The notes below the pieces were generated by a model. It made no database searches and had not been told where the DNA came from. It saw only the letters and a list, made by a program, of their open reading frames with translations. From NCBI GenBank assembly GCA_043228905.1, contig JBHGNT010000059.1, positions 62,001-126,000 of the forward strand: DNA of 64,000 nucleotides. Reading direction: 5' to 3'. The DNA is from Azolla caroliniana. Its lineage: Eukaryota > Plantae > Polypodiophyta. The first letter of the stretch is position 1. Every line of letters begins with the position of its first letter. The position numbers and the translations under genes were made by a program. Of this stretch, positions 1-64,000 are shown one piece after another.

Positions 1-237
1 TCTCTTGTTGTCTCTGTAGCGCCTCTCATCGATGGATCCCTCACGACGTCCGCTGCGCCTCTCCTCGTCGACATCCTCCTCCCTACGTCGATCGCGTCTC
101 TCCTCGTCAATGTCTCCCTCTCTTCGTCGATCGCGCCTCTCCTCTTCGCGATCCCGTCCTACAGATCTAGCATTGGCCGCGCCGCAGGCGGCTAGCATGA
201 TAACCGCCATGAGGAATATGATAGTGAGCTTCGCCAT
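1..237 (-). CDS. 5' part of 2S-albumin-like R/E/D-rich secreted protein, cut by window edge
   Basis: Identical to 2201-2437; ATG at 237. Confidence 0.85.
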   Translation of the reverse strand, partial: MAKLTIIFLMAVIMLAACGAANARSVGRDREEERRDRRREGDIDEERRDRRREEDVDEERRSGRREGSIDERRYRDNKR

Positions 238-1360
238 TGCTTGTGTTCGGAACTACCCCGGTTCTCTCTCCGCCTATTTGAGTGTGTCATGGTTGATCCA
301 CCCTTATATACACAAGGCCATGCATGTCTAGTACATGCATGTCCCTTCCCACGTCCATTCCTATAGACGTTAATGGCATGATCCATACTTGGGCCACGGA
401 AGAGACCATTCACTTTTCACCACCCCCCTTTACGTGTCCAGGATCCTCCTGCTTCGACCTACCATATCACTAGCCCTATACTCACCTCCATCACACCAGG
501 AGTGGGATTATGCACTTGGGCATTTCAAATCTACTAACCTATGGACGCTTCGTCCATATTGCAACGTAGACAGTATGTAACCTCATGATAGCCACCTACA
601 CATGTGATGCCATTGAGGTTGTAGAGTGCGTATGGGCCTCGTAAAACGAGGATAAGGTGGTGAGAAAAGGTTTTTAGGGTGTTGGTTCTCTCCACGAAAA
701 CGTGCTCGGTGGTTGTGGCCACGAGGGAGTTTAGAATCCATTGCGACCAACATACGGACGACGACACGCGTTTTCATTGTGATTACAAGATCCGTCGTCG
801 TTGTGGACGCTGCAACCACCGGAGGAATATGAAGGTGGCACCATTCAAGGACAACATTTCTAGGTGAAACATGCGTGGGTTGGTTGGTTCACACGATGAT
901 GAAAATGGTAGATAGACATGGGAATGTCATGTGGAATCATGTTTGTAGTAGGAGTTACGATCAGCCACTACTATTGCGCACATCATGGTACGGCGAGACA
1001 CGGCATTGTACGAGGGTGGCTTCAATACAACATTGTGATGGCATCGACGTTTGACGAGTTTCGCGTTGCTCGCGAGAGAGATAGCGATAGATGGATAGCG
1101 ATAGATATAGGTAGGGTGGGAGTGGGTAGTGTGCGTGTGGGCACGTTACCTAATCATGCGTGCGTGGAGTTTCATTTTGCTTGTGCAATGAGCGAGCGAG
1201 GGCACGCGACCTGATCGTGCGTGCGTGCGTGCGTGTTGTGCGCGAGCGTGGGAGAAATATGATTGAGAGGGTTATGAGAACGTCAAGACACCACACAGAG
1301 CACACCATTTACATTTACGATGTTCAGAAAGTGTATAGTTGAAAAAGTTATGTACGTTCT

Positions 1361-2437
1361 TTAAAAGTGGCGAATACAAGCGCGTGGGCGAAGATCACAT
1401 TGTTGGAGAAGGCGAGAGGTTGCCACGCTTAGAAGTTGTTCCTCCTCACCGGCCTTGAAACGACGACGTTGTTCCTCATCTTGTCGTCCGGTCATGCGAT
1501 AACGGCGCTCGTCCTCCTCGCGCTCGCTACTGTCTCTCTCTCGCTCGGCATCCTCTTCCCATTGACGACGTTCCCTTGACACTTGGCTATGGCGGTGACC
1601 ATCATTGCGTGCCTCTTCTCCGCTAATGTATAAGGCCTCGCGGAGGCGGTTGCAACGCTCTTCTACGGGGATTTGTTCCACGTTCCTGCAGCATCTTTCG
1701 GAGGGCCTTGCATATCGGCTGATTTCATCCCAAGAGGTGCGACGGCTTCGTCCACGTTCTTCCTTCTCATTACGTTCTTGTAGGTGGCGGACCTGCCCAT
1801 CGACGAAGTTTTGGCACTCTTGCCTCAACTCTCGGTCTCGTGGCTCATCGCGATCGCGGCCGCGACGATCCCGTTCCTCTTCGGACTCTCTCTTGTTGTC
1901 TCTGCGACGTCCTTCATCGAGGGATCCTTCACGACGTCGGTCGCGCCTCTCCTGCTCGACATCCTCCTCCCTACGTCGATCGCGCCTCTCGTCGCGTGAC
2001 TCATCACGATCGCGACCGCGACGATCCCGTTCCTCTTCGGACTCTCTCTTGTTGTCTCCGTAGCGCCCCTCCTCGATGGACCCCTCGCGACGTCCCCCGC
2101 GCCTCTCCTCATCGAAATCCTCCTCCCTGCGTCGATCGCGCCTCTCCTCACGTGGCTCATCGCGATCGTGACTGCGACGATCCCGGTCCTCATCCGACCC
2201 TCTCTTGTTGTCTCTGTAGCGCCTCTCATCGATGGATCCCTCACGACGTCCGCTGCGCCTCTCCTCGTCGACATCCTCCTCCCTACGTCGATCGCGTCTC
2301 TCCTCGTCAATGTCTCCCTCTCTTCGTCGATCGCGCCTCTCCTCTTCGCGATCCCGTCCTACAGATCTAGCATTGGCCGCGCCGCAGGCGGCTAGCATGA
2401 TAACCGCCATGAGGAATATGATAGTGAGCTTCGCCAT
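1361..2437 (-). CDS. Secreted Arg/Glu/Asp-rich 2S-albumin/prolamin-superfamily-like protein (putative storage protein), 358 aa
   Basis: Hydrophobic signal peptide MAKLTIIFLMAVIMLAACGAANA; R/E/D repeats at aa 32-200; Cys at 208, 249, 250, 262, 347, 354 (CC-x11-C, and LLQQCDLRPRAC resembling the 2S albumin C-terminal LPxxCNLxPxxC); TATA/RY/ABRE upstream. The ORF is secure; the product call is inference. Confidence 0.85.
   Translation of the reverse strand: MAKLTIIFLMAVIMLAACGAANARSVGRDREEERRDRRREGDIDEERRDRRREEDVDEERRSGRREGSIDERRYRDNKRGSDEDRDRRSHDRDEPREERRDRRREEDFDEERRGGRREGSIEEGRYGDNKRESEEERDRRGRDRDESRDERRDRRREEDVEQERRDRRREGSLDEGRRRDNKRESEEERDRRGRDRDEPRDRELRQECQNFVDGQVRHLQERNEKEERGRSRRTSWDEISRYARPSERCCRNVEQIPVEERCNRLREALYISGEEARNDGHRHSQVSRERRQWEEDAERERDSSEREEDERRYRMTGRQDEEQRRRFKAGEEEQLLSVATSRLLQQCDLRPRACIRHF
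1838..2344 (-). repeat. Intragenic hierarchical repeat: 39-bp (13-aa) subunits grouped into three 156-bp (52-aa) units
   Basis: TCTCTTGTTG recurs at 1889, 2045, 2201 (156-bp period); EERRDRRREEDVD-type 13-mers. Present in every copy. Confidence 0.9.
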
Positions 2438-2500
2438 TGCTTGTGTTCGGAACTACCCCGGTTCTCTCTCCGCCTATTTGAGTGTGTCATGGTTGATCCA

Positions 2501-2638
2501 CCCTTATATACACAAGGCCATGCATGTCTAGTACATGCATGTCCCTTCCCACGTCCATTCCTATAGACGTTAATGGCATGATCCATACTTGGGCCACGGA
2601 AGAGACCATTCACTTTTCACCACCCCCCTTTACGTGTC
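2501..2638 (-). promoter_or_regulatory. Maturation-type promoter: TATA, two RY elements, two ABRE/ACGT boxes (repeated in each unit, e.g. 301-438)
   Basis: TATATAAGGG on the minus strand at 2501-2510; CATGCATG at 2519-2526 and 2534-2541; ACGTGG (minus) at 2549-2554; TACGTGTC at 2631-2638. Confidence 0.8.
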
Positions 2639-3560
2639 CAGGATCCTCCTGCTTCGACCTACCATATCACTAGCCCTATACTCACCTCCATCACACCAGG
2701 AGTGGGATTATGCACTTGGGCATTTCAAATCTACTAACCTATGGACGCTTCGTCCATATTGCAACGTAGACAGTATGTAACCTCATGATAGCCACCTACA
2801 CATGTGATGCCATTGAGGTTGTAGAGTGCGTATGGGCCTCGTAAAACGAGGATAAGGTGGTGAGAAAAGGTTTTTAGGGTGTTGGTTCTCTCCACGAAAA
2901 CGTGCTCGGTGGTTGTGGCCACGAGGGAGTTTAGAATCCATTGCGACCAACATACGGACGACGACACGCGTTTTCATTGTGATTACAAGATCCGTCGTCG
3001 TTGTGGACGCTGCAACCACCGGAGGAATATGAAGGTGGCACCATTCAAGGACAACATTTCTAGGTGAAACATGCGTGGGTTGGTTGGTTCACACGATGAT
3101 GAAAATGGTAGATAGACATGGGAATGTCATGTGGAATCATGTTTGTAGTAGGAGTTACGATCAGCCACTACTATTGCGCACATCATGGTACGGCGAGACA
3201 CGGCATTGTACGAGGGTGGCTTCAATACAACATTGTGATGGCATCGACGTTTGACGAGTTTCGCGTTGCTCGCGAGAGAGATAGCGATAGATGGATAGCG
3301 ATAGATATAGGTAGGGTGGGAGTGGGTAGTGTGCGTGTGGGCACGTTACCTAATCATGCGTGCGTGGAGTTTCATTTTGCTTGTGCAATGAGCGAGCGAG
3401 GGCACGCGACCTGATCGTGCGTGCGTGCGTGCGTGTTGTGCGCGAGCGTGGGAGAAATATGATTGAGAGGGTTATGAGAACGTCAAGACACCACACAGAG
3501 CACACCATTTACATTTACGATGTTCAGAAAGTGTATAGTTGAAAAAGTTATGTACGTTCT

Positions 3561-4637
3561 TTAAAAGTGGCGAATACAAGCGCGTGGGCGAAGATCACAT
3601 TGTTGGAGAAGGCGAGAGGTTGCCACGCTTAGAAGTTGTTCCTCCTCACCGGCCTTGAAACGACGACGTTGTTCCTCATCTTGTCGTCCGGTCATGCGAT
3701 AACGGCGCTCGTCCTCCTCGCGCTCGCTACTGTCTCTCTCTCGCTCGGCATCCTCTTCCCATTGACGACGTTCCCTTGACACTTGGCTATGGCGGTGACC
3801 ATCATTGCGTGCCTCTTCTCCGCTAATGTATAAGGCCTCGCGGAGGCGGTTGCAACGCTCTTCTACGGGGATTTGTTCCACGTTCCTGCAGCATCTTTCG
3901 GAGGGCCTTGCATATCGGCTGATTTCATCCCAAGAGGTGCGACGGCTTCGTCCACGTTCTTCCTTCTCATTACGTTCTTGTAGGTGGCGGACCTGCCCAT
4001 CGACGAAGTTTTGGCACTCTTGCCTCAACTCTCGGTCTCGTGGCTCATCGCGATCGCGGCCGCGACGATCCCGTTCCTCTTCGGACTCTCTCTTGTTGTC
4101 TCTGCGACGTCCTTCATCGAGGGATCCTTCACGACGTCGGTCGCGCCTCTCCTGCTCGACATCCTCCTCCCTACGTCGATCGCGCCTCTCGTCGCGTGAC
4201 TCATCACGATCGCGACCGCGACGATCCCGTTCCTCTTCGGACTCTCTCTTGTTGTCTCCGTAGCGCCCCTCCTCGATGGACCCCTCGCGACGTCCCCCGC
4301 GCCTCTCCTCATCGAAATCCTCCTCCCTGCGTCGATCGCGCCTCTCCTCACGTGGCTCATCGCGATCGTGACTGCGACGATCCCGGTCCTCATCCGACCC
4401 TCTCTTGTTGTCTCTGTAGCGCCTCTCATCGATGGATCCCTCACGACGTCCGCTGCGCCTCTCCTCGTCGACATCCTCCTCCCTACGTCGATCGCGTCTC
4501 TCCTCGTCAATGTCTCCCTCTCTTCGTCGATCGCGCCTCTCCTCTTCGCGATCCCGTCCTACAGATCTAGCATTGGCCGCGCCGCAGGCGGCTAGCATGA
4601 TAACCGCCATGAGGAATATGATAGTGAGCTTCGCCAT
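3561..4637 (-). CDS. 2S-albumin-like R/E/D-rich secreted protein, 358 aa
   Basis: Protein identical to the 1361-2437 copy. Confidence 0.85.
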   Translation of the reverse strand: MAKLTIIFLMAVIMLAACGAANARSVGRDREEERRDRRREGDIDEERRDRRREEDVDEERRSGRREGSIDERRYRDNKRGSDEDRDRRSHDRDEPREERRDRRREEDFDEERRGGRREGSIEEGRYGDNKRESEEERDRRGRDRDESRDERRDRRREEDVEQERRDRRREGSLDEGRRRDNKRESEEERDRRGRDRDEPRDRELRQECQNFVDGQVRHLQERNEKEERGRSRRTSWDEISRYARPSERCCRNVEQIPVEERCNRLREALYISGEEARNDGHRHSQVSRERRQWEEDAERERDSSEREEDERRYRMTGRQDEEQRRRFKAGEEEQLLSVATSRLLQQCDLRPRACIRHF

Positions 4638-5760
4638 TGCTTGTGTTCGGAACTACCCCGGTTCTCTCTCCGCCTATTTGAGTGTGTCATGGTTGATCCA
4701 CCCTTATATACACAAGGCCATGCATGTCTAGTACATGCATGTCCCTTCCCACGTCCATTCCTATAGACGTTAATGGCATGATCCATACTTGGGCCACGGA
4801 AGAGACCATTCACTTTTCACCACCCCCCTTTACGTGTCCAGGATCCTCCTGCTTCGACCTACCATATCACTAGCCCTATACTCACCTCCATCACACCAGG
4901 AGTGGGATTATGCACTTGGGCATTTCAAATCTACTAACCTATGGACGCTTCGTCCATATTGCAACGTAGACAGTATGTAACCTCATGATAGCCACCTACA
5001 CATGTGATGCCATTGAGGTTGTAGAGTGCGTATGGGCCTCGTAAAACGAGGATAAGGTGGTGAGAAAAGGTTTTTAGGGTGTTGGTTCTCTCCACGAAAA
5101 CGTGCTCGGTGGTTGTGGCCACGAGGGAGTTTAGAATCCATTGCGACCAACATACGGACGACGACACGCGTTTTCATTGTGATTACAAGATCCGTCGTCG
5201 TTGTGGACGCTGCAACCACCGGAGGAATATGAAGGTGGCACCATTCAAGGACAACATTTCTAGGTGAAACATGCGTGGGTTGGTTGGTTCACACGATGAT
5301 GAAAATGGTAGATAGACATGGGAATGTCATGTGGAATCATGTTTGTAGTAGGAGTTACGATCAGCCACTACTATTGCGCACATCATGGTACGGCGAGACA
5401 CGGCATTGTACGAGGGTGGCTTCAATACAACATTGTGATGGCATCGACGTTTGACGAGTTTCGCGTTGCTCGCGAGAGAGATAGCGATAGATGGATAGCG
5501 ATAGATATAGGTAGGGTGGGAGTGGGTAGTGTGCGTGTGGGCACGTTACCTAATCATGCGTGCGTGGAGTTTCATTTTGCTTGTGCAATGAGCGAGCGAG
5601 GGCACGCGACCTGATCGTGCGTGCGTGCGTGCGTGTTGTGCGCGAGCGTGGGAGAAATATGATTGAGAGGGTTATGAGAACGTCGAGACACCACACAGAG
5701 CACACCATTTACATTTACGATGTTCAGAAAGTGTATAGTTGAAAAAGTTATGTACGTTCT

Positions 5761-6837
5761 TTAAAAGTGGCGAATACAAGCGCGTGGGCGAAGATCACAT
5801 TGTTGGAGAAGGCGAGAGGTTGCCACGCTTAGAAGTTGTTCCTCCTCACCGGCCTTGAAACGACGACGTTGTTCCTCATCTTGTCGTCCGGTCATGCGAT
5901 AACGGCGCTCGTCCTCCTCGCGCTCGCTACTGTCTCTCTCTCGCTCGGCATCCTCTTCCCATTGACGACGTTCCCTTGACACTTGGCTATGGCGGTGACC
6001 ATCATTGCGTGCCTCTTCTCCGCTAATGTATAAGGCCTCGCGGAGGCGGTTGCAACGCTCTTCTACGGGGATTTGTTCCACGTTCCTGCAGCATCTTTCG
6101 GAGGGCCTTGCATATCGGCTGATTTCATCCCAAGAGGTGCGACGGCTTCGTCCACGTTCTTCCTTCTCATTACGTTCTTGTAGGTGGCGGACCTGCCCAT
6201 CGACGAAGTTTTGGCACTCTTGCCTCAACTCTCGGTCTCGTGGCTCATCGCGATCGCGGCCGCGACGATCCCGTTCCTCTTCGGACTCTCTCTTGTTGTC
6301 TCTGCGACGTCCTTCATCGAGGGATCCTTCACGACGTCGGTCGCGCCTCTCCTGCTCGACATCCTCCTCCCTACGTCGATCGCGCCTCTCGTCGCGTGAC
6401 TCATCACGATCGCGACCGCGACGATCCCGTTCCTCTTCGGACTCTCTCTTGTTGTCTCCGTAGCGCCCCTCCTCGATGGACCCCTCGCGACGTCCCCCGC
6501 GCCTCTCCTCATCGAAATCCTCCTCCCTGCGTCGATCGCGCCTCTCCTCACGTGGCTCATCGCGATCGTGACTGCGACGATCCCGGTCCTCATCCGACCC
6601 TCTCTTGTTGTCTCTGTAGCGCCTCTCATCGATGGATCCCTCACGACGTCCGCTGCGCCTCTCCTCGTCGACATCCTCCTCCCTACGTCGATCGCGTCTC
6701 TCCTCGTCAATGTCTCCCTCTCTTCGTCGATCGCGCCTCTCCTCTTCGCGATCCCGTCCTACAGATCTAGCATTGGCCGCGCCGCAGGCGGCTAGCATGA
6801 TAACCGCCATGAGGAATATGATAGTGAGCTTCGCCAT
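5761..6837 (-). CDS. 2S-albumin-like R/E/D-rich secreted protein, 358 aa
   Basis: Protein identical to the 1361-2437 copy. Confidence 0.85.
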   Translation of the reverse strand: MAKLTIIFLMAVIMLAACGAANARSVGRDREEERRDRRREGDIDEERRDRRREEDVDEERRSGRREGSIDERRYRDNKRGSDEDRDRRSHDRDEPREERRDRRREEDFDEERRGGRREGSIEEGRYGDNKRESEEERDRRGRDRDESRDERRDRRREEDVEQERRDRRREGSLDEGRRRDNKRESEEERDRRGRDRDEPRDRELRQECQNFVDGQVRHLQERNEKEERGRSRRTSWDEISRYARPSERCCRNVEQIPVEERCNRLREALYISGEEARNDGHRHSQVSRERRQWEEDAERERDSSEREEDERRYRMTGRQDEEQRRRFKAGEEEQLLSVATSRLLQQCDLRPRACIRHF

Positions 6838-7960
6838 TGCTTGTGTTCGGAACTACCCCGGTTCTCTCTCCGCCTATTTGAGTGTGTCATGGTTGATCCA
6901 CCCTTATATACACAAGGCCATGCATGTCTAGTACATGCATGTCCCTTCCCACGTCCATTCCTATAGACGTTAATGGCATGATCCATACTTGGGCCACGGA
7001 AGAGACCATTCACTTTTCACCACCCCCCTTTACGTGTCCAGGATCCTCCTGCTTCGACCTACCATATCACTAGCCCTATACTCACCTCCATCACACCAGG
7101 AGTGGGATTATGCACTTGGGCATTTCAAATCTACTAACCTATGGACGCTTCGTCCATATTGCAACGTAGACAGTATGTAACCTCATGATAGCCACCTACA
7201 CATGTGATGCCATTGAGGTTGTAGAGTGCGTATGGGCCTCGTAAAACGAGGATAAGGTGGTGAGAAAAGGTTTTTAGGGTGTTGGTTCTCTCCACGAAAA
7301 CGTGCTCGGTGGTTGTGGCCACGAGGGAGTTTAGAATCCATTGCGACCAACATACGGACGACGACACGCGTTTTCATTGTGATTACAAGATCCCTCGTCG
7401 TTGTGGACGCTGCAACCACCGGAGGAATATGAAGGTGGCACCATTCAAGGACAACATTTCTAGGTGAAACATGCGTGGGTTGGTTGGTTCACACGATGAT
7501 GAAAATGGTAGATAGACATGGGAATGTCATGTGGAATCATGTTTGTAGTAGGAGTTACGATCAGCCACTACTATTGCGCACATCATGGTACGGCGAGACA
7601 CGGCATTGTATGAGGGTGGCTTCAATACAACATTGTGATGGCATCGACGTTTGACGAGTTTTGCGTTGCTCGTGAGAGAGATAGCGATAGATGGATAGCG
7701 ATAGATATAGGTAGGGTGGGAGTGGGTAGTGTGCGTGTGGGCACGTTACCTAATCATGCGTGCGTGGAGTTTCATTTTGCTTGTGCAATGAGCGAGCGAG
7801 GGCACGCGACCTGATCGTGCGTGCGTGCGTGCGTGTTGTGCGCGAGCGTGGGAGAAATATGATTGAGAGGGTTATGAGAACGTCAAGACACCACACAGAG
7901 CACACCATTTACATTTACGATGTTCAGAAAGTGTATAGTTGAAAAAGTTATGTACGTTCT

Positions 7961-8527
7961 TTAAAAGTGGCGAATACAAGCGCGTGGGCGAAGATCACAT
8001 TGTTGGAGAAGGCGAGAGGTTGCCACGCTTAGAAGTTGTTCCTCCTCACCGGCCTTGAAACGACGACGTTGTTCCTCATCTTGTCGTCCGGTCATGCGAT
8101 AACGGCGCTCGTCCTCCTCGCGCTCGCTACTGTCTCTCTCTCGCTCGGCATCCTCTTCCCATTGACGACGTTCCCTTGACACTTGGCTATGGCGGTGACC
8201 ATCATTGCGTGCCTCTTCTCCGCTAATGTATAAGGCCTCGCGGAGGCGGTTGCAACGCTCTTCTACGGGGATTTGTTCCACGTTCCTGCAGCATCTTTCG
8301 GAGGGCCTTGCATATCGGCTGATTTCATCCCAAGAGGTGCGACGGCTTCGTCCACGTTCTTCCTTCTCATTACGTTCTTGTAGGTGGCGGACCTGCCCAT
8401 CGACGAAGTTTTGGCACTCTTGCCTCAACTCTCGGTCTCGTGGCTCATCGCGATCGCGGCCGCGACGATCCCGTTCCTCTTCGGACTCTCTCTTGTTGTC
8501 TCTGCGACGTCCTTCATCGAGGGATCC
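7961..8527 (-). pseudogene. 3' half of the array gene copy split by the chromovirus insertion
   Basis: Matches the CDS from GSLDEG to the stop; broken at TSD GATCC 8523-8527. Confidence 0.95.
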
Positions 8528-8981
8528 TGTTACGAGCATGACCATATAATATCCCGTGGTAAGAATTTACCGTAGTAATCTATACACGTGGATAAGTGTG
8601 AGGGTTAAATGAGAGTGTAAAGAAGGGGAGGATTACTTTTATCCTCGGGATTGAGACAACCCATTAGGTCAAGTGTGAACTTGCATGGGGGCCTTGGGTA
8701 TCGCTATAAATAAGAGGCCTAGCTACCCTCATTTGATCATGTTTTGACTACATCGAGACTCTGCTCGTGTGGTGGGTCAACTCTTGTAGCGAGCGCGCCA
8801 GCACCAGGTACGACTCGACGCCACGGCGGTGGTATGGGACGCCGATCGAGGCTCGAGTCCGTCTCGATCCCTTCGCTCGGGGGTGGTCGGGTGGATCGGC
8901 ACCCTTCTTTCTCTTTCTCCTTTCTATCTATCTTTTCATTATCCTTATCTTAAGCTTACATTAGTATCAAGATCTATAATA
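8528..8981 (+). repeat. 5' LTR, outer chromovirus
   Basis: TGTTACGAG...CTATAATA; matches 22112-22565. Confidence 0.96.
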
Positions 8982-9239
8982 TTTGGTATCAAATTTTATG
9001 TACTAATGTTTCTTTGTTTTTCATTTGTCTTTTGATTGATGCTGATCGATCGTTGTGCGGTTGGCCTTGATCCAGACAACGATCAACAAAGAACTTCGGT
9101 AACTCTTTCCAGAATTTTTCTTTCTATTCTCTCTTCTCCCATCTAATCATGTGTTTAGTTTATATGTAATTTTTTTCATTAAGTCAATGATGTTGTAGTG
9201 GTCTTTAATTGATTATCTAAAACGTTTACATATGTGCAC

Positions 9240-9420
9240 GAGGTCAATACCTCGTTTGACATGTTAATAATATGTGATGAGTGTCGTATGCGTACGAGGT
9301 TAATACCTCAATTACGTATTACGTTCACGAACATATGTTACGTTTGCGTATGAGTTTAATACCTTGATTTGTTGTAAACGATATGCGTTTGGTCTCGTAT
9401 GCGTAAGAGGTCAATACCTC
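9240..9420 (+). repeat. ~56-bp degenerate tandem repeat with GAGGT-N4-ACCTC hairpins in the chromovirus leader
   Basis: Hairpins at 9240, 9296, 9352, 9407, with a fifth at 16491 after the nested insert; five in the inner copy at 10135-10377. Confidence 0.75.
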
Positions 9421-9423
9421 CAT

Positions 9424-9878
9424 TGTTACGGGCATGACCATATAATATCCCGTGGTAAGAATTTACCGTAGTATTCTATACACGTGGATAAGTGTGAGGG
9501 TTAAATGAGAGTGTAAAGAAGGGGAGGATTACTTTTAATCCTCGGGATTGAGACAACCCATTAGGTCAAGTGTGAACTTGCCTGGGGGCCTTGGGTATCG
9601 CTATAAATAAGAGGCCTAGCTACCCTCATTTGATCATCTTTTGACTACATCGAGACTCTGCTCGTGTGGTGGGTCAACTCTTGTAGCGAGCGCGCCAGCA
9701 CCAGGTACGACTCGACGCCACGGCGGTGGTATGGGACGCCGATCGAGGCTCGAGTCCGTCTCGATCCCTTCGCTCGGGGGTGGTCGGGTGGATCGGCACC
9801 CTTCTTTCTCTTTCTCCTTTCTATCTATCTTTTCATTATCCTTATCTTAAGCTTACATTAGTACTATGATCTATAATA
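9424..9878 (+). repeat. 5' LTR, inner chromovirus
   Basis: TGTTACGGG...CTATAATA; matches 15986-16440. Confidence 0.96.
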
Positions 9879-11565
9879 TTTGGTATCAGATTTTTTTACT
9901 AATGTTTCTTTGTTTTTCATTTGTCTTTTGATTGATGCTGATCGATTATTGTGCGGTTGGCCTTGATCCAGACAACGATCAACAAAGAACTTCGGTAACT
10001 CTTTCCATATTTTTTTTTCTATTCTCTCTTCTCCCATCTAATCATGTGTTTAGTTTATATGTAATTTTTTTCATTAAATCAATGATGTTGTAGTGGTCTT
10101 TAATTGATTATCTAAAACGTTTACATATGTGCACGAGGTCAATACCTCGTTTGACATATTAATAATATGTGATGAGTGTCGTATGCGTAGGAGGTTAATA
10201 CCTCAATTACGTATTACGTTCACGAACATATGTTACGTTTGCGTATGAGTTTAATACCTTAATTTGTTGTAAACGATATGCGTTTGGTCTCGTATGCGTA
10301 AGAGGTCAATACCTCCATTGCGTATTACGATGATCTCTTATTTGTGGATGTTTCGTGTGCGTAGAGGTATATACCTCGATTACGGATCTCAATCACATCA
10401 TTTGTGGCTATTTAATATAACGATATGTTTAATATAGGCATATGTGGTCACATATATACGTATTTGATCGTATATATGTGAAAAGTAAACATATGTGTAT
10501 ATTCGTTATTACGTGATTATGTCGAAAGTTGTCATGGTCGGGAAAAGGATGTTGGTGGCCGTCCTCACATTTTTGTGAGAATGGCGTTGTCACCATTCCT
10601 TTTTCAACAATTTTTTATTGTTGACAACCCCGTTGATGACCTCGATTTCGTTACGTAAAGAAACGCAATAGCCATAATGATGTTGAGTACGTAGGGCTTG
10701 ACCCACTTCAAGTGAGGTCGCTCCAATGACGCACGTATCCAACATCCTTCCCTCGTCACATGGATACGATGCCACCATGAGCTCGTTCTTACGAGAGGCA
10801 TTCGTAATGACGTGACCATGTGATGGCCCACGTGAGCCTACTACGAAACGAGGGCTCATTTGGCTTCACCATTAGGTTGCACTTTGGCGTATGCCATCGT
10901 AATTACGAGACTTGAGGTTAGGTAACGTACCAACATAGAGTTGGTAAATGAGGGCGAAATAAGGACCCTTGACATATATGTTCTTTTAAAAAAACGTATA
11001 TGATCAATTGCCTCGCATATCTCTTATACGCATCAAACATTAAGCATTCGAGAAGAGCAACTTACTTGGTTGGCTCAAGTGTTTAATGTATTTGTTCTCG
11101 AGGTCTCGAGTTCAAATATGACCAAGACCATACAACATCCTTGATACATATGACTATAACACATGTTTAGACTTAAGGTCTAAGTGCACCTCGGGGTCCT
11201 CGTAATAGGACTTAAAGAGCCGAAACCACTTATGTGGGCACCGAAACATAGTTTATTGTTAACATTTTTTTTCGTGTATAAACTATTCATGACGCGAACA
11301 TACATGGTTGAGCCTCGGGGAGCCACCATGAAAAAATCGATATAGAGATCAGGGAAAGACATTTATTTGTCACCCCCATGGTTTTTAAAACACCTTTGTG
11401 TTACCATAGTAACCTGATCTTGAACCTCATCTCATACGTCTAGAGGGGTATTGACGTGAGATAATGATATCGATTAATGCTCGCCCATGATATGTTTACA
11501 TCACGACAACATGTTATGACTATATCTCTGACCTTATCCTATTTCTTTTCCAGAAATAATCTTTA

Positions 11566-14500
11566 ATGGCTCAAATTAACGACCCGATGTCATCCGCTCA
11601 AGCGGAAGGAACTCAAGGGAATCCTCCTGGACAAATGTCCACTGAGATGTATTTGGCACAAATAACCCAATACCTTAGTTTCACCGCTCAACAGATGACC
11701 GAACTTCGGCAATCTCAGAGTGCTCTTGAGGCACGTGTCATTAGTCTACAACGTGAGACTAATAGACCTGATGAGCGACAAGGTGAACCATCATTTGTCG
11801 TTAAGCCATTTACGGGAGACAAAAAGGAAAGAACCGAAGAAGCAATCTGCACATGGCTTGGACGATGGGAGTCTCATTTTGAGCTCTATCCCACGCCAGA
11901 TAGTACGAAGATTGCATATGTCGGCCGAGAACTCGGGGGTAAGGCCGCCGCTTGGTGGCGTGGCCTCCGTACTATGGGGAAATTGCCCGATACCTGGACA
12001 GATTTTGTCACGGTTTTTAAGGGCCAATTTCTGCAACCTCCCTCTCGAACCGAGGCAGCACAAGCTTTAATGAACCTCTCTAGCAGGAAATTTTCCTCGC
12101 TAGAAGACTATGTTCACCATGCTAGAACCCAAATCCAAAAATCGGGTCTAGAAGGGGACAATTGGTTGATAGCTTGTTTTGTCAATGGCATCCCCAATTC
12201 GGACTATCACTGGATAGTGCACGATAAGGATCCAAAATCCTTCGAAGAGGCCGTTGAAATAGTTCTTCGCTATCAACGCACTTCGAAGAAGGACCATAAC
12301 AAACCCAACGGAGTGCCCGGGACTAAGCAGTCGCAATTTGTTGGGAAACGCAAGACACCCAACGAATTCCTGGATCGCGATTGTAAGCGACAACATCCTT
12401 TTTGTGTATTCTGCAAAAAGAAGGGTCATACAAAAGATCAATGTCGAAAGCTCCAACGGAAAGAGCACGACAACAAAGCTAAAGCTGTAGACCATAAAGG
12501 TCAGATTCCTAATGTCCTTCAGGTCTATACACACCATTTAAGTAATTGTCAATGTTCTTTTCCTCACTATGTATTGGGTCCCAATGATTTACTACGTGCA
12601 AACGGGTATATCAATGGATCTCCCGTACAATTTTTATTTGATTCGGGAAGCTCACACAATTTTGTGAATGATCGTTTGGTTCAGATATGGGGAATCCAAC
12701 CCACCGTAAGTGATCACACCTACACGGTGCACTTGGCTGATGGAAGAGTACAATACATCAACGGGGCGATTCATTCATTAGGAATTTCTATTGATACTTA
12801 TATAGAGGAAGTAGACTTCCATGTAATGAATCTTTGTACCACCGATGTAATACTGGGTTATCCCTGGTTTTATAATAAAAACTCTTCTTTATTTATTGAT
12901 TGGGTTCGTCATTCCATTTCTTTTGTACTGAACGATTGTACGCATTTTATTCAATGTGTAAAAAAACAATCCCTCTCGATTGTTTCCTCGTGTCCATCAA
13001 TATCCGAGTTGTCTTGTTCTACGTTATTTTATTGTGTACTTGATCCGGACATTCACGTTTACAATATCGAAAATGTCCCGATTCAATTAACATATTTTGA
13101 ACAACAACAACTTGATGAAATCTTAAATGATTTTCATGATGTTTTTCCAAGTGAACTACCTGATGGGTTACCTCCTAAACGTAATATAGACCATCGTATA
13201 GATATTGTACCTGGTGTTGCACCAATAAGTATACCTCCGTATCGCTTAAGTCGATCCGAAGAAGATGAGGTATCTAAGCAACTCAAGGACTATTTACGAA
13301 TGGGTTATATACGTTATAGTAAATCTCCCTGGGGTGCACCAGTTCTCTTGGTTAAAAAGAAAGAGGGCACATGGCGTATGTGTATTAATTACCGACGCTT
13401 GAATAAAGTGACGATCAAGAATTCGTATCCATTGCCCCGGGCTGACGATCTAATTGACCGTCTCCAGGGAGCTCGGTATTTTACGAAACTTGATCTCCGT
13501 ACTGGCTACCATCAAATACGAATAAGTGAGGACGATGTTCCTAAAACGGCATTTCGTACGCGCTATGGCCATTACGAGTTTTTGGTTATGCCTTTTGGTT
13601 TGACCAATGCTCCGGCTACTTTTCAACAAGAAATGAATGACATTTTCCGAGAACAACTTGGAAAATTTGTCGTTATTTTCTTGGATGATATTTTAGTTTA
13701 TAGCCGTACATTACAAGAACATGCTAGACATGTCCGCTTTGTTTTACAAACATTGCGTGACAAACAGTTTTATGCGAAGATCTCAAAATGTGAGTTCTTC
13801 AAGAAATCAATTACTTATCTAGGACATCTCATAACCGAACGAGGAGTTGAAATTGATCCTTCTCGCATTGAGAAAATCAAGCTTTGGCCCACTCTTCGGA
13901 ATATTCGAGAAGTTCGATCATTCCTTGGTTTTGTGGGGTTTTTGCGAAAGTCTCTTCGTAATTACTCCCAATTGACGACGCCGTTTACTGATCTTTTAAA
14001 AGGTCAAACGCGTAAGTCTACAAAACCTATTGTGTGGAATGCTACACTAGACCTTGCATTTAAGGAACTCAAGGACCTAGTTTGCAAGGCTCCTTCACTT
14101 CTTTTACCTGATCCTTCAAAACCTTTTGAGGTTGAAACCGATGCAAGCGATTATGCTATAGGTGCTGTCTTGTATCAAGATGGTAAACCAATAGCATTCG
14201 AGAGTAAGAAACTTGATTCTGCTCAATGTCGGTATACCGTTCAAGAAAAGGAATTATTTGCAGTTATACATGCGCTCAAAACATGGCGCCATTATCTTTA
14301 TGGAAATCACTTTGTGGTAACTACGGACCACGAGTCCTTGAAATATTTCTGTGACCAACAAGACCTGAAAGGTCGTAAGGCACGATGGGCTGATCTCATC
14401 CAGGACTTTGATTTTTCCATACGATATCGTAAAGGTTCCATGAACATTGTCGCTGATGCACTAAGTCGCATCCGTGAAGTTAACACGCTTAGCTTCACTG

Positions 14501-15999
14501 AAATATCATCAGATCTTTATGATCACCTTCGAGGAAAGTATCCTGATGACAGTTATTTCGCAAAATACTGGGCTAGAGTTGAGTCTGGAACAGACACCAC
14601 CACATCCTCGAAGGAATACTTCCACATTGCTAACGGTTTGCTCTACCGTAATGGGAAGGTTTGTGTTCCAGATTTACCCGAGGTCAAAAAGAGGATTCTT
14701 TTTGAATGCCATGATGCACCCTCAGCAGGGCACCCTGGAATACATCGTACACTCGTTCTCATCTCCACTCAATTTTATTGGCCTAAGATGTGTCCTGACA
14801 TACATAGCTATGTGACTAAATGTCACCAGTGTCAGGTTAACAAAGCCGAGCGACTTAAAGCCGCAGGACTTTTACATCCCTTGGACATTCCCAATAATAA
14901 GTGGGAAAGTATATCCATGGATTTTATTGTTAGCCTTCCTCGCACCCAAAAAGGTCATGATGCCATCTGGGTTGTCGTTGATCGACTAACTAAAATGGCC
15001 AGATTTATTGCTACTAAAACCACGGTAACAGCTCCTGAATTGGCTTACCAATTTGTTGACGAATTGTTTCGTTTTTATGGGTTACCGATGGATATCGTGA
15101 GTGATCGAGATCCAAAGTTTACTAGTGACTTCTGGACACAAGTCTTTAAGAAGTTAGAAACTACGTTGAGCATGAGCTCCACGGATCATCCTCAATCCGA
15201 TGGACAGACAGAACGAGTAAATCAAATTATTGAGGACATGCTTCGAGCATACGTTGGTGCAAAACCAACAAAATGGGAACGTTATCTCCCAATTTTGGAG
15301 TTTGCTTATAACAGCTCCAAGCATACGTCGACGGGATATAGTCCTTTTATGTTGATGTATGGTTTTCAGCCACGAGCCCCGATTGATGTTAATATACATC
15401 ATGATGAGTTGCGAAGTACGCAAAACTTTCTTCGGGATATGCAAGATATGTTGCATATTGCACGAGATAATATAAAAACAGCTCAAGATAGAGCGCGTTT
15501 TTATGCCGATCATCATAGGCAACCTCGTGTATTCAACCCTGGACAGAAGGTATTTTTACGTGTACCTCACAATTCTAAGACATTGTCTACGGGTAAGTGC
15601 GCTAAGTTAGCCCCACGGTTTTGTGGACCTTTTACAGTCCTCAAACGCATTGGGTCATCAGCCTATCGTCTCGCTCTTCCCGATGGTGTCGGAATTCATC
15701 CAGTCTTTCATGTGAGTCGTCTAAAAGAACTTCTAGGTTCTGGCGACAATACAGTTACGACTGAAACTCTGGTTACTTCTGAAGAATTATCTTCTAAACC
15801 ACATGTACCAGAAAGAATTCTCGATGTTAAAACAAAAAAATTACGTACTAAAGAAATCCGAGAATTCAAAATAAAATGGATGGATAAATCAATAAAAGAT
15901 GCCACATGGGAACGCGAAAATACTCTTAGAACTAACTTCCCTAACTTTCCATTGCAAGAGTGCAATGTTTTAAAGAGGGGGAGTATGTTACGGGCATGA
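11566..15999 (+). CDS. gag-pol: Gag-Pol polyprotein (Gag, CCHC knuckle, protease, RT, RNase H, integrase, chromodomain), 1477 aa
   Basis: [14 protein letters not shown]; LFDSGS; FLDD; ETDAS; HHCC zinc finger; [14 protein letters not shown]; GPF; C-terminal PERILD..IKW..DATWE chromodomain. Confidence 0.97.
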
Positions 16000-16440
16000 C
16001 CATATAATATCCCGTGGTAAGAATTTACCGTAGTATTCTATACACGTGGATAAGTGTGAGGGTTAAATGAGAGTGTAAAGAAGGGGAGGATTACTTTTAA
16101 TCCTCGGGATTGAGACAACCCATTAGGTCAAGTGTGAACTTGCCTGGGGGCCTTGGGTATCGCTATAAATAAGAGGCCTAGCTACCCTCATTTGATCATC
16201 TTTTGACTACATCGAGACTCTGCTCGTGTGGTGGGTCAACTCTTGTAGCGAGCGCGCCAGCACCAGGTACGACTCGACGCCACGGCGGTGGTATGGGACG
16301 CCGATCGAGGCTCGAGTCCGTCTCGATCCCTTCGCTCGGGGGTGGTCGGGTGGATCGGCACCCTTCTTTCTCTTTCTCCTTTCTATCTATCTTTTCATTA
16401 TCCTTATCTTAAGCTTACATTAGTACTATGATCTATAATA
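15986..16440 (+). repeat. 3' LTR, inner chromovirus
   Basis: Follows the PPT; ends at TSD TCCAT. Confidence 0.96.
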
Positions 16441-17691
16441 TCCATTGCGTATTACGATGATCTCTTATTTGTGGATGTTTCGTGTGCGTAGAGGTATATA
16501 CCTCGATTACGTATCTCGATCACATCATTTGTGGCTATTTTCTATAACGATATGTTGAATATAGGCATATGTGGTCACATATATACGTATTTGATCGTAT
16601 ATATGTGATAAGTAAACATATGTGTATATTCGTTATTACGTGATTATATCGAAAGTTGTCATGATCGGGAAAAGGATGTTGGTGGCCGTCCTCACATTTT
16701 TGTGAGAATGGCGTTGTCACCATCCCTTTTTCAACATTTTTTTATTGTTGATAACCCCGTTGATGACCTCGATTTCGTTACGTAAAGAAACGCAATAGCC
16801 ATAATGATGTTGAGTACGTAGGGCTTGACCCACTTCAAGTGAGGTCGCTCCAATGACGCACGTATCCAACATCCCTCCCTCGTTACATGGATACGATGCC
16901 ACCATGAGCTCGTTCTTACGAGAGGCATTCGTAATGACGTGACCATGTGATGGCCCACATGAGCCTACTACGAAACGAGGGCTCATTTGGCTTGACCATT
17001 AGGTTGCACTTTGGCGTATGCCATCGTAATTACGAGACTTGAGGTTAGGTAACGTACCAACATAGTTTTGGTAAATGAGGGCGAAATAAGGACCTTGACA
17101 TATATGTTCTTTTAAAAAAACATATATGATCAATTGCCTCGCATATCTCTTATACGCATCAAACATTAAACATTCGAGAAGACCAACTTACTTGGTTGGC
17201 TCAAGTGTTTAATGTATTTGTTCTCGAGGTCTCGAGTTCAAATATGACCAAGACCATACAACATCCTTGATACATATGACTATACCACATGTTTAGACTT
17301 AAGGTCTAAGTGCACCTCGGGGTCCTCGTAATAGGACTTAAAGAGCCGAAACCACTTATGTGGGCACCGAAACATAGTTTATTGTTAACATTTTTTTTCG
17401 TGTATAAACTATTCATGACGCGAACATACATGGTTGAGCCTCGGGGAGCCACCATGAAAAAATCGATATAGAGATCAGGGAAAGACATTTATTTGTCACC
17501 CCCATGGTTTTTAAAACACCTTTGTGTTACCATAGTAACCTGATCTCGAACCTCATCTCATACGTCTAGAGGGGTATTGACGTGAGATAATGATATCGAT
17601 TAATGCTCGCCCATGATATGTTTACATCACGACATGATGTTATGACTATATCTCTGACCTTATCCTATTTCTTTTCCAGAAATAATCTTTA

Positions 17692-20600
17692 ATGGCTCAA
17701 ATTAACGACCCGATGTCATCCGCTCAAGCGGAAGGAACTCAAGGGAATCCTCCTGGACAAATGTCCACTGAGATGTATTTGGCACAAATAACCCAATTCC
17801 TTAGTTTCACCGCTCAACAGATGACCGAACTTCGGCAATCTCAGAGTGCTCTTGAGGCACGTGTCATTAGTCTACAACGTGAGACTAATAGACCTGATGA
17901 GCGACAAGGTGAACCATCATTTGTCGTTAAGCCATTTACGGGAGACAAAAAGGAAAGAACCGAAGAAGCAATCTGCACATGGCTGGGACGATGGGAGTCT
18001 CATTTTGAGCTCTATCCCACGCCAGATAGTACGAAGATTGCATATGTCGGCCGAGAACTCGGGGGTAAGGCCGCCGCCTGGTGGCGTGGCCTCCGTACTA
18101 TGGGGAAATTGCCCGATACCTGGACAGATTTTGTCACGGTTTTTAAGGGCCAATTTCTGCAACCTCCCTCTCGAACCGAGGCAGCACAAGCTTTAATGAA
18201 CCTCTCTAGCAGGAAATTTTCCTCGCTAGAAGACTATGTTCACCATGCTAGAACCCAAATCCAAAAATCGGGTCTAGAAGGAGACAATTGGTTGATAGCT
18301 TGTTTTGTCAATGGCATCCCCAATTCGGACTATCACTGGATAGTGCACGATAAGGATCCAAAATCCTTCAAAGAGGCCGTTGAAATAGTTCTTCGCTATC
18401 AACGCACTTCGAAGAAGGACCATAACAAACCCAACGAAGCGCCCGGGACTAAGCAGTTGCAATTTGTTGGGAAACGCAAGACACCCAACAAATTCCTGGA
18501 TCGCGATTGTAAGCGACAACATCCTTTTTGTGTATTCTGCAAAAAGAAGGGTCATACAAAAGATCAATGTCGAAAGCTCCAACGGAAAGAGCACGACAAC
18601 AAAGCTAAAGCTGCAGACCATAAAGGTCAGATTCCTAATGTCCTTCAGGTCTATACACATCATTTAAGTAATTGTCAATGTTCTTTCCCTCACTATGTAT
18701 TGGGTCCCAATGATTTACTACGTGCAAACGGGTATATCAATGGATCTCCCGTACAATTTTTATTTGATTCGGGAAGCTCACACAATTTTGTGAATGATCG
18801 TTTGGTTCAGATATGGGGAATCCAACCCACCGTAAGTGATCACACCTACACGGTGCACTTGGCTGATGGAAGAGTACAATGCATCAACGGGGCGATTCAT
18901 TCATTAGGAATTTCTATTGGTACTTATATAGAGGAAGTAGACTTCCATGTAATGAATCTTTGTACCACCGATGTAATACTGGGTTATCCCTGGTTTTATA
19001 ATAAAAACTCTTCTTTATTTATTGATTGGGTTCATCATTCCATTTCTTTTGTACTGAACGATTGTACGCATTTTATTCAATGTGTAAAAAAACAATCCCT
19101 CTCGATTGTTTCCTCGTGTCCATCAATATCCGAGTTGTCTTGTTCTACGTTATTTTATTGTGTACTTGATCCGGACATTCACGTTTACAATATCGATAAT
19201 GTCCCGATTCAATTAACATATTTTGAACAACAACAACTTGATGAAATCTTAAATGATTTTCATGATGTTTTCCCAAGTGAACTACCTGATGGGTTACCTC
19301 CTAAACGTAATATAGACCATCGTATAGATATTGTACCTGGTGTTGCACCAATAAGTATACCTCCGTATCGCTTAAGTCGATCCGAAGAAGATGAGGTATC
19401 TAAGCAACTCAAGGACTATTTACGAATGGGTTATATACGTTATAGTAAATCTCCATGGGGTGCACCAGTTCTCTTGGTTAAAAAGAAAGAGGGCACATGG
19501 CGTATGTGTATTAATTACCGACGCTTGAATAAAGTGACGATCAAGAATTCGTATCCATTGCCCCGGGCTGACGATCTAATTGACCGTCTCCAGGGAGCTC
19601 GATATTTTACGAAACTTGATCTCCGTACTGGCTACCATCAAATACGAATAAGTGAGGACGATGTTCCTAAAACGGCATTTCGTACGCGCTATGGCCATTA
19701 CGAGTTTTTGGTTATGCCTTTTGGTTTGACCAATGCTCCGGCTACTTTTCAACAAGAAATGAATGACATTTTCCAAGATCAACTTGGAAAATTTGTCGTT
19801 ATTTTCTTGGATGATATTTTAGTTTATAGCCGTACATTACAAGAACATGCTAGACATGTCCGCTTTGTTTTACAAACATTGCGTGACAAACAGTTTTATG
19901 CGAAGATCTCAAAATGTGAGTTCTTCAAGAAATCAATTACTTATCTAGGACATCTCATAACCGAACGAGGAGTTGAAATTGATCCTTCTCGCATTGAGAA
20001 AATCAAGCTTTGGCCCACTCTTCGGAATATTCGAGAAGTTCGATCATTCCTTGGTTTTGTGGGGTTTTTGCGAAAGTCTCTTCGTAATTACTCCCAATTG
20101 ACGACGCCGTTTACTGATCTTTTAAAAGGTCAAACGCGTAAGTCTACAAAACCTATTGTGTGGAATGCTACACTAGACCTTGCCTTTAAGGAACTCAAGG
20201 ACCTGGTTTGCAAGGCTCCTTCACTTCTTTTACCCGATCCTTCAAAACCTTTTGAGGTTGAAACCGATGCAAGCGATTATGCTATAGGTGCTGTCTTGTA
20301 TCAAGATGGTAAACCAATAGCATTCGAGAGTAAGAAACTTGATTCTGCTCAATGTCGGTATACCGTTCAAGAAAAGGAATTATTTGCAGTTATACATGCG
20401 CTCAAAACATGGCGCCATTATCTTTATGGAAATCACTTTGTGGTAACTACGGACCACGAGTCCTTGAAATATTTTTGTGACCAACAAGACCTGAAAGGTC
20501 GTAAGGCACGATGGGCTGATCTCATCCAGGACTTTGATTTTTCCATACGATATCGTAAAGGTTCCATGAACATTGTCGCTGATGCACTAAGTCGCATCCG

Positions 20601-22125
20601 TGAAGTTAACATGCTTAGCTTCACTGAAATATCATCAGATCTTTATGATCACCTTCGAGGAAAGTATCCTGATGACAGTTATTTTGCAAAATACTGGGCA
20701 AGAGTTGAGTCTGGAACAGACACCACCACATCCTCGAAGGAATACTTCCACATTGCTAACGGTTTGCTCTACCGTAATGGGAAGGTTTGTGTTCCAGATT
20801 TACCCGAGGTCAAAAAGAGGATTCTTTTTGAATGCCATGATGCACCCTCAGCAGGGCACCCTGGAATACATCGTACACTCGTTCTCATCTCCACTCAATT
20901 TTATTGGCCTAAGATGCGTCCTGACATACATAGCTATGTGACTAAATGTCACCAGTGTCAGGTTAACAAAGCCGAGCGACTTAAAGCCGCAGGACTTTTA
21001 CATCCCTTGGACATTCCCAATAATAAGTGGGAAAGTATATCCATGGATTTTATTGTTAGCCTTCCTCGCACCCAAAAAGGTCATGATGCCATCTGGGTTG
21101 TCGTTGATCGACTAACTAAAATGGCCAGATTTATTGCTACTAAAACCACGGTAACAGCTCCTGAATTGGCTTACCAATTCGTTGACGAATTGTTTCGTTT
21201 TTATGGGTTACCGATGGATATCGTGAGTGATCGAGATCCAAAGTTTACTAGTGACTTCTGGACACAAGTCTTTAAGAAGTTAGAAACTACGTTGAGCATG
21301 AGCTCCACGGATCATCCTCAATCCGATGGACAGACAAAACGAGTAAATCAAATTATTGAGGACATGCTTCGAGCATACGTTGGTGCAAAACCAACAAAAT
21401 GGGAACGTTATCTCCCAATTTTGGAGTTTGCTTATAACAGCTCCAAGCATACGTCGACGGGATATAGTCCTTTTATGTTGATGTATGGTTTTCAGCCACG
21501 AGCCCCGATTGATGTTACTATACATCATGATGAGTTGCGAAGTACGCAAAACTTCCTTCGGGATATGCAAGATATGTTGCATATTGCACGAGATAATATA
21601 AAAACAGCTCAAGATAGAGCACGTTTTTATGCCGATCATCATAGGCAACCTCGTGTATTCAACCCTGGACAGAAGGTATTTTTACGTGTACCTCACAATT
21701 CCAAGACATTGTCTACGGGTAAGTGCGCTAAGCTAGCCCCACGGTTTTGTGGACCTTTTACAGTCCTCAAACGCATTGGGTCATCAGCCTATCGTCTCGC
21801 TCTTCCCGATGGTGTCGGAATTCATCCAGTCTTTCATGTGAGTCGTCTAAAAGAACTTCTAGGTTCTGGCGACAATACAGTTACGACTGAAACTCTGGTT
21901 ACTTCTGAAGAATTATCTTCTAAACCACATGTACCAGAAAGAATTCTCGATGTTAAAACAAAAAAATTACGTACTAAAGAAATCCGAGAATTTAAAATAA
22001 AATGGCTGGATAAATCAATAAAAGATGCCACATGGGAACGCGAAACTACTCTTAGAACTAACTTCCCTAACTTTCCATTGCAAGAGTGCAATGTTTTAAA
22101 GAGGGGGAGTATGTTACGAGCATGA
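17692..22125 (+). CDS. gag-pol: Gag-Pol polyprotein of the outer chromovirus, 1477 aa, with integrase catalytic E->K
   Basis: Same domains as 11566-15999 with scattered substitutions; GQTKRVN instead of GQTERVN. Confidence 0.95.
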
Positions 22126-22565
22126 CCATATAATATCCCGTGGTAAGAATTTACCGTAGTAATCTATACACGTGGATAAGTGTGAGGGTTAAATGAGAGT
22201 GTAAAGAAGGGGAGGATTACTTTTATCCTCGGGATTGAGACAACCCATTAGGTCAAGTGTGAACTTGCATGGGGGCCTTGGGTATCGCTATAAATAAGAG
22301 GCCTAGCTACCCTCATTTGATCATGTTTTGACTACATCGAGACTCTGCTCGTGTGGTGGGTCAACTCTTGTAGCGAGCGCGCCAGCACCAGGTACGACTC
22401 GACGCCACGGCGGTGGTATGGGACGCCGATCGAGGCTCGAGTCCGTCTCGATCCCTTCGCTCGGGGGTGGTCGGGTGGATCGGCACCCTTCTTTCTCTTT
22501 CTCCTTTCTATCTATCTTTTCATTATCCTTATCTTAAGCTTACATTAGTATCAAGATCTATAATA
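22112..22565 (+). repeat. 3' LTR, outer chromovirus
   Basis: Follows the PPT; ends at TSD GATCC. Confidence 0.96.
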
Positions 22566-23080
22566 GATCCTTCACGACGTCGGTCGCGCCTCTCCTGCTT
22601 GACATCCTCCTCCCTACGTCGATCGCGCCTCTCGTCGCGTGACTCATCACGATCGCGACCGCGACGATTCCGTTCCTCTTCGGACTCTCTCTTGTTGTCT
22701 CCGTAGCGCCCCTCCTCGATGGACCCCTCGCGACGTCCCCCGCGCCTCTCCTCATCGAAATCCTCCTCCCTGCGTCGATCGCGCCTCTCCTCACGTGGCT
22801 CATCGCGATCGTGACTGCGACGATCCCGGTCCTCATCCGACCCTCTCTTGTTGTCTCTGTAGCGCCTCTCATCGATGGATCCCTCACGACGTCCGCTGCG
22901 CCTCTCCTTGTCGACATCCTCCTCCCTACGTCGATCGCGTCTCTCCTCGTCAATGTCTCCCTCTCTTCGTCGATCGCGCCTCTCCTCTTCGCGATCCCGT
23001 CCTACAGATCTAGCATTGGCCGCGCCGCAGGCGGCTAGCATGATAACCGCCATGAGGAATATGATAGTGAGCTTCGCCAT
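22566..23080 (-). pseudogene. 5' half of the split array gene; reads into the LTR and stops at 22529 (183 aa)
   Basis: Signal peptide and repeats are intact; ends REGS-IIDLDTNVSLR* in the LTR. Confidence 0.93.
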
Positions 23081-24203
23081 TGCTTGTGTTCGGAACTACC
23101 CCGGTTCTCTCTCCGCCTATTTGAGTGTGTCATGGTTGATCCACCCTTATATACACAAGGCCATGCATGTCTAGTACATGCATGTCCCTTCCCACGTCCA
23201 TTCCTATAGACGTTAATGGCATGATCCATACTTGGGCCACGGAAGAGACCATTCACTTTTCACCACCCCCCTTTACGTGTCCAGGATCCTCCTGCTTCGA
23301 CCTACCATATCACTAGCCCTATACTCACCTCCATCACACCAGGAGTGGGATTATGCACTTGGGCATTTCAAATCTACTAACCTATGGACGCTTCGTCCAT
23401 ATTGCAACGTAGACAGTATGTAACCTCATGATAGCCACCTACACATGTGATGCCATTGAGGTTGTAGAGTGCGTATGGGCCTCGTAAAACGAGGATAAGG
23501 TGGTGAGAAAAGGTTTTTAGGGTGTTGGTTCTCTCCACGAAAACGTGCTCGGTGGTTGTGGCCACGAGGGAGTTTAGAATCCATTGCGACCAACATACGG
23601 ACGACGACACGCGTTTTCATTGTGATTACAAGATCCGTCGTCGTTGTGGACGCTTCAACCACCGGAGGAATATGAAGGTGGCACCATTCAAGGACAACAT
23701 TTCTAGGTGAAACATGCGTGGGTTGGTTGGTTCACACGATGATGAAAATGGTAGATAGACATGGGAATGTCATGTGGAATCATGTTTGTAGTAGGAGTTA
23801 CGATCAGCCACTACTATTGCGCACATCATGGTACGGCGAGACACGGCATTGTATGAGGGTGGCTTCAATACAACATTGTGATGGCATCGACGTTTGACGA
23901 GTTTCGCGTTGCTCGTGAGAGAGATAGCGATAGATGGATAGCGATAGATATAGGTAGGGTGGGAGTGGGTAGTGTGCGTGTGGGCACGTTACCTAATCAT
24001 GTGTGCGTGGAGTTTCATTTTGCTTGTGCAATGAGCGAGCGAGGGCACGCGACCTGATCGTGCGTGCGTGCGTGCGTGTTGTGCGCGAGCGTGGGAGAAA
24101 TATGATTGAGAGGGTTATGAGAACGTCAAGACACCACACAGAGCACACCATTTACATTTACGATGTTCAGAAAGTGTATAGTTGAAAAAGTTATGTACGT
24201 TCT

Positions 24204-25280
24204 TTAAAAGTGGCGAATACAAGCGCGTGGGCGAAGATCACATTGTTGGAGAAGGCGAGAGGTTGCCACGCTTAGAAGTTGTTCCTCCTCACCGGCCTTG
24301 AAACGACGACGTTGTTCCTCATCTTGTCGTCCGGTCATGCGATAACGGCGCTCGTCCTCCTCGCGCTCGCTACTGTCTCTCTCTCGCTCGGCATCCTCTT
24401 CCCATTGACGACGTTCCCTTGACACTTGGCTATGGCGGTGACCATCATTGCGTGCCTCTTCTCCGCTAATGTATAAGGCCTCGCGGAGGCGGTTGCAACG
24501 CTCTTCTACGGGGATTTGTTCCACGTTCCTGCAGCATCTTTCGGAGGGCCTTGCATATCGGCTGATTTCATCCCAAGAGGTGCGACGGCTTCGTCCACGT
24601 TCTTCCTTCTCATTACGTTCTTGTAGGTGGCGGACCTGCCCATCGACGAAGTTTTGGCACTCTTGCCTCAACTCTCGGTCTCGTGGCTCATCGCGATCGC
24701 GGCCGCGACGATCCCGTTCCTCTTCGGACTCTCTCTTGTTGTCTCTGCGACGTCCTTCATCGAGGGATCCTTCACGACGTCGGTCGCGCCTCTCCTGCTC
24801 GACATCCTCCTCCCTACGTCGATCGCGCCTCTCGTCGCGTGACTCATCACGATCGCGACCGCGACGATCCCGTTCCTCTTCGGACTCTCTCTTGTTGTCT
24901 CCGTAGCGCCCCTCCTCGATGGACCCCTCGCGACGTCCCCCGCGCCACTCCTCATCGAAATCCTCCTCCCTGCGTCGATCGCGCCTCTCCTCACGTGGCT
25001 CATCGCGATCGTGACTGCGACGATCCCGGTCCTCATCCGACCCTCTCTTGTTGTCTCTGTAGCGCCTCTCATCGATGGATCCCTCACGACGTCCGCTGCG
25101 CCTCTCCTCGTCGACATCCTCCTCCCTACGTCGATCGCGTCTCTCCTCGTCAATGTCTCCCTCTCTTCGTCGATCGCGCCTCTCCTCTTCGCGATCCCGT
25201 CCTACAGATCTAGCATTGGCCGCGCCGCAGGCGGCTAGCATGATAACCGCCATGAGGAATATGATAGTGAGCTTCGCCAT
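24204..25280 (-). CDS. 2S-albumin-like R/E/D-rich secreted protein (R112W)
   Basis: Full 358-aa ORF. Confidence 0.85.
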   Translation of the reverse strand: MAKLTIIFLMAVIMLAACGAANARSVGRDREEERRDRRREGDIDEERRDRRREEDVDEERRSGRREGSIDERRYRDNKRGSDEDRDRRSHDRDEPREERRDRRREEDFDEEWRGGRREGSIEEGRYGDNKRESEEERDRRGRDRDESRDERRDRRREEDVEQERRDRRREGSLDEGRRRDNKRESEEERDRRGRDRDEPRDRELRQECQNFVDGQVRHLQERNEKEERGRSRRTSWDEISRYARPSERCCRNVEQIPVEERCNRLREALYISGEEARNDGHRHSQVSRERRQWEEDAERERDSSEREEDERRYRMTGRQDEEQRRRFKAGEEEQLLSVATSRLLQQCDLRPRACIRHF

Positions 25281-26403
25281 TGCTTGTGTTCGGAACTACC
25301 CCGGTTCTCTCTCCGCCTATTTGAGTGTGTCATGGTTGATCCACCCTTATATACACAAGGCCATGCATGTCTAGTACATGCATGTCCCTTCCCACGTCCA
25401 TTCCTATAGACGTTAATGGCATGATCCATACTTGGGCCACGGAAGAGACCATTCACTTTTCACCACCCCCCTTTACGTGTCCAGGATCCTCCTGCTTCGA
25501 CCTACCATATCACTAGCCCTATACTCACCTCCATCACACCAGGAGTGGGATTATGCACTTGGGCATTTCAAATCTACTAACCTATGGACGCTTCGTCCAT
25601 ATTGCAACGTAGACAGTATGTAACCTCATGATAGCCACCTACACATGTGATGCCATTGAGGTTGTAGAGTGCGTATGGGCCTCGTAAAACGAGGATAAGG
25701 TGGTGAGAAAAGGTTTTTAGGGTGTTGGTTCTCTCCACGAAAACGTGCTCGGTGGTTGTGGCCACGAGGGAGTTTAGAATCCATTGCGACCAACATACGG
25801 ACGACGACACGCGTTTTCATTGTGATTACAAGATCCGTCGTCGTTGTGGACGCTTCAACCACCGGAGGAATATGAAGGTGGCACCATTCAAGGACAACAT
25901 TTCTAGGTGAAACATGCGTGGGTTGGTTGGTTCACACGATGATGAAAATGGTAGATAGACATGGGAATGTCATGTGGAATCATGTTTGTAGTAGGAGTTA
26001 CGATCAGCCACTACTATTGCGCACATCATGGTACGGCGAGACACGGCATTGTACGAGGGTGGCTTCAATACAACATTGTGATGGCATCGACGTTTGACGA
26101 GTTTCGCGTTGCTCGTGAGAGAGATAGCGATAGATGGATAGCGATAGATATAGGTAGGGTGGGAGTGGGTAGTGTGCGTGTGGGCACGTTACCTAATCAT
26201 GTGTGCGTGGAGTTTCATTTTGCTTGTGCAATGAGCGAGCGAGGGCACGCGACCTGATCGTGCGTGCGTGCGTGCGTGTTGTGCGCGAGCGTGGGAGAAA
26301 TATGATTGAGAGGGTTATGAGAACGTCAAGACACCACACAGAGCACACCATTTACATTTACGATGTTCAGAAAGTGTATAGTTGAAAAAGTTATGTACGT
26401 TCT

Positions 26404-27480
26404 TTAAAAGTGGCGAATACAAGCGCGTGGGCGAAGATCACATTGTTGGAGAAGGCGAGAGGTTGCCACGCTTAGAAGTTGTTCCTCCTCACCGGCCTTG
26501 AAACGACGACGTTGTTCCTCATCTTGTCGTCCGGTCATGCGATAACGGCGCTCGTCCTCCTCGCGCTCGCTACTGTCTCTCTCTCGCTCGGCATCCTCTT
26601 CCCATTGACGACGTTCCCTTGACACTTGGCTATGGCGGTGACCATCATTGCGTGCCTCTTCTCCGCTAATGTATAAGGCCTCGCGGAGGCGGTTGCAACG
26701 CTCTTCTACGGGGATTTGTTCCACGTTCCTGCAGCATCTTTCGGAGGGCCTTGCATATCGGCTGATTTCATCCCAAGAGGTGCGACGGCTTCGTCCACGT
26801 TCTTCCTTCTCATTACGTTCTTGTAGGTGGCGGACCTGCCCATCGACGAAGTTTTGGCACTCTTGCCTCAACTCTCGGTCTCGTGGCTCATCGCGATCGC
26901 GGCCGCGACGATCCCGTTCCTCTTCGGACTCTCTCTTGTTGTCTCTGCGACGTCCTTCATCGAGGGATCCTTCACGACGTCGGTCGCGCCTCTCCTGCTC
27001 GACATCCTCCTCCCTACGTCGATCGCGCCTCTCGTCGCGTGACTCATCACGATCGCGACCGCGACGATCCCGTTCCTCTTCGGACTCTCTCTTGTTGTCT
27101 CCGTAGCGCCCCTCCTCGATGGACCCCTCGCGACGTCCCCCGCGCCACTCCTCATCGAAATCCTCCTCCCTGCGTCGATCGCGCCTCTCCTCACGTGGCT
27201 CATCGCGATCGTGACTGCGACGATCCCGGTCCTCATCCGACCCTCTCTTGTTGTCTCTGTAGCGCCTCTCATCGATGGATCCCTCACGACGTCCGCTGCG
27301 CCTCTCCTCGTCGACATCCTCCTCCCTACGTCGATCGCGTCTCTCCTCGTCAATGTCTCCCTCTCTTCGTCGATCGCGCCTCTCCTCTTCGCGATCCCGT
27401 CCTACAGATCTAGCATTGGCCGCGCCGCAGGCGGCTAGCATGATAACCGCCATGAGGAATATGATAGTGAGCTTCGCCAT
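26404..27480 (-). CDS. 2S-albumin-like R/E/D-rich secreted protein (R112W)
   Basis: Full 358-aa ORF. Confidence 0.85.
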   Translation of the reverse strand: MAKLTIIFLMAVIMLAACGAANARSVGRDREEERRDRRREGDIDEERRDRRREEDVDEERRSGRREGSIDERRYRDNKRGSDEDRDRRSHDRDEPREERRDRRREEDFDEEWRGGRREGSIEEGRYGDNKRESEEERDRRGRDRDESRDERRDRRREEDVEQERRDRRREGSLDEGRRRDNKRESEEERDRRGRDRDEPRDRELRQECQNFVDGQVRHLQERNEKEERGRSRRTSWDEISRYARPSERCCRNVEQIPVEERCNRLREALYISGEEARNDGHRHSQVSRERRQWEEDAERERDSSEREEDERRYRMTGRQDEEQRRRFKAGEEEQLLSVATSRLLQQCDLRPRACIRHF

Positions 27481-28603
27481 TGCTTGTGTTCGGAACTACC
27501 CCGGTTCTCTCTCCGCCTATTTGAGTGTGTCATGGTTGATCCACCCTTATATACACAAGGCCATGCATGTCTAGTACATGCATGTCCCTTCCCACGTCCA
27601 TTCCTATAGACGTTAATGGCATGATCCATACTTGGGCCACGGAAGAGACCATTCACTTTTCACCACCCCCCTTTACGTGTCCAGGATCCTCCTGCTTCGA
27701 CCTACCATATCACTAGCCCTATACTCACCTCCATCACACCAGGAGTGGGATTATGCACTTGGGCATTTCAAATCTACTAACCTATGGACGCTTCGTCCAT
27801 ATTGCAACGTAGACAGTATGTAACCTCATGATAGCCACCTACACATGTGATGCCATTGAGGTTGTAGAGTGCGTATGGGCCTCGTAAAACGAGGATAAGG
27901 TGGTGAGAAAAGGTTTTTAGGGTGTTGGTTCTCTCCACGAAAACGTGCTCGGTGGTTGTGGCCACGAGGGAGTTTAGAATCCATTGCGACCAACATACGG
28001 ACGACGACACGCGTTTTCATTGTGATTACAAGATCCGTCGTCGTTGTGGACGCTGCAACCACCGGAGGAATATGAAGGTGGCACCATTCAAGGACAACAT
28101 TTCTAGGTGAAACATGCGTGGGTTGGTTGGTTCACACGATGATGAAAATGGTAGATAGACATGGGAATGTCATGTGGAATCATGTTTGTAGTAGGAGTTA
28201 CGATCAGCCACTACTATTGCGCACATCATGGTACGGCGAGACACGGCATTGTACGAGGGTGGCTTCAATACAACATTGTGATGGCATCGACGTTTGACGA
28301 GTTTCGCGTTGCTCGTGAGAGAGATAGCGATAGATGGATAGCGATAGATATAGGTAGGGTGGGAGTGGGTAGTGTGCGTGTGGGCACGTTACCTAATCAT
28401 GTGTGCGTGGAGTTTCATTTTGCTTGTGCAATGAGCGAGCGAGGGCACGCGACCTGATCGTGCGTGCGTGCGTGCGTGTTGTGCGCGAGCGTGGGAGAAA
28501 TATGATTGAGAGGGTTATGAGAACGTCAAGACACCACACAGAGCACACCATTTACATTTACGATGTTCAGAAAGTGTATAGTTGAAAAAGTTATGTACGT
28601 TCT

Positions 28604-29680
28604 TTAAAAGTGGCGAATACAAGCGCGTGGGCGAAGATCACATTGTTGGAGAAGGCGAGAGGTTGCCACGCTTAGAAGTTGTTCCTCCTCACCGGCCTTG
28701 AAACGACGACGTTGTTCCTCATCTTGTCGTCCGGTCATGCGATAACGGCGCTCGTCCTCCTCGCGCTCGCTACTGTCTCTCTCTCGCTCGGCATCCTCTT
28801 CCCATTGACGACGTTCCCTTGACACTTGGCTATGGCGGTGACCATCATTGCGTGCCTCTTCTCCGCTAATGTATAAGGCCTCGCGGAGGCGGTTGCAACG
28901 CTCTTCTACGGGGATTTGTTCCACGTTCCTGCAGCATCTTTCGGAGGGCCTTGCATATCGGCTGATTTCATCCCAAGAGGTGCGACGGCTTCGTCCACGT
29001 TCTTCCTTCTCATTACGTTCTTGTAGGTGGCGGACCTGCCCATCGACGAAGTTTTGGCACTCTTGCCTCAACTCTCGGTCTCGTGGCTCATCGCGATCGC
29101 GGCCGCGACGATCCCGTTCCTCTTCGGACTCTCTCTTGTTGTCTCTGCGACGTCCTTCATCGAGGGATCCTTCACGACGTCGGTCGCGCCTCTCCTGCTC
29201 GACATCCTCCTCCCTACGTCGATCGCGCCTCTCGTCGCGTGACTCATCACGATCGCGACCGCGACGATCCCGTTCCTCTTCGGACTCTCTCTTGTTGTCT
29301 CCGTAGCGCCCCTCCTCGATGGACCCCTCGCGACGTCCCCCGCGCCACTCCTCATCGAAATCCTCCTCCCTGCGTCGATCGCGCCTCTCCTCACGTGGCT
29401 CATCGCGATCGTGACTGCGACGATCCCGGTCCTCATCCGACCCTCTCTTGTTGTCTCTGTAGCGCCTCTCATCGATGGATCCCTCACGACGTCCGCTGCG
29501 CCTCTCCTCGTCGACATCCTCCTCCCTACGTCGATCGCGTCTCTCCTCGTCAATGTCTCCCTCTCTTCGTCGATCGCGCCTCTCCTCTTCGCGATCCCGT
29601 CCTACAGATCTAGCATTGGCCGCGCCGCAGGCGGCTAGCATGATAACCGCCATGAGGAATATGATAGTGAGCTTCGCCAT
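28604..29680 (-). CDS. 2S-albumin-like R/E/D-rich secreted protein (R112W)
   Basis: Full 358-aa ORF. Confidence 0.85.
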   Translation of the reverse strand: MAKLTIIFLMAVIMLAACGAANARSVGRDREEERRDRRREGDIDEERRDRRREEDVDEERRSGRREGSIDERRYRDNKRGSDEDRDRRSHDRDEPREERRDRRREEDFDEEWRGGRREGSIEEGRYGDNKRESEEERDRRGRDRDESRDERRDRRREEDVEQERRDRRREGSLDEGRRRDNKRESEEERDRRGRDRDEPRDRELRQECQNFVDGQVRHLQERNEKEERGRSRRTSWDEISRYARPSERCCRNVEQIPVEERCNRLREALYISGEEARNDGHRHSQVSRERRQWEEDAERERDSSEREEDERRYRMTGRQDEEQRRRFKAGEEEQLLSVATSRLLQQCDLRPRACIRHF

Positions 29681-30803
29681 TGCTTGTGTTCGGAACTACC
29701 CCGGTTCTCTCTCCGCCTATTTGAGTGTGTCATGGTTGATCCACCCTTATATACACAAGGCCATGCATGTCTAGTACATGCATGTCCCTTCCCACGTCCA
29801 TTCCTATAGACGTTAATGGCATGATCCATACTTGGGCCACGGAAGAGACCATTCACTTTTCACCACCCCCCTTTACGTGTCCAGGATCCTCCTGCTTCGA
29901 CCTACCATATCACTAGCCCTATACTCACCTCCATCACACCAGGAGTGGGATTATGCACTTGGGCATTTCAAATCTACTAACCTATGGACGCTTCGTCCAT
30001 ATTGCAACGTAGACAGTATGTAACCTCATGATAGCCACCTACACATGTGATGCCATTGAGGTTGTAGAGTGCGTATGGGCCTCGTAAAACGAGGATAAGG
30101 TGGTGAGAAAAGGTTTTTAGGGTGTTGGTTCTCTCCACGAAAACGTGCTCGGTGGTTGTGGCCACGAGGGAGTTTAGAATCCATTGCGACCAACATACGG
30201 ACGACGACACGCGTTTTCATTGTGATTACAAGATCCGTCGTCGTTGTGGACGCTTCAACCACCGGAGGAATATGAAGGTGGCACCATTCAAGGACAACAT
30301 TTCTAGGTGAAACATGCGTGGGTTGGTTGGTTCACACGATGATGAAAATGGTAGATAGACATGGGAATGTCATGTGGAATCATGTTTGTAGTAGGAGTTA
30401 CGATCAGCCACTACTATTGCGCACATCATGGTACGGCGAGACACGGCATTGTATGAGGGTGGCTTCAATACAACATTGTGATGGCATCGACGTTTGACGA
30501 GTTTCGCGTTGCTCGTGAGAGAGATAGCGATAGATGGATAGCGATAGATATAGGTAGGGTGGGAGTGGGTAGTGTGCGTGTGGGCACGTTACCTAATCAT
30601 GTGTGCGTGGAGTTTCATTTTGCTTGTGCAATGAGCGAGCGAGGGCACGCGACCTGATCGTGCGTGCGTGCGTGCGTGTTGTGCGCGAGCGTGGGAGAAA
30701 TATGATTGAGAGGGTTATGAGAACGTCAAGACACCACACAGAGCACACCATTTACATTTACGATGTTCAGAAAGTGTATAGTTGAAAAAGTTATGTACGT
30801 TCT

Positions 30804-31880
30804 TTAAAAGTGGCGAATACAAGCGCGTGGGCGAAGATCACATTGTTGGAGAAGGCGAGAGGTTGCCACGCTTAGAAGTTGTTCCTCCTCACCGGCCTTG
30901 AAACGACGACGTTGTTCCTCATCTTGTCGTCCGGTCATGCGATAACGGCGCTCGTCCTCCTCGCGCTCGCTACTGTCTCTCTCTCGCTCGGCATCCTCTT
31001 CCCATTGACGACGTTCCCTTGACACTTGGCTATGGCGGTGACCATCATTGCGTGCCTCTTCTCCGCTAATGTATAAGGCCTCGCGGAGGCGGTTGCAACG
31101 CTCTTCTACGGGGATTTGTTCCACGTTCCTGCAGCATCTTTCGGAGGGCCTTGCATATCGGCTGATTTCATCCCAAGAGGTGCGACGGCTTCGTCCACGT
31201 TCTTCCTTCTCATTACGTTCTTGTAGGTGGCGGACCTGCCCATCGACGAAGTTTTGGCACTCTTGCCTCAACTCTCGGTCTCGTGGCTCATCGCGATCGC
31301 GGCCGCGACGATCCCGTTCCTCTTCGGACTCTCTCTTGTTGTCTCTGCGACGTCCTTCATCGAGGGATCCTTCACGACGTCGGTCGCGCCTCTCCTGCTC
31401 GACATCCTCCTCCCTACGTCGATCGCGCCTCTCGTCGCGTGACTCATCACGATCGCGACCGCGACGATCCCGTTCCTCTTCGGACTCTCTCTTGTTGTCT
31501 CCGTAGCGCCCCTCCTCGATGGACCCCTCGCGACGTCCCCCGCGCCTCTCCTCATCGAAATCCTCCTCCCTGCGTCGATCGCGCCTCTCCTCACGTGGCT
31601 CATCGCGATCGTGACTGCGACGATCCCGGTCCTCATCCGACCCTCTCTTGTTGTCTCTGTAGCGCCTCTCATCGATGGATCCCTCACGACGTCCGCTGCG
31701 CCTCTCCTCGTCGACATCCTCCTCCCTACGTCGATCGCGTCTCTCCTCGTCAATGTCTCCCTCTCTTCGTCGATCGCGCCTCTCCTCTTCGCGATCCCGT
31801 CCTACAGATCTAGCATTGGCCGCGCCGCAGGCGGCTAGCATGATAACCGCCATGAGGAATATGATAGTGAGCTTCGCCAT
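30804..31880 (-). CDS. 2S-albumin-like R/E/D-rich secreted protein
   Basis: Full 358-aa ORF, consensus protein. Confidence 0.85.
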   Translation of the reverse strand: MAKLTIIFLMAVIMLAACGAANARSVGRDREEERRDRRREGDIDEERRDRRREEDVDEERRSGRREGSIDERRYRDNKRGSDEDRDRRSHDRDEPREERRDRRREEDFDEERRGGRREGSIEEGRYGDNKRESEEERDRRGRDRDESRDERRDRRREEDVEQERRDRRREGSLDEGRRRDNKRESEEERDRRGRDRDEPRDRELRQECQNFVDGQVRHLQERNEKEERGRSRRTSWDEISRYARPSERCCRNVEQIPVEERCNRLREALYISGEEARNDGHRHSQVSRERRQWEEDAERERDSSEREEDERRYRMTGRQDEEQRRRFKAGEEEQLLSVATSRLLQQCDLRPRACIRHF

Positions 31881-33038
31881 TGCTTGTGTTCGGAACTACC
31901 CCGGTTCTCTCTCCGCCTATTTGAGTGTGTCATGGTTGATCCACCCTTATATACACAAGGCCATGCATGTCTAGTACATGCATGTCCCTTCCCACGTCCA
32001 TTCCTATAGACGTTAATGGCATGATCCATACTTGGGCCACGGAAGAGACCATTCACTTTTCACCACCCCCCTTTACGTGTCCAGGATCCTCCTGCTTCGA
32101 CCTACCATATCACTAGCCCTATACTCACCTCCATCACACCAGGAGTGGGATTATGCACTTGGGCATTTCAAATCTACTAACCTATGGACGCTTCGTCCAT
32201 ATTGCAACGTAGACAGTATGTAACCTCATGATAGCCACCTACACATGTGATGCCATTGAGGTTGTAGAGTGCGTATGGGCCTCGTAAAACGAGGATAAGG
32301 TGGTGAGAAAAGGTTTTTAGGGTGTTGGTTCTCTCCACGAAAACGTGCTCGGTGGTTGTGGCCACGAGGGAGTTTAGAATCCATTGCGACCAACATACGG
32401 ACGACGACACGCGTTTTCATTGTGATTACAAGATCCGTCGTCGTTGTGGACGCTTCAACCACCGGAGGAATATGAAGGTGGCACCATTCAAGGACAACAT
32501 TTCTAGGTGAAACATGCGTGGGTTGGTTGGTTCACACGATGATGAAAATGGTAGATAGACATGGGAATGTCATGTGGAATCATATTTGTAGTAGGAGTTA
32601 CGATCAGCCACTACTATTGCGCACATCATGGTACGGCGAGACACGGCATTGTATGAGGGTGGCTTCAATACAACATTGTGATGGCATCGACGTTTGACGA
32701 GTTTCGCGTTGCTCGTGAGAGAGATAGCGATAGATGGATAGCGATAGATATAGGTAGGGTGGGAGTGGGTAGTGTGCGATAGATATAGGTAGGGTGGGAG
32801 TGGGTAGTGTGCGTGTGGGCACGTTACCTAATCATGTGTGCGTGGAGTTTCATTTTGCTTGTGCAATGAGCGAGCGAGGGCACGCGACCTGATCGTGCGT
32901 GCGTGCGTGCGTGTTGTGCGCGAGCGTGGGAGAAATATGATTGAGAGGGTTATGAGAACGTCAAGACACCACACAGAGCACACCATTTACATTTACGATG
33001 TTCAGAAAGTGTATAGTTGAAAAAGTTATGTACGTTCT

Positions 33039-34115
33039 TTAAAAGTGGCGAATACAAGCGCGTGGGCGAAGATCACATTGTTGGAGAAGGCGAGAGGTTG
33101 CCACGCTTAGAAGTTGTTCCTCCTCACCGGCCTTGAAACGACGACGTTGTTCCTCATCTTGTCGTCCGGTCATGCGATAACGGCGCTCGTCCTCCTCGCG
33201 CTCGCTACTGTCTCTCTCTCGCTCGGCATCCTCTTCCCATTGACGACGTTCCCTTGACACTTGGCTATGGCGGTGACCATCATTGCGTGCCTCTTCTCCG
33301 CTAATGTATAAGGCCTCGCGGAGGCGGTTGCAACGCTCTTCTACGGGGATTTGTTCCACGTTCCTGCAGCATCTTTCGGAGGGCCTTGCATATCGGCTGA
33401 TTTCATCCCAAGAGGTGCGACGGCTTCGTCCACGTTCTTCCTTCTCATTACGTTCTTGTAGGTGGCGGACCTGCCCATCGACGAAGTTTTGGCACTCTTG
33501 CCTCAACTCTCGGTCTCGTGGCTCATCGCGATCGCGGCCGCGACGATCCCGTTCCTCCTCGGACTCTCTCTTGTTGTCTCTGCGACGTCCTTCATCGAGG
33601 GATCCTTCACGACGTCGGTCGCGCCTCTCCTGCTCGACATCCTCCTCCCTACGTCGATCGCGCCTCTCGTCGCGTGACTCATCACGATCGCGACCGCGAC
33701 GATCCCGTTCCTCTTCGGACTCTCTCTTGTTGTCTCCGTAGCGCCCCTCCTCGATGGACCCCTCGCGACGTCCCCCGCGCCTCTCCTCATCGAAATCCTC
33801 CTCCCTGCGTCGATCGCGCCTCTCCTCACGTGGCTCATCGCGATCGTGACTGCGACGATCCCGGTCCTCATCCGACCCTCTCTTGTTGTCTCTGTAGCGC
33901 CTCTCATCGATGGATCCCTCACGACGTCCGCTGCGCCTCTCCTCGTCGACATCCTCCTCCCTACGTCGATCGCGTCTCTCCTCGTCAATGTCTCCCTCTC
34001 TTCGTCGATCGCGCCTCTCCTCTTCGCGATCCCGTCCTACAGATCTAGCATTGGCCGCGCCGCAGGCGGCTAGCATGATAACCGCCATGAGGAATATGAT
34101 AGTGAGCTTCGCCAT
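33039..34115 (-). CDS. 2S-albumin-like R/E/D-rich secreted protein
   Basis: Full 358-aa ORF, consensus protein. Confidence 0.85.
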   Translation of the reverse strand: MAKLTIIFLMAVIMLAACGAANARSVGRDREEERRDRRREGDIDEERRDRRREEDVDEERRSGRREGSIDERRYRDNKRGSDEDRDRRSHDRDEPREERRDRRREEDFDEERRGGRREGSIEEGRYGDNKRESEEERDRRGRDRDESRDERRDRRREEDVEQERRDRRREGSLDEGRRRDNKRESEEERDRRGRDRDEPRDRELRQECQNFVDGQVRHLQERNEKEERGRSRRTSWDEISRYARPSERCCRNVEQIPVEERCNRLREALYISGEEARNDGHRHSQVSRERRQWEEDAERERDSSEREEDERRYRMTGRQDEEQRRRFKAGEEEQLLSVATSRLLQQCDLRPRACIRHF

Positions 34116-35234
34116 TGCTTGTGTTCGGAACTACCCCGGTTCTCTCTCCGCCTATTTGAGTGTGTCATGGTTGATCCACCCTTATATACACAAGGCCATG
34201 CATGTCTAGTACATGCATGTCCCTTCCCACGTCCATTCCTATAGACGTTAATGGCATGATCCATACTTGGGCCACGGAAGAGACCATTCACTTTTCACCA
34301 CCCCCCTTTACGTGTCCAGGATCCTCCTGCTTCGACCTACCATATCACTAGCCCTATACTCACCTCCATCACACCAGGAGTGGGATTATGCACTTGGGCA
34401 TTTCAAATCTACTAACCTATGGACGCTTCGTCCATATTGCAACGTAGACAGTATGTAACCTCATGATAGCCACCTACACATGTGATGCCATTGAGGTTGT
34501 AGAGTGCGTATGGGCCTCGTAAAACGAGGATAAGGTGGTGAGAAAAGGTTTTTAGGGTGTTGGTTCTCTCCACGAAAACGTGCTCGGTGGTTGTGGCCAC
34601 GAGGGAGTTTAGAATCCATTGCGACCAACATACGGACGACGACACGCGTTTTCATTGTGATTACAAGATCCGTCGTCGTTGTGGACGCTGCAACCACCGG
34701 AGGAATATGAAGGTGGCACCATTCAAGGACAACATTTCTAGGTGAAACATGCGTGGGTTGGTTGGTTCACACGATGATGAAAATGGTAGATAGACATGGG
34801 AATGTCATGTGGAATCATGTTTGTAGTAGGAGTTACGATCAGCCACTACTATTGCGCACATCATGGTACGGCGAGACACGGCATTGTATGAGGGTGGCTT
34901 CAATACAACATTGTGATGGCATCGACGTTTGACGAGTTTCGCGTTGCTCGTGAGAGAGATAGCGATAGATGGATAGCGATAGATATAGGTAGGGTGGGAG
35001 TGGGTAGTGTGCGTGTGGGCACGTTACCTAATCATGTGTGCGTGGAGTTTCATTTTGCTTGTGCAATGAGCGAGCGAGGGCACGCGACCTGATCGTGCGT
35101 GCGTGCGTGTTGTGCGCGAGCGTGGGAGAAATATGATTGAGAGGGTTATGAGAACGTCAAGACACCACACAGAGCACACCATTTACATTTACGATGTTCA
35201 GAAAGTGTATAGTTGAAAAAGTTATGTACGTTCT

Positions 35235-36311
35235 TTAAAAGTGGCGAATACAAGCGCGTGGGCGAAGATCACATTGTTGGAGAAGGCGAGAGGTTGCCAC
35301 GCTTAGAAGTTGTTCCTCCTCACCGGCCTTGAAACGACGACGTTGTTCCTCATCTTGTCGTCCGGTCATGCGATAACGGCGCTCGTCCTCCTCGCGCTCG
35401 CTACTGTCTCTCTCTCGCTCGGCATCCTCTTCCCATTGACGACGTTCCCTTGACACTTGGCTATGGCGGTGACCATCATTGCGTGCCTCTTCTCCGCTAA
35501 TGTATAAGGCCTCGCGGAGGCGGTTGCAACGCTCTTCTACGGGGATTTGTTCCACGTTCCTGCAGCATCTTTCGGAGGGCCTTGCATATCGGCTGATTTC
35601 ATCCCAAGAGGTGCGACGGCTTCGTCCACGTTCTTCCTTCTCATTACGTTCTTGTAGGTGGCGGACCTGCCCATCGACGAAGTTTTGGCACTCTTGCCTC
35701 AACTCTCGGTCTCGTGGCTCATCGCGATCGCGGCCGCGACGATCCCGTTCCTCTTCGGACTCTCTCTTGTTGTCTCTGCGACGTCCTTCATCGAGGGATC
35801 CTTCACGACGTCGGTCGCGCCTCTCCTGCTCGACATCCTCCTCCCTACGTCGATCGCGCCTCTCGTCGCGTGACTCATCACGATCGCGACCGCGACGATC
35901 CCGTTCCTCTTCGGACTCTCTCTTGTTGTCTCCGTAGCGCCCCTCCTCGATGGACCCCTCGCGACGTCCCCCGCGCCTCTCCTCATCGAAATCCTCCTCC
36001 CTGCGTCGATCGCGCCTCTCCTCACGTGGCTCATCGCGATCGTGACTGCGACGATCCCGGTCCTCATCCGACCCTCTCTTGTTGTCTCTGTAGCGCCTCT
36101 CATCGATGGATCCCTCACGACGTCCGTTGCGCCTCTCCTCGTCGACATCCTCCTCCCTACGTCGATCGCGTCTCTCCTCGTCAATGTCTCCCTCTCTTCG
36201 TCGATCGCGCCTCTCCTCTTCGCGATCCCGTCCTACAGATCTAGCATTGGCCGCGCCGCAGGCGGCTAGCATGATAACCGCCATGAGGAATATGATAGTG
36301 AGCTTCGCCAT
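35235..36311 (-). CDS. 2S-albumin-like R/E/D-rich secreted protein (S62N)
   Basis: Full 358-aa ORF. Confidence 0.85.
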   Translation of the reverse strand: MAKLTIIFLMAVIMLAACGAANARSVGRDREEERRDRRREGDIDEERRDRRREEDVDEERRNGRREGSIDERRYRDNKRGSDEDRDRRSHDRDEPREERRDRRREEDFDEERRGGRREGSIEEGRYGDNKRESEEERDRRGRDRDESRDERRDRRREEDVEQERRDRRREGSLDEGRRRDNKRESEEERDRRGRDRDEPRDRELRQECQNFVDGQVRHLQERNEKEERGRSRRTSWDEISRYARPSERCCRNVEQIPVEERCNRLREALYISGEEARNDGHRHSQVSRERRQWEEDAERERDSSEREEDERRYRMTGRQDEEQRRRFKAGEEEQLLSVATSRLLQQCDLRPRACIRHF

Positions 36312-37210
36312 TGCTTGTGTTCGGAACTACCCCGGTTCTCTCTCCGCCTATTTGAGTGTGTCATGGTTGATCCACCCTTATATACACAAGGCCATGCATG
36401 TCTAGTACATGCATGTCCCTTCCCACGTCCATTCCTATAGACGTTAATGGCATGATCCATACTTGGGCCACGGAAGAGACCATTCACTTTTCACCACCCC
36501 CCTTTACGTGTCCAGGATCCTCCTGCTTCGACCTACCATATCACTAGCCCTATACTCACCTCCATCACACCAGGAGTGGGATTATGCACTTGGGCATTTC
36601 AAATCTACTAACCTATGGACGCTTCGTCCATATTGCAACGTAGACAGTATGTAACCTCATGATAGCCACCTACACATGTGATGCCATTGAGGTTGTAGAG
36701 TGCGTATGGGCCTCGTAAAACGAGGATAAGGTGGTGAGAAAAGGTTTTTAGGGTGTTGGTTCTCTCCACGAAAACGTGCTCGGTGGTTGTGGCCACGAGG
36801 GAGTTTAGAATCCATTGCGACCAACATACGGACGACGACACGCGTTTTCATTGTGATTACAAGATCCGTCGTCGTTGTGGACGCTGCAACCACCGGAGGA
36901 ATATGAAGGTGGCACCATTCAAGGACAACATTTCTAGGTGAAACATGCGTGGGTTGGTTGGTTCACACGATGATGAAAATGGTAGATAGACATGGGAATG
37001 TCATGTGGAATCATATTTGTAGTAGGAGTTACGATCAGCCACTACTATTGCGCACATCATGGTACGGCGAGACACGGCATTGTATGAGGGTGGCTTCAAT
37101 ACAACATTGTGATGGCATCGACGTTTGACGAGTTTCGCGTTGCTCGTGAGAGAGATAGCGATAGATGGATAGCGATAGATATAGGTAGGGTGGGAGTGGG
37201 TAGTGTGCGT

Positions 37211-38012
37211 TGTCGTGAAGAAAACCGTCCATAGGCGGAATCGGCGCACCTAGGCGTGGGTACCGGTTCTTCACGCGCGCAAGCTCCAAGTTGTACATAG
37301 AAGCGAGTTAGGAGGATAACCGGCAGGAACGGGCCCTAACACAAGTGGAGACAAAGACCGCGCGAACAGTCTTTTCGGCCGCGCGCGCGAGCGAAGGGAC
37401 TGTACGAGTCGGCGGCGTAACTACGCGGACGCGTGAAGGACGGAGCGGATCCCTGTCCAAAAGGGACAGGGGAATAAAGCTGACAGGACGGCCTGCTCGT
37501 CGGGCTATAAAAAGAGGAGGACAGAGCTGTTGCAGGGATCTCGGGCGGAGAGGACGAAGTGCTGTCGGACCGTTTCTGGACGCTTCTCTCTCTGTTTCCT
37601 TCCTTCTTGAGCTCGATAGCTTTTCTGTGCAGGGTTCCGAGGGGGCTCGTGCTGCTTCGAGGAACGCCCGAGTGCTTCCGGCAGCACCTCCGACCTGCTT
37701 CCCCCTCCCCCTTTTGTGCATCGAAGCGAACAAGTATCGGCATCTGTTCGCCGGCTTGTTCGGTTGTAACCAACCTGAGCCCCATCGAGGGTTGTAGTCG
37801 TGTTAGCCATTTTTGTTAATATACGTATTTAGTCGTTCGCGTCTGTCTGTGTCGGTGTCTGTTCGCGTTCTCCGTGCTGAAGGGCCGTGTCCCTGTGTAT
37901 CCCCGGTCCTGCGTAGCCGGTTCTCTCTCTTTCTCCTCCCTCGCTTGCTCTTTGGTTCGAGACCCCCGCGGTCCCGCCTCATCTCCACACGCACTTGCGA
38001 AATATCTCGACA
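37211..38012 (+). repeat. 5' LTR
   Basis: Direct repeat of 43733-44534; TATAAAA near 37506. Confidence 0.96.
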
Positions 38013-38016
38013 TCTT

Positions 38017-38034
38017 TGGTGAACCCGACGTGAA
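38017..38034 (+). other. Primer binding site complementary to the tRNA-Trp 3' end
   Basis: TGGTGAACCCGACGTGAA is the reverse complement of ...UUCACGUCGGGUUCACCA (plant cytosolic tRNA-Trp, recalled). Confidence 0.85.
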
Positions 38035-38056
38035 AGAGGCGGCAGAAGAGCAGAAG

Positions 38057-40183
38057 ATGAGGGGGTCGGATCTTGCAGAGGCCATGGCTTCGGCCGTGGA
38101 TCGGATTGTAAACGCGCGCGAGGGCACCGGTGCCCTCGACAGAGCTATTGAGGCGGTCGTCGGCACGATCGGCCGGTTCGATGGGAGGGATGCCACGAAG
38201 TATCTAGCGTCCTACGGTGCGGAAATGTTGATGCGGGACATTCCGGAAGAAAGGCGTCTTGCCGGATTTCCCCGAGTCGCAATGCCGGGCATCCATGCGG
38301 AGGTGCTCGAGGTGCGGGCGGAGAGCCGTACCTGGGAGGAGTTCGAAGGTCGGCTCCTAGAGAAATACGGGCTGGACGACGCGCTCCGGCTTTCGAAGCG
38401 AAGGTTCATGGAATGGGTGGAGTCCCCGGGGAAGGGAAGAAACGCTTCGGCACTCCTCCGGGAGTTCGAGGAAAACTTTGCGCGCCTTTCGGCGCTCGAC
38501 CGAACCATCCTGGACACGAGCCGGGTCTTGCTGTTTGTCAAGTCGGTCGACGAGCGGGATCGGGAGCAAGTGGGCCTCTTGCTGGAAACCGAAGACGGGC
38601 TCACTACCGACTGGGCGGCTGTCAAGAAAGTCTGTGGCCGTTTCGACAAACGGCGAGAATGGGCGGATAACGGGGTAACCGGGTCGGGCTCGGTCGCAGC
38701 AAGGAAGTTCGAACCAGCGCCACGGGTGCGAAAGGAAGAGACCGGAGAGTGGTTGGAAACCGGTTCGGCTTCGACCGGCGTAGTCAGAGGCTCAACCGGA
38801 GGAGCGGCGCTGGAGGAATTGACGAGGGCGGTAAAGGACCTCCAAATCGCGCAAGCCCGAAGGGAAGGTGGCGAACCGGCTCGTGACCGACGGCCGGCGG
38901 CAGGAAACAGGTGCATGTGGTGCGATGAAGTCGGCCACATTCGGAAGGACTGCGGCGACTTCGCGGAGGCGCTAAGGGACAGGGTGGTGTACCTGTGGGA
39001 AGGACGGGTGCATGCCAGCGACACCCGAAGGACCCTGAGCCGAAACGACGGAAAAGGTGGTATGAAAAGGTTGATGGAAGAGGCGGCGGCCCGGCACGCG
39101 GAAACCGTCCACTACTCGGCGTCGGCCGGCATTCGAGTCGGGGGCGGCGAGGCCCGAAAGGAAAGCAAAGCCGGATTCTGGCCGACGATGCTGGAAGGCC
39201 TTGCCGGTGCAAGGCTTAAAGGGGAGGAATCGGACCGTGCGGAGAAACGGGTACGGGAGATGACCGGGTGGAGCGACCCGGTCGAGGAAAGGACGGGCTT
39301 CGTGGAAGCCGCTTGCCAGAACTACGAGGCTCTGGTAGAAGAGAAGCGGGTGGGGAGACCCGGGACGACCGGGCCCTCACAACGATACGAGACCCGGTCC
39401 GGGCCACGACGGGACGAAGCCGGCGGGGCCGGTACGCAAGATAAACCCCAGAAGGGCGGGTACCGTCTGGGGACGGAGATAGAAAGGACCACGGACTTAC
39501 GAAAGGTCCTGGAGGAACGGATCCTCGACAGCAAGGTGGAGCTGTCGTTACGAGAGGTGCTGGGAATCGCCAAGAAGGAGTTCCACGACTCCATCGTGGA
39601 CTTGGTGAAACGGAAAAGGCTGTCGACGGAGACAGAACCGGAAAGACCGGTGGAAGTGCGGACGACGCACCTAGACGACATGGCGCTGGGAGACGAGTGG
39701 GCGGAAAGCCACTATTCGAGACCACACTGGGCCCGAGCGACCACGGAAACACCGGTAAAGATCGGCGATGTCCAGGAACCGGTGATAGCTTTGGTGGACC
39801 ACGGATCGGAGATCAATTTGATGTCCATGGACTTCTATAAGAAGGGCAAATGGCCGATCAACACCAAGCACGGGTGGAAAATAAGGGCAGCAACGCGCGC
39901 CACCGAGGAACTGCACGGGGCCTGTCCGAATGTGCGAGTCAAGATCGGCGACGTTGAGATTGACCAGCACTTCTTCGTGCAGGAGACGTCTTCGCATCCG
40001 GTCATTCTGGGAGAGCCGTACATCACGGCGGCGCGAATGGAGACCAAAGTGCTGGACAATGGTTCGGCCTACGCAAGGGTCAAAAGCCAAGACGGGCGCC
40101 ATTCGGTCCAGTTTCTGACGGTACGGCCGAACCACGAACGTAACCGCGACTCCCTCGGTTCCGAAAACCGAGAGGATTTTTAG
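38057..40183 (+). CDS. gag: Gag-protease
   Basis: First in-frame ATG after the PBS; CMWCDEVGHIRKDC knuckle; ALVDHGSEINLM aspartic protease motif. Confidence 0.9.
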   Translation: MRGSDLAEAMASAVDRIVNAREGTGALDRAIEAVVGTIGRFDGRDATKYLASYGAEMLMRDIPEERRLAGFPRVAMPGIHAEVLEVRAESRTWEEFEGRLLEKYGLDDALRLSKRRFMEWVESPGKGRNASALLREFEENFARLSALDRTILDTSRVLLFVKSVDERDREQVGLLLETEDGLTTDWAAVKKVCGRFDKRREWADNGVTGSGSVAARKFEPAPRVRKEETGEWLETGSASTGVVRGSTGGAALEELTRAVKDLQIAQARREGGEPARDRRPAAGNRCMWCDEVGHIRKDCGDFAEALRDRVVYLWEGRVHASDTRRTLSRNDGKGGMKRLMEEAAARHAETVHYSASAGIRVGGGEARKESKAGFWPTMLEGLAGARLKGEESDRAEKRVREMTGWSDPVEERTGFVEAACQNYEALVEEKRVGRPGTTGPSQRYETRSGPRRDEAGGAGTQDKPQKGGYRLGTEIERTTDLRKVLEERILDSKVELSLREVLGIAKKEFHDSIVDLVKRKRLSTETEPERPVEVRTTHLDDMALGDEWAESHYSRPHWARATTETPVKIGDVQEPVIALVDHGSEINLMSMDFYKKGKWPINTKHGWKIRAATRATEELHGACPNVRVKIGDVEIDQHFFVQETSSHPVILGEPYITAARMETKVLDNGSAYARVKSQDGRHSVQFLTVRPNHERNRDSLGSENREDF

Positions 40184-43100
40184 AGAGGACTGCCAAGGCG
40201 TGGGGCCGCGACAGTCCGGATGCTCCGGGAAACCCCCACATCTGTACGATAAAACCGTGTACAATAGGTAGGAAATTTTGCTTCTCCGACAGCGGGGCAT
40301 GTACGATGGTCGGCATCACCGGCCGAGAGAAAACAAAGACGGAGGGGAGACTTCGGGCGTGCGGAGTTCTCGGCCCTGACGAAGGAATCAACGGAGCCGT
40401 GGAGGCAGTCTCCTTCGACGACACCTTGGGGATGCTGGGGAAGTTAGTCGAAGAAGACCTTAACGAAGACCGGACGATACCGGTATGTTCCGAAGAAATG
40501 TACGAAGTCATCGCGGACTTCGGTCGAGGGCTCGAGTCGGAACGGACGGCCCGAGTGAGCACCAAGTACAAGACGGTGGACCGGAAGGTGAGGCCAGTTG
40601 CGGCGCCCTTACCGGAGGGCAGCGAATCCCGAATCAAAGGGGTTGCATCGGACCCCAGCTTACGAGATCCGGCCTGCATAGGACACACCTTCACCAACGA
40701 GACGCTCCGCGAGCTGAAGATCGGTGGGGGCGGGTTCCTACTGCCGATGGAGGAAGACCGGTTTCGGAGAATGCTCGGAAGGCACGGGAAAGCCTTCGCA
40801 TTCTCACCGGAGGAAATCGGGTGCGTAGACCCGACGATCGTAGAGCCAATGGTGATATTCACGGTACCGCATGTACCGTGGAATCTCAAGCCAATTTCGG
40901 TTCCGAGAGCTCACATCCCGATGTTGATGGAGCTGTTGAAGCAGAAAGTTGATATGGGCATTCTCGAGCCGTCGAGCGCTCCGTATTCAAACCGGTGGTT
41001 TACCGTACCAAAGAAAAACGGATCATTGCGCTTCATTCAGGACCTGCAACCGGTCAATAGGGTGACCATTCGGAACGCAGGGATCGGACCGACCATAGAC
41101 GAGTTCGCGGAGGCCTTCGCCGGAAGGTCGATTTACTCGGTCGGTGATCTATACTCAGGGTACGACCAGTTCCAGCTAGCCGTGGAGAGCAGAGACATCA
41201 CGACGATGCGAACTCCCCTCGGCCTAGTGCGGATGTGTACGCTGCCGCAAGGAGGGACCAACTCGGTGGCCCACATGGTGAATGCAATGAACAAGGTGCT
41301 GAGGGACTGCATCCCGGACATCACCATGCCGTTTCTAGACGACATCCCGATCAAGGGATGCCCGGTAGAAGAGAAGGACGAGACGGTCGGGCCGGACGGA
41401 TGCCGGCGATTCGTGATGGCGCACATCGACGACTGCGAGAAGGTGCTGCAAAGGCTAGAGGTTGCGAGGCTCACCTTCTCGGGGGAGAAATCAGCCTTCG
41501 GGCAATCGGAAATCATGGTGGTCGGACATTTGTGCGGGCCATATGGCCGGAAACCGTCTCCGGCAAAGGTAGAGGCCATCTCCGCGATGAAGCCTGACTG
41601 CAGCTCGGTCACGGAAGTACGAAGATTCTTGGGAGCATGCGCCTTCTACCACATATGGATCCCGCATTACGCGCACGTCGCGGAGCCGCTGTACGGATTA
41701 TTGAAGAAAGGGCGAAGATTCGAATGGCTAGACAAGCACGCGGAGTCGGTCCGGAAGCTGAAGGAGGCCCTTTCGGCAGCACCGGCGCTCCGAAAGGCTG
41801 TCTACGGGAAGGGCACCCCAGTGTACATAACGGTTGACACGAGTCCGACCGGAATCGGGTGGGTCGTCAACCAAGAAGACGGGGACGGCAATCGGTTTCC
41901 AATCCGATTCGGCGCGAAGGTCCTCAGTGAGCGGCAACGGGGATACGCCCAGGTTAAACGCGAACTCTGGGGTATCGTTTCGGCAGTGAAGACCGACAAG
42001 GACTATCTGATCGGGACAGAGGTAATCATAGAGACGGATTGCATGCCGATTCTCGGCATGGTTTACGGATGCGCGACGCCGGACCTGGCAATGCTCAGGT
42101 GGATAGCGTACATCAAGTCCCTGGACCCGGAAATACGACACATTTCCGGGAAAGACAACGCCATGGCCGACATGCTTTCAAGGGCGAGATTCGATGACGA
42201 GGGCACCATGGTTTCGGAGGACGAGGAGGTCGGCGTGGACTTCTTCGAGGCAGCATACGTAACAACCGGCGGGTCGAGCACTCCGGCGCTTAACGACTTC
42301 GACGCGAGCAAGTACGACGGGGAGTGGCTGCAGATCGGCGGGTTCTTGAGGACAATGGCGCCGGATGCGTCATGGACGAAAGACGAGGCCAACCGGATCC
42401 GGAAGAAAGCGTACCGATTCTTTCTCCGGGATGGATACCTGTGGAAGCACCCGAAGAAGAGGAACGGCGTCCCGCTCCGGGTGGTGGCAATGAAGGAAGA
42501 TCAGGAGGAGCTGCTAGCGGCCTGCCACGACAGCCCTTGGGCTGGACACCGTGGGACATGGGCTACGTTTGAGAAACTGAAGGGGAAGTATTGGTGGCCG
42601 GGGCAGTACCGGGACGTGCATCGGTTCGTGACAACTTGCGAGAGCTGTCAGATGCACTCCATAGTCCGACACCGGGACGAGCTTCACCCTACGTACCCTC
42701 CGACCATCCATTTCAAATGGATGGTAGATCTGGTGACGATGCCAATGGGGGTAGGACAGATGCGGTACCTGGTCCTAGCACGGGAGGATCTGACGAACCA
42801 GGTGGAAGGCCGAGCCCTCCCGAACAAAACGACCGCGGCCGTATGTCGATTCCTAATCGAGGACGTGATATGCCGGTACGGGTGCGTCGGGAAGATCGTG
42901 GCTGATCGAGGGGAGTTGGACACCGAAGAAGCCGCGGAGCTGTTCGACCGGCTCGGAGTTAAGCTCTCGCTCACCACTGCGTACAATCCGGAGGCGAATG
43001 GGAAGGTGGAGCGCGGACACGGGCCGATCGTCAAGGCGTTGGTTCGGGCATGCGGAGGCCAAGTCGGTAACTGGCCGCGGCTGCTACCTTATGCTTTGTG

Positions 43101-43662
43101 GGCAGACCGGACCACGCACAGTTCGGTAACCGGGTACATGCCGACGGAGCTCATGTTCGGCCAGAAGCCGATCATGCCGATGGAACGGACGATCTCCTCA
43201 TGGGCAACGGTCGATTGGAGGGACGAGATGAGCCGGGAGGAGTTGTTGGCCGCGCGTATACGACAACTCGAGCGGAGTCCGGAGGACGTGGAACTGGCTA
43301 CGGAGAGGCTCCGGGTGGCGAGGGCAAAGAACAAAGCCAGGTTCGACCGAACGCACCGGCTCCGACCGAAGAAGATCGAAGAAGGTGACTGGGTGCTCGT
43401 CTACGACAGCAGTCTCGACAACCAGCACCGAGCTACAAGGAAGTTCGCACGTAGGTGGTTTGGGCCTTACGCGGTACGGAGCGCCAATGGCAACGGGACA
43501 TATCACCTGGCGGAACTCGACGGCACGAGAATGGCGATACCGGTTGCAGGGAAGCAGATCAAAGCGTTCAAAAAGCGACACGACGACGAGCCAAACCCGG
43601 CTCTTCTAGTCAGCAGTGACGAACGATCCGAAAACGAGGAAGAACCGACGGGCGAGGAATGA
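40180..43662 (+). CDS. pol: Pol (RT, RNase H, integrase) in the -1 frame relative to gag-pro; first ATG at 40306
   Basis: FLDD; VDTS; NAMADMLSR; CHD..GH..CESC; MVDL..ADRG..GKVERGH; WFGPY; no chromodomain. The frame is open from 40180. Confidence 0.93.
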   Translation, partial: LERTAKAWGRDSPDAPGNPHICTIKPCTIGRKFCFSDSGACTMVGITGREKTKTEGRLRACGVLGPDEGINGAVEAVSFDDTLGMLGKLVEEDLNEDRTIPVCSEEMYEVIADFGRGLESERTARVSTKYKTVDRKVRPVAAPLPEGSESRIKGVASDPSLRDPACIGHTFTNETLRELKIGGGGFLLPMEEDRFRRMLGRHGKAFAFSPEEIGCVDPTIVEPMVIFTVPHVPWNLKPISVPRAHIPMLMELLKQKVDMGILEPSSAPYSNRWFTVPKKNGSLRFIQDLQPVNRVTIRNAGIGPTIDEFAEAFAGRSIYSVGDLYSGYDQFQLAVESRDITTMRTPLGLVRMCTLPQGGTNSVAHMVNAMNKVLRDCIPDITMPFLDDIPIKGCPVEEKDETVGPDGCRRFVMAHIDDCEKVLQRLEVARLTFSGEKSAFGQSEIMVVGHLCGPYGRKPSPAKVEAISAMKPDCSSVTEVRRFLGACAFYHIWIPHYAHVAEPLYGLLKKGRRFEWLDKHAESVRKLKEALSAAPALRKAVYGKGTPVYITVDTSPTGIGWVVNQEDGDGNRFPIRFGAKVLSERQRGYAQVKRELWGIVSAVKTDKDYLIGTEVIIETDCMPILGMVYGCATPDLAMLRWIAYIKSLDPEIRHISGKDNAMADMLSRARFDDEGTMVSEDEEVGVDFFEAAYVTTGGSSTPALNDFDASKYDGEWLQIGGFLRTMAPDASWTKDEANRIRKKAYRFFLRDGYLWKHPKKRNGVPLRVVAMKEDQEELLAACHDSPWAGHRGTWATFEKLKGKYWWPGQYRDVHRFVTTCESCQMHSIVRHRDELHPTYPPTIHFKWMVDLVTMPMGVGQMRYLVLAREDLTNQVEGRALPNKTTAAVCRFLIEDVICRYGCVGKIVADRGELDTEEAAELFDRLGVKLSLTTAYNPEANGKVERGHGPIVKALVRACGGQVGNWPRLLPYALWADRTTHSSVTGYMPTELMFGQKPIMPMERTISSWATVDWRDEMSREELLAARIRQLERSPEDVELATERLRVARAKNKARFDRTHRLRPKKIEEGDWVLVYDSSLDNQHRATRKFARRWFGPYAVRSANGNGTYHLAELDGTRMAIPVAGKQIKAFKKRHDDEPNPALLVSSDERSENEEEPTGEE

Positions 43663-43732
43663 AGACGGGCCGGTTTTCTCCGTCCCAACTCTCTGGCGCA
43701 TACCGGAGGATGCGCGGTTAGGTGGGGGCGGA

Positions 43733-44534
43733 TGTCGTGAAGAAAACCGTCCATAGGCGGAATCGGCGCACCTAGGCGTGGGTACCGGTTCTTCACGCGC
43801 GCAAGCTCCAAGTTGTACATAGAAGCGAGTTAGGAGGATAACCGGCAGGAACGGGCCCTAACACAAGTGGAGACAAAGACCACGCGAACAGTCTTTTCGG
43901 TCGCGCGCGCGAGCGAAGGGACTGTACGAGTCGGCGGCGTAACTACGCGGACGCGTGAAGGACGGAGCGGATCCCTGTCCAAAAGGGACAGGGGAATAAA
44001 GCTGACAGGACGGCCTGCTCGTCGGGCTATAAAAAGAGGAGGACAGAGCTGTTGCAGGGATCTCGGGCGGAGAGGACGAAGTGCTGTCGGACCGTTTCTG
44101 GACGCTTCTCTCTCTGTTTCCTTCCTTCTTGAGCTCGATAGCTTTTCTGTGCAGGGTTCCGAGGGGGCTCGTGCTGCTTCGAGGAACGCCCGAGTGCTTC
44201 CGGCAGCACCTCCGACCTGCTTCCCCCTCCCCCTTTTGTGCATCGAAGCGAACAAGTATCGGCATCTGTTCGCCGGCTTGTTCGGTTGTAACCAACCTGA
44301 GCCCCATCGAGGGTTGTAGTCGTGTTAGTCATTTTTGTTAATATACGTATTTAGTCGTTCGCGTCTGTCTGTGTCGGTGTCTGTTCGCGTTCTCCGTGCT
44401 GAAGGGCCGTGTCCCTGTGTATCCCCGGTCCTGCGTAGCCGGTTCTCTCTCTTTCTCCTCCCTCGCTTGCTCTTTGGTTCGAGACCCCCGCGGTCCCGCC
44501 TCATCTCCACACGCACTTGCGAAATATCTCGACA
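43733..44534 (+). repeat. 3' LTR
   Basis: Direct repeat of 37211-38012; ends at TSD GCGT. Confidence 0.96.
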
Positions 44535-44762
44535 GCGTGTGGGCACGTTACCTAATCATGTGTGCGTGGAGTTTCATTTTGCTTGTGCAATGAGCGAGCG
44601 AGGGCACGCGACCTGATCGTGCGTGCGTGCGTGCGTGTTGTGCGCGAGCGTGGGAGAAATATGATTGAGAGGGTTATGAGAACGTCAAGACACCACACAG
44701 AGCACACCATTTACATTTACGATGTTCAGAAAGTGTATAGTTGAAAAAGTTATGTACGTTCT

Positions 44763-45839
44763 TTAAAAGTGGCGAATACAAGCGCGTGGGCGAAGATCAC
44801 ATTGTTGGAGAAGGCGAGAGGTTGCCACGCTTAGAAGTTGTTCCTCCTCACCGGCCTTGAAACGACGACGTTGTTCCTCATCTTGTCGTCCGGTCATGCG
44901 ATAACGGCGCTCGTCCTCCTCGCGCTCGCTACTGTCTCTCTCTCGCTCGGCATCCTCTTCCCATTGACGACGTTCCATTGACACTTGGCTATGGCGGTGA
45001 CCATCATTGCGTGCCTCTTCTCCGCTAATGTATAAGGCCTCGCGGAGGCGGTTGCAACGCTCTTCTACGGGGATTTGTTCCACGTTCCTGCAGCATCTTT
45101 CGGAGGGCCTTGCATATCGGCTGATTTCATCCCAAGAGGTGCGACGGCTTCGTCCACGTTCTTCCTTCTCATTACGTTCTTGTAGGTGGCGGACCTGCCC
45201 ATCGACGAAGTTTTGGCACTCTTGCCTCAACTCTCGGTCTCGTGGCTCATCGCGATCGCGGCCGCGACGATCCCGTTCCTCTTCGGACTCTCTCTTGTTG
45301 TCTCTGCGACGTCCTTCATCGAGGGATCCTTCACGACGTCGGTCGCGCCTCTCCTGCTCGACATCCTCCTCCCTACGTCGATCGCGCCTCTCGTCGCGTG
45401 ACTCATCACGATCGCGACCGCGACGATCCCGTTCCTCTTCGGACTCTCTCTTGTTGTCTCCGTAGCGCCCCTCCTCGATGGACCCCTCGCGACGTCCCCC
45501 GCGCCTCTCCTCATCGAAATCCTCCTCCCTGCGTCGATCGCGCCTCTCCTCACGTGGCTCATCGCGATCGTGACTGCGACGATCCCGGTCCTCATCCGAC
45601 CCTCTCTTGTTGTCTCTGTAGCGCCTCTCATCGATGGATCCCTCACGACGTCCGCTGCGCCTCTCCTCGTCGACATCCTCCTCCCTACGTCGATCGCGTC
45701 TCTCCTCGTCAATGTCTCCCTCTCTTCGTCGATCGCGCCTCTCCTCTTCGCGATCCCGTCCTACAGATCTAGCATTGGCCGCGCCGCAGGCGGCTAGCAT
45801 GATAACCGCCATGAGGAATATGATAGTGAGCTTCGCCAT
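44763..45839 (-). CDS. 2S-albumin-like R/E/D-rich secreted protein (R288M)
   Basis: Full 358-aa ORF. Confidence 0.85.
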   Translation of the reverse strand: MAKLTIIFLMAVIMLAACGAANARSVGRDREEERRDRRREGDIDEERRDRRREEDVDEERRSGRREGSIDERRYRDNKRGSDEDRDRRSHDRDEPREERRDRRREEDFDEERRGGRREGSIEEGRYGDNKRESEEERDRRGRDRDESRDERRDRRREEDVEQERRDRRREGSLDEGRRRDNKRESEEERDRRGRDRDEPRDRELRQECQNFVDGQVRHLQERNEKEERGRSRRTSWDEISRYARPSERCCRNVEQIPVEERCNRLREALYISGEEARNDGHRHSQVSMERRQWEEDAERERDSSEREEDERRYRMTGRQDEEQRRRFKAGEEEQLLSVATSRLLQQCDLRPRACIRHF

Positions 45840-46962
45840 TGCTTGTGTTCGGAACTACCCCGGTTCTCTCTCCGCCTATTTGAGTGTGTCATGGTTGATC
45901 CACCCTTATATACACAAGGCCATGCATGTCTAGTACATGCATGTCCCTTCCCACGTCCATTCCTATAGACGTTAATGGCATGATCCATACTTGGGCCACG
46001 GAAGAGACCATTCACTTTTCACCACCCCCCTTTACGTGTCCAGGATCCTCCTGCTTCGACCTACCATATCACTAGCCCTATACTCACCTCCATCACACCA
46101 GGAGTGGGATTATGCACTTGGGCATTTCAAATCTACTAACCTATGGACGCTTCGTCCATATTGCAACGTAGACAGTATGTAACCTCATGATAGCCACCTA
46201 CACATGTGATGCCATTGAGGTTGTAGAGTGCGTATGGGCCTCGTAAAACGAGGATAAGGTGGTGAGAAAAGGTTTTTAGGGTGTTGGTTCTCTCCACGAA
46301 AACGTGCTCGGTGGTTGTGGCCACGAGGGAGTTTAGAATCCATTGCGACCAACATACGGACGACGACACGCGTTTTCATTGTGATTACAAGATCCCTCGT
46401 CGTTGTGGACGCTGCAACCACCGGAGGAATATGAAGGTGGCACCATTCAAGGACAACATTTCTAGGTGAAACATGCGTGGGTTGGTTGATTCACACGATG
46501 ATGAAAATGGTAGATAGACATGGGAATGTCATGTGGAATCATGTTTGTAGTAGGAGTTACGATCAGCCACTACTATTGCGCACATCATGGTACGGCGAGA
46601 CACGGCATTGTATGAGGGTGGCTTCAATACAACATTGTGATGGCATCGACGTTTGACGAGTTTCGCGTTGCTCGTGAGAGAGATAGCGATAGATGGATAG
46701 CGATAGATATAGGTAGGGTGGGAGTGGGTAGTGAGCGTGTGGGCACGTTACCTAATCATGTGTGCGTGGAGTTTCATTTTGCTTGTGCAATGAGCGAGCG
46801 AGGGCACGCGACCTGATCGTGCGTGCGTGCGTGCGTGTTGTGCGCGAGCGTGGGAGAAATATGATTGAGAGGGTTATGAGAACGTCAAGACACCACACAG
46901 AGCACACCATTTACATTTACGATGTTCAGAAAGTGTATAGTTGAAAAAGTTATGTACGTTCT

Positions 46963-48039
46963 TTAAAAGTGGCGAATACAAGCGCGTGGGCGAAGATCAC
47001 ATTGTTGGAGAAGGCGAGAGGTTGCCACGCTTAGAAGTTGTTCCTCCTCACCGGCCTTGAAACGACGACGTTGTTCCTCATCTTGTCGTCCGGTCATGCG
47101 ATAACGGCACTCGTCCTCCTCGCGCTCGCTACTGTCTCTCTCTCGCTCGGCATCCTCTTCCCATTGACGACGTTCCCTTGACACTTGGCTATGGCGGTGA
47201 CCATCATTGCGTGCCTCTTCTCCGCTAATGTATAAGGCCTCGCGGAGGCGGTTGCAACGCTCTTCTACGGGGATTTGTTCCACGTTCCTGCAGCATCTTT
47301 CGGAGGGCCTTGCATATCGGCTGATTTCATCCCAAGAGGTGCGACGGCTTCGTCCACGTTCTTCCTTCTCATTACGTTCTTGTAGGTGGCGGACCTGCCC
47401 ATCGACGAAGTTTTGGCACTCTTGCCTCAACTCTCGGTCTCGTGGCTCATCGCGATCGCGGCCGCGACGATCCCGTTCCTCTTCGGACTCTCTCTTGTTG
47501 TCTCTGCGACGTCCTTCATCGAGGGATCCTTCACGACGTCGATCGCGCCTCTCCTGCTCGACATCCTCCTCCCTACGTCGATCGCGCCTCTCGTCGCGTG
47601 ACTCATCACGATCGCGACCGCGACGATCCCGTTCCTCTTCGGACTCTCTCTTGTTGTCTCCGTAGCGCCCCTCCTCGATGGACCCCTCGCGACGTCCCCC
47701 GCGCCTCTCCTCATCGAAATCCTCCTCCCTGCGTCGATCGCGCCTCTCCTCACGTGGCTCATCGCGATCGTGACTGCGACGATCCCAGTCCTCATCCGAC
47801 CCTCTCTTGTTGTCTCTGTAGCGCCTCTCATCGATGGATCCCTCACGACGTCCGCTGCGCCTCTCCTCGTCGACATCCTCCTCCCTACGTCGATCGCGTC
47901 TCTCCTCGTCAATGTCTCCCTCTCTTCGTCGATCGCGCCTCTCCTCTTCGCGATCCCGTCCTACAGATCTAGCATTGGCCGCGCCGCAGGCGGCTAGCAT
48001 GATAACCGCCATGAGGAATATGATAGTGAGCTTCGCCAT
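46963..48039 (-). CDS. 2S-albumin-like R/E/D-rich secreted protein (R85W, R311C)
   Basis: Full 358-aa ORF. Confidence 0.85.
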   Translation of the reverse strand: MAKLTIIFLMAVIMLAACGAANARSVGRDREEERRDRRREGDIDEERRDRRREEDVDEERRSGRREGSIDERRYRDNKRGSDEDWDRRSHDRDEPREERRDRRREEDFDEERRGGRREGSIEEGRYGDNKRESEEERDRRGRDRDESRDERRDRRREEDVEQERRDRRREGSLDEGRRRDNKRESEEERDRRGRDRDEPRDRELRQECQNFVDGQVRHLQERNEKEERGRSRRTSWDEISRYARPSERCCRNVEQIPVEERCNRLREALYISGEEARNDGHRHSQVSRERRQWEEDAERERDSSEREEDECRYRMTGRQDEEQRRRFKAGEEEQLLSVATSRLLQQCDLRPRACIRHF

Positions 48040-49162
48040 TGCTTGTGTTCGGAACTACCCCGGTTCTCTCTCCGCCTATTTGAGTGTGTCATGGTTGATC
48101 CACCCTTATATACACAAGGCCATGCATGTCTAGTACATGCATGTCCCTTCCCTTGTCCATTCCTATAGACGTTAATGGCATGATCCATACTTGGGCCACG
48201 GAAGAGACCATTCACTTTTCACCACCCCCCTTTACGTGTCCAGGATCCTCCTGCTTCGACCTACCATATCACTAGCCCTATACTCACCTCCATCACACCA
48301 GGAGTGGGATTATGCACTTGGGCATTTCAAATCTACTAACCTATGGACGCTTCGTCCATATTGCAACGTAGACAGTATGTAACCTCATGATAGCCACCTA
48401 CACATGTGATGCCATTGAGGTTGTAGAGTGCGTATGGGCCTCGTAAAACGAGGATAAGGTGGTGAGAAAAGGTTTTTAGGGTGTTGGTTCTCTCCACGAA
48501 AACGTGCTCGGTGGTTGTGGCCACGAGGGAGTTTAGAATCCATTGCGACCAACATACGGACGACGACACGCGTTTTCATTGTGATTACAAGATCCGTCGT
48601 CGTTGTGGACGCTGCAACCATCGGAGGAATATGAAGGTGGCACCATTCAAGGACAACATTTCTAGGTGAAACATGCGTGGGTTGGTTGGTTCACACGATG
48701 ATGAAAATGGTAGATAGACATGGGAATGTCATGTGGAATCATGTTTGTAGTAGGAGTTACGATCAGCCACTACTATTGCGCACATCATGGTACGGCGAGA
48801 CACGGCATTGTATGAGGGTGGCTTCAATACAACATTGTGATGGCATCGACGTTTGACGAGTTTCGCGTTGCTCGTGAGAGAGATAGCGATAGATGGATAG
48901 CGATAGATATAGGTAGGGTGGGAGTGGGTAGTGAGCGTGTGGGCACGTTACCTAATCATGTGTGCGTGGAGTTTCATTTTGCTTGTGCAATGAGCGAGCG
49001 AGGGCACGCGACCTGATCGTGCGTGCGTGCGTGCGTGTTGTGCGCGAGCGTGGGAGAAATATGATTGAGAGGGTTATGAGAACGTCAAGACACCACACAG
49101 AGCACACCATTTACATTTACGATGTTCAGAAAGTGTATAGTTGAAAAAGTTATGTACGTTCT

Positions 49163-50239
49163 TTAAAAGTGGCGAATACAAGCGCGTGGGCGAAGATCAC
49201 ATTGTTGGAGAAGGCGAGAGGTTGCCACGCTTAGAAGTTGTTCCTCCTCACCGGCCTTGAAACGACGACGTTGTTCCTCATCTTGTCGTCCGGTCATGCG
49301 ATAACGGCGCTCGTCCTCCTCGCGCTCGCTACTGTCTCTCTCTCGCTCGGCATCCTCTTCCCATTGACGACGTTCCCTTGACACTTGGCTATGGCGGTGA
49401 CCATCATTGCGTGCCTCTTCTCCGCTAATGTATAAGGCCTCGCGGAGGCGGTTGCAACGCTCTTCTACGGGGATTTGTTCCACGTTCCTGCAGCATCTTT
49501 CGGAGGGCCTTGCATATCGGCTGATTTCATCCCAAGAGGTGCGACGGCTTCGTCCACGTTCTTCCTTCTCATTACGTTCTTGTAGGTGGCGGACCTGCCC
49601 ATCGACGAAGTTTTGGCACTCTTGCCTCAACTCTCGGTCTCGTGGCTCATCGCGATCGCGGCCGCGACGATCCCGTTCCTCTTCGGACTCTCTCTTGTTG
49701 TCTCTGCGACGTCCTTCATCGAGGGATCCTTCACGACGTCGGTCGCGCCTCTCCTGCTCGACATCCTCCTCCCTACGTCGATCGCGCCTCTCGTCGCGTG
49801 ACTCATCACGATCGCGACCGCGACGATCCCGTTCCTCTTCGGACTCTCTCTTGTTGTCTCCGTCGCGCCCCTCCTCGATGGACCCCTCGCGACGTCCCCC
49901 GCGCCTCTCCTCATCGAAATCCTCCTCCCTGCGTCGATCGCGCCTCTCCTCACGTGGCTCATCGCGATCGTGACTGCGACGATCCCGGTCCTCATCCGAC
50001 CCTCTCTTGTTGTCTCTGTAGCGCCTCTCATCGATGGATCCCTCACGACGTCCGCTGCGCCTCTCCTCGTCGACATCCTCCTCCCTACGTCGATCGCGTC
50101 TCTCCTCGTCAATGTCTCCCTCTCTTCGTCGATCGCGCCTCTCCTCTTCGCGATCCCGTCCTACAGATCTAGCATTGGCCGCGCCGCAGGCGGCTAGCAT
50201 GATAACCGCCATGAGGAATATGATAGTGAGCTTCGCCAT
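49163..50239 (-). CDS. 2S-albumin-like R/E/D-rich secreted protein (Y126D)
   Basis: Full 358-aa ORF. Confidence 0.85.
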   Translation of the reverse strand: MAKLTIIFLMAVIMLAACGAANARSVGRDREEERRDRRREGDIDEERRDRRREEDVDEERRSGRREGSIDERRYRDNKRGSDEDRDRRSHDRDEPREERRDRRREEDFDEERRGGRREGSIEEGRDGDNKRESEEERDRRGRDRDESRDERRDRRREEDVEQERRDRRREGSLDEGRRRDNKRESEEERDRRGRDRDEPRDRELRQECQNFVDGQVRHLQERNEKEERGRSRRTSWDEISRYARPSERCCRNVEQIPVEERCNRLREALYISGEEARNDGHRHSQVSRERRQWEEDAERERDSSEREEDERRYRMTGRQDEEQRRRFKAGEEEQLLSVATSRLLQQCDLRPRACIRHF

Positions 50240-51348
50240 TGCTTGTGTTCGGAACTACCCCGGTTCTCTCTCCGCCTATTTGAGCGTGTCATGGTTGATC
50301 CACCCTTATATACACAAGGCCATGCATGTCTAGTACATGCATGTCCCTTCCCTTGTCCATTCCTATAGACGTTAATGGCATGATCCATACTTGGGCCACG
50401 GAAGAGACCATTCACTTTTCACCACCCCCCTTTACGTGTCCAGGATCCTCCTGCTTCGACCTACCATATCACTAGCCCTATACTCACCTCCATCACACCA
50501 GGAGTGGGATTATGCACTTGGGCATTTCAAATCTACTAACCTATGGACGCTTCGTCCATATTGCAACGTAGACAGTATGTAACCTCATGATAGCCACCTA
50601 CACATGTGATGCCATTGAGGTTGTAGAGTGCGTATGGGCCTCGTAAAACGAGGATAAGGTGGTGAGAAAAGGTTTTTAGGGTGTTGGTTCTCTCCACGAA
50701 AACGTGCTCGGTGGTTGTGGCCACGAGGGAGTTTAGAATCCATTGCGACCAACATACGGACGACGACACGCGTTTTCATTGTGATTACAAGATCCCTCGT
50801 CGTTGTGGACGCTGCAACCACCGGAGGAATATGAAGGTGGCACCATTCAAGGACAACATTTCTAGGTGAAACATGCGTGGGTTGGTTGGTTCACACGATG
50901 ATGAAAATGGTAGATAGACATGGGAATGTCATGTGGAATCATGTTTGTAGTAGGAGTTACGATCAGCCACTACTATTGCGCACATCATGGTACGGCGAGA
51001 CACGGCATTGTATGAGGGTGGCTTCAATACAACATTGTGATGGCATCGACGTTTGACGAGTTTCGCGTTGCTCGTGAGAGAGATAGCGATAGATATAGGT
51101 AGGGTGGGAGTGGGTAGTGTGCGTGTGGGCACGTTACCTAATCATGTGTGCGTGGAGTTTCATTTTGCTTGTGCAATGAGCGAGCGAGGGCACGCGACCT
51201 GATCGTGCGTGCGTGCGTGCGTGTTGTGCGCGAGCGTGGGAGAAATATGATTGAGAGGGTTATGAGAACGTCAAGACACCACACAGAGCACACCATTTAC
51301 ATTTACGATGTTCAGAAAGTGTATAGTTGAAAAAGTTATGTACGTTCT

Positions 51349-52425
51349 TTAAAAGTGGCGAATACAAGCGCGTGGGCGAAGATCACATTGTTGGAGAAGG
51401 CGAGAGGTTGCCACGCTTAGAAGTTGTTCCTCCTCACCGGCCTTGAAACGACGACGTTGTTCCTCATCTTGTCGTCCGGTCATGCGATAACGGCGCTCGT
51501 CCTCCTCGCGCTCGCTACTGTCTCTCTCTCGCTCGGCATCCTCTTCCCATTGACGACGTTCCCTTGACACTTGGCTATGGCGGTGACCATCATTGCGTGC
51601 CTCTTCTCCGCTAATGTATAAGGCCTCGCGGAGGCGGTTGCAACGCTCTTCTACGGGGATTTGTTCCACGTTCCTGCAGCATCTTTCGGAGGGCCTTGCA
51701 TATCGGCTGATTTCATCCCAAGAGGTGCGACGGCTTCGTCCACGTTCTTCCTTCTCATTACGTTCTTGTAGGTGGCGGACCTGCCCATCGACGAAGTTTT
51801 GGCACTCTTGCCTCAACTCTCGGTCTCGTGGCTCATCGCGATCGCGGCCGCGACGATCCCGTTCCTCTTCGGACTCTCTCTTGTTGTCTCTGCGACGTCC
51901 TTCATCGAGGGATCCTTCACGACGTCGGTCGCGCCTCTCCTGCTCGACATCCTCCTCCCTACGTCGATCGCGCCTCTCGTCGCGTGACTCATCACGATCG
52001 CGACCGCGACGATCCCGTTCCTCTTCGGACTCTCTCTTGTTGTCTCCGTAGCGCCCCTCCTCGATGGACCCCTCGCGACGTCCCCCGCGCCTCTCCTCAT
52101 CGAAATCCTCCTCCCTGCGTCGATCGCGCCTCTCCTCACGTGGCTCATCGCGATCGTGACTGCGACGATCCCGGTCCTCATCCGACCCTCTCTTGTTGTC
52201 TCTGTAGCGCCTCTCATCGATGGATCCCTCACGACGTCCGCTGCGCCTCTCCTCGTCGACATCCTCCTCCCTACGTCGATCGCGTCTCTCCTCGTCAATG
52301 TCTCCCTCTCTTCGTCGATCGCGCCTCTCCTCTTCGCGATCCCGTCCTACAGATCTAGCATTGGCCGCGCCGCAGGCGGCTAGCATGATAACCGCCATGA
52401 GGAATATGATAGTGAGCTTCGCCAT
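51349..52425 (-). CDS. 2S-albumin-like R/E/D-rich secreted protein
   Basis: Full 358-aa ORF, consensus protein. Confidence 0.85.
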   Translation of the reverse strand: MAKLTIIFLMAVIMLAACGAANARSVGRDREEERRDRRREGDIDEERRDRRREEDVDEERRSGRREGSIDERRYRDNKRGSDEDRDRRSHDRDEPREERRDRRREEDFDEERRGGRREGSIEEGRYGDNKRESEEERDRRGRDRDESRDERRDRRREEDVEQERRDRRREGSLDEGRRRDNKRESEEERDRRGRDRDEPRDRELRQECQNFVDGQVRHLQERNEKEERGRSRRTSWDEISRYARPSERCCRNVEQIPVEERCNRLREALYISGEEARNDGHRHSQVSRERRQWEEDAERERDSSEREEDERRYRMTGRQDEEQRRRFKAGEEEQLLSVATSRLLQQCDLRPRACIRHF

Positions 52426-53534
52426 TGCTTGTGTTCGGAACTACCCCGGTTCTCTCTCCGCCTATTTGAGGGTGTCATGGTTGATCCACCCTTATATACA
52501 CAAGGCCATGCATGTCTAGTACATGCATGTCCCTTCCCACGTCCATTCCTATAGACGTTAATGGCATGATCCATACTTGGGCCACGGAAGAGACCATTCA
52601 CTTTTCACCACCCCCCTTTACGTGTCCAGGATCCTCCTGCTTCGACCTACCATATCACTAGCCCTATACTCACCTCCATCACACCAGGAGTGGGATTATG
52701 CACTTGGGCATTTCAAATCTACTAACCTATGGACGCTTCGTCCATATTGCAACGTAGACAGTATGTAACCTCATGATAGCCACCTACACATGTGATGCCA
52801 TTGAGGTTGTAGAGTGCGTATGGGCCTCGTAAAACGAGGATAAGGTGGTGAGAAAAGGTTTTTAGGGTGTTGGTTCTCTCCACGAAAACGTGCTCGGTGG
52901 TTGTGGCCACGAGGGAGTTTAGAATCCATTGCGACCAACATACGGACGACGACACGCGTTTTCATTGTGATTACAAGATCCGTCGTCGTTGTGGACGCTG
53001 CAACCACCGGAGGAATATGAAGGTGGCACCATTCAAGGACAACATTTCTAGGTGAAACATGCGTGGGTTGGTTGGTTCACACGATGATGAAAATGGTAGA
53101 TAGACATGGGAATGTCATGTGGAATCATGTTTGTAGTAGGAGTTACGATCAGCCACTACTATTGCGCACATCATGGTACGGCGAGACACGGCATTGTATG
53201 AGGGTGGCTTCAATACAACATTGTGATGGCATCGACGTTTGACGAGTTTCGCGTTGCTCGTGAGAGAGATAGCGATAGATATAGGTAGGGTGGGAGTGGG
53301 TAGTGTGCGTGTGGGCACGTTACCTAATCATGTGTGCGTGGAGTTTCATTTTGCTTGTGCAATGAGCGAGCGAGGGCACGCGACCTGATCGTGCGTGCGT
53401 GCGTGCGTGTTGTGCGCGAGCGTGGGAGAAATATGATTGAGAGGGTTATGAGAACGTCAAGACACCACACAGAGCACACCATTTACATTTACGATGTTCA
53501 GAAAGTGTATAGTTGAAAAAGTTATGTACGTTCT

Positions 53535-54611
53535 TTAAAAGTGGCGAATACAAGCGCGTGGGCGAAGATCACATTGTTGGAGAAGGCGAGAGGTTGCCAC
53601 GCTTAGAAGTTGTTCCTCCTCACCGGCCTTGAAACGACGACGTTGTTCCTCATCTTGTCGTCCGGTCATGCGATAACGGCGCTCGTCCTCCTCGCGCTCG
53701 CTACTGTCTCTCTCTCGCTCGGCATCCTCTTCCCATTGACGACGTTCCCTTGACACTTGGCTATGGCGGTGACCATCATTGCGTGCCTCTTCTCCGCTAA
53801 TGTATAAGGCCTCGCGGAGGCGGTTGCAACGCTCTTCTACGGGGATTTGTTCCACGTTCCTGCAGCATCTTTCGGAGGGCCTTGCATATCGGCTGATTTC
53901 ATCCCAAGAGGTGCGACGGCTTCGTCCACGTTCTTCCTTCTCATTACGTTCTTGTAGGTGGCGGACCTGCCCATCGACGAAGTTTTGGCACTCTTGCCTC
54001 AACTCTCGGTCTCGTGGCTCATCGCGATCGCGGCCGCGACGATCCCGTTCCTCTTCGGACTCTCTCTTGTTGTCTCTGCGACGTCCTTCATCGAGGGATC
54101 CTTCACGACGTCGGTCGCGCCTCTCCTGCTCGACATCCTCCTCCCTACGTCGATCGCGCCTCTCGTCGCGTGACTCATCACGATCGCGACCGCGACGATC
54201 CCGTTCCTCTTCGGACTCTCTCTTGTTGTCTCCGTAGCGCCCCTCCTCGATGGACCCCTCGCGACGTCCCCCGCGCCTCTCCTCATCGAAATCCTCCTCC
54301 CTGCGTCGATCGCGCCTCTCCTCACGTGGCTCATCGCGATCGTGACTGCGACGATCCCGGTCCTCATCCGACCCTCTCTTGTTGTCTCTGTAGCGCCTCT
54401 CATCGATGGATCCCTCACGACGTCCGCTGCGCCTCTCCTCGTCGACATCCTCCTCCCTACGTCGATCGCGTCTCTCCTCGTCAATGTCTCCCTCTCTTCG
54501 TCGATCGCGCCTCTCCTCTTCGCGATCCCGTCCTACAGATCTAGCATTGGCCGCGCCGCAGGCGGCTAGCATGATAACCGCCATGAGGAATATGATAGTG
54601 AGCTTCGCCAT
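53535..54611 (-). CDS. 2S-albumin-like R/E/D-rich secreted protein
   Basis: Full 358-aa ORF, consensus protein. Confidence 0.85.
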   Translation of the reverse strand: MAKLTIIFLMAVIMLAACGAANARSVGRDREEERRDRRREGDIDEERRDRRREEDVDEERRSGRREGSIDERRYRDNKRGSDEDRDRRSHDRDEPREERRDRRREEDFDEERRGGRREGSIEEGRYGDNKRESEEERDRRGRDRDESRDERRDRRREEDVEQERRDRRREGSLDEGRRRDNKRESEEERDRRGRDRDEPRDRELRQECQNFVDGQVRHLQERNEKEERGRSRRTSWDEISRYARPSERCCRNVEQIPVEERCNRLREALYISGEEARNDGHRHSQVSRERRQWEEDAERERDSSEREEDERRYRMTGRQDEEQRRRFKAGEEEQLLSVATSRLLQQCDLRPRACIRHF

Positions 54612-55643
54612 TGCTTGTGTTCGGAACTACCCCGGTTCTCTCTCCGCCTATTTGAGTGTGTCATGGTTGATCCACCCTTATATACACAAGGCCATGCATG
54701 TCTAGTACATGCATGTCCCTTCCCACGTCCATTCCTATAGACGTTAATGGCATGATCCATACTTGGGCCACGGAAGAGACCATTCACTTTTCACCACCCC
54801 CCTTTACGTGTCCAGGATCCTCCTGCTTCGACCTACCATATCACTAGCCCTATACTCACCTCCATCACACCAGGAGTGGGATTATGCACTTGGGCATTTC
54901 AAATCTACTAACCTATGGACGCTTCGTCCATATTGCAACGTAGACAGTATGTAACCTCATGATAGCCACCTACACATGTGATGCCATTGAGGTTGTAGAG
55001 TGCGTATGGGCCTCGTAAAACGAGGATAAGGTGGTGAGAAAAGGTTTTTAGGGTGTTGGTTCTCTCCACGAAAACGTGCTCGGTGGTTGTGGCCACGAGG
55101 GAGTTTAGAATCCATTGCGACCAACATACGGACGACGACACGCGTTTTCATTGTGATTACAAGATCCGTCGTCGTTGTGGACGCTGCAACCACCGGAGGA
55201 ATATGAAGGTGGCACCATTCAAGGACAACATTTCTAGGTGAAACATGCGTGGGTTGGTTGGTTCACACGATGATGACAATGGTAGATAGACATGGGAATG
55301 TCATGTGGAATCATGTTTGTAGTAGGAGTTACGATCAGCCACTACTATTGCGCACATCATGGTACAGCGAGACACGGCATTGTATGAGGGTGGCTTCAAT
55401 ACAACATTGTGATGGCATCGACGTTTGACGAGTTTCGCGTTGCTCGTGAGAGAGATAGCGATAGATATAGGTAGGGTGGGAGTGGGTAGTGTGCGTGTGG
55501 GCACGTTACCTAATCATGTGTGCGTGGAGTTTCATTTTGCTTGTGCAATGAGCGAGCGAGGGCACGCGACCTGATCGTGCGAGCGTGCGTGCGTGTTGTG
55601 CGCGAGCGTGGGAGAAATATGATTGAGAGGGTTATGAGAACGT

Positions 55644-56515
55644 TGTCGTAGTGTATTTTGTACACTACGTGAAAAACGTATATAGTATTAGATTCAATAA
55701 AAAATGAAGAAATAGAAGAAAATAGCAAAATAAATGGAACATGCATAGGGCAAGATTCGAACCTTGCACCTCCATGTTAATAATGTAATGTCTTACCATT
55801 ACACTAGCATTTCATTAGTGTTAAAGTATAGATGTCCCACATAGAAAGGTAAATTCACGCTAGGATAAACATTAGAAAAACGCATAACAAAAGAAAAAGC
55901 TACACATACACATCTAGCGTGCATGATAAAAAACGCACAAGTTAGAAAAAGCATGATCACTTTAGATAAAGCATATAGTCTATCTATAGGAAAAGCATGA
56001 GCACTATATTTAGCAAATAAAAGCAAGGATTAGAAAAGCATCACATGCACATTTAGTGTGCATGAACATATTAGAAAAAAAGCATGTAGCTATGCTTAGT
56101 CTCTCCCATCACTACATAAGGATGGGGAGCACAATGTAATAGGTGTGTGAAAAATATTTGGGAAATTGGATATATTTCCTAAAACACCAATTAATATAAT
56201 CGTGGGATTCACGAAGTTTTATATAATCTATCTCTTTCAATCTAAATTCATATTCTTACATAATTATTGATTAATGTAATACTTGTGGGATTCACAAGGT
56301 TTGATCTCTTTTCTATTTCTACTCTAAACTATTCTAAACTATATCAATTTATTACTATGATTAGTACAAACTAAAACAACTCTACTTGTGGGATTCACAA
56401 GCTTCTAATAATCTATACATAATTAAAATCACCTCAAATTCTTCCTCTTCCTAGTCCAAAACCCCAGCGGTTCCCACCCAACTCACGCAACGATCCGGAG
56501 CCGAAAGGCACGACA
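55644..56515 (+). repeat. LTR type A (872 bp)
   Basis: Terminal inverted repeat TGTCGT/ACGACA, then CAGT and the PBS. Confidence 0.93.
55742..55813 (-). other. tRNA-derived Pol III A-box/B-box module inside the LTR (in all four full LTRs)
   Basis: Minus-strand TAGTGTAATGG at 55806-55796 and GGTTCGAATC at 55763-55754, 43 nt apart; B box within a GCAAG/CTTGC stem. No convincing acceptor or anticodon stem. Confidence 0.6.
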
Positions 56516-56553
56516 CAGTTGGTGAACCCGACGTGAAGACGGGTGGCAAGGAG

Positions 56554-58575
56554 ATGGAGAATCAACAAGAGGCGATGAACATGATGATGATAATGTTTGA
56601 GCGGATGCAACAAGAACAACGTGCGATGTCGGAGATGAAGGCGGCAGTAGAGCGGCTTCTGCGACGAAACGGGGAATTCAACGGTAAGGGTGTGTCACGC
56701 TACCTACGTGAATATAAGGCGGAGATGATGCAATATCGGATACCGGAAGGATTGCAAGTGATATCCTTTAGTCGGGTGGCCTCGGATGAACTACAAGAGA
56801 GAATCCACAAGATACAACAACAAAACTCGACATGGGAGTCCTTTGAAGAAGCTTTACGGGAGGCATATGACTATGAGAGATGGACGGGACGAGATCGACG
56901 AGAATTCGACGAATGGGTGGCGTCGGAGAAGACTCACCGAAGTGCAACGCAAGCGTTCCTAGAGTTCGAGCATCGTTTTGCTCGACTCTCGGAGCGGAAA
57001 CGACGATTGGTGGGAGAAGATAAAGTCTTAATGTTCGTAAGATCGATCGATCGGAAAGAAAGGATGGACATTGGGATCAAACTCGAAGATGATGACGGTG
57101 CGAACGGCCTTACCGAGGATTGGGCCAAAGTCGAAAGGGTATGCCGAAGACATGATGAAAGGAAGCTGAGAATCTCGTCAACAACGACATGGCCCATGAA
57201 GGATGGTCGATTGAGGAAAAACGATGAAGCCAATATGAAGGCCGAAATACAACATGATGGTACCACGGGAGAAAGAGTGGAACAAGACACCCACTCGTCT
57301 TGTGAAAGAACGATGGCGAAGGATAAGGCCGATAATTCAAGTGTAGAAGGAAATTTCGGGATACAAGTGCCCGAGACATCGGGTCAAAAAGGGGTAAGCA
57401 TAATAGATGTTTGCATAATTGATGCAGATAAAGAGTGTGAAGCGGATGTGATTAAGGAGGTAGCCACAAAAGACGAAATCGAATCGGAGGTGGCTATGGA
57501 CGAATCAATGGCGGATTGCCATATCGAGACTTCCCCACCACTGATTCCAGAGACTCCGGCGGTTGCGATCGAAAGGCAACGTGAGACCGAAGAGACGGAA
57601 GGTGGCGGAGAGAAAACGAATGTCGAAGCCGACGAATACGATGAAGAGATAGCCGAGAAGAATGCTAAGGGTGAAACTACGAAAGAAGGTAATACCGAGG
57701 ATTCATGCCAACAATATCTAGAGACTTCGTCGGTTGTGTCCGAGAACCAACGTGAGACCGGAGAGACGGGAGATGACGGCGAGGAAGGTAAAGTCGGAAG
57801 TCGGTTCGGATGGAAAATGATCCATCCGAAATTCCAATCTAAAAGAAAGTGCGACAATGCGGAGGTCGGGTCTACGACGGGAGAAGCGCGTAATACAGAG
57901 CATGCTCTACGGCGAATAAAGAAACGCGTGTTATTGCGAATAAAGAAGCACGCGCTACGGCGAGAAAAGAAGCATGCATTACAACCACACGAGGACCGAA
58001 CAACGAGCACATATCGGAGGACCTACGTGGCGAACAACGGAAAGAAGTGCCGAAAGTCGAACCGAACAAGGCAGGTGAAAACGAAGAAAAGAAAGCAAAT
58101 CCGGACGAAAAGAAAAGAAAAGAAACCGACCCGAAAGAGCACTGAATCGGTAAAAACCGATCAACCGAGTCCGGATCGACCGAATACAAATCGGAAAGGA
58201 AGCCGAACTAAACGAAAGACGATCCGACGAGACCGAATCGGAAGTAAGCTAATCCGACTAAACCGAAAATCCGAAAAGAAGTCGAGATTGATGAAGAAAA
58301 GAAAGAGGGCAAGAAAAGATACTACCGCGGATGACAAGGACCAAGCGGGCCATGCAAAAAGCGAACGAAGACTATGGTGGATCGGATGTCGACAATGGTT
58401 CGGGTGGAAAGAATGGATGTGCTCCAAATGGAGAGACAAAGTCAACATAACAAGAGAAGTCGAGGGTACTACGAGCCGGCAACGAAACCAATCGGGTAGA
58501 GACCGGACGGAGGAGACTAACAAACACCAACAACTTCGGCACATACCGGAGAATGTGCGGGTTTGGAGGGGGTGA
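56554..58575 (+). CDS. gag: Gag-like protein with long acidic then basic C-terminal extension
   Basis: GEFNGKGVSRYL..AEM and VLMFVRSID..GLTEDWAKVERVC align with GRFDGRDATKYL..AEM and VLLFVKSVD..GLTTDWAAVKKVC of the 38057 Gag. Confidence 0.85.
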   Translation: MENQQEAMNMMMIMFERMQQEQRAMSEMKAAVERLLRRNGEFNGKGVSRYLREYKAEMMQYRIPEGLQVISFSRVASDELQERIHKIQQQNSTWESFEEALREAYDYERWTGRDRREFDEWVASEKTHRSATQAFLEFEHRFARLSERKRRLVGEDKVLMFVRSIDRKERMDIGIKLEDDDGANGLTEDWAKVERVCRRHDERKLRISSTTTWPMKDGRLRKNDEANMKAEIQHDGTTGERVEQDTHSSCERTMAKDKADNSSVEGNFGIQVPETSGQKGVSIIDVCIIDADKECEADVIKEVATKDEIESEVAMDESMADCHIETSPPLIPETPAVAIERQRETEETEGGGEKTNVEADEYDEEIAEKNAKGETTKEGNTEDSCQQYLETSSVVSENQRETGETGDDGEEGKVGSRFGWKMIHPKFQSKRKCDNAEVGSTTGEARNTEHALRRIKKRVLLRIKKHALRREKKHALQPHEDRTTSTYRRTYVANNGKKCRKSNRTRQVKTKKRKQIRTKRKEKKPTRKSTESVKTDQPSPDRPNTNRKGSRTKRKTIRRDRIGSKLIRLNRKSEKKSRLMKKRKRARKDTTADDKDQAGHAKSERRLWWIGCRQWFGWKEWMCSKWRDKVNITREVEGTTSRQRNQSGRDRTEETNKHQQLRHIPENVRVWRG

Positions 58576-58576
58576 G

Positions 58577-59446
58577 TGTCGTAGTGTATTTTGTACACTA
58601 CGTGAAAAACGTATATAGTATTAGATTCAATAAAAAATGAAGAAATAGAAGAAAATAGCAAAATAAATGGAACATGCATAGGGCAAGATTCGAACCTTGC
58701 ACCTCCATGTTAATAATGTAATGTCTTACCATTACACTAGCATTTCATTAGTGTTAAAGTATAGATGTCCCACATAGAAAGGTAAATTCACGCTAGGATA
58801 AACATTAGAAAAACGCATAACAAAAGAAAAAGCTACACATACACATCTAGCGTGCATGATAAAAAACGCACAAGTTAGAAAAAGCATGATCACTTTAGAT
58901 AAAGCATATAGTCTATCTATAGGAAAAGCATGAGCACTATATTTAGCAAATAAAAGCAAGGATTAGAAAAGCATCACATGCACATTTAGTGTGCATGAAC
59001 ATATTAGAAAAAAAGCATGTAGCTATGCTTAGTCTCTCCCATCACTACATAAGGATGGGGAGCACAATGTAATAGGTGTGTGAAAAATATTTGGGAAATT
59101 GGATATATTTCCTAAAACACCAATTAATATAATCGTGGGATTCACGAAGTTTTATATAATCTATCTCTTTCAATCTAAATTCATATTCTTACATAATTAT
59201 TGATTAATGTAATACTTGTGGGATTCACAAGGTTTGATCTCTTTTCTATTTCTACTCTAAACTATTCTAAACTATATCAATTTATTACTATGATTAGTAC
59301 AAACTAAAACAACTCTACTTGTGGGATTCACAAGCTTCTAATAATCTATACATAATTAAAATCACCTCAAATTCTTCCTCTTCCTAGTCCAAAACCCCAG
59401 CGGTTCCCACCCAACTCACGCAACGATCCGGAGCCGAAAGGCACGA
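58577..59446 (+). repeat. LTR type A lacking the terminal CA
   Basis: Appears identical to 55644-56513. Confidence 0.92.
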
Positions 59447-59756
59447 GAAGCACAATGTAATTGTGTGTGAAAAATATTTGGAAACTGGATATGTTTCTAA
59501 AAAACACCAATTAATAAACTATACTCGTGGGATTCACGAGGATTCTATATCATTCTCTTTCAACCGAAGTTTATATTCTTATATTCATATTGATTAATCT
59601 AATACAATACACTCGTGGGATTCACGAGTTTGCTATAACTCTTTCTTACAACATATTTATATTCTTATTAGCCTTAAAACTCTCCTCTTCCTAGTCCAAA
59701 ACCCCAGCGGTTCCCACCCGACTCACGCAAACGATCCGGAGCCGAAAGGCACGACA
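59447..59756 (+). repeat. 3' part of a type-B LTR
   Basis: Matches 61920-62229; followed by CAGT and the PBS. Confidence 0.9.
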
Positions 59757-59794
59757 CAGTTGGTGAACCCGACGTGAAGACGGGTGGCAAGGAG

Positions 59795-61441
59795 ATGGAG
59801 AATCAACAAGAGGCGATGAACATGATGATGATAATGTTTGAGCGGATGCAACAAGAACAACGTGCGATGTCGGAGATGAAGGCGGCAGTAGAGCGGCTTC
59901 TGCGACGAAACGGGGAATTCAACGGTAAGGGTGTGTCACGCTACCTACGTGAATATAAGGCGGAGATGATGCAATATCGGATACCGGAAGGATTGCAAGT
60001 GATATCCTTTAGTCGGGTGGCCTCGGACGAACTACAAGAGAGAATCCACAAGATACAACAACAAAACTCGACATGGGAGTCCTTTGAAGAAGCTTTACGG
60101 GAGGCATATGACTATGAGAGATGGACGGGACGAGATCGACGAGAATTCGACGAATGGGTGGCGTCGGAGAAGACTCACCGAAGTGCAACGCAAGCGTTCC
60201 TAGAGTTCGAGCATCGTTTTGCTCGACTCTCGGAGCGGGAACGAAGATTGGTGGGAGAAGATAAAGTCTTAATGTTCGTAAGATCGATCGATCGGAAAGA
60301 AAGGATGGACATTGGGATCGAACTCGAAGATGATGACGGTGCGAACGGCCTTACCGAGGATTGGGCTAAAGTCGAAAGGGTATGCCAAAGACATGATGAA
60401 AGGAAGCTGAGAATCTCGTCAACAACGACATGGCCCATGAAGGATGGTCGATTGAGGAAAAACGATGAAGCCAATATGAAGGCCGAAATACAACATGATG
60501 GTACCACGGGAGAAAGAGTGGAACAAGACACCCACTCGTCTTGTGAAAGAACGATGGCGAAGGATAAGGCCGATAATTCAAGTGTAGAAGGAAATTTCGG
60601 GATACAAGTGCCCGAGACATCGGGTCAAAAAGGGGTAAGCATAATAGATGTTTGCATAATTGATGCAGATAAAGAGTGTGAAGCGGATGTGATTAAGGAG
60701 GTAGCCACAAAAGACGAAATCGAATCGGAGGTGGCTATGGACGAATCAATGGCGGATTGCCATATCGAGACTTCCCCACCACTGATTCCAGAGACTCCAG
60801 CGGTTGCGTTCGAAAGGCAACGTGAGACCGAAGAGACGGAAGGTGGCGGAGAGAAAACAAAGGTCGAAGTCGATGCATACGACGGAGAGATAGCCGAGAA
60901 TATGGCTATGGGTGAAACAATGGAGGATGATAATACCGAGGATTCCTACCCACTAATTCTAGAGACTTCGGCGGTTGTATTCGAGAACCAACGTGAGACC
61001 GGAGAGACAGGAGGTGGCGGCAAGAAAGGTAAAGTCGGAAGCCGGTTCGGATGGAAGGTGATCCGGACAGGATTCCGATCCGAAAGAAAGCCAACCGAAA
61101 CCGAAAGCGATAGATCGAAACCGGGCCGGAAGGAGACCGACTCAATCGAAACCGAACAACCGATTCCGATTCGGCCGAATACGAATCCGATCAGAAGCCG
61201 ATCAAACCGAAAGTCGATCGGACGAGAGCGATCCGGAAAAAAGTCAAGGTTGATGAAGACAAGAAAGAGGCCAGTAAAAGACACTACCACGAATGACAAG
61301 GGCCAAGAATATGACGAGAGAGAACAAAGAATATGGTGGATCGGATGGCGACAATGGTTCGGGTGGAAAGAATGGGTCTACTCAAAATGGAGAGACAAAG
61401 TTGACATAGCGGGACAAACAGAGGATGAAGGAGGAGACTAA
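59795..61441 (+). CDS. gag: Gag-like protein, second variant with shorter C-terminus
   Basis: Nearly identical to the 56554 ORF for ~355 aa, then diverges. Confidence 0.85.
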   Translation: MENQQEAMNMMMIMFERMQQEQRAMSEMKAAVERLLRRNGEFNGKGVSRYLREYKAEMMQYRIPEGLQVISFSRVASDELQERIHKIQQQNSTWESFEEALREAYDYERWTGRDRREFDEWVASEKTHRSATQAFLEFEHRFARLSERERRLVGEDKVLMFVRSIDRKERMDIGIELEDDDGANGLTEDWAKVERVCQRHDERKLRISSTTTWPMKDGRLRKNDEANMKAEIQHDGTTGERVEQDTHSSCERTMAKDKADNSSVEGNFGIQVPETSGQKGVSIIDVCIIDADKECEADVIKEVATKDEIESEVAMDESMADCHIETSPPLIPETPAVAFERQRETEETEGGGEKTKVEVDAYDGEIAENMAMGETMEDDNTEDSYPLILETSAVVFENQRETGETGGGGKKGKVGSRFGWKVIRTGFRSERKPTETESDRSKPGRKETDSIETEQPIPIRPNTNPIRSRSNRKSIGRERSGKKSRLMKTRKRPVKDTTTNDKGQEYDEREQRIWWIGWRQWFGWKEWVYSKWRDKVDIAGQTEDEGGD

Positions 61442-61497
61442 CAAACACCAACAACTTCGGCACATACCGGAGGATGTGCGGGTTTGGAGGGGGTGAG

Positions 61498-62229
61498 TGT
61501 CGTAGTGTATTTTGTACACTACGTGAAAAACGTATATAGTATTAGATTCAATAAAAAAAAATGAAGAAATAGAAGAAAATAGCAAAATAAATGGAACATG
61601 CATAGGGCAAGATTCGAACCTTGCACCTCCATGTTAATAATGTAATGTCTTACCATTACACTAGCATTTCATTAGTGTTAAAGCATAGATGTCCCACATA
61701 GAAAGATAAATTCACGCTAGGATAAACATTAGAAAAACGCATAACAAAAGAAAAAGCTACACATACACATCTAGCGTGCATGATAAAAAACGCACAAGTT
61801 AGAAAAAAGCATGATCACTTTAGATAAAGCATATAGTCTATCTATAGGAAAAGCATGGGGTCTATAGTTAGAGAAAAAGCATGGATTACTAAGACTTCCT
61901 CATCACTACATAAGGATGGGAAGCACAATGTAATTGTGTGTGAAAAATATTTGGAAACTGGATATGTTTCTAAAAAACACCAATTAATAAACTATACTCG
62001 TGGGATTCACGAGGATTCTATATCATTCTCTTTCAACCGAAGTTTATATTCTTATATTCATATTGATTAATCTAATACAATACACTCGTGGGATTCACGA
62101 GTTTGCTATAACTCTTTCTTACAACATATTTATATTCTTATTAGCCTTAAAACTCTCCTCTTCCTAGTCCAAAACCCCAGCGGTTCCCACCCGACTCACG
62201 CAAACGATCCGGAGCCGAAAGGCACGACA
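61498..62229 (+). repeat. LTR type B (732 bp)
   Basis: TGTCGT...ACGACA after the PPT. Confidence 0.92.
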
Positions 62230-62233
62230 CAAG

Positions 62234-62990
62234 TGTCGTAGTGTATTTTGTACACTACGTGAAAAACGTATATAGTATTAGATTCAATAAAAAATGAAGA
62301 AATAGAAGAAAATAGCAAAATAAATGGAACATGCATAGGGCAAGATTCGAACCTTGCACCTCCATGTTAATAATATAATGTCTTACCATTACACTAGCAT
62401 TTCATTAGTGTTAAAGCATAGATGTCCCACATAGAAAGGTAAATTCACGCTAGGATAAACATTAGAAAAACGCATAACAAAAGAAAAAGCTACACATACA
62501 CATCTAGCGTGCATGATAAAAAACGCACAAGTTAGAAAAAGCACGATCACTTTAGATAAAGCATATAGTCTATCTATAGGAAAAGCATGGGGTCTATAGT
62601 TAGAGAAAAAGCATGGATTACTAAGACTTCCTCATCACTACATAAGGATGGGGAGCACAATGTAATTGTGTGTGAGAAATATTTGGAAATTGGATATATT
62701 TCCGAAAACACCAACCGATTAATATAATCGTGGGATTCACGAAAATAATATAATCTATACTTGTGGGATTCACAAGTTTCTTATATCTTTCTTTCAATCT
62801 AAATACATATTCTTATCTAAATATTGATTAATCGAATACAATACACTCGTGGGATTCACGAGATTCTTATCTTATAACTCTTTATACCTATTGTTTACTA
62901 GCCTTATTTGTATTTTTCTTCCTCCTAGTCCAAAACCTCGGCGGTTCCCACCCGACTCACGCAAACGATCCGGAGCCGAAAGGCACGACA
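62234..62990 (+). repeat. LTR type C (757 bp), followed by CAGT and PBS fused to host DNA
   Basis: TGTCGT...ACGACA; PBS at 62995-63011. Confidence 0.92.
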
Positions 62991-63007
62991 CAGTTGGTGA
63001 ACCCGAC

Positions 63008-64000
63008 GTGATTACAAGATCCGTCGTCGTTGTGGACGCTGCAACCACCGGAGGAATATGAAGGTGGCACCATTCAAGGACAACATTTCTAGGTGAAACA
63101 TGCGTGGGTTGGTTGGTTCACACGATGATGAAAATGGTAGATAGACATGGTAATGTCATGTGGAATCATGTTTGTAGTAGGAGTTACGATCAGCCACTAC
63201 TATTGCGCACATCATGGTACGGCGAGACACGGCATTGTATGAGGGTGGCTTCAATACAACATTGTGATGGCATCGACGTTTGACGAGTTTCGCGTTGCTC
63301 GTGAGAGAGATAGCGATAGATGGATAGCGATAGATATAGGTAGGGTGGGAGTGGGTAGTGTGCGTGTGGGCACGTTACCTAATCATGTGTGCGTGGAGTT
63401 TCATTTTGCTTGTGCAATGAGCGAGCGAGGGCACGCGACCTGATCGTGCGTGCGTGCGTGCGTGTTGTGCGCGAGCGTGGGAGAAATATGATTGAGAGGG
63501 TTATGAGAACGTCAAGACACCACACAGAGCACACCATTTACATTTACGATGTTCAGAAAGTGTATAGTTGAAAAAGTTATGTACGTTCTTTAAAAGTGGC
63601 GAATACAAGCGCGTGGGCGAAGATCACATTGTTGGAGAAGGCGAGAGGTTGCCACGCTTAGAAGTTGTTCCTCCTCACCGGCCTTGAAACGACGACGTTG
63701 TTCCTCATCTTGTCGTCCGGTCATGCGATAACGGCGCTCGTCCTCCTCGCGCTCGCTACTGTCTCTCTCTCGCTCGGCATCCTCTTCCCATTGACGACGT
63801 TCCCTTGACACTTGGCTATGGCGGTGACCATCATTGCGTGCCTCTTCTCCGCTAATGTATAAGGCCTCGCGGAGGCGGTTGCAACGCTCTTCTACGGGGA
63901 TTTGTTCCACGTTCCTGCAGCATCTTTCGGAGGGCCTTGCATATCGGCTGATTTCATCCCAAGAGGTGCGACGGCTTCGTCCACGTTCTTCCTTCTCATT
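63008..64000. repeat. 2.2-kb tandem gene array, segment 4
   Basis: Resumes at GTGATTACAAG, equivalent to position 779. Confidence 0.98.
63590..64000 (-). CDS. 3' part of the 2S-albumin-like protein, cut by window edge
   Basis: Identical to the C-terminal 136 codons plus stop. Confidence 0.85.
   Translation of the reverse strand, partial: NEKEERGRSRRTSWDEISRYARPSERCCRNVEQIPVEERCNRLREALYISGEEARNDGHRHSQVSRERRQWEEDAERERDSSEREEDERRYRMTGRQDEEQRRRFKAGEEEQLLSVATSRLLQQCDLRPRACIRHF

What the first reader, a model, noticed from the sequence alone, without database searches (positions are those of the whole stretch)
1..64000. rDNA-like tandem amplification (at least 17 copies) of a 2S-albumin-like storage protein gene
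Seen: a 2.2-kb unit of gene plus promoter, repeated head to tail across the window and running off both ends; intact copies differ by 0-2 aa. Known: 2S albumin genes of seed plants are intronless and usually sit in small, diverged clusters. Inference: a dosage-amplified storage-protein locus under concerted evolution or very recent expansion. The resident retrotransposons suggest a seed-free plant, so this may be an undescribed spore storage-protein system.
Basis: partly seen in the sequence, partly recalled or inferred. Interest (0 to 1): 0.85.

Follow-up and report, generated by a model that had tools for sequence, protein, structure and literature searches.

The report
Fern storage-protein genes in giant arrays
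The assembly of a water fern (Azolla) genome holds about 600 near-identical, head-to-tail copies of two small genes for arginine-rich relatives of seed 2S albumins, kept uniform the way ribosomal DNA is, and these likely serve to mass-produce a nitrogen reserve for its spores.

Summary
The array is real and much larger than the window. The window holds 14 whole, 1 transposon-split and 2 edge copies of a 2,200-bp unit (99.0-100% identical). Three LTR-retrotransposon blocks interrupt it. The plastid rbcL names the genome as an Azolla. Exact patterns find 173 copies of this gene family and 440 of a second arrayed family, against two places for a low-copy paralogue. Short-read contigs from other runs collapse the same units at high depth, so this is not an assembly artefact. 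The protein has a signal-like N-terminus, an Arg/Glu/Asp repeat and a six-cysteine 2S-albumin-like domain shared with Adiantum proteins. Between lineages dN/dS is 0.12-0.15. The spacer diverges except for an RY/TATA promoter. Neighbouring copies share variants, so this is an old array under ongoing homogenisation, not only a recent burst. Expression is not shown; spore storage and a benefit from gene dosage are inferred. Fern-spore 2S albumins are already known (matteuccin), so the storage system is not new. I found no report of rDNA-scale arrays of them, and the scan's earlier notes hold nothing on it.

The parts
1..8527 (-). Array block 1: 2,200-bp units, gene on the - strand; runs off the left end of the window
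1361..2437 (-). Reference gene copy, 358 aa, one uninterrupted ORF. Hydrophobic N-terminus (aa 1-~24, predicted signal peptide), Arg/Glu/Asp repeat of about 52-aa period (aa 25-~198), six-Cys prolamin-type domain (C208, C249-C250, C262, C347, C354)
2504..2510 (-). TATA box, 73 nt upstream of the ATG
   Evidence: present in 8 of 8 aligned promoters
2519..2541 (.). Two RY boxes (CATGCATG at 2519-2526 and 2534-2541), likely ABI3/LEC2-type B3 binding sites
   Evidence: 4 RY hexamer hits in 200 bp against a mean of 0.2 in 5,000 Markov resamples, p=0.0008
2631..2639 (.). ABRE-like ACGT box about 199 nt upstream of the ATG
   Evidence: motif name recalled
2438..3560 (-). 1,123-bp spacer: 3' end of one gene and promoter of the next. 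No Rfam match
3561..4637 (-). intact gene copy
5761..6837 (-). intact gene copy
7961..8527 (-). 3' half of the gene copy split by the nested retrotransposons
8528..22565 (+). Ty3 chromodomain LTR retrotransposon (target duplication GATCC, LTRs 0 of 454 different) with a second element of the same family nested at 9424-16440 (duplication TCCAT, LTRs 0 of 456 different). ORFs at 11566-15999 and 17692-22125
22566..37210 (-). Array block 2: 5' half of the split gene, then intact genes at 24204-25280, 26404-27480, 28604-29680, 30804-31880, 33039-34115, 35235-36311
37211..44534 (+). Second Ty3-type LTR retrotransposon inserted in a spacer (target duplication GCGT, 802-bp LTRs, 3 differences)
44535..55643 (-). 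Array block 3: intact genes at 44763-45839, 46963-48039, 49163-50239, 51349-52425, 53535-54611
55644..63007 (+). Rearranged LTR-element block with gag-like ORFs and no target duplication. The unit resumes at about position 1639 instead of 2144
63008..64000 (-). Array block 4: spacer and 3' part of a gene that continues beyond the window

Best explanation
This window is part of a real head-to-tail array of near-identical genes for an arginine-rich, 2S-albumin-like protein in an Azolla fern, one of two such arrays totalling about 600 copies in the assembly, and it likely works as a gene-dosage device that fills maturing spores with a nitrogen reserve. Shown: the array, its copy numbers in the assembly, purifying selection on the protein between lineages, a conserved RY/TATA promoter and local sharing of variants. 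Inferred: each unit is its own transcription unit, switched on by ABI3/LEC2-type factors during sporocarp maturation. The precursor would enter the secretory pathway and be stored in vacuoles, with the charged repeats acting as the nitrogen payload and three disulfides holding the core. Unequal crossing-over or gene conversion would keep copies uniform. Selection would act on which variant spreads through the array rather than on single copies.
For: Copy number: 173 exact matches for family 1 and 440 for family 2, controls 0. In DNA run X1 the unit collapses to one 2,061-bp contig of depth 585, against 2.6-3.5 for single-copy scraps (order of magnitude only). One short-read assembly holds both families at coverage 249 and 657, a ratio of 2.6, against 2.5 from the pattern counts. 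Intactness: 143 of 168 start-anchored family-1 copies are intact, 23 broken and 2 run off; 22 of 26 family-2 copies examined are intact. Family: PF00234 scores 22.9 bits against a cut-off of 21.7. The best PDB profile hit is the 2S albumin Mo-CBP4 (E 0.0096) and the best fold match is 2S albumin 5dom_A (Z 6.6, rmsd 3.6, 86 aligned). Adiantum homologues share the same six cysteines. Selection: dN/dS is 0.12-0.15 against three other assemblies' units; the spacer is 67-71% identical overall but 81-89% in the last ~220 bp. Promoter: RY hexamer and TATA in 8 of 8 promoters across all three families. Payload: 28.7% Arg and 22.1% nitrogen by mass, against 17.3% for rbcL. Homogenisation: adjacent units differ by 3.4 changes and units 10 or more apart by 5.8 (33 units, Mantel rho 0.21, p 0.001). 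Literature: 2S albumins occur in fern spores (PMC4973428 passage); ABI3/LEC2-type genes are expressed in mature fern sporangia (PMC5379062 passages); Azolla sporocarps are resting stages with nutrient reserves (PMC8386757 passage).
Against: No transcript or protein evidence was obtained. Within the C59 array, single-base variants in the gene are 13 non-synonymous to 4 synonymous, about the neutral ratio, and one 2-bp frameshift has spread to 5 units, so single copies are barely under selection. Only 6 of the 8 canonical cysteines are present. Foldseek gave no match with E<=0.001, Z 6.6 is in the range the tool calls common for helical folds, and model pLDDT is only 66. The Pfam score for the whole protein (19.9) is under the cut-off. 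The 11 small family-1 contigs may overlap one another, so 173 and 440 are not exact copy numbers. Relative coverage of the two families differs among assemblies (1:2.6 in one, about 1:6-8 in another), which suggests loose control of dosage. Chromodomain retrotransposons have inserted repeatedly, which hints at heterochromatin.
Confidence: 0.66

Rival explanations
1. The protein is a real spore storage protein, but the hundreds of copies are a satellite-like by-product of unequal crossing-over. Most copies would be silent and copy number would drift without benefit.
For: Neutral-looking within-array variants and a spreading frameshift. Family coverage ratios vary between assemblies. Repeated chromodomain retrotransposon insertions and a decayed, transposon-riddled margin on C12. 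Adiantum has at least four small homologues on four different large contigs.
Against: Two separate families (dS about 1.05 apart) are both arrayed. Variants fixed between lineages are strongly depleted of amino-acid changes relative to within-array variants (9N:18S against 13N:4S, p=0.012; C-terminal part only, 5N:0S, p=0.010). 85% of family-1 copies are intact. The low-copy paralogue is not arrayed, and the 78 cupin matches show no comparable array.
Confidence: 0.2
2. The protein is mainly a defence or structural protein of the sporocarp or leaf (antifungal, enzyme-inhibiting or wall-associated), as some prolamin-superfamily members are, and storage is secondary.
For: Top PDB hits include an antifungal chitin-binding 2S albumin and amylase or trypsin inhibitors. 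PMC4366206 (passages) calls the family multifunctional.
Against: More than half of the protein is a low-complexity Arg/Glu/Asp repeat whose length varies freely between families and lineages. The promoter is of maturation type. Defence arrays are usually diversified rather than homogenised (recalled).
Confidence: 0.08
3. The protein provisions the cyanobacterial symbiont's resting cells in the chamber next to the megaspore, rather than the fern embryo.
For: Predicted secretion signal. The Arg/Asp/Glu make-up resembles cyanophycin (recalled). Akinetes rest beside the megaspore (PMC11314209 passages).
Against: No localisation data. The same paper says the akinetes carry their own cyanophycin reserves. 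Homologues exist in Adiantum, which has no such symbiont (recalled).
Confidence: 0.04
4. The array is an assembly artefact of one or a few genes.
For: Most copies lie on small unplaced contigs, some with error-like indel clusters.
Against: C59 units carry position-structured variants and unique insertions with target duplications. C59 has a single-copy aldolase flank and a 245-bp exact overlap with the edge of a gap on chromosome C12. Independent runs give high depth.
Confidence: 0.02

Closest known systems
Seed 2S albumins (napin, mabinlin, Moringa Mo-CBP3/4; PF00234)
   Same: Signal-like N-terminus, ORF without introns, CC-containing helical core, Arg/Glu/Gln richness, RY plus ABRE-like promoter (PMC4366206 passages; napin promoter known from a reference title in PMC5379062).
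   Different: Six rather than eight cysteines. In the alignment to Mo-CBP4 the first Cys and the first Cys of CxC are missing; these two pair with each other in napin (recalled). The precursor is 358 aa with long Arg/Glu/Asp insertions instead of about 150 aa. There are hundreds of near-identical copies.
Matteuccin, the 2.2S spore storage protein of ostrich fern (Rodin and Rask 1990)
   Same: A fern 2S-albumin relative stored in spores (title and citing sentence seen in PMC4973428; the paper itself is not held).
   Different: No sequence was available, so orthology is untested. Matteuccin is a small two-chain protein of a homosporous fern (recalled). I found no report of a gene array for it.
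Adiantum PF00234 hypothetical proteins (GOP47_0011525 and relatives)
   Same: Same six-Cys pattern and the PS-x-x-CC and SRLLQQC-x-LRPR motifs; same best fold hit, 5dom_A, Z 6.9, rmsd 3.3, 88 aligned.
   Different: 102-155 aa without the charged repeats. The four A. capillus-veneris clusters have 1-3 members and lie on four different large contigs. Clustering could hide identical copies.
Wheat alpha-gliadin (Gli-2) clusters
   Same: A storage-protein gene family of the prolamin superfamily amplified to high copy number.
   Different: 25-150 copies per haploid genome, most with stop codons, dispersed and diverse (PMC2636828 passages). Here there are about 600 copies, about 85% intact, 0.2% apart, in strict 1.65-2.2-kb units.
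rDNA and animal histone-gene arrays
   Same: Head-to-tail gene-plus-spacer units, uniform within a genome, spacer divergent between lineages, decayed edges, retroelement insertions.
   Different: Encodes a storage-type protein; no Rfam match; insertions fall at scattered unit positions, not at one target site. The histone comparison is recalled.

Membership tests
Prolamin superfamily (PF00234) | Profile match over the curated cut-off | tested here: met
   C-terminal 159 aa 22.9 bits and family 2 23.2 bits, against 21.7; whole protein 19.9 and family 3 17.8 fall under it
Prolamin superfamily (PF00234) | Helical bundle of the 2S albumin/LTP type | tested here: inconclusive
   Top fold hit 5dom_A, Z 6.6, rmsd 3.6, 86 aligned, with many superfamily members in the top 20, but Z<8 and pLDDT 66; Foldseek best E 2.1
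2S albumin | Complete eight-cysteine motif C..C..CC..CxC..C..C | tested here: not met
   Six Cys in the domain; CxC reads E-R-C; same in all three Azolla families and in Adiantum
2S albumin | N-terminal signal peptide | tested here: met
   Hydropathy peak of 3.2 in the first 20 aa and none above 1.0 after aa 30; no dedicated predictor was run
2S albumin | Intronless gene | tested here: met
   One uninterrupted 1,077-bp ORF holds the signal and all cysteines; no transcript to confirm
2S albumin | Proteolytic processing into disulfide-linked small and large chains | not testable with these tools
   Needs protein from spores
2S albumin | Abundant accumulation in storage vacuoles at maturation | not testable with these tools
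   Only promoter motifs point to it; no sporocarp RNA run was identified
rDNA-like concertedly evolving array | Head-to-tail units at high copy number | tested here: met
   terminal overlaps in 5 of 9 collapsed contigs
rDNA-like concertedly evolving array | Units more alike within a genome than between lineages | tested here: met
   0.23% mean difference among 33 C59 units against dS 0.16-0.20 and spacer identity 67-71% to L084-L086
rDNA-like concertedly evolving array | Neighbouring units share variants; edge copies lag | tested here: met
   Mantel p=0.001; edge copies 97-98.7% on C59 and 89-97% on C12
rDNA-like concertedly evolving array | Many copies transcribed | not testable with these tools
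   No raw RNA reads from reproductive tissue were available

The most novel reading that the evidence does not exclude
Azolla solved the problem of stocking a single giant haploid megaspore by building rDNA-scale arrays of storage-protein genes: about 600 templates per haploid genome stand in for the many cells and endoreduplicated nuclei that seeds use, and convert symbiont-fixed nitrogen into an arginine-rich polymer. If so, similar arrays should track heterospory (Salvinia, Marsilea, Selaginella, Isoetes) and be absent from homosporous ferns.
Probability: 0.3. Interest if true: 0.88.

Novelty: new variant of a known kind. Interest (0 to 1): 0.72.

Why it matters
Plant protein-coding genes are rarely found as hundreds of near-identical, mostly intact tandem copies; the largest storage-gene family I could document here (alpha-gliadin, 25-150 copies) is mostly pseudogenes. 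Two such arrays in a small fern genome give a tractable case of rDNA-like concerted evolution acting on a protein. They make testable how the seed maturation programme (RY/ABI3, 2S albumin) was used in a heterosporous spore. They also sit in assembly gaps and unplaced contigs, where annotation would miss or collapse them. For Azolla as a crop, they name a likely main spore reserve protein and a strong candidate spore-maturation promoter.

Tried and rejected
Homologue search with residues 195-358 found nothing among 360 candidates of 196-627 aa. A single-sequence PDB search gave one irrelevant hit. The Atlas gave only a 0.80 prolamin lead. Foldseek found no match at E<=0.001. Rfam found nothing in 1-8600.

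Expression: no RNA holder was listed. RNA run X21 shows spliced aldolase, spliced MYB-CC and low-depth spliced cupin contigs, but no contig on the unit. This is a blank in a run of unknown tissue whose contigs differ from this genome, and it is not counted either way. X22 laid nothing. Run X7 has contigs over the gene at depth 450-1,050 against 92 over the spacer, which looked like a transcript. It showed no spliced joints and only depth 2-4 scraps including intron sequence at a control locus, so it was rejected as expression evidence.

The 752 and 775 'candidates' were rejected as copy numbers; exact patterns were used instead. The + strand and alternative-frame ORFs inside the unit (145 and 149 aa) are shadows of the repeat. 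Placing family 2 on a chromosome failed: the single C6 match is a 96% copy with no gap within about 30 kb, and a flank search hit only dispersed repeats. Whether the 2,161-bp type is the other haplotype of the C59 array or a further block was not resolved. The cupin loci on C14 and C11 first taken for vicilins read as germin-like on inspection (label recalled).

Papers not held: Rodin and Rask 1990 and the Adiantum genome paper.
Full report
OBSERVATION. The commonest spacing between repeated 20-mers is 2,200 bp. Full units match window 1341-3540 at 99.0-100%. Each unit has a 358-aa ORF on the - strand and a 1,123-bp spacer. The window touches 17 copies: 14 whole and intact, one split by an insertion and two cut by the ends. 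Units cover 55% of the window. The rest is three LTR-retrotransposon blocks. The first is a nested pair of chromodomain Ty3 elements with target duplications GATCC and TCCAT and LTR pairs differing at 0 of 454 and 0 of 456 sites. The second is a Ty3-type element with duplication GCGT and 3 of 802 differences. The third is a rearranged block with no duplication. The first two blocks are therefore very young; I have no fern-specific rate to date them.

ORGANISM. The rbcL of a plastid contig in G000 is letter-identical to UniRef100_A0A291R7M9, labelled Azolla caroliniana and shared by 9 records. The genus is Azolla, a heterosporous water fern; the species label is not fixed by this test.

EXTENT. 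The window is C59:62001-126000. On C59 the array runs from 18,906 to the contig end, with copies falling to 97-98.7% identity near that end. The last 245 bp of C59 match exactly the 245 bp left of a 100-N gap on chromosome C12, where decayed remnants at 89-97% lie among transposons. The other end of C59 holds an aldolase gene that is single-copy in the assembly, so C59 is not a redundant haplotig. An exact 28-nt pattern finds 173 copies (control 0). One is on C12 and 172 lie in 12 contigs that I fetched: 40 on C59 and 132 on 11 small contigs. The small contigs carry a 2,161-bp, 345-aa type that lacks one 13-aa repeat and differs by 14 substitutions. Of 168 start-anchored copies, 143 are intact, 23 broken and 2 run off. 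A second family, 261 aa in units of about 1,650 bp and 62-68% identical in the C-terminal domain, is also arrayed. It has 440 exact pattern matches (control 0). Of 26 copies examined 22 are intact, and 23 units are 0.18% apart. A third paralogue occurs at only two places. The total of 613 is a count in the assembly. Overlapping small contigs could inflate it and collapse could deflate it.

INDEPENDENT SUPPORT FOR HIGH COPY NUMBER. Seventeen of 22 listed runs hold at least half of the unit's words; one of them may be the window's own source. In DNA run X1 the unit is one 2,061-bp contig of depth 585, while single-copy scraps have depth 2.6-3.5. In X2 the unit is covered at about 10 and no contig lies on the flank. 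The tool warns that contig depth is not a copy number, so I take this as an order of magnitude. Nine metagenome loci encode relatives. Four are unit-length family-1 contigs (coverage 56-557), four are family 2 (332-657) and one is the low-copy paralogue (1.47). Five of the nine have terminal overlaps, as collapsed tandem units do. L083 and L087 come from one assembly at 249 and 657, a ratio of 2.6, against 440/173 = 2.5. In another assembly the ratio is about 6-8. X2 and X7 carry variants diagnostic of the 2,161-bp type, and X1 carries some of these plus its own.

THE PROTEIN. It has a hydrophobic N-terminus, then about 175 aa of Arg/Glu/Asp repeats (35% R, 23% E, 17% D), then a domain with six cysteines. 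The mature chain is 28.7% Arg and 22.1% nitrogen by mass, against 17.3% for rbcL. The domain passes the PF00234 cut-off (22.9 against 21.7), though the whole protein does not. A profile search reached Adiantum capillus-veneris GOP47_0011525 (E 1.3e-5). That protein led to five more 102-155-aa relatives, four labelled Adiantum and one unlabelled; the Cys pattern is shared, and the four that are complete at the C-terminus keep all six. The profile's best PDB hit is the Moringa 2S albumin Mo-CBP4 (E 0.0096). The alignment shows that the first Cys and the first Cys of CxC are the missing ones; by recall these pair with each other in napin, so one whole disulfide would be lost. Predicted models (pLDDT 66 and 67) both rank 2S albumin 5dom_A first (Z 6.6 and 6.9). 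These scores are modest and Foldseek found nothing significant. The protein is built like a 2S albumin but fails the strict eight-cysteine test.

SELECTION AND HOMOGENISATION. Against units from three other assemblies the C-terminal domain has dS 0.16-0.20 and dN/dS 0.12-0.15. Family 2 gives 0.15, and family 1 against family 2 gives dS 1.05 and dN/dS 0.19. Spacers are 67-71% identical, rising to 81-89% in the last ~220 bp. That stretch holds two RY boxes, a TATA box and an ABRE-like box. An RY hexamer and TATA occur in 8 of 8 promoters of all three families (p=0.0008 for the RY density in the window's promoter). Among 33 C59 units (the four start-anchored edge units and insertion-bearing units were left out) the mean difference is 0.23%. 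Adjacent units are closer than distant ones (3.4 against 5.8 changes; Mantel rho 0.21, p 0.001). Against my reading, within-array variants in the gene are 13 non-synonymous to 4 synonymous, and one frameshift is shared by 5 units. The contrast with fixed differences (9N:18S, p=0.012) suggests that mutations arise freely in single copies while amino-acid changes seldom take over the array. The arrays therefore look old and continually homogenised, not merely recently expanded.

MECHANISM. Shown: the array, its scale, selection on the protein and conservation of the promoter. Inferred: maturation-specific transcription by ABI3/LEC2-type factors. These are expressed in mature Adiantum sporangia, and RY is their B3 binding site (PMC5379062, passages). 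Also inferred: entry to the secretory pathway and vacuolar storage, as for 2S albumins (PMC4973428, passages), and use as a nitrogen reserve in sporocarps, which are resting stages with reserves (PMC8386757, passage). Only one megaspore survives per megasporocarp (PMC11314209, passage). That it is filled from few nuclei is my recall, and it gives a reason why gene dosage could matter. No expression evidence was obtained; the attempts are listed under Tried and rejected.

WHAT IS KNOWN. 2S albumins in fern spores are in print (PMC4973428 passage and its reference to matteuccin; the original is not held). Alpha-gliadins reach 25-150 copies, mostly with stops (PMC2636828, passages). The eight-cysteine motif is described as characteristic of all 2S albumins (PMC4366206, passages). 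Ten library searches (listings only unless named above) gave no report of such arrays in ferns. Term look-ups in two Azolla genome papers found no 'albumin': PMC12400808 also had 0 hits for tandem, satellite, rDNA and prolamin, and PMC6786969 had 0 for storage. PMC9465013 had none for albumin. I read passages only and no supplements. Subscription papers, including an Azolla sporocarp transcriptome that I recall (Brouwer et al. 2014), were not searchable and may list the transcript. The scan's earlier notes held nothing relevant.

VERDICT. A real and previously unremarked genome feature, as far as these searches reach: two rDNA-like arrays of 2S-albumin-like genes in Azolla. It is a new variant of a known kind. 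Interest 0.72; confidence in the storage-plus-dosage explanation 0.66.

Noticed in passing
G000 contigs C109, C113, C117, C138, C162, C238, C304, C315, C316, C364, C426; one copy at C6:14,816,995: Second arrayed family (261 aa, ~1,650-bp unit, 440 exact pattern matches); chromosomal home not found
   Followed up: partly
L096 (C3:10,293,413-10,294,114) and L097 (C432): Low-copy paralogue with His/Glu-rich inserts and an RY/TATA promoter; a candidate for the pre-amplification state
   Followed up: partly
window 8528-22565; C250:19,441-26,459; C12:13.03-13.15 Mb: One chromodomain Ty3 family with non-canonical TG...TA LTR ends inserts repeatedly into and around the array at different unit positions; the C250 element is 99.2% identical to the window's inner element
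   Followed up: partly
L101, L123, L125, L127, L131, L132, L133, L102 (C9, C7, C10, C5, C1, C19, C12): About ten dispersed intron-containing cupin genes that read like 11S/7S storage globulins (label recalled), some Arg/Glu-rich; not arrayed
   Followed up: partly
C8:17.10-18.02 Mb: Cluster of more than 20 single-exon cupin matches (germin-like by recall) in both orientations, with varied scores
   Followed up: no
run X7 on L066:6378-9640: Contigs over the gene are 5-10 times deeper than the spacer contig, unlike X1 and X2; the run is not shown to be RNA; unexplained
   Followed up: partly
C59:40,229-55,637 (five units): The same 2-bp frameshift in five interspersed units, giving a 315-aa product; a broken variant spreading by homogenisation
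   Followed up: yes
window 32,779-32,813, 50,239-54,611 region and 36,311 unit: Small spacer length variants (35-bp duplication, 14-bp deletion shared by three neighbouring units, 4-bp deletion)
   Followed up: partly
C59:9,852-10,887 and C59:129,944-142,064: An ORF pair that reads like an outer-envelope pore protein (recalled; no Pfam hit) beside the aldolase, and a 12-kb non-array insert with 275- and 604-aa ORFs, possibly a DNA transposon
   Followed up: no
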